In this document: one piece after another, positions 1-27,362 of the stretch
Layout of the letters: each line of letters opens with the position of its first letter
How positions within the stretch are numbered: position 1 is the stretch's first letter
DNA from: a virus
Lineage: Duplodnaviria > Caudoviricetes
DNA: 27,362 nt
Reading direction: 5' to 3' (one strand)
IMG/VR virus record: IMGVR_UViG_3300021335_001376
Coordinates: 1-27,362 of that record
Made by a program: the position numbers and the translations under genes
Notes under the pieces: generated by a model
Database searches by the model: none
What the model was told of the DNA's origin: nothing
Seen by the model: the letters and a program-made list of their open reading frames with translations, nothing else

Positions 1-460
1 TTCCTGGATATATCATCCAATGTCCTGTTTTCCAAGGTACAAAAAAGTTACCTTCACCTTCTGGACTAATAGGTGCTAATTCTGTTCCTGCTTTTTCTAA
101 ATCTTTTACATCTTCTGGCAAGTGCATATAGTATACACCACTTACTGTTTTTGTTTCAGGATTATGATTGTGATGATGCCAAAGAGTATCTCTATCTTCA
201 ACATGTTTTAAACTTGTTTGAAAACTCCAACTCTGTACATTTTTAATTTGTACTTCTTTATCTAAGTATTTAAATGCACTCCAAATAAAACTCATTTTTA
301 AATCTGTAAAGTCTTGAAACACATTCCAGTTTGTTTGATACTTAGGACTGTTATGCCAAAACTTTCCTGCACGTATGCCCATATCTACAACATTACACAT
401 TTTAGTACGTTGTGCTTCGTCTATTAAATTGTTCCAATCGTAATATTCATAATCAACCAT
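1..460 (-). CDS. 2OG-Fe(II) oxygenase-like protein, 3' end runs off window (not in ORF track)
   Basis: Manual translation from ATG at 460 (overlaps FkbM stop): MVDYEYYDWNNL...WSFQT...LWHHHNH...VSGVYYMHLP...GTEL...GHWMIYPG. The HxH plus SGVYY plus G-x(4)-P layout is typical of phage 2OG-Fe(II) oxygenases. Confidence 0.7.
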   Translation of the reverse strand, partial: MVDYEYYDWNNLIDEAQRTKMCNVVDMGIRAGKFWHNSPKYQTNWNVFQDFTDLKMSFIWSAFKYLDKEVQIKNVQSWSFQTSLKHVEDRDTLWHHHNHNPETKTVSGVYYMHLPEDVKDLEKAGTELAPISPEGEGNFFVPWKTGHWMIYPG

Positions 461-1091
461 TTTTTAAATACCTATCTTCTGTACATTGCTGATCAAAGTC
501 AACTCTAGTATAATTGTTTCTAGACATAGTCCACTCTATCTTTGCTCTATTTTCTTCGTTTTCATGTTCTATACTAAACATCTTAATATCGTATTTAGAA
601 AAATCAAGTCCTGCTAATACTTCAAGCTCACTTCCTTCGACGTCAATGCTTATGTAATCAATCTTATTAGGTGCATTATAAAGTTCTAATAAATCTGTAA
701 GTGTAATTGTAAACACCTTATGATCGTTCATTTTAACGGGCATATCTTTGCTTATAATACCATCTATACCACTTCGAAGATTCCAACCATAAAATTGTGA
801 TTGATCACCTAAGTATTTAAAGGGTAATATTTTTCCTGATTCTTTATATACACAAAGGTCGCTAACTATTGTATCTCTAGCACCACACATACTTTTTAAT
901 GTAACAGGATTTGGATCTACACAAATACCCTGCCATTTGTAAAACTTTTCAAGTAAGTATGTATTACTAGCAGTAACTCCGTCACTAGCACCAATGTCAA
1001 CAAAATAGCCTTTTCTATAATAACTATTATCCAATGCCCAGAAGTCACATCCGTTTTCGCTAAATTTTAAACTTGAACCTTCAGGACCCAT
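453..1091 (-). CDS. FkbM-family SAM-dependent methyltransferase
   Basis: FVDIGASDG..SNT, W.GICVDPNP, IDYISIDVEGSELEVL, IEH motifs. Confidence 0.9.
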   Translation of the reverse strand: MGPEGSSLKFSENGCDFWALDNSYYRKGYFVDIGASDGVTASNTYLLEKFYKWQGICVDPNPVTLKSMCGARDTIVSDLCVYKESGKILPFKYLGDQSQFYGWNLRSGIDGIISKDMPVKMNDHKVFTITLTDLLELYNAPNKIDYISIDVEGSELEVLAGLDFSKYDIKMFSIEHENEENRAKIEWTMSRNNYTRVDFDQQCTEDRYLKNG

Positions 1092-1411
1092 TAACCTTGC
1101 CTATACACAATATGCACACCCCAAGGTGTAATAACAGGCGGACCAATATCGTCAACTGGTATTACCTTTACAGCCTCTGAAAAATCAGGATGCATTTTTT
1201 CTTCATTAAACCAACCTAGCTCGCCACCGTGTCTTGGTCCACTTGCACATGCACTGTGTTTTGCCGCCGCTTCAGTAAAACTAATTTTACTACTTTTAAT
1301 ATCTTTTATTAATTGTTCAGCATCAGCAACAGCAACACCTAAAGGTCTATCGTGACTACTGTTTGGTGATTTATCAAAACTTAGTAATATATGTTTACAT
1401 TTTAATTTCAT
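1091..1411 (-). CDS. Parvulin-type peptidyl-prolyl cis-trans isomerase (PpiC/rotamase)
   Basis: HILL, SF.EAA.KHSAC.S...GGELGWF, M.P.FSEAV, TPWGVHIV. Confidence 0.9.
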   Translation of the reverse strand: MKLKCKHILLSFDKSPNSSHDRPLGVAVADAEQLIKDIKSSKISFTEAAAKHSACASGPRHGGELGWFNEEKMHPDFSEAVKVIPVDDIGPPVITPWGVHIVYRQG

Positions 1412-2109
1412 TTAATCTCCTGCTCGTCAAACCCTTCCCAATATTCGTTTTCTTTTAAATATTCTGGGGTGTACATATCTTCTTTGTCGTGCCACTTAGG
1501 ATTGAAGTAACCAACACTAGCATAATAGCCTTTGCCTGTTGTGTCGTTGTAGTCAAAGTCTGCTTCAAGTTCTACTTTATCATACCAAACGTTTTCGACA
1601 ATTTCAGACACACTAGTTTCAACTGAACTAAATGCTAGTTTCTTAGGATCAAAGTCTTCGCCTTCGGTTTCAACAAACCATGAACCAAAGCCACCTTTCT
1701 CTCCGCTATGAAAACAAAGAACTGGAATTAATCCTTCTTCGTCTTTGTCTTGATGATATGCTTCTCGACCATACAAGTGATACGGTTCAAATCTAAGTTC
1801 ATTTTCATCCCACCCGTAGTCATCACTACCATCTGCAGGTACTTCGTTAACAACCCATTCACCGTCAGCATAAGAGTTATTAAGATGTTCTAGTTCATCA
1901 CAGTCATGCCATGCATTAAAATCTTCTGCAATCTTAGGTGCATCTTTGTCACCCATGTCTTCATCGTCCCATTCATAACTAGTTACAGTTTCAATAAGGT
2001 CCGATTCGTCTTTGTCAATAAAGTAATCTACAAACTCTTTACTAACTTGTCCAATGGTAAGTTCTCCACCATAGTTACTTGCCTGAATTCTAAATCTACG
2101 CTTTGTCAT
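1408..2109 (-). CDS. Hypothetical, very acidic protein
   Basis: 233-aa ORF translationally coupled to neighbours; about 60 D/E versus about 20 K/R by hand count. Confidence 0.75.
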   Translation of the reverse strand: MTKRRFRIQASNYGGELTIGQVSKEFVDYFIDKDESDLIETVTSYEWDDEDMGDKDAPKIAEDFNAWHDCDELEHLNNSYADGEWVVNEVPADGSDDYGWDENELRFEPYHLYGREAYHQDKDEEGLIPVLCFHSGEKGGFGSWFVETEGEDFDPKKLAFSSVETSVSEIVENVWYDKVELEADFDYNDTTGKGYYASVGYFNPKWHDKEDMYTPEYLKENEYWEGFDEQEIK

Positions 2110-2112
2110 CTA

Positions 2113-2454
2113 TTAATCTCCTGCTCCGGGTTTTTCAGAAAAATATTTCATCTTGTCTTTTACGTTAGCCCATTCTTCTGCATCAGCTGGCACTTCTGAT
2201 TCGTCTTTTGATGTAATATTAGGCCAAGTGTTTGACCATTTATGATTAAGTTCATAAAATACATTATTAGGATCTTGATGATCTGTAATAATAGCATCTA
2301 CTGGACATTCAGGCTCACACACTCCGCAGTCAATACATTCGTCTGGATTAATTACAAGCATGTTTTCACCTTCATAAAAACAATCTACAGGACATACTTC
2401 TACGCAATCCATGTGTTTACATTTAATACAGTTGTCGTTAACTAGGTATGTCAT
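2113..2454 (-). CDS. fdxA: FdxA-type 7Fe ferredoxin
   Basis: [21 protein letters not shown]...[21 protein letters not shown], plus WPNIT and [10 protein letters not shown]-terminal extension. Confidence 0.93.
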
Positions 2455-2861
2455 AGCTCTCCTTTATCTCGCATTTCTGCACGTATCTTTGTAGCACTAA
2501 TATTATGTATCTCTTTCCCTAGGTCATGTTCTGTAAAAGTGTAACCTACACCTCTACCATAACTAATGTCTACAATATTAGGAACTTTCATAATAGTATA
2601 TTCTTCGTTATATGTATAACCTGCTTTTTCTAAGCCTGCAACAATACCCTCTACTACATCTACATGCGTAAAAGGATTGTCTGTTTGTGCTACAGTTCTT
2701 CCAGCACCAGCATCGTCGCCTACTATACCAAACACATCACGTACTTGAATACATACTTGTCCTGTTTCTGCTAATGCACGTTTAAATAATTCTGTATGTC
2801 CATCATGCCACGGTTGCCATCTGCCTAGCATTTGTGTTGTAGGTTTTTGCCAATCAAACAT
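2451..2861 (-). CDS. HIGH-superfamily nucleotidyltransferase (cytidylyltransferase/NMNAT-like)
   Basis: [10 protein letters not shown] (HxGH) and ISATKIR motifs. Confidence 0.8.
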
Positions 2862-3279
2862 TTTGTTTCTCCATGTAGTTCATAACTACTTCTGAAAGTT
2901 GTTGATGTGTATCAGTAAACCACTCTTTTACATGATAGTCAAAGACTGTAGGTGTTTGAAACATTTTGTTAGTATCTTCAAACCGTCCTTCTTCAATAGT
3001 ATCCATCCAAACAGTATAGTCCGGAGAAAATTCTGTACGTGCTTGCTCAGTGGGGCACACAAAGTCGGCAACTGCAATTTTGCCAGCCATGACTACTCCA
3101 TCAGCTAAGTGACGCATACGTTGTGCTTGTCTAATACGTCCTTCAGGTGTAAAGTCCCAATCATCATATTGTGTACGTACTGCATCTGCATTAATATGTA
3201 CTGCGCCAATCAATTCTGCGAAAGGCTTTGCAAGTGTAGTTTTCCCACTACCGGGTAGTCCAAATATTAAAATCTTCAT
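2854..3279 (-). CDS. P-loop kinase, adenylylsulfate-kinase-like
   Basis: GLPGSGKTT, NADAVR...DFTPEGRIRQ, ADFVCP. Confidence 0.75.
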   Translation of the reverse strand: MKILIFGLPGSGKTTLAKPFAELIGAVHINADAVRTQYDDWDFTPEGRIRQAQRMRHLADGVVMAGKIAVADFVCPTEQARTEFSPDYTVWMDTIEEGRFEDTNKMFQTPTVFDYHVKEWFTDTHQQLSEVVMNYMEKQNV

Positions 3280-4194
3280 TTATAATCTCGCTAATCTAAT
3301 TAAGGTTGCGGCCAAGTTAATCTCCGGATCAGAAACTAATGTATGATCCACAAGTCCTTGCTTAATAATTAGGATTGCACTTTCTTGCTTTTCTTCATCA
3401 CCAAACAGATCAATGTTGTCATACAACCATTTGTATATATCTTCGATCTCTTCTGGCCTTGCTTGCGAACAGACTAGTTTACGTGCTTGTCCTATCTTGC
3501 CTGCTTTAAACAATTCAACCATTTCAATCTTATAATCAGCATCACCTGAGTCTGCTTTAGATGGCGGTACTAATGCACCGTCAACACAATTCATTTGCAC
3601 CATGTTAATACATTTACGCAAATCAGGATACGTTGCTTTTACATAAGTGTCTAGGATATCCAAGTCTGGAGTAACACCTTCTGTAAGAACAATTTCTGCA
3701 ACTCGTGCAGTAAATTCTGTTTGGTCAATACGTTCAATATGAAAGCCTTGACACCTGCTGTGTAGTGCAGGAATAATTCTGTTTGGATAGTTACAAGTAA
3801 GAATAAAACGTGCAGTAGTATGATACTCTTCCATCACACCACGTAATGCCGCTTGTGCGTTCGGCGACAAGTAATCAGCCTCATCTAGCAGTACAACCTT
3901 AAATGCACCAAATGGAATCATTTGTACAAAGTTTACAATCTTATCACGTACATCTTCTACTGAGTTTGTTCTACTAGCATTAATTTCTAACACATCAAGA
4001 TCGTTAATCTCTAGTTGATTAAGAAGAATCTTTGCAAGTGTTGTTTTACCAATACCTGCGTTACCACTAAACAACAAATGCGGAATAGTTTTATCTGTAA
4101 TCCATTGCTTTACTTGTTGTTTTTGTGCATCATCTCTAAATACATATCCGTCAACTGTATTAGGACGATATTTTTCTACCCATAATTCTTTCAT
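3280..4194 (-). CDS. Sliding-clamp loader AAA+ subunit (RFC small subunit/T4 gp44-like)
   Basis: LWVEKYRP, GNAGIGKTT, EINAS, LDEAD, SRC, DLRKCIN. Confidence 0.95.
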   Translation of the reverse strand: MKELWVEKYRPNTVDGYVFRDDAQKQQVKQWITDKTIPHLLFSGNAGIGKTTLAKILLNQLEINDLDVLEINASRTNSVEDVRDKIVNFVQMIPFGAFKVVLLDEADYLSPNAQAALRGVMEEYHTTARFILTCNYPNRIIPALHSRCQGFHIERIDQTEFTARVAEIVLTEGVTPDLDILDTYVKATYPDLRKCINMVQMNCVDGALVPPSKADSGDADYKIEMVELFKAGKIGQARKLVCSQARPEEIEDIYKWLYDNIDLFGDEEKQESAILIIKQGLVDHTLVSDPEINLAATLIRLARL

Positions 4195-4730
4195 TTAGTA
4201 ACTCCGAAATGTTTGTATGTTTGTTGTAAGCATTTTGCTTGATAGTAACAATCTGCTAGAGCATTGTGTAGTTGTTCTTGTATTGCTTTACGTGGATCAC
4301 TTGGCATCATTGCAAACACCGTTCTGCTATCTCTAATTTGCCAGTAGTTCCACGGACAAGGCTTGCCAATGTTTTTGTATAAGTTTTGTAGAATTGCATA
4401 ATCAAATAACGGACCTTGACACCATAGATAATCAACTCCAACACACCATTTGTTGAGTTGTTTTGTTAAGCTATCCATATTTACACGATCGTGATCACCA
4501 AAGGCTTCGTCTTGAATTTCTTGCTTTTGTCTACTCCACCATGCTAACGTATTATCGTCAATACTACGATTATATTTTTCAGACTGTTCTTCTATGTCAC
4601 AACGCAAATATAAACCATGATTGGGTTCAGCATCACTAAACGGATCAAACTTAACTGCACCTAGAGTGATTATAACACTATCAGGTTCAACCCCAAGTGT
4701 TTCTAAATCAATCATTCCGTGTATTGCCAT
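4191..4730 (-). CDS. DEDDh 3'-5' exonuclease (DexA-like)
   Basis: MIDLETLG, G..FDYAIL, RDSRT, HNALADC. Confidence 0.88.
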   Translation of the reverse strand: MAIHGMIDLETLGVEPDSVIITLGAVKFDPFSDAEPNHGLYLRCDIEEQSEKYNRSIDDNTLAWWSRQKQEIQDEAFGDHDRVNMDSLTKQLNKWCVGVDYLWCQGPLFDYAILQNLYKNIGKPCPWNYWQIRDSRTVFAMMPSDPRKAIQEQLHNALADCYYQAKCLQQTYKHFGVTK

Positions 4731-4895
4731 TTAACCCTTCCTATTTTCTTGACCCATTGCACTCATTATTAACGTGACATATAAAATAGGCCAAGCCCAT
4801 CCTGTAATGTAACCTGTAGTATGCAATACCATAAGTGTAACTCCTGCTACACCAGTAGTACCTATTCCGCTAGTTTGTGGCTTAGGAAATTTCAT
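4731..4895 (-). CDS. Small membrane protein, 54 aa (not in ORF track)
   Basis: MKFPKPQTSGIGTTGVAGVTLMVLHTTGYITGWAWPILYVTLIMSAMGQENRKG; AAGGAG SD upstream; stop abuts next ATG; two hydrophobic segments. Confidence 0.8.
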   Translation of the reverse strand: MKFPKPQTSGIGTTGVAGVTLMVLHTTGYITGWAWPILYVTLIMSAMGQENRKG

Positions 4896-4925
4896 ATATA
4901 ACTCCTTATTGGTTTATTATATATG

Positions 4926-4954
4926 ATTATATACGATTACATACGATTTGTCAA
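4926..4954 (-). promoter_or_regulatory. Consensus sigma70 promoter (early/middle)
   Basis: TTGACA (4954-4949), 17-nt spacer, TATAAT (4931-4926), upstream of the replication/metabolic gene string. Confidence 0.9.
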
Positions 4955-5526
4955 CCGTTTTTGGTAAGAATAATATTAAAGATATCTTCCCAGGTATCTG
5001 CTCTTTCAATACCTTTATGTTCGAAATCTTTATTATACGGGTGGGTAATTAAGATTGGGTTGTGTCCTGCTTCTAATCCTGCGATAGCATTTTGTGGTTT
5101 ATCTTCAATCCACCAATGCCCTGGTTCCCATTGTTTTAAGTGTTCGTCTTTGTCAGCGCCTGTTGCAATACAAGTACAATCTGTAATTACTTCGTCACCA
5201 AATACTTGTTTAAGATTATATCTGCGAATGTCTCCAGCACACTTATCTTCGCTTTGACTAGTAAGACATTCAAAAGTATATCCTTCAATACCAAAACGTT
5301 CAATCCATTCTACTGCTCCAGGCATGGGATCTAAATATCCCATCCATGCACTTTCATTAAATCTATTTGTAAGTTGATCTGATAATTCTTGATCAATTCC
5401 AAATCTTTTAGATTGCTTGTACACACCTTCTGTTTGTACTTCATAGCCTTTGGAATTCATCCATGCAGTAAATGCTGGCTCCCACTGTAATAGGACACCG
5501 TCTACGTCAGTTAATATAGGTAACAA
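4951..5526 (-). CDS. HAD-family 5'(3')-deoxyribonucleotidase-like phosphatase
   Basis: LTDVDGVL, LTS, K, WIEDKPQN, PYN. Likely start is TTG at 5526 just after the MazG stop; the track start at 5577 overlaps MazG. Confidence 0.82.
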   Translation of the reverse strand: MLPILTDVDGVLLQWEPAFTAWMNSKGYEVQTEGVYKQSKRFGIDQELSDQLTNRFNESAWMGYLDPMPGAVEWIERFGIEGYTFECLTSQSEDKCAGDIRRYNLKQVFGDEVITDCTCIATGADKDEHLKQWEPGHWWIEDKPQNAIAGLEAGHNPILITHPYNKDFEHKGIERADTWEDIFNIILTKNG

Positions 5527-5527
5527 T

Positions 5528-5944
5528 TTAAAGGTCGCCTTCTTTTCTATTCTCGCTATAGTGAACATCAAACTCACCGCCTGGGTAGCGTGACTTTAGT
5601 TTATTCACGTTTTCTTCTACGACTTCATTTGGGTCCAAACCAAGAGCCCTACAGCTAGTAATCCAGTACCACATAATATCGCCAAGTTCTCGTTTGCAAT
5701 GAAATACAGTTTCATCGTCCATAGGTTTACCTTGGAAGATACATTTTTTAACAATTTCAGCAAATTCGCCTCCTTCACTTGATAGTCCAATAGCACCTGT
5801 CATTAATGATGCCATGTTTAGTTTTCCACCACTTGTTGCTTCAATATCAATCATACGATTGTACATCTGCATACTAGATAATGATTCGTTACTTGTTACT
5901 TCTTTTACAAAGTCTTTATATCTATTTAAATCTACGTTATTCAA
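5528..5944 (-). CDS. mazG: MazG-like NTP pyrophosphohydrolase
   Basis: GLSSEGGEFAEIVKK, RELGDIMWY, NVNKLKSRYP. Confidence 0.9.
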   Translation of the reverse strand: MNNVDLNRYKDFVKEVTSNESLSSMQMYNRMIDIEATSGGKLNMASLMTGAIGLSSEGGEFAEIVKKCIFQGKPMDDETVFHCKRELGDIMWYWITSCRALGLDPNEVVEENVNKLKSRYPGGEFDVHYSENRKEGDL

Positions 5945-6131
5945 TTTCTTCGTCTCTTTCTTTGAGTTCGTGTTTGATTTCGTCTTCCGCTTGCATTATT
6001 TTATAACGCATTTGGACGTCTTCAGTGATGTGATAGACTGCGTCTAACTTTCTTAATTTTGCCTTTAATCCATTAGTGGACAAAGTCTTCAGGTCTAGCT
6101 TTATCGGAGTGGAAGTCAATTTCTTCTCCAA
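5937..6131 (-). CDS. Small hypothetical coiled-coil protein (start uncertain; TTG at 6083 or 6131)
   Basis: Fills the gap between GroES and MazG; 5' end overlaps GroES. Confidence 0.5.
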   Translation of the reverse strand: MEKKLTSTPIKLDLKTLSTNGLKAKLRKLDAVYHITEDVQMRYKIMQAEDEIKHELKERDEEIE

Positions 6132-6510
6132 TTCTTAAATCATTATCAGGTGCTTGATCATTCCAACCAATTACACTTTCAGCTTCAACCATTCTAATTG
6201 TAATTGGTTCGCCTGCTAATGTAATTTCAAGTCCTCTAGTCCAACGACCGTGTTCAACTAGGATCCAATCACCTACTTCGTATGGATCTTTGTTGTCTGG
6301 ACCTTTTGAATGTACTTGCCCCCAACGTGGGTAGATACCTCTAGTTTCACCATCATCACTTCGGATAATAATACCACCTTTAGTAGTCTGTTCACCGAAG
6401 TGCATGTTGTGTACTAATACTCTATTTTTGATAGGGCGGATTGTATCAGCAGTAATTGTGCCTTGCACACCTTTCTTGCCTGCCGCCATTGCTTCATAAT
6501 CCATAGCCAT
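6073..6510 (-). CDS. groES: GroES-like co-chaperonin
   Basis: IRPIKNRVLV, mobile loop EQTTKGGIII, G.V...GP, VGDWIL. Confidence 0.85.
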   Translation of the reverse strand: MAMDYEAMAAGKKGVQGTITADTIRPIKNRVLVHNMHFGEQTTKGGIIIRSDDGETRGIYPRWGQVHSKGPDNKDPYEVGDWILVEHGRWTRGLEITLAGEPITIRMVEAESVIGWNDQAPDNDLRIGEEIDFHSDKARPEDFVH

Positions 6511-6513
6511 TAA

Positions 6514-6909
6514 CTATTCACCTCTTTTTACAAAGTTTCCGTCAGCGTCTTCAACCCAATCATCAGCTTCTTCTTTTGCTTCAGCTTTTGTTTGGCCTGC
6601 TTTCGGTTTAGTAGAACGTGGCTTAGGTGCTTCAACTTCTGTTGCTTCAGCTACCGGCTCTTCTACTACAGGTGCTCTTTCAGATGCTTCGAACTGTGTA
6701 GGCTCAACATTATCTTCATAGTAATCACGTAAAACTTCTTCACGCTTTTTAATAATCTTTCCACCTGGACCTAGTTCATCGCCTCTAGCATTTACACGAA
6801 CATTGCCCACTGCTGGTGTTAGTTCGTTTCTTTGTCTTAGCAAATCCATATCAACAGGTTTACCCTGCATTGATCTGTATTGCTTACGACCTGTTTGCTT
6901 TACTGCCAT
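6514..6909 (-). CDS. Hypothetical phage protein with acidic low-complexity tail
   Basis: Start reassigned to ATG 6909 (MAVKQ) using the AGGAGA SD at 6915-6920; core is AVGNVRVNARGDELGPGGKII. Confidence 0.75.
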   Translation of the reverse strand: MAVKQTGRKQYRSMQGKPVDMDLLRQRNELTPAVGNVRVNARGDELGPGGKIIKKREEVLRDYYEDNVEPTQFEASERAPVVEEPVAEATEVEAPKPRSTKPKAGQTKAEAKEEADDWVEDADGNFVKRGE

Positions 6910-6932
6910 TTTAGTCTCCTTCGTTATATTAG

Positions 6933-6940
6933 TACTTATC
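6933..6940 (-). promoter_or_regulatory. Putative late promoter variant GATAAGTA
   Basis: One mismatch to the ATAAATA motif, at a similar distance upstream of an SD and ATG. Confidence 0.5.
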
Positions 6941-7499
6941 TCAAGAACTCTCTCCAATCCAGTTCAAACTGGATTGAATCAATCTTATGTACACCAATTA
7001 AATATAGCACATAACTTGCTACACTTGATCCTCTACCTACACCCCATACAATGTTATTCTCACGCATAAAGTCTACAAGATATATCATATACTGTAATAG
7101 TGGATACATACCACGATCAAAATATTCTGTAAGTTCTTCAGTTACTCTGATCCATTCATATGTATGTGTATCACGTAAAGTAATAGGATCATCTATTTGA
7201 TATTTCTCCATTAACTTTGCTTCAAGCCATTTGTTAGGATTAATTTCTTTATACTTCTGAGGCATAAACCAATCGCTTTGGCATACACCGTCAAATGTTT
7301 TTTCGTCTACATCTAGTGGAATATATTTTTGCAATGGAGACATACCTTGTTCTTCCATTACTGTATTAAATTTGTCTATATCATCATTGGCGTCACAGAG
7401 AACTACATGACACTTGTCGATATTACCACTATAGATCATATCAACTAGATCACGATTTGTAAATCTCGGGATTCCTAGCTTGTCTGTTTTCATTAGCAT
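6936..7499 (-). CDS. DNA polymerase III alpha (DnaE)-like N-terminal palm fragment; split polymerase
   Basis: RVTEEL, IVWGVGRGSSVASYVLYLIGVHKIDS...LDWREFLR matches DnaE GPGRGS...LLFERFL; ends before the catalytic PDxDxD. Confidence 0.85.
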   Translation of the reverse strand: MLMKTDKLGIPRFTNRDLVDMIYSGNIDKCHVVLCDANDDIDKFNTVMEEQGMSPLQKYIPLDVDEKTFDGVCQSDWFMPQKYKEINPNKWLEAKLMEKYQIDDPITLRDTHTYEWIRVTEELTEYFDRGMYPLLQYMIYLVDFMRENNIVWGVGRGSSVASYVLYLIGVHKIDSIQFELDWREFLR

Positions 7500-7505
7500 A
7501 CACTT

Positions 7506-7534
7506 ATTTTAACTGATATTAATCAGTTTGTCAA
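7506..7534 (-). promoter_or_regulatory. Sigma70 promoter with palindromic spacer
   Basis: TTGACA (7534-7529), 17 nt, TAAAAT (7511-7506); ATG follows 6 nt later; AACTGAT-N4-ATCAGTT at 7511-7528. Confidence 0.8.
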
Positions 7535-7751
7535 GATCTAAATCGCCATTTTGTTGATTTTTTTCTCGTTCTAGCTTTTCTTTTGCTTCTTTTATTAGTG
7601 CTTCTTGCTTATAGTACTCAATAAATGTACTAATCTGCTCTTTTACCTGAGGATTATTAGCTTGGAAATACTTCTTAGTTAGATCTGCTACTTTGTCGTA
7701 TAGCTGGGCAACGGTCATTTCAGAAGTATCTTCTTGAAACGGATGAAGCAT
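7509..7751 (-). CDS. Hypothetical helical protein
   Basis: 80-aa ORF directly following the 201-aa gene. Confidence 0.75.
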   Translation of the reverse strand: MLHPFQEDTSEMTVAQLYDKVADLTKKYFQANNPQVKEQISTFIEYYKQEALIKEAKEKLEREKNQQNGDLDLDKLINIS

Positions 7752-7752
7752 T

Positions 7753-8358
7753 TTACTGATAAATGCCTAAATATTCTGCCCAAACAGTTGTACCACTATC
7801 ATAACTTACAAATTCAAAAGCATAATACTTAGTAGGTTCTCCAACAGCTGGAGCACCAATTACTGCTGTAAGATCACTTGTTGGCCAGTTGCTATTTGTT
7901 TTAATAGTTCCTCCACCTGCATTACTTGCAAATGTAATAGTTCTATTAGTTGAACTACCTGCTGTTTGATCACTTTTAATATGTAAACGTACTTTACCTG
8001 TTCTTGCTACTGTGCTTGACCAATTAGATAAAGTAAGTGTAATGTCTGCACCTACTGTAAATTCTTGGTACGCACCATTGTCAAGGTTAATGTTTTGACT
8101 AGTGTTAACAGTAGCACCAGCAACGTATCCTGTTTCTGTAGTGTTCTGAAAGTTTACATTGTTGATAGTATTTCCTAAGAAATTGTTATCTGCATTCTTT
8201 ACTGCACCGTTTGTTTGTAGTGCTTCAATCTCTGCTTTTGCCGCCGCAAAGTTTGACACTGTTGTTGCGAAATTATCACGAAATCCCTGCGAGTCATTGT
8301 CTTGTCCCGCTATAGGAAAATCAGCACTAATTCCTGTATCACTAATATTACTTGCCAT
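7753..8358 (-). CDS. Putative virion structural (tail/baseplate-associated) protein
   Basis: FPIAGQDNDSQGFRDNF, short coiled coil, beta-rich C-terminus; late motif and SD upstream. Confidence 0.6.
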   Translation of the reverse strand: MASNISDTGISADFPIAGQDNDSQGFRDNFATTVSNFAAAKAEIEALQTNGAVKNADNNFLGNTINNVNFQNTTETGYVAGATVNTSQNINLDNGAYQEFTVGADITLTLSNWSSTVARTGKVRLHIKSDQTAGSSTNRTITFASNAGGGTIKTNSNWPTSDLTAVIGAPAVGEPTKYYAFEFVSYDSGTTVWAEYLGIYQ

Positions 8359-8379
8359 AGTTTATCCTCTCGTTGCTAT

Positions 8380-8387
8380 TATTTATC
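8380..8387 (-). promoter_or_regulatory. T4-like late promoter GATAAATA
   Basis: Intergenic, upstream of AGAGGA SD; resembles TATAAATA. Confidence 0.7.
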
Positions 8388-8391
8388 AGCA

Positions 8392-11355
8392 TTATACATT
8401 GAACTGGTAGTTTGCGAACGGAACATATTGTTCATTACTATTACCATCTGTACTATCGATATTGTATCTCTCAATTTCAATATCTAGTTGTTTAAAGTTA
8501 AAATTACTGTTATTGATGTTTAAAATCACACTATCAGCTTCCCCTGGCTTACAATAACATAGCGGTATTGCTAGTTTAAAGCCTAGTTCTGCTTGTCCTG
8601 CTTGTTGAGAAGTACGCATCCACAGTGGATAAAACTCTCGTAGATTTTTTCCAACTGCTCGTATGTTATCTCTCATGTTAGTAATGTTACTAATATACTT
8701 TGTTTGATCTTTACTATCACTAATTTTTATAGCATCACTATCTATTTTAATTGTATTAGTAATAGGACGTAATCTAAATGGATCTGAGCTAATACTATCA
8801 TCAATACTTTGACTGCTAATTATTGACCCGTCTTGTAGCTCAACAGTAATACTGCCTCCTGGGTTGAAGCTTATTGGACCAAGTCTTGTAAAGATTGCAA
8901 GTGATCCTGATGAAGCAGGACTAAGTCCATCTCCACCACGTAGTCCTAAGTCAAAGAATCCTTGACCTGTGCCTACTCCAGTATTATCATCAGTTACACT
9001 AAATTGAATTTGGTCTACTGTAACTTCGTTTTTTGTTAAGTTAGTAAAACTTTTGTTTGTTTTGCCTTTGCCTACTTCCGGTTCTGCCGGATCAATTACT
9101 TCAACATAAATTACTTCATATACTGTTTCATTGGTTCCTGGATTTTTTGCAATAGCTTTTTTTACAGCGCCAGTTTTATATTGTTTACGCTTGTGATTTT
9201 TTGCAACCGCCGCAACAAACTCACTAATTGATTTAGTTTCAATACCAGCATAGGCTAACATTTTGATTTGAGGTTGTAAACCGAAACTAAGATCGTTTGG
9301 TCTGTAAATACTGCCTGGTGTAAAGATAGTAGGATCTGATATAAAGTTTCTAAAAGAATTTCTTTGTGTTTGTTTTAACATAGGAACCATTGATATACTA
9401 CTGTAAAGAGTATCATCAGGATCAGTTGTTGTAATAGTAAATGTTCTAGTTGTAGCACTAAATTGGAATTGATCTTGTGCTTTAATTGTAAATGTATAAC
9501 TTCTATCAATGGTTGTTGTAGCACCATCAAATGTTGTTTGTGTTGTAGCTTTATCTATAGTTGTAAGTCCAGGCTTGCCCGGCTCACCAAACTGATTAAC
9601 CTTACCTTGTAACTGTCCGTCAATAGCAAGTGTAAGTCCTGGTGGTAACTTTCCTGAATCCAATGTATATAGCACAACAGCATTAGGCACACTACTTGTA
9701 GCACTAACATTTAGTGTACTAACAAAGTTAGCTCTAAGATTTCCTAGTGTAGATGCTGTATTCCATGTAATTGCACTTTCAATTTCGCCTAGAAGTTTAA
9801 GTGTAAATTCTTTGTTCTTTGCTACAGTAGGATTTGTTAATGTTGTTGTTCTTTTTTCAAAACTATAAAAAGACATAGTAACAACTTTATTTGATACAGT
9901 TGCACCAAATGCATCATATGTTTTATAACCTACGTTTGCAATAGTTCCTAAGAACGATCCTCGTAAATAATCTACACTTCCTACTTCAATTTTAACTGTG
10001 TTAGTATTATCTGATGTAGATGTTACTCTACCATTTTCTATAGTCCAAACAGTCTTTCCAATAATGTTAATTGCTTTATATGATTTGTTGTCACCTGAGT
10101 CTGCTTCTGTTATAGGAACTTCATTGAACACAATCCAACCTGTTGCTCCTAGTCCGTTAAACAAACTATCTGCAAAGTCAGTAAATGCTATATTATTTGC
10201 ACCACTCCACGATTGCCCAACACCTATGTTGTTTGCAAAAGGTTCGGTAGATGTATCTTCTTTAGATCCAATCTGTCTTAATGCTTCAACAGTAAATTTA
10301 TATTCTGTAGTAACTGCTGGTTGATAAGGAATACGTCCTGCAATCTCACCAGTTGTACTATCAATACTCATACCAGGTGGTAACTTACTTACGCTACCGT
10401 CATTGTTTGAATCTTTTACAGTAAAACTTATAATACCAGTGTTACTGGTAGGATCGTAAACATCTAAGAATAGTGTTACATAATTATTAGCTCTTCTATA
10501 ACCTAAGTCGCCTGGTGTTAACCATACAGGAGCTCTTAGGTATGTATTATCAGAAGTAAACAATCCTGTACCTAATTGCATTATTGTGTTGTCTGTCCTT
10601 AAAAAATCGTCTCCTACAAGATAAATTTGAAACTTACGTTTTGTGATTACAACACCATCACTTGCACTTACTTCAAATTCATAATATCTATTTAATTTTT
10701 TAGGACTTTGTGTAGGAATATTATAATCGTAGAATGTTGTATCGTAATAATAACTTTCAAAACCGTTTGCACTTTTTACACCAAAATCAAATGGGTATGT
10801 ACCAAATATATTAGTATCATAAAATCCAGAAGAGGCTCTTTTTTCTAATGCAAGTATCGGCTCAACAATACCTGTAAGTTTACCTGTAGTTCTTCCTAGT
10901 TCGATTCCTGGAGGTAATTCTCCGTCATTGTCTCCAATAAAATATTCTATATTATCGCCTGCAGGCAAGTCAGGGTCAATTACCTGTAGTTGAAAATCTA
11001 CAGGACTACTATCTAGTATATAAAATCTATTGTTAGGACCAAGTGGTAGTGGGCCTTCTGCTGTTATCCATGTTGGAGCATCTGCACCACTAATTTTTAA
11101 TTGAAGAGTCATATCTTCTTGAATAGTATCTTTTACTGCTCTAATGACAAATCTAAAATTCTTTAATCTTTTAACTTCGAAAGGAGTACCTAATAAATTA
11201 TCGCCGCTAATTCTTAAACCGCCAGGTAGCTTTCCACTAATAACTGTAAGTGTACAACCAGATACAACTGGTAAAGGAATTGATTGTGTAATACTTTCTT
11301 GGTAGGTTCCTAAATTGTGTCCTGGATTAACCGTCCATAAATTAGCATGCGGCAT
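8392..11355 (-). CDS. Large structural protein with putative-Ig (He_PIG-like) repeats, probably baseplate-associated
   Basis: Four LP(P/G)G(L/I/M)....G.(L/I).G repeats each followed by (Y/F).F.(V/I).A strands. Confidence 0.7.
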   Translation of the reverse strand: MPHANLWTVNPGHNLGTYQESITQSIPLPVVSGCTLTVISGKLPGGLRISGDNLLGTPFEVKRLKNFRFVIRAVKDTIQEDMTLQLKISGADAPTWITAEGPLPLGPNNRFYILDSSPVDFQLQVIDPDLPAGDNIEYFIGDNDGELPPGIELGRTTGKLTGIVEPILALEKRASSGFYDTNIFGTYPFDFGVKSANGFESYYYDTTFYDYNIPTQSPKKLNRYYEFEVSASDGVVITKRKFQIYLVGDDFLRTDNTIMQLGTGLFTSDNTYLRAPVWLTPGDLGYRRANNYVTLFLDVYDPTSNTGIISFTVKDSNNDGSVSKLPPGMSIDSTTGEIAGRIPYQPAVTTEYKFTVEALRQIGSKEDTSTEPFANNIGVGQSWSGANNIAFTDFADSLFNGLGATGWIVFNEVPITEADSGDNKSYKAINIIGKTVWTIENGRVTSTSDNTNTVKIEVGSVDYLRGSFLGTIANVGYKTYDAFGATVSNKVVTMSFYSFEKRTTTLTNPTVAKNKEFTLKLLGEIESAITWNTASTLGNLRANFVSTLNVSATSSVPNAVVLYTLDSGKLPPGLTLAIDGQLQGKVNQFGEPGKPGLTTIDKATTQTTFDGATTTIDRSYTFTIKAQDQFQFSATTRTFTITTTDPDDTLYSSISMVPMLKQTQRNSFRNFISDPTIFTPGSIYRPNDLSFGLQPQIKMLAYAGIETKSISEFVAAVAKNHKRKQYKTGAVKKAIAKNPGTNETVYEVIYVEVIDPAEPEVGKGKTNKSFTNLTKNEVTVDQIQFSVTDDNTGVGTGQGFFDLGLRGGDGLSPASSGSLAIFTRLGPISFNPGGSITVELQDGSIISSQSIDDSISSDPFRLRPITNTIKIDSDAIKISDSKDQTKYISNITNMRDNIRAVGKNLREFYPLWMRTSQQAGQAELGFKLAIPLCYCKPGEADSVILNINNSNFNFKQLDIEIERYNIDSTDGNSNEQYVPFANYQFNV

Positions 11356-11364
11356 TCAACACTC

Positions 11365-12054
11365 CTATAGCGTTCCCATATCTGCTTCAACTGATGTTGA
11401 TGCTGTGAACGTTGCACTTCCATCATCGTAATCAATTACTAGATTATGTGCTAGATATTCTAATGTACTAGTAAACACTGTAGGAACTGCTTCTCCCATA
11501 TTTAATGTAAGGTACTGTTGTAGTCCGTCAAATGTTCTAATATCAAGACCATGCACATTACCAGTCATGTTACCAACATTAATAATATTATTTGTTTGTG
11601 CGTTAAGTGTTGCTGTTAGTTTAGGATCTGTGTCAGTTTGTACAGAAGTTTCACTACTGATTGTAAGTGTTGTTCCGCTTAAATTTGTTGTAGTAGTTCC
11701 ACCACCTGCAAGTGTTAGTGCGTTACCGTTAGAATCTAATGTAATATTGTTGTTATCTGCAAATATTTGTACGCTAGGTAAGCCTGTTGCTGTACTATTA
11801 ATGGTAATAGCGTTAGCATCAGCGGCAAGTGATATTGCTGTACCTGCTACAATCTTTTTAAACTGTAGTTCAGTACCACTTATTTGGCCAAATATTCCTT
11901 CACCTGCACTACCTAAGTTTGCAACTGTAGTTGATTCCGTACTTCTAGCGTTAAGTTCTGTAAAGTTACTATTTACTTTTACAAACGCTTCACGTAGATC
12001 ATCACCTGTACCGTCGTTTGCAATAGTTCCGATGTTGATAGTTTGTATTGCCAT
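11365..12054 (-). CDS. Fibre/adaptor protein with T4 gp9/gp10-like N-terminal module
   Basis: INIGTIANDGTGDDLREAFVKVNSNFTEL. Confidence 0.7.
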   Translation of the reverse strand: MAIQTINIGTIANDGTGDDLREAFVKVNSNFTELNARSTESTTVANLGSAGEGIFGQISGTELQFKKIVAGTAISLAADANAITINSTATGLPSVQIFADNNNITLDSNGNALTLAGGGTTTTNLSGTTLTISSETSVQTDTDPKLTATLNAQTNNIINVGNMTGNVHGLDIRTFDGLQQYLTLNMGEAVPTVFTSTLEYLAHNLVIDYDDGSATFTASTSVEADMGTL

Positions 12055-12071
12055 GTAAGTCTCCTATACTA

Positions 12072-12079
12072 TATTTATC
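12072..12079 (-). promoter_or_regulatory. T4-like late promoter GATAAATA overlapping the subtilase stop codon
   Basis: Motif followed by AGGAG SD and ATG 12054. Confidence 0.7.
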
Positions 12080-14579
12080 GCTTCTTCATTGCTACAATGT
12101 TACTGGTAAATGGCTTTTGTTGATTATATTTGTTAAACAACATTCTATTTTCAGCACCACATATGTCTGTGGTATCACCGTAGTTGGTAAGATTATTTTC
12201 GTCTTTTAAAATTGCTTTTGCATCTTTTTGTATTTTAGATTGTAATTGTGCTGGTGTAAGTTCAGGACTTGCTTGTGCATACAATGCCGCTACACCGCAT
12301 ACCTGTGGACTTGCCATACTTGTTCCACTGATATTAGTTTGCTTAAACCCACCACCATCAAAATAGGCAGGTGCACCAAATTTGTTTGTTGTACTAGTTG
12401 CACTAACAATATTCTCACCAGCCGCAAATATATTAACTCCTGGACCTGTTGTGCTAAATCCTGTTTTTCTTTCTATATTTCCTGCTTCATTTTCTGGTGT
12501 ACTGTCCATACACCCTACCATAAATGCATTGTCACTGTAAGGTGAACTACCTCTATGATAATAATTGTTTGACGAACTTGAAAATACAATATTATCATAA
12601 TCAAGTCCACCGCTTACATCTGCTTTAAAACTGTTGTTACCTGCGGCAATACATATGTGTACTCCTGCGGCAATACATTCTTCTACATCTGTATCTACAC
12701 TTGAAACCCTTACTGGATATCTATAAGATCCGCTGGCAAAATATGGATAAAACCCATAAGTATCTCTCATGTGTGTTGTGTTACCAAAACTACCATCATT
12801 GCCACTGTTATAAGTTGTGCCTCTATAGATTATACTTGTGATGTTATTAATACTAGTACCGATACTACTGCTATATCCCCAACTAGCATTTACAACAGTT
12901 GGCCGCTTTAATCCTGTAATAGGATCTGCGTCTTTATTATTGTGCCATTGTTTTATACAATCGTATACATTCGATATACTAATACCAGTGCCAGCATCAC
13001 CACTGCCTTCTAATCCTGCTACTTTGACAGAAAAGATTCTTGCTTTAGTTCCCCAACCAAAGTTTTTACCTATTGCTGTTCCTCCGCAATGTGTTCCGTG
13101 TCCGTCATAGTCTCTATAATGATTACCAGATTGTGAAAAACCTAATCCACTTTCGTCTCCCCAATGGATTAAGTGTACTCTGTTTGCACCACTACTTGCT
13201 ACATATTCTAAGTTACCTTGATCGTTTCCTTTGAACATACTTTTTAATGTTTCAAAACTAGGCTTACATAAAACCGGCATAAAGTATTTTTTGAAAAGCT
13301 GATAACCCTGTGGGTTATTTGTTCTAATACCTGCAGGTGTACGCATATCATCTGTCCATTCAGGAGCAAGACTTCCGCCACTCCAAAACTCACTCATATC
13401 CCACATACCCCAATTTAGTAAGTACATATATTCCTTGTAGGCAATTTCTGCATACTCTGCATTTGTTGCCCAACTAGATGCATAACCACTAGGATCAAAT
13501 TTACCTGCGTCAATTGCTTCTTTCATTGCTAAATGTAGTTCAGTTGTTTTCCAACTGTCATTACCATAATTTGTTGCGGCCCAATTTAATGCTTGGGCAC
13601 TTCCTGGTGTTGCACCTGGCAATCCAAATAAATGTATTGTATGAAACAAGTGTTCCATAACTTCTTCAATTTCACTATCGCTTGTAGTTGGTTGAGGTCC
13701 ACTTGCGTTGTTATACCATACCATATCGTTAGTCATATGTGAATTTAGAAATGCTTGATAGCCTGTGTAGCTGTTAATATTTTCATCAAGTAACCAGTTA
13801 GGTGAATAACTTGAACCTGCACTGTTACCAATTCTTTGTGCAGTTGGAAATCCTGCATGGAATGTACCAGCATCACCTTTAAGAGTAGCAATAAGTCTTT
13901 TTTGATGTGTAAGGTTAATATGTGTACCTGTAGGATCAATTAATAGTTTTACAACTTGACCAACCTTGCGTGTAAAGTTGTCTGGTACTGCTGACTGTCC
14001 ACCTACTGCACCTGCTTGTACAATCTTTAATCCATGTACTGTCATTGACTGTGGAAAGATTTCACTGTTTGTATTGTCACTTGCTATATCTGTACTAACA
14101 TATTCTGCTGTGTCATCCATAAAAAACTCTGGGTGATCAACTTGTAGTCCACTATCTTGTATAATAACATCAACACCTTGACCGTCCATTGCGTATGTGC
14201 GGTTAGTTGTTGTAGAATTACTTGAATATTTTTGTTCAAAGAAACTGTGTCTAATTTTACCCCAGTCACGATAGTTACCGCTATCACTAGCTGTTTTATC
14301 AAAGTCAGCAATTTGCACTGCTTGTATACCAATTTCAATATCTGGATTCTGATCAGGTGGAAGATCTACATCTAAAACTCTACTGTCATTTTTTAGAGTT
14401 TCTACTTCATCAGTAGTTAACATGTAGTGTGTATTTCTTTGTGAACCTAGTCTAGCGTCTGCTACTATAACTGAACGTCCAGGAATTTCTCCTGCGCCAG
14501 TTGATGCAATCATTTCTTGATTAAATGCATCGTAGTCGACACCTTCTTTAAGAGTTACAATATACTCTTTCTCACTCAT
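12075..14579 (-). CDS. S8 subtilisin-like serine protease with large inserted domain
   Basis: Propeptide-like EYIVTLK; D142 (VIIQDSG), H494 (GHGTHCGG), N648 (AAGN), S754 (SGTSMASPQV). Confidence 0.92.
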   Translation of the reverse strand: MSEKEYIVTLKEGVDYDAFNQEMIASTGAGEIPGRSVIVADARLGSQRNTHYMLTTDEVETLKNDSRVLDVDLPPDQNPDIEIGIQAVQIADFDKTASDSGNYRDWGKIRHSFFEQKYSSNSTTTNRTYAMDGQGVDVIIQDSGLQVDHPEFFMDDTAEYVSTDIASDNTNSEIFPQSMTVHGLKIVQAGAVGGQSAVPDNFTRKVGQVVKLLIDPTGTHINLTHQKRLIATLKGDAGTFHAGFPTAQRIGNSAGSSYSPNWLLDENINSYTGYQAFLNSHMTNDMVWYNNASGPQPTTSDSEIEEVMEHLFHTIHLFGLPGATPGSAQALNWAATNYGNDSWKTTELHLAMKEAIDAGKFDPSGYASSWATNAEYAEIAYKEYMYLLNWGMWDMSEFWSGGSLAPEWTDDMRTPAGIRTNNPQGYQLFKKYFMPVLCKPSFETLKSMFKGNDQGNLEYVASSGANRVHLIHWGDESGLGFSQSGNHYRDYDGHGTHCGGTAIGKNFGWGTKARIFSVKVAGLEGSGDAGTGISISNVYDCIKQWHNNKDADPITGLKRPTVVNASWGYSSSIGTSINNITSIIYRGTTYNSGNDGSFGNTTHMRDTYGFYPYFASGSYRYPVRVSSVDTDVEECIAAGVHICIAAGNNSFKADVSGGLDYDNIVFSSSSNNYYHRGSSPYSDNAFMVGCMDSTPENEAGNIERKTGFSTTGPGVNIFAAGENIVSATSTTNKFGAPAYFDGGGFKQTNISGTSMASPQVCGVAALYAQASPELTPAQLQSKIQKDAKAILKDENNLTNYGDTTDICGAENRMLFNKYNQQKPFTSNIVAMKKR

Positions 14580-14591
14580 TATAGTGTCCCC

Positions 14592-16622
14592 TTAATGTAA
14601 GTCAACCCAACCGCCGTTCGCATATCCTTGGAACTTATTAGTTGTTGAGTTATAAATTGTATCTCCGTTAACTGCTGTAAGAGCATTACGTTCTGTAGTT
14701 GTAAACGATGCTAGTCTAAATGGACTTTGTGTTACTTTAACAGCATCTTCTGCAACAAGCTCAATTGAACCTGCACTAGTAATTTGTGGAGTACCTGTGC
14801 CTGTACCTTCAAATGTTTCTGCTTGTAGTGATCCATTTACAGTCATATCGTTTTGTACTGTAAGGTCACTGCTCATTGTTACTGCTGGAGTAATTGTAAT
14901 ACCGCTTGAATCATCTGTATCAATTACACTTGTACTAAATGTAAAGTTACCAACTGACTCACCGCCTGTAGCGTTAGTCCAAATACCACCTACGTATTTT
15001 ATTACTTGGTTTGCTTGTGGACTGTTAATACTTACATCTGACAATGTAGTAATACTAGTTGTTGATAGGTCTGTTAGATATCCACTAAGTTCTGATTGAT
15101 TTGCTAATCGTACCCAGTTACCAGCGTGAGCAAAGTAACCTGCCCCTGTGCCGTGAACATGAGCAAACATACCATGATATGTAGTTGCACTTGGTAAGTC
15201 ACCTTCTGTAGCATACATATTGGCAAACAATACTTTACCAGTAGTAGTAATATCATTACTACCCATATCTAAAGTGCCACTAATTGTTAATGCACTTAAC
15301 GGAATACCTGTTAGGTTAGCTCCACCTCCATGAAAGTTAGTTGCATATGCGTTAGCATAAACATTGTTACTTGCTCCTAGACTGTATGCATTAGTTGAGT
15401 AAGGTGTAACATTACCAAAACTTACACTATCACTTACTTCTGATCCGCCTGCTAATACTTGACTAAGTGTAATACCTGATAAACTTGCACCACTACCAAT
15501 AAATGATGTAGCATTTACATCACCTGCTACTGTAAGTTTGTGCGAAGGTGTAGTTGTAAATATACCAACACGTTTTGTTCCTGTATCAATTTTAATTGCT
15601 GTTTCAACGCCTGTTAATGGTGTTACTTTAATATCTAAATCTTGTTCGTTAACTGTGCTTTCAATAATTGCGGCATTGTCTACACGTAGTTTAATATTAT
15701 TGTTTGTACCTACAGTTATACCAGTATCTGAGTTAAATGTTACACTACCGTTTTGCGTATAACTTTGATTTGCACTGATAGAATCAGTAATGCCATAACC
15801 TGATAACGTAGTAGGTAATCCAACTAACGAACTAAAGTTACCATCAAATAATGTAGGACGATTTGTTAAATTTGCGTAGTCTAAAAAGTAAGGACTGTCG
15901 AATCCATCGAGTGTATCTGCGTTTAATCCTCCGCCACCTGATGTAGCATCGTTTGCTGGTGCCCATTTAAGTCCATCCCATTTTAATACTTGTCCAGGAG
16001 ATGGTGGAGTACCTTGTGTATCTACATCTGACAAATCGCTTATATCAGTAACTAAATTTGGTTTGTCTGTAAGATTATTGTAACTGCCAGTTGTTGCTAC
16101 TGCGGCTAAACTAGGAGTCCCAACAATTTCGCTATAGTTAATAAAACTGTTTACCCATGCTCCGTTATTATCTTGTCCTGCGTTTGCATTCCATTTAAGT
16201 ACATTGCTTGATGCTAGTCCAGTTAAGTCAGTAACAATGCCACTGCCTCCTGCACCACCACCGCCACCACCTGTTGAGGTAATAGTAATTGTACCATTTA
16301 AGTCATCGTATGTAATATCAATTCCGCTACCTTCTCTTAGGATAGCATTTACTCTGTCATCAACTCTTTCATTTGTAAAGTATTGATTAGTACCTTCTGG
16401 TAAGTCTGTTGTAGTTGCGGCTACAGTTGGTTTGTCTGCTAAGTCATTCCAACTTCCACTAAAAGGATTATAGTTAACTCCAGCAAGTGTAAGTCCTGTT
16501 GCAGAAATCATTCCTGCTCCAGTAATACCTGAGCCTGTTAAGTCTAAATTATCACCTATTGGTAATTCTTTTAGTTTGTTGCTATCGTCTCTATCAACTA
16601 TAAGTGGTATTCTGTTTGCCAT
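14592..16622 (-). CDS. Tail-fibre-like repeat protein
   Basis: G/S/T-rich; repeated (Y/W)..L.(D/N)(K/R)P, LSDV.....QVLKW and TTLSGYGITD motifs; YHGMFAHVH module. Confidence 0.72.
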   Translation of the reverse strand: MANRIPLIVDRDDSNKLKELPIGDNLDLTGSGITGAGMISATGLTLAGVNYNPFSGSWNDLADKPTVAATTTDLPEGTNQYFTNERVDDRVNAILREGSGIDITYDDLNGTITITSTGGGGGGAGGSGIVTDLTGLASSNVLKWNANAGQDNNGAWVNSFINYSEIVGTPSLAAVATTGSYNNLTDKPNLVTDISDLSDVDTQGTPPSPGQVLKWDGLKWAPANDATSGGGGLNADTLDGFDSPYFLDYANLTNRPTLFDGNFSSLVGLPTTLSGYGITDSISANQSYTQNGSVTFNSDTGITVGTNNNIKLRVDNAAIIESTVNEQDLDIKVTPLTGVETAIKIDTGTKRVGIFTTTPSHKLTVAGDVNATSFIGSGASLSGITLSQVLAGGSEVSDSVSFGNVTPYSTNAYSLGASNNVYANAYATNFHGGGANLTGIPLSALTISGTLDMGSNDITTTGKVLFANMYATEGDLPSATTYHGMFAHVHGTGAGYFAHAGNWVRLANQSELSGYLTDLSTTSITTLSDVSINSPQANQVIKYVGGIWTNATGGESVGNFTFSTSVIDTDDSSGITITPAVTMSSDLTVQNDMTVNGSLQAETFEGTGTGTPQITSAGSIELVAEDAVKVTQSPFRLASFTTTERNALTAVNGDTIYNSTTNKFQGYANGGWVDLH

Positions 16623-16632
16623 ATCTTTATCC

Positions 16633-17088
16633 TTATAACGCCGCTATTCTTGTTTGGAAGTCGGCAAAGTCGGCACTTGCCGCCACTTCTGTTTTTAATG
16701 TTGCTAATGTAATAGTTTCCGCTTGTAATGCAGTTGCCGCTAATGCACCTTGTGCAGAAGTTGCCGCATCAGTAATTCCGTAACCAGCTAGTGTAGTTGG
16801 CTTACTTGTAAGTGAGGCAAACGTCTGTGCTGGAATAGTTAAGTTTGTAAGATTACTTCCGTTCAATGCCGGTAGTGTACCAACTAACACTGCCGCTGTA
16901 ATTGTTCCGTTAACAGCATCAACTAGTAATGTACTATCGTCAGCAAATACAGATCCGTTAATATCTCTGTTTTTATTTGTTACATCTAATTCAGCAAAGT
17001 TTTCGTTAATCTTTTTAAACGCTGTTCTTAATGGATCACCATCACCTTTGTTTGCACTAGTTCCAATATTAATTACTTGAATAGCCAT
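16633..17088 (-). CDS. Short fibre/adaptor protein with gp9/gp10-like N-terminal module
   Basis: INIGTSANKGDGDPLRTAFKKINENFAEL; TTLAGYGITD. Confidence 0.7.
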   Translation of the reverse strand: MAIQVINIGTSANKGDGDPLRTAFKKINENFAELDVTNKNRDINGSVFADDSTLLVDAVNGTITAAVLVGTLPALNGSNLTNLTIPAQTFASLTSKPTTLAGYGITDAATSAQGALAATALQAETITLATLKTEVAASADFADFQTRIAAL

Positions 17089-20000
17089 TATACTCTCCCT
17101 ACCACAACTTCAACGAACCCTGGTTCATCTCCGTCTTTGGTTCCAACTGCTTTACCAATAACAGTTCCTACTGTAGGATCGTTCTGCACCATACCGTAAC
17201 CTGGAATTGCACTAGATACAATTATATCACCTTTCTCAACAGCACCAATTACTTTACAAGGTACTCTACCCTGTAGTGCTAATGCTGTAACATAATCTCC
17301 GTGTAAATCACTATTCATTAAGTGTGCTGGGTTAGTTGAAACAACACCAGCAACTTTTCTATCTGCTTTATGCATAGTAGTTGTTATTTCTTGTTCACCA
17401 CCAAATACTAAAACAGTGCCTGCTTCATACTCTGCATCAGCTAAGTAATTCTCAGCCAAGTCAGCGTATTGTGCCGCTGTGGCAGTTCCGTGGAATGTAC
17501 CGAATTTTAATGCACTTGTACCTATATCGTATCCACCGTTAGTACTTGGAGTCATAGCCGCTTGTTTAAATACTACTGCCGCTGTATTATTATTAGCAAC
17601 AATAGCAACTTCACCTGCACTACTAAATCCTGTACCTGCTCCAATACCAATACCTGTACTTGAACTAGTCTTTTCTCCTGGCGCTTCAATAAATGAAGTG
17701 TACATCCAGTCTGACGCAACTCTTGGAGAGTTTTGTGTAGCATCACTTGGATCACCATAGCTACTGTTCTGTTGGAAGAACGAAGCTGATGCACTTGTAT
17801 TACCTACTTGTATTGTACCTGGGAATGTTGTAGTTGTGTTACTTGGAACTGTACCAACTGTACTAAGCACTGTAGCACCACCTGGTGTTTTCATTGTCAT
17901 AGTTAAGTTAGTTTGATCTAAGATATCATAATTGTCTAATTTAAATTTCTGTGCATCAATACTTCCATCTGCACCTGTTTTAACAATTCTATCAGCAACA
18001 CCTGTTGTAGTAAACGAACCACCAGTGTTAACAATATCTGCAAAACTAATTGCACTTGCATCACCTGTACCTGAGGCACTTCTAGCAAATACTGTGTTTT
18101 GTGCTATATCTGGTAAGTCAGCAAAGTCAACAGCACTTGCGGCTAGTGTTACCCAACCATCTGTTACTGTAAAGTCATCAGCATCAAATGCCGCAAGTCC
18201 TAGATCTGATTGTGCTATACCTGTTGCGTTAGCTCTTGTAGTTGCGGCCTGCATAGCAAGTTTACTTTGTAGTATTCCTGCTGTTGGACTTACATCACCG
18301 TTAACAATTACTTCTGAACTAATTGCCGCTGTTGCAACATTACTTCCATTACTTGTAAACACAACATCACCTGTAACAGTATGATTATCATAAAGTCCTC
18401 CATGGAACATTAGAATGTCATTGTTTGCTCTGTTACCAATGTCAGTACCAATTGCTTCTGTATCAAATGGTGTTCTAGCATCCACATATGATTTTGTGGT
18501 TACATCTTGTGGATTAGTCGGATCACTGTGATTGTAGATCTTATTACTACCAGCATTGATATTTCCTGTTATTGGAGTAGTACCATCTCTAGCAATAGCT
18601 CCCGGGCCAATAGTACCAGTTGTAATAATTACACCGTCTCTATCAAAGTGTAATCTTTTCTCTATAAATTTCTCTGTAGCAAATTCTGTAGGTACTGCCG
18701 CCGGATCACCATCAGCCATTGTGTCGTCATTACTGAATTCTTGAATTCTAACACCTTGTCTAAATCCTAATCCGTCTAAGTTACTGATAGCAATTGAAGC
18801 CGCAAATGTAACTGTACCTGTTCCTTGGTCTACACTAAAGAACTTACCAACACGGAAGAAACCATCTTGGTCTGTACTTGCAAAGAACACTCTACCTTTG
18901 CCTCTTTCGTTAACTTCAGCATCTTGGTTAGCACTAATAGTTGGCTGTCCGTAAATAATACTTGGATAGTTAGTAGTGTTAAATCCACCAGTACCAATTT
19001 TATCAAAGTCATGTCCGTTAGCTCTTAGTGTTGAAATACCAACTGTAATTGTACCAGGTTCACCGTCTTGTAATGATAACGGAATAGTTCTTGTTGCCGC
19101 AGGACTAAATCTTAAATCTGCTCCAATTCCTGAACCAGTATATAGTCCATTATTACTGTTAATGTTCGAAGCCGCTAGTTCATTAAGTTCAATTGTAGCA
19201 TAATCACCTCTGTCTGTATAGTTTGCAACAATATGTGTTTTACCAGCATGAGTAAAGATCATATCATTGTTACTAATACGTGCAATCTGTGGTGCTGTTA
19301 ATTTTTCAATAGCAACTACAACGTCACCTACTGTTGCACCCATTGTTGAACCTACACCAGCATATGTATTTTGATTTGCTTCTGTATTTCTAAGTGTTAA
19401 GTTTAAGTGGCTAAATGGTGAATCCATAACAACTTGGAATCTATCTGATGCTAATGCTGTGCCATCTGCATCTTGGTTGTTGAAACTAATACTTCTGTAA
19501 ACTTGATTTGGATTCTCTGTAAAGATTACCGCAGTAGATGGTCTTGTTGCTGTAACACCAGTTAAGTCATCTAACAAGTGGTTTTTGTTCATTCTTAGAA
19601 CAGCGTATGCACTTGTGTCATTTGATGGCGTAGGATTGTGTGCACCTGTGATTGCTGTTTCTAATCCAGTATCTCCTGACACACTTAATCTATAGATAGG
19701 TAAGTTAGCACCTTTACGTCCTGTCGGACCTGTTGCACCTGTGTATCCACCTATGTTACTTGTTGGTACTGCAACAATACTTGTTGCTGTAACTTCGTAT
19801 GTAGTTACACCTGTAGTTGTATAAATGTCGATCAAACTGTTTGGATAAGGCATGTAATCACAGTCATAAACAAATATACTAAATGATCCAGCCGCGTGTG
19901 CAAATGTACCAAACCCATATACGTTTGTTTCATCATTGAACACCTTACCAGGCTGTTGCATATTTCTTAGTGTTGTGATTTGGTCAACAGTTTCGTTTGG

Positions 20001-23000
20001 ATCTGATCCTGCCGCAACTAAACCAAAGTTACCATTTGCGTTAGAACAGTTAAGAGCTCTAATCTCTGAACCGTTGTTACTAAAGAATGCTGTATGGTTA
20101 TAGTAAGTAAATGTTGAAACTTGCTCTGACAGTGCCGCGTTGTTACAGAACAATCCGTAACCTAAATCGTTAACCTGAGTATAGTCGTTTGCCAACATAC
20201 TTCTGTTACCAGCTGTTTGAATATAAATTGCTTGAGGGAATGATGTATCAGTATACCCATTACCTTCATTTGAAAGTTTGTTAATTAATAATTTTGCTGT
20301 ACCTGTTCCGCCATCGTAATCTGAAACAGCATCAACTTGATAACGTACACCATTAATAAAGAATGGAGCAGGTGTTTGTGGTTTTCTAATTCTTAAACCT
20401 GTACCTGCATCTGATTGTACATTAAGTGTATAGTTGTCGTCTTTGCTTGTAATCTTAGTTTCTAAGTTACCTGCAAATCCGTCAATGTACATACCACCTC
20501 TAAAGGCTTGTTTGTTTACACTTCCTGAGAACGATCCACAAACCTGTGTGTATGGTGATTTAACTAGAACTTGTCCTGCTGGATCAAGTACCTGTGCAAA
20601 TCCACCGTGTCCTTGGAATGACATGTTTGCTAATCTTGTAGCATCGTTCATTAAGAACACATCCATTTGATTATTCAGTTTAGGTGTACTTGTTGGATCA
20701 GCTGGGTCAGTTAAGTAATGGTAACCGTAGTTACGTGTTTGTTTAACATGCCAAGCACCGCTTGCAATACCACTTAGGTTTGGAAGTACGTCTGTTGTTA
20801 GTGTAACGTCAAAACTACTTCCGCCATCAGCATTACTAATAAGTCCAACAGCACCATTGTCTGTGTAGAACCAAGCACCATCCCATGCAATAGGAGCAAT
20901 GTTGTCTGCTGGAGTAACTGTGATAACACCGCCAGCTTCGTTAGTACCTGTCATAGTAATTGCTTGTGGTGTTGCTAAGTCTGCACCTGTATAGTCTGTA
21001 ATTTTTAAATTGTCTAGTAACTTGTCTCTATAGAAATAAGTGTTTGCCCAAGGTGATTGTGAAATTCTTGGAGCAGGTCTAATTTGACAACGTCTAAAGT
21101 CAGAACCTTTAATAGATACGTTAGCAGGAACTTTCAACGGATAGTCTTCGTAGTAAATACCTGTTTCAACGTGTACAGTAATTTGTTTCTCTTTAGTTCC
21201 GTTACCGTATTCTAGTTCTTCACCAATTCTAAAATCTCTTGGCTCAACTAGTACAACTTCACATCTATCATATGCTGTGCCGCCTAAGTCTACACCACTT
21301 GTGTATTTTACAATACGTCCTCTAGCGCCTGATGTCTTACCAACAATAATTTTACCTGGGAGGATATCAACGTTAGTATTAACACCTTGGTCAGTACTAT
21401 CATTACCAGTACCATTGCCAAAGTCAATTGTGTATGTACTTCCTTCAACTAGTGTGTAATTATTTCTAGCGGCGAATCCATTTTCTAAAATGTCAAGTAT
21501 AATATCAAATTTAGCATTTAGAGCATCTTTAACTTGTGTTGATACATCGTTAATAGAAGAGTCAAACCATTGTGGAATAAGTGTTGTATAATCTGTAGGA
21601 TACAGTTTAGTACCTTCGTAGCCTGTACATTCAAATGTAATACTATCAAGTACAACAATATCACCTGCACCTAAACCGTGTCCTGTGGTCGTTGTAATTA
21701 TACCTTTACCTGTAACATTGTCGTAATTAAAACCACTAATGTTAAATGTGTTACCACCAAATGTCACAGTACCACCACTTACGTATGTGTGTACAACAGT
21801 TGATGTACCTACAGCTACTTGGAATGTATTTGTTGTTAAGTTATCTGATTCAACAGCAAATCTTTTACTTTGTGTTAGTAAGTCAATATTTTGTACTACA
21901 CTATTAACAATAGCTTTAGCTTTTGTCATAGCCGCTCTAGTTTCTTGTCCTTGACTAATACGTGCTCTAGCACCTGAACTTGTACTAAAGTAGCGTGTAG
22001 CCGCTTGTATAGCGTTGTAGTTACTGTTTGTACCGTTACCAATATCAATAATCATTCCATCAATAATAAGGCCAACGTCACGTTCACATGTGTTGTCTAC
22101 TACAGGTGGTTGCTCTGGTGCTACTAATGAATTAAGTCCATTAGTTATAACATTTGTAATTACACTTGTTAATGTGCTTGCTCTATTTGCAACATCATTA
22201 ACACCTGTTCCACTTTCACATGCAAGTGATGTAATAACCTGTGGTAAACTTTCTGGGTATACTTTTGCTACTGTAGATCCTTCAAATGTACAAGTAACAT
22301 TAATGCCTGCAAGTGTCACAACATTAGTTGCACTTAATCCGTGATTACCAACAGTTGTAATACTAGCAATACCTGTTGCTTCGTTATAAGCAAATGTGCT
22401 TACCGGTAATACTGTGGCATCTGATTTAGTTACTGTACCGCCGTTTACATATACGTTTGCATAACTACTGCGTCCAATATAAAATTGGAAACTGTTTGCT
22501 GTTAAATTTTGATCATCAACAACAAATGTACCTTGCTTACTTGAATACGCTGTATTAGATAATACGTTGTTTACAACAAGATCTCTTGCAAATTCAATTG
22601 CCGCGTTTGTTTGTGCAATCTGATCAGCAGTACCTAAACCTGCAACACCTACAGCATTTTGCATGCCTGCTAGATAACTTGCGGCCATTCTGCGTGTTTC
22701 AATGTTTCCGCCTCTTGATAAATCATTAATCCATGCATCAACAATATAACCTACATCACGTTTACATTTTGCACTACTGTAATCAAAGTTATTCCATATA
22801 CCAGCACCTCCGGCGTTTCCAACATTGTGATTAATCCAGTATGTTACTTCTTCTTGGATAAACTTTTTGTTTTGTGCTAGAATTGCTTCTGCGTTTGGAT
22901 TTTGTACACTTGTTGAATTATAAGAAAGATTTGGAAATGTATCGTTTACATAATCAAGTACTGCTTTTTGAATAAATCTTTTGTTTTCTCTTAGGTAAGT

Positions 23001-24290
23001 TTGTGCATGGTAGGCCGCAGTGTTTTGTGTTGTTGGTCCTACACCTGTAACAAGCGAAATATTCTTACCATTATTATATGTAATTGTTTGTCTATAAGCA
23101 CCTGGTTCAATAGGAGCACTTTCAATAACTTCTTCCGCTTTCATTAGAGCGGCTTTTAAACTACCATATGCGTATCCTAGTCCCCGTCCTTCAAGTCCTA
23201 CCGGAGTACGTGCTTGTGTGTCGTCACCTTGTTTAGTTACAAATATATCTTCTGTTGAACTGTAACTATTGTTGTCAACATATAATTTTGTTGCGGCTTG
23301 TTTGTCTTTTATATCACCAGTGTCTATTCCTGCTAAGTCACCTGGATGATCATGCAAGTATAATGCACCTGTCATGTCATCACCTTGACGTCTTACAGTT
23401 GCACTTCTAGGTAAAGTTTCGTCTGTTTTGTAGAAGCCGTAATATGCATCATCGTACGCTGTATCTCTAACAATGTCTGTACCTGTTACTGATGTTTGTG
23501 TACCTAGTGCAATATTAATTTTAACACGAGTAGTATCGTTATTGTTTTGTGCTTCTGCTTTAGTAGAGTGTAAACTTAGTTGATCTTCACTTACCCATCT
23601 TACATAATAATCTGTAGAATTTGTTAATCCGTTTGGCGCTGAACCTGTTGTTGAATATTTCCATTTAGTTCCGTTAATACTCCAATCAAACCCATGATTG
23701 TTAATTACAACATTACCTGCTCTATATTCTGCAATAGTTTTAGTGTACTCACTTGCGTTTGCAGGTTCTGATCTAGCATATACAGGTTTTGTTGGTTCAA
23801 AGGTTGTGTTTGGTGCGTAGTATTGATCTTGGAATTTTTTATCTGTTACAATATCATTAATTGTAATTGCACTACCATGTGTAGTATTAAATTCTGCAAT
23901 AGCTTCTGGTGATGTAGCAATTTTACCAATAGCATAAACTTGGTTACCACTTACAGGTCCACCAAATATTGGACTTGTGTCAGCGTTAATGTTAGCACCA
24001 GTGTTAGTAATAGTAATATTACTTGCACTTGAATTGTCAATACTAATACCTGTTCCTGCTGAAAGCGTTTTAGCTAGGATTTCAGTACCAGTTGTATTAC
24101 CAATTAATACGCCACCTGGTGTAATTCCTGTTGGTGTATCGTTAAGTGCGGTAAAACTAATTGTTCCACCTTGTCCAAACACAGCATATAGTTCTGTGAA
24201 GTTCTCGTTTGCTTTACGGAACGCTTCACGTATACTATCACCTGTACCGTCGTTACCCTCAACACCTAAATAAATATCTTGTTTTGCCAT
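17088..24290 (-). CDS. Giant tail fibre/spike: gp10-like N-terminus, pectin-lyase-like beta-helix, C-terminal autocleaving chaperone (peptidase G2-like)
   Basis: GNDGTGDSIREAFRKANENFTELY; VETGIYYEDYPLKVPANVSIKG; ADLAENY...VAGVVSTNP...LQGRVPCKV..KGD.IVSS. Confidence 0.82.
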   Translation of the reverse strand: MAKQDIYLGVEGNDGTGDSIREAFRKANENFTELYAVFGQGGTISFTALNDTPTGITPGGVLIGNTTGTEILAKTLSAGTGISIDNSSASNITITNTGANINADTSPIFGGPVSGNQVYAIGKIATSPEAIAEFNTTHGSAITINDIVTDKKFQDQYYAPNTTFEPTKPVYARSEPANASEYTKTIAEYRAGNVVINNHGFDWSINGTKWKYSTTGSAPNGLTNSTDYYVRWVSEDQLSLHSTKAEAQNNNDTTRVKINIALGTQTSVTGTDIVRDTAYDDAYYGFYKTDETLPRSATVRRQGDDMTGALYLHDHPGDLAGIDTGDIKDKQAATKLYVDNNSYSSTEDIFVTKQGDDTQARTPVGLEGRGLGYAYGSLKAALMKAEEVIESAPIEPGAYRQTITYNNGKNISLVTGVGPTTQNTAAYHAQTYLRENKRFIQKAVLDYVNDTFPNLSYNSTSVQNPNAEAILAQNKKFIQEEVTYWINHNVGNAGGAGIWNNFDYSSAKCKRDVGYIVDAWINDLSRGGNIETRRMAASYLAGMQNAVGVAGLGTADQIAQTNAAIEFARDLVVNNVLSNTAYSSKQGTFVVDDQNLTANSFQFYIGRSSYANVYVNGGTVTKSDATVLPVSTFAYNEATGIASITTVGNHGLSATNVVTLAGINVTCTFEGSTVAKVYPESLPQVITSLACESGTGVNDVANRASTLTSVITNVITNGLNSLVAPEQPPVVDNTCERDVGLIIDGMIIDIGNGTNSNYNAIQAATRYFSTSSGARARISQGQETRAAMTKAKAIVNSVVQNIDLLTQSKRFAVESDNLTTNTFQVAVGTSTVVHTYVSGGTVTFGGNTFNISGFNYDNVTGKGIITTTTGHGLGAGDIVVLDSITFECTGYEGTKLYPTDYTTLIPQWFDSSINDVSTQVKDALNAKFDIILDILENGFAARNNYTLVEGSTYTIDFGNGTGNDSTDQGVNTNVDILPGKIIVGKTSGARGRIVKYTSGVDLGGTAYDRCEVVLVEPRDFRIGEELEYGNGTKEKQITVHVETGIYYEDYPLKVPANVSIKGSDFRRCQIRPAPRISQSPWANTYFYRDKLLDNLKITDYTGADLATPQAITMTGTNEAGGVITVTPADNIAPIAWDGAWFYTDNGAVGLISNADGGSSFDVTLTTDVLPNLSGIASGAWHVKQTRNYGYHYLTDPADPTSTPKLNNQMDVFLMNDATRLANMSFQGHGGFAQVLDPAGQVLVKSPYTQVCGSFSGSVNKQAFRGGMYIDGFAGNLETKITSKDDNYTLNVQSDAGTGLRIRKPQTPAPFFINGVRYQVDAVSDYDGGTGTAKLLINKLSNEGNGYTDTSFPQAIYIQTAGNRSMLANDYTQVNDLGYGLFCNNAALSEQVSTFTYYNHTAFFSNNGSEIRALNCSNANGNFGLVAAGSDPNETVDQITTLRNMQQPGKVFNDETNVYGFGTFAHAAGSFSIFVYDCDYMPYPNSLIDIYTTTGVTTYEVTATSIVAVPTSNIGGYTGATGPTGRKGANLPIYRLSVSGDTGLETAITGAHNPTPSNDTSAYAVLRMNKNHLLDDLTGVTATRPSTAVIFTENPNQVYRSISFNNQDADGTALASDRFQVVMDSPFSHLNLTLRNTEANQNTYAGVGSTMGATVGDVVVAIEKLTAPQIARISNNDMIFTHAGKTHIVANYTDRGDYATIELNELAASNINSNNGLYTGSGIGADLRFSPAATRTIPLSLQDGEPGTITVGISTLRANGHDFDKIGTGGFNTTNYPSIIYGQPTISANQDAEVNERGKGRVFFASTDQDGFFRVGKFFSVDQGTGTVTFAASIAISNLDGLGFRQGVRIQEFSNDDTMADGDPAAVPTEFATEKFIEKRLHFDRDGVIITTGTIGPGAIARDGTTPITGNINAGSNKIYNHSDPTNPQDVTTKSYVDARTPFDTEAIGTDIGNRANNDILMFHGGLYDNHTVTGDVVFTSNGSNVATAAISSEVIVNGDVSPTAGILQSKLAMQAATTRANATGIAQSDLGLAAFDADDFTVTDGWVTLAASAVDFADLPDIAQNTVFARSASGTGDASAISFADIVNTGGSFTTTGVADRIVKTGADGSIDAQKFKLDNYDILDQTNLTMTMKTPGGATVLSTVGTVPSNTTTTFPGTIQVGNTSASASFFQQNSSYGDPSDATQNSPRVASDWMYTSFIEAPGEKTSSSTGIGIGAGTGFSSAGEVAIVANNNTAAVVFKQAAMTPSTNGGYDIGTSALKFGTFHGTATAAQYADLAENYLADAEYEAGTVLVFGGEQEITTTMHKADRKVAGVVSTNPAHLMNSDLHGDYVTALALQGRVPCKVIGAVEKGDIIVSSAIPGYGMVQNDPTVGTVIGKAVGTKDGDEPGFVEVVVGRV

Positions 24291-24293
24291 TTT

Positions 24294-24617
24294 TTAAAAT
24301 CCTACGCTTTCACCACAACCACAGCTACTTGTGCTTGCAGGGTTTTTAATATCAAAGTATGAACCGAATAGTTCTTTTTTATAATCAATAGTTGAGCCTA
24401 GTAAGTACATGATACTAGTACTGTCTATAATAAACTTACCATTTAGTAGGTCTATAACTTCATCGCCTTCTTCTACTTCATCTGCCATTACCCAATCGTA
24501 CTTGAATCCTGCACATCCACCACCTTGCATTTGTAGTTTAATTGCTGTTTTGTCGTTATCTTTGAGTAAGTTAGTCATCTGTTCCTTAGCCGAATCTGTT
24601 AAAAATACCACGCTCAT
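24294..24617 (-). CDS. iscA: A-type Fe-S carrier (IscA/HesB/ErpA family)
   Basis: LTDSA, GGGCAGFKY, L.GSTIDY, NP....CGCGES. Confidence 0.92.
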   Translation of the reverse strand: MSVVFLTDSAKEQMTNLLKDNDKTAIKLQMQGGGCAGFKYDWVMADEVEEGDEVIDLLNGKFIIDSTSIMYLLGSTIDYKKELFGSYFDIKNPASTSSCGCGESVGF

Positions 24618-24633
24618 TTACTGTCTCCTATTG

Positions 24634-24641
24634 TATTTATG
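24634..24641 (-). promoter_or_regulatory. T4-like late promoter CATAAATA
   Basis: Upstream of AGGAGA SD and iscA ATG. Confidence 0.7.
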
Positions 24642-24664
24642 TAATCTTTTATAATCCGAATGTA

Positions 24665-24672
24665 AATAAATA
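24665..24672 (+). promoter_or_regulatory. T4-like late promoter AATAAATA (divergent)
   Basis: Ends 5 nt before ATG 24678; no SD visible. Confidence 0.6.
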
Positions 24673-24677
24673 CAGTT

Positions 24678-24965
24678 ATGTTCAAAAGAATTGAAAAAGA
24701 AGTACGTTTTTACGTTCGCAAGAGCAAGACCGGAAAGAGTCATACATACAAACGTATACGTAGTTATGCTCTATTCCAATGTGATGAATGCCACAATGAC
24801 TTTAAAAGAGAAAAGGGCAAAGTAGACCCGAAGCGTTTAGATAACTTCTATGTCCACGTTTGCCCAGATTGTGATCCTAAGCGTTTTGCTCAACGTAAAG
24901 GTGTTGAACAGCGTAAGATATTAAACTTACCTGCAGGATCTGATATAAGGATTGACGAGATTTAG
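24678..24965 (+). CDS. Basic Zn-ribbon protein
   Basis: CDEC...CPDC; K/R-rich; the only credible plus-strand gene. Confidence 0.8.
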   Translation: MFKRIEKEVRFYVRKSKTGKSHTYKRIRSYALFQCDECHNDFKREKGKVDPKRLDNFYVHVCPDCDPKRFAQRKGVEQRKILNLPAGSDIRIDEI

Positions 24966-25126
24966 TCTTCTTTTTTCCAAATAGTCCATGCACCATATGC
25001 AATAGCCGCATATGCCGCTAGTTTAGCAAATGGTCCTGCAATAAGAACAATAATTCCTAATGCAATAAGAGCCGCTCCATCAATCGATGTACGCTCTTCC
25101 ATTCTTGCTTTGATCCAATTTTTCAT
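24962..25126 (-). CDS. Small two-TM membrane protein, 54 aa, holin-like architecture (not in ORF track)
   Basis: MKNWIKARMEERTSIDGAALIALGIIVLIAGPFAKLAAYAAIAYGAWTIWKKED; AGGAGG SD. Confidence 0.8.
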   Translation of the reverse strand: MKNWIKARMEERTSIDGAALIALGIIVLIAGPFAKLAAYAAIAYGAWTIWKKED

Positions 25127-25128
25127 AA

Positions 25129-25335
25129 TTATCCTCCTAAGATTTCTGTATGTTTGATAGAAGCAAAAGGTATAGGTTGACCGTTTTCGTCAACTACCAT
25201 TTCGCCGTTTACCGATCCACATAGCATTTTACCTTTAGCACCATAATACATTGATGGTTTTATTTCTACGCCATCAATAGCTCTTTTGTAGTTTTTTGGT
25301 TTAGGTTTGCCTGCTGGTCCTCTTTGTCCTGCCAT
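25129..25335 (-). CDS. Small basic hypothetical protein
   Basis: AAGGAG SD and late motif upstream. Confidence 0.75.
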   Translation of the reverse strand: MAGQRGPAGKPKPKNYKRAIDGVEIKPSMYYGAKGKMLCGSVNGEMVVDENGQPIPFASIKHTEILGG

Positions 25336-26363
25336 ATATCTCCTTTGGTTAAGTATTTATGTAGTGCAATACTGGCTAGGTTCTTGCATTTAGACTCGCA
25401 CATAATATCTGCGTAGTCTAAAAACTGTAATGCCCAATCGTTAACTACATTGTTAGGGTAGTAGTCACTGTGGGCTCGTAATTTTGCTTTCTTGTATCCG
25501 CCTTCTAGTAGTGCAGGCATATCAGGCATTGTGTTGTGTGCAAAGTCTGCAGGCAAATGTTCGTTACGACTGTATGAATAATGTATTGCTGGACGTACAC
25601 CACGCCAGCTATCAATTACGCGAGCAAATCTATCGTCGGTGGGAGATATATATTCACCTTCACGGCACCAGTGATGGTGTATGTCGAGTACCAATGCACA
25701 TGTGTCGACAAGTTCAAGGCTGTGTTCGAGGCCCCATTTGTTTTCGTCGTTTTCGATCGTAATGCAGTTTCTCGCTTCTTGAGAAAGTCTTGTGTTAACT
25801 GCGTGTTTGATACCGGCTGGACCTTTCCTGCCGGATATATGGACGTTGCATTTAAAGTCCTGGAATGAGCGTCCATAGCCCATCCACCTGATGACATCGG
25901 TGTGATATTCAAATTCTTCTATGCTCCTCTCAACTATTTCTTCGTTGTCGCTTGCAAGTACAGTAAATTGGCCTGGGTGCATCGATAGTCGGACATCGAG
26001 GGCTCTTGCCTGTTTGCCGACGTTAGCAAAGTTTTTCTCGCAGTAGGCACGTACATCGGGCTTCTGCCAAAAGTAAGACCAATCTGCTTGCGTATATACC
26101 GGTAGCACATCACTACCCAGTCTAACCATACGTAGTTCATTTGGTAATCCTCCTACATAGGTAATAAGGTTCATATACGATTGTATATTGTGAACCATGA
26201 TATCCCACAAACGTTCTTCAGCAACTTCACGTGTCTGCCTATTAAGCCACTGTACTGTTGTGCTACGAGTATTTAGTGGTCGTTGAATTTCTTCTAGTAG
26301 TTTTTTCTTCTGCGTTTGATCGGGGTGCATATATTTGCAGGCAAAGCCTATACGTTTAATCAT
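25266..26363 (-). CDS. uvsE: UV-damage endonuclease (UvsE/UVDE)
   Basis: RIGFAC, RLGSDVLP, RLSMHPGQFTVLAS, IENDE, LDIHHH, HYS, RAHSD, MCESKCKN; start at ATG 26363 (ATGA overlap with upstream stop). Confidence 0.93.
   Translation of the reverse strand: MIKRIGFACKYMHPDQTQKKKLLEEIQRPLNTRSTTVQWLNRQTREVAEERLWDIMVHNIQSYMNLITYVGGLPNELRMVRLGSDVLPVYTQADWSYFWQKPDVRAYCEKNFANVGKQARALDVRLSMHPGQFTVLASDNEEIVERSIEEFEYHTDVIRWMGYGRSFQDFKCNVHISGRKGPAGIKHAVNTRLSQEARNCITIENDENKWGLEHSLELVDTCALVLDIHHHWCREGEYISPTDDRFARVIDSWRGVRPAIHYSYSRNEHLPADFAHNTMPDMPALLEGGYKKAKLRAHSDYYPNNVVNDWALQFLDYADIMCESKCKNLASIALHKYLTKGDIWQDKEDQQANLNQKTTKELLMA
25354..25361 (-). promoter_or_regulatory. T4-like late promoter CATAAATA inside the UVDE 3' end
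   Basis: Same motif and spacing to SD/ATG as the other copies. Confidence 0.65.
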
Positions 26364-27061
26364 AATGTTTTTAATAGTTCCCATGTGTGTACATAATCTC
26401 TTACATTATAGCAGATTCCTAAGTCATTGTCAAGCATTATTTTCTTCAAAGGATAGTCATTTCCTGCAGGATGCATTGCATCTCCAAAGAAATGTAATTC
26501 ATCATTGGGATCAAAATCTACAAGTATTTGACTTTTATCACTACCTAAAGGAAAAATATCAATTCCAGTTTCTCCACCTACTTTTGCTTGTATTTTTGGA
26601 AAACGTTCTTCAAACAGTTCAGCAATTAAATTACGTTCATTATTTTCAATATCGTGCTTTACATATAATTTACGTTCACCCATTGTAGCATTACGTCCTA
26701 CAACACTAAAGTTTACCATACCTGATCGTTCTTCAATATGTAGACCTGTGCGTAACGGAAAACTACTTTCTTCTAGTTTATCTTGTAACCATATTCGAGC
26801 ATCTCTTGGTAATTTCCAATCGTCTACTTTAATTTGTTTACTACCTTCCCATACTTCACTACCTGAACAGTTGTATACACGTTTTGCTAGATTATAAGTT
26901 GCTTCGCTTATTTGTTCTACAGTTTTAGGTTTATCACTACCTGTAACAAGATATACATCATTAGTTAAACAAAATGTATTAAAGAACATTTTAAATTCTA
27001 AATCAATTTGTCCACGACTTGGTGTCAATGTTCCGTCTACATCAAATATAAATTTTTTCAT
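26360..27061 (-). CDS. HAD-IIB phosphomannomutase-like enzyme
   Basis: FDVDGTLTPSR, VTGSD, IEERSGMVNFSVVGRNA, GGETGIDI, FFGD....GNDYP; start at ATG 27061 (ATGA overlap). Confidence 0.85.
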   Translation of the reverse strand: MKKFIFDVDGTLTPSRGQIDLEFKMFFNTFCLTNDVYLVTGSDKPKTVEQISEATYNLAKRVYNCSGSEVWEGSKQIKVDDWKLPRDARIWLQDKLEESSFPLRTGLHIEERSGMVNFSVVGRNATMGERKLYVKHDIENNERNLIAELFEERFPKIQAKVGGETGIDIFPLGSDKSQILVDFDPNDELHFFGDAMHPAGNDYPLKKIMLDNDLGICYNVRDYVHTWELLKTL

Positions 27062-27362
27062 TTCCAATTTTCCTTCACCCAGTTATCTTGGCATTGGTGA
27101 GGGTGTGGTTCACCGTGAAAAACTGCTACACAAGTTTTAGGCAACAGTTTAGGATCTTTCTTTTCTCTAAAGTTGCGAGGTTGACCGGACGGTTTATGCA
27201 AATCATTTCTATCACGCATTTCCCATTTGTAACTTAAGATCCATTCGTCTGGCCAAAATCTCCAATCTTGTTTTTTAGGACCAACCATTTCAAAAATCCA
27301 ATCTTGGTCTCCGTGAAATCTACGTTGGTTCATAGCATGGTCTTTCATAAACTCGTCATATA
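27058..27362 (-). CDS. GT-A (GT8-like) glycosyltransferase, C-terminal part; 5' end outside window
   Basis: GDQDWI, SYKW, VAVFHGEPHPH; frame stays open to the window edge. Confidence 0.75.
   Translation of the reverse strand, partial: YDEFMKDHAMNQRRFHGDQDWIFEMVGPKKQDWRFWPDEWILSYKWEMRDRNDLHKPSGQPRNFREKKDPKLLPKTCVAVFHGEPHPHQCQDNWVKENWK

Follow-up and report, generated by a model that had tools for sequence, protein, structure and literature searches.

We found that the sequence GCWGC was entirely absent from the window, by which we mean the whole 27,362-base stretch of phage DNA analysed here (1..27362, 37% GC), and that it has been removed by synonymous recoding, likely because the hosts commonly carry a Type II enzyme for this site. 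The window is a fragment of an uncultured, probably marine jumbo phage related to PA5oct. It also contained no unshielded copies of ten other palindromes (including GCGC, CTGCAG and CAATTG): every copy that remains has, within it or immediately 5′ of it, a G with A or G as the next base. We consider it probable that the phage thereby avoids the Type II restriction sites of its hosts, complementing a deazaguanine shield at G-purine steps.

By direct count GCAGC and GCTGC each occurred 0 times on both strands of the window, in agreement with an earlier sequence-only reading of this DNA. This compares with 31.3 ± 5.0 expected copies of GCWGC in 100 dinucleotide shuffles of the window and 38.5–40.4 in 1000 synonymous-codon shuffles, the lowest of which contained 28; a further codon shuffle gave 38.4. 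GCWGC was the most depleted 5-mer in both the Markov and the codon-shuffle tests, its observed/expected ratio being below 0.1 beyond codon and composition effects, and each of the 12 one-mismatch neighbours counted was present in 21–84 copies. GCSGC, which the same reading had proposed for comparison, replaces the lost sites (48 observed vs 11 expected in codon shuffles). GCWGC is a known Type II site, being the specificity of TseI (bioRxiv 10.1101/380360). The depletion of ACGGC was rejected as a separate signal, being a side effect of the excess of GCGGC, and GGATG, which was low in many loci, was dropped because the codon shuffles did not place it with the strongly depleted words.

The recoding was concentrated at alanine pairs, as approximately 94% of expected GCWGC in the window fall on Ala-Ala junctions and only ~2.5 copies were expected in other frames. 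The first codon was GCG or GCC in 44 of the 44 junctions within 27 ORFs, and in 47/47 when three junctions in a 54-aa gene were counted, which confirms the earlier claim for about 45 junctions. These codons were used at only 49 of the 622 alanines preceding other residues (~8%; Fisher P = 5e−43 vs Ala-Ala junctions), so that alanine is mostly GCA or GCT elsewhere, as had also been stated. The examples which had been quoted are all minus-strand junctions, located at 1267/1270, 8244/8247, 12647, 12671, 25005 and 25014. They comprise GCG GCG GCA for Ala-Ala-Ala in a PpiC-type isomerase gene (1263..1270 within 1091-1411) and in a 201-aa gene (8240..8247 within 7753-8358), two GCC GCA junctions in a subtilase gene (12643..12671 within 12075-14579), and the 54-aa hydrophobic ORF (24962..25126, minus strand), whose three junctions (25005, 25014 and 25071) are all GCS. 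A tail-fibre-like gene of 2400 aa (17088..24290, minus strand) contained 22 recoded junctions, and a 95-codon ORF on the plus strand (24678-24965) contained no Ala-Ala junctions. Ala-Ala pairs were ~20–30% fewer in contigs which purge GCWGC, representing a cost at the protein level.

The other palindromes were examined using test words chosen from other contigs and not from the window. Unshielded test words were found 0 times vs 30.4 expected (500 shuffles of the window, lowest 14), and control words 497 times vs 507.6. GCGC without a flanking G was absent (9.8 expected), and all seven GCGC sites (3203, 5156, 9167, 14494, 17681, 21325 and 23636; span 3203..23639) lay within GGCGC/GCGCC, each with a 5′ G on one strand. 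The six CTGCAG sites (1833, 10959, 13331, 24931, 25547 and 26464; span 1833..26469) were all YCTGCAGG, with a purine after the terminal G on both strands, and each of the seven CAATTG sites (13511..22600) had a purine after the terminal G on at least one strand. GCWGC had been treated as the sole avoided word, but at least 11 words are avoided in all, and the remainder were overlooked because their shielded copies persist. The control words offered earlier do all occur, but the flanks of GCGC (7/7) and CTGCAG (6/6) make their presence misleading.

Counts from 16 contigs also support this rule. Unflanked GCGC was absent in 11 of the 16, with flanked copies near expectation in 10 of those 11, and CTGCAG summed over all 16 was found 3 times vs 157 expected when unshielded, 36 vs 348 with one strand shielded and 209 vs 163 with both strands shielded. 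For GCWGC itself, the 335 kb contig of relative G033 had 0 unflanked copies vs 318 expected and 33 G-flanked copies vs 108; 35/35 sites in this contig were G-flanked. Survival of GCWGC depends on the flanking base of either strand, with gGCAGC surviving 33 times and gGCTGC 13 times (P = 0.02). GTGCAC survives only after G, so GGT counts as a shielding step. Exceptions to the shield were also found: G-flanked GCWGC was absent in 8 contigs, G001 and G004 lacked CTAG whatever its context, flanked GCGC was absent in G037 and GAATTC was almost lost in G011. A crude contrast between words with and without an internal GA or GG gave 4/47 vs 17/58 (P = 0.013), a modest difference between nested words. 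The sets of purged words differ between relatives.

We used the clamp loader gene (3280..4194, minus strand) as a lineage marker; it had 55% identity to PA5oct, MIJ3 and Paride and 83–99% identity to 80 IMG/VR loci. GCWGC was absent in 56 of these 80 loci, which come from many different records (a further count of 80 loci gave 60), and in 8 of the 16 contigs (829 kb together), answering the earlier proposal that related phages be tested. On a quick tree the window falls within a subtree whose 37 rows are purgers, and GCWGC is also purged in three deep rows (72–80% clamp loader identity). Purgers and non-purgers are intermixed in one subtree, with 10 changes on the tree, of which the starred branches force only 1, and there are intermediate states such as G017 (72 unflanked GCWGC vs 171 expected). 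The portal, capsid, baseplate and clamp loader genes of the lineage are T4-like, and the proteins scanned included no integrase; IMG/VR classes one relative, G006, as 'provirus'. Based on marker identities to PA5oct (clamp loader 55%, TGT-fold protein 36%), the relation to Wroclawvirus, the genus of PA5oct, is likely to be more distant than genus level.

The relatives carry FolE, QueD, QueE, a DpdL-like gene, a glycosyltransferase and a TGT-fold protein. Among 10 contigs, FolE was found in 5, QueD in 9 and a QueE-like gene in 5, and the DpdL motif LxxxHRHxF was present in 5/5 members of cluster c87; it should be noted that the activity of DpdL was not reproduced by its describers (PMC10516641). 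QueC gave only partial, weak matches outside the cluster (E 6e−7 and E 3e−6) in contigs which are incomplete. The TGT-fold protein had no match in Pfam, PHROG, NCBIfam or PADLOC models or in a PDB sequence search, and a PF01702 profile search of 5 contigs also gave no match; the gene surfaced only via motif, Atlas and fold. Its model (pLDDT 74.9) matched TGTs by Foldseek (best E 4.7e−7, probability 1.0; the matches listed were all TGTs), it fell in an Atlas TGT cluster at 0.94, and the motif DSGGFQ was invariant in 49 sequences. A tblastn search of phage records found this protein only in PA5oct-like phages, Phosso and Vibrio 2.275.O. These data suggest that the TGT-fold protein, named gp168 in PA5oct, is a candidate modifying enzyme. 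None of the modification genes was found in the window itself; the nearest contig to carry the gene cluster is G002 (clamp loader 92%), whereas in G019, a 99% relative, QueD was the only one of these genes seen. The cluster is also present in non-purgers (G011) and therefore does not explain which lineages purge GCWGC. The bacterial Dpd motif CxGCxG (PMC10164549) was a poor fit, as CAGCAG is present 17 times.

Under host restriction combined with a shield, the TGT-fold protein would replace G at GA and GG steps with a derivative of 7-deazaguanine that may bear a sugar, and the modified G would block most enzymes whose site contains or touches it. Such a modification would leave GCWGC uncovered: because both of its Gs precede C on both strands, the site would be protected only by removal. 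The cutter would be an orthodox Type II enzyme of the host, either TseI-like and specific for GCWGC or of Type IIS and directed at GCAGC. ApeKI recognises GCWGC and BbvI recognises GCAGC; a Type IIS GCAGC reader hits the same double-stranded sites as a GCWGC enzyme.

The sequence-only reading had offered two causes, a host restriction or methylation system and a phage-encoded nuclease. In the second, the phage would destroy host DNA at GCWGC and purge its own copies for self-protection, with the other words removed due to host enzymes. We regard this as unlikely. No other purge is as stable on the tree as that of GCWGC (the 37-row subtree and the three deep rows), even G-flanked GCWGC is gone in the 8 contigs mentioned above, many conserved genes lack a family match and profile libraries miss most restriction enzymes, all of which would suit such a nuclease. 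However, none of the 26 clusters found in ≥ 3 purgers and 0 non-purgers was nuclease-like (in incomplete contigs), the commonest purger-only cluster was present in just 8 of 12 purgers, and SNase and PD-(D/E)XK exonuclease genes occurred in purgers and non-purgers alike. The mixing of purgers and non-purgers in one subtree and the intermediate states also argue against it, and the search for a nuclease or C5-methyltransferase which had been suggested found no nuclease tracking the trait and no C5-methyltransferase in the phage contigs. Host restriction fits better because lineages purge their own sets of palindromes and none of these purger-only clusters is nuclease-like. An N6/N4 methyltransferase scored above the cut-off in G035, G043 and G044, which form one non-purging lineage (1/5; 2/47); a phage methyltransferase was rejected as a general reason for retaining GCWGC, being missing from the non-purgers G011 and G045 with the same region covered.

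It is improbable that the host system is instead a non-orthodox one, such as an enzyme of the BisI family or of Type IV that cuts modified GCWGC, a system of Type III or resembling BREX, or a host methyltransferase whose mark on GCWGC is harmful to the phage. The Type IIM sites listed in one survey include GCWGC (PMC6286503), and GCWGC methyltransferases have been reported in aquatic bacteria, with Chloroflexi in both reports (bioRxiv 10.1101/380360; PMC8919816). The excess of gGCAGC over gGCTGC among survivors hints weakly that the site is read asymmetrically. Against this, BisI-type enzymes require modified cytosines and no C5-methyltransferase was found in 32 + 4 virus records or in the G033 phage contig, and little avoidance of Type I, IIG and III sites was reported by Rusinov et al. 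(PMC6286503). The type of words lost tells against it as well: the other purged words are classic 4–6 bp palindromes.

A translation-level preference for GCG or GCC in Ala-Ala pairs, or an effect at the RNA level, would account for the position of ~94% of the expected window sites, but is very improbable. Off-frame copies of GCWGC, in the two other reading frames, numbered 0 vs 80.6 expected in 8 contigs, which refutes this reading as long as further genomes show the same; GCAGC and GCTGC are both missing from the coding strand, the close relatives G011 and G035 write Ala-Ala freely with GCA and GCT, and survivors track the flanking base of either strand. Selection therefore acts on the DNA, because off-frame copies are also gone, and the presence of the trait across deep branches supports the earlier proposal that this selection is long-term. 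A library or assembly artefact can be dismissed with near certainty: although an enzyme with a GCWGC site is used in some library protocols, digestion before sequencing cannot create the compensating GCSGC codons, and the absence recurs in loci from many different records.

We also searched for the host. The FdxA-type ferredoxin of the window (2113..2454, minus strand) had its best cellular matches at 60–71%, nearly all in Alphaproteobacteria by record title (2/64 parts of the collection), a weak hint of a possible host. NifU of G006 had matches of ~47–57%, mostly to Caulobacterales, and matched an unclassified contig at 84% over a short length. The clade was present in bins of unrelated taxa, which we read as mis-binning. 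GCWGC was not purged in 50 kb pieces of HTVC008M (SAR11; 37 vs 45.9), Melnitz (OM43; 55 vs 51) or NCTB (58 vs 69.9). No genome lacking GCAGCA was found in the class of G039 (0/301; likewise 0/299 without G296 and G096), and the C5-methyltransferase of G039 was rejected as the GCWGC enzyme because it adjoins a HaeIII-family enzyme. Neither a host nor a GCWGC enzyme was identified from the ferredoxin, NifU, bins, other phages and G039-class genomes examined; the suggestion that GCWGC absence could serve as a host fingerprint is plausible but was matched to no host in these searches.

Restriction-site avoidance is long known and well surveyed, and the missing GCWGC alone would be an ordinary case, if an unusually clean one. 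What the present case adds is the rule behind it: a single base, the G of GA or GG, is singled out by the copies of other sites that survive, and the pattern is tied to an unannotated TGT-fold gene that the cultured phage PA5oct also has. It is conceivable, with the odds slightly against, that the very large jumbo phage clade containing PA5oct carries at every GA and GG a novel 7-deazaguanine, probably with a sugar and bulky enough to block an enzyme even from a position next to its site, and that the sites purged are precisely those left uncovered. If so, the modification motif, the sensitivities of enzymes and the host restriction repertoires of lineages could be read from missing words alone, and GCWGC would mark a widespread host enzyme. 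This suggests a route to the DNA-modification motifs and host restriction repertoires of uncultured phages from sequence. No description of such a split between modification and avoidance was found in the literature searched, which included few subscription papers.

Among known systems, the Cellulophaga phage phiST, with DpdL/DpdA3 and dDG (PMC10516641), resembles this lineage in having FolE, QueD and QueE, together with a distant homologue of TGT and a T-fold protein that bears LxxxHRHxF. However, its DpdA3 is reported to replace all guanines, whereas our indirect sequence-pattern test did not indicate complete replacement: G before C or T is implied to be unprotected because such sites are purged while G-purine versions survive. 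The cluster here also has an extra glycosyltransferase and a gene of 172–182 aa. In the Queuovirinae, CAjan carries dPreQ0 at GA and GGC (PMC7544227) and iggy is modified at GA (PMC10484667); they share a DpdA-type enzyme acting on the G of a purine-followed step, with GC/GT-only sites still cut. They differ in that the motif here would be any GA or GG, a G just outside the site seems protective, and there is a DpdL-like gene and a glycosyltransferase but no clear QueC. The portions of the CAjan and iggy reports available to us contained no matching purge of unshielded sites.

PA5oct (Wroclawvirus) is the closest cultured relative and has homologues of the whole cluster (gp168, gp167, gp166 and gp162). 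It is reported to be resistant to five enzymes, with a modified G inferred at GA and/or GG (PMC12191111), and it obeys the survival rule, with unshielded copies making up 0/74 of CTGCAG, 1/17 of CAGCTG, 0/4 of ACGCGT and 0/2 of GTGCAC. Of its CTGCAG sites, 44 are shielded on both strands. It differs in retaining GCWGC (383 sites, of which 274 are unflanked and 109 G-flanked) and GCGC (166 unflanked and 171 flanked) and in having a smaller set of purged words. The 2018 survey of Rusinov et al. (PMC6286503), which covers GCWGC, found avoidance mainly among non-temperate dsDNA phages and for the sites of orthodox Type II enzymes, and the present case is alike in that a short palindrome has been almost wholly lost by synonymous change in a dsDNA phage. 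In that survey modification and avoidance are alternatives, with hydroxymethylase-bearing coliphages avoiding 2.4% of sites vs 55.8%, whereas here both appear together and are split per base, only the copies without a G-purine step being removed. This base-precise split is a variant of known avoidance and yields site-by-site digest predictions for PA5oct DNA.

Neither GCAGC nor GCTGC occurs in the window (0 copies of each by direct count), against 31.3 ± 5.0 copies of GCWGC expected from dinucleotide shuffles and 38.5-40.4 from 1000 synonymous-codon shuffles (minimum 28), the control that the sequence-only reading had proposed. GCSGC was raised (48 copies vs 9-11 expected from codon shuffles) and the 12 one-mismatch neighbours of GCWGC that we counted were present in 21-84 copies each. 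The claim that the first codon of every Ala-Ala pair is GCG or GCC held for 44/44 junctions, plus 3 in a small minus-strand gene (24962-25126), vs 49/622 other alanines; the example coordinates were correct, the genes concerned being on the minus strand. GCWGC has been removed from the window by recoding. The absence noticed by that reading is confirmed and its interpretation is partly supported.

GCWGC was missing from 56/80 loci carrying the clamp loader gene, our lineage marker, and from 60/80 loci found via another gene, while copies unflanked by G (no G as the base 5' of the site) were missing from 65/80 and 63/80, some loci in both sets being near-duplicates. Among 16 contigs read whole, in pieces, 8 held no GCWGC (the window and the related phages G001, G004, G006, G019, G034, G036 and G037; 829 kb) and 3 only G-flanked copies (G002, G003 and G033); G009 had 12 copies and G017 and G012 were partly depleted. 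The avoidance is shared by most related loci, but not by all relatives, as G011 and G035 were near expectation. A quick clamp-loader tree (73 rows) placed the window inside a 37-row subtree of rows that purge GCWGC (purgers); three deep rows purge too and one subtree holds purgers and non-purgers mixed.

A codon-pair effect was rejected as the cause, because GCWGC was also absent from the two non-Ala-Ala frames of the 8 zero contigs (0 vs 80.6 expected). The loss acts at the DNA level, in support of the proposed selection on the site, and the purge has a protein-level cost: 11 purging contigs had 0.66-0.83 of the Ala-Ala pairs expected (summed, 1458 vs 1874) and two non-purgers 1.00-1.06, with the window alone not significant (41 vs 50 expected).

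The window, a 27 kb virus record, encodes a clamp loader, tail-fibre and baseplate-connector genes, a GroES-like gene, MazG, ferredoxin, an IscA-like gene, UvdE and a subtilase. Its minus strand also carries two overlapping small genes (2451-3279) for an HxGH-motif protein and an APS-kinase-like kinase, each matching half of phrog_10255, and a 187-aa stand-alone DNA polymerase III alpha domain piece (6936-7499) covering nearly the whole phrog_11127 profile; the replicative polymerase of the clade is of family B. The sole sizeable plus-strand gene within the minus-strand block (24678-24965; 95 aa, two CxxC pairs) had no family match. By clamp loader, which matched about 830 IMG/VR stretches, the nearest cultured phages were PA5oct, MIJ3 and Paride (55%), with Phosso and Atu_ph07 next (46%). 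A marine clade is suggested by the titles of records, by a Tara-named homologue and by genes that the clade shares with HTVC008M and Melnitz; bins holding two relatives have freshwater-type names. The 335 kb contig G033, found inside a GTDB bin, encodes PEP carboxykinase, alternative oxidase, ribose-phosphate pyrophosphokinase and a four-gene phosphate-type ABC transporter (L322:4683-19731). Genes that relatives have in common (L175:4068-4757, L208:8554-9117, L175:13242-15296, L214:17329-18261) include a ferredoxin-dependent bilin reductase, heme oxygenase, CHASE2 adenylate/guanylate cyclase, CsgF/CsgG, ribosomal protein S21 and IF-1.

Contrary to the earlier reading, GCWGC is not the sole avoided word, and many further words are purged across the clade: AGCT and CTAG are missing from G001 and G004, AATT is low in G011, and most contigs have next to no AAGCTT, ACGCGT or AGCGCT. 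GCGC and CTGCAG had been taken as control words but are misleading as such: unflanked GCGC was 0 in 11/16 contigs and G-flanked GCGC was near expectation in 10 of those 11. In the first 11 contigs GTGCAC was G-flanked in 46/46 copies and AAGCTT in 18/19, and in G033 unflanked GCWGC numbered 0 vs 318 expected and flanked 33 vs 108. Across the 16 contigs, CTGCAG was found 3 times vs 157 expected with a purine after the terminal G on neither strand, 36 vs 348 with one on one strand and 209 vs 163 with one on both. The tests of the base 5' of the site and of the base after the terminal G converge on one base, the leading G of a GA or GG step, and copies holding or touching such a G are called shielded here. 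Both Gs of GCWGC precede C on both strands, so that it has no internal G-purine step. Unshielded CGCG, CAATTG, CAGCTG, CTTAAG, CATG, CASTG, CTWAG and CATATG were at or near zero in subsets of contigs, and A and G after the terminal G each rescued sites. In the window, ten palindromes picked from other contigs, some overlapping and one (CGWCG) unable to count as unshielded by the definition used, gave 0 unshielded copies vs 30.4 expected (lowest of 500 shuffles 14) and 39 shielded vs 60, with 497 vs 507.6 for nine control words.

Lineage-specific purges were also seen, with CATG at 0 in L244 and L300, TGCA strongly reduced in L228, L298 and L299, CTAAG at 0 vs 22 expected over the whole of L070, and unshielded CTWAG similarly lost in G034 and G036. 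At 100-150 kb of phage NCTB (L458) the rule was faint, with too few sites to judge (unshielded: CTGCAG 0/2, CAATTG 1/14).

There were exceptions to the rule. G-flanked GCWGC was likewise at 0 in 8 contigs, the window among them (0 vs 7.9 expected), CTAG was 0 in all contexts in G001 and G004, as was AGCT in these and G037, flanked GCGC was 0 in G037, and GAATTC was almost gone from G011. These may reflect enzymes which a modified base does not block. Palindromes with internal GA or GG were purged in 4/47 cases and those without in 17/58 (p = 0.013), a modest contrast.

A predicted guanine-modification gene set, including FolE, a QueE-like radical SAM protein and a DpdL-motif protein (LxxxHRHxF in 5/5), lies near the DNA polymerase in G001, G002, G004, G011 and G017, the FolE of G017 being missed by ORF calling and recovered by tblastn. 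The cluster also has a glycosyltransferase-like gene (Atlas), a 172-182 aa gene without assigned function and a protein of 480-520 aa in which DSGGFQ is invariant; QueD is located elsewhere and was present in 9/10 contigs. The large protein matched nothing in any profile library searched; its Atlas neighbour cluster (score 0.94) has PF01702 in 17% of members, its model (pLDDT 74.9) matches tRNA-guanine transglycosylases (TGT; best E 4.7e-7, TM about 0.4-0.5), and 7383 of 8000 scored candidates were homologues. Both purgers and non-purgers carry the cluster, which is not in the window itself; judging from relatives, the window's own genome would carry it.

PA5oct has homologues of the cluster (gp168 36%, gp167 43%, gp166 58%) and obeys the same survival rule, with GTGCAC at 2 vs 28 expected, both copies flanked on both strands, and CTGCAG unshielded in 0/74; it keeps GCWGC (383 copies). 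As there are only two ApaLI sites in its 287 kb, its reported ApaLI resistance says little.

Of the two causes first proposed, host restriction fits better: many palindromes are purged, and the different combinations among close relatives favour a shifting repertoire of Type II systems in the hosts. TseI and PvuII are among the enzymes described for these words. A phage-encoded nuclease for GCWGC is less probable: 0/26 clusters confined to purgers look like a nuclease, and recognised nucleases are found in purgers and non-purgers. The proposed search for a C5-methyltransferase found none in the phage contigs.

The non-purger G011 encodes a Dam-like D12 adenine methyltransferase (L176:129-1031), with AATT strongly depleted (245 vs 1610). 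Near QueE, the non-purging lineage of G035, G043 and G044 carries inserted genes (L367:2362-4939 in G035) for an N6/N4 methyltransferase of the DPPY type, a 350-aa protein and a 185-aa protein showing a PD-(D/E)XK-like pattern. Together they may form a restriction-modification module borne by the phage; the purger G037 has a homologue (38%) of the 185-aa one.

Hints from gene matches point to a host probably in the Proteobacteria, perhaps the Alphaproteobacteria, and identified no specific host for the clade. GCWGC is retained, and GATC depleted, in two cultured phages that infect SAR11 and OM43, whereas the clade keeps GATC (90 vs 86 expected in the window). A low-GC uncultured alphaproteobacterium (G039) has a HaeIII-family restriction enzyme and C5-methyltransferase pair (L459:1489-3358), which shows that Type II systems can be present in cells of this kind.

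With host Type II enzymes as the putative selecting agents, we propose that the TGT-fold protein would insert a 7-deazaguanine derivative at GA/GG, that this base, bulky and perhaps glycosylated, would protect from a flanking position, and that an enzyme for GCWGC or GCAGC may be common among hosts. Restriction-site avoidance by phages (PMC6286503), motif-specific deazaguanine shields (PMC7544227, PMC10484667) and the DpdL gene set (PMC10516641) are already known. Our literature search found no description of a split between modification and avoidance, nor of GCWGC loss in this clade. The PMC6286503 survey treats modification and avoidance as alternatives, whereas in this clade the two would divide the work.
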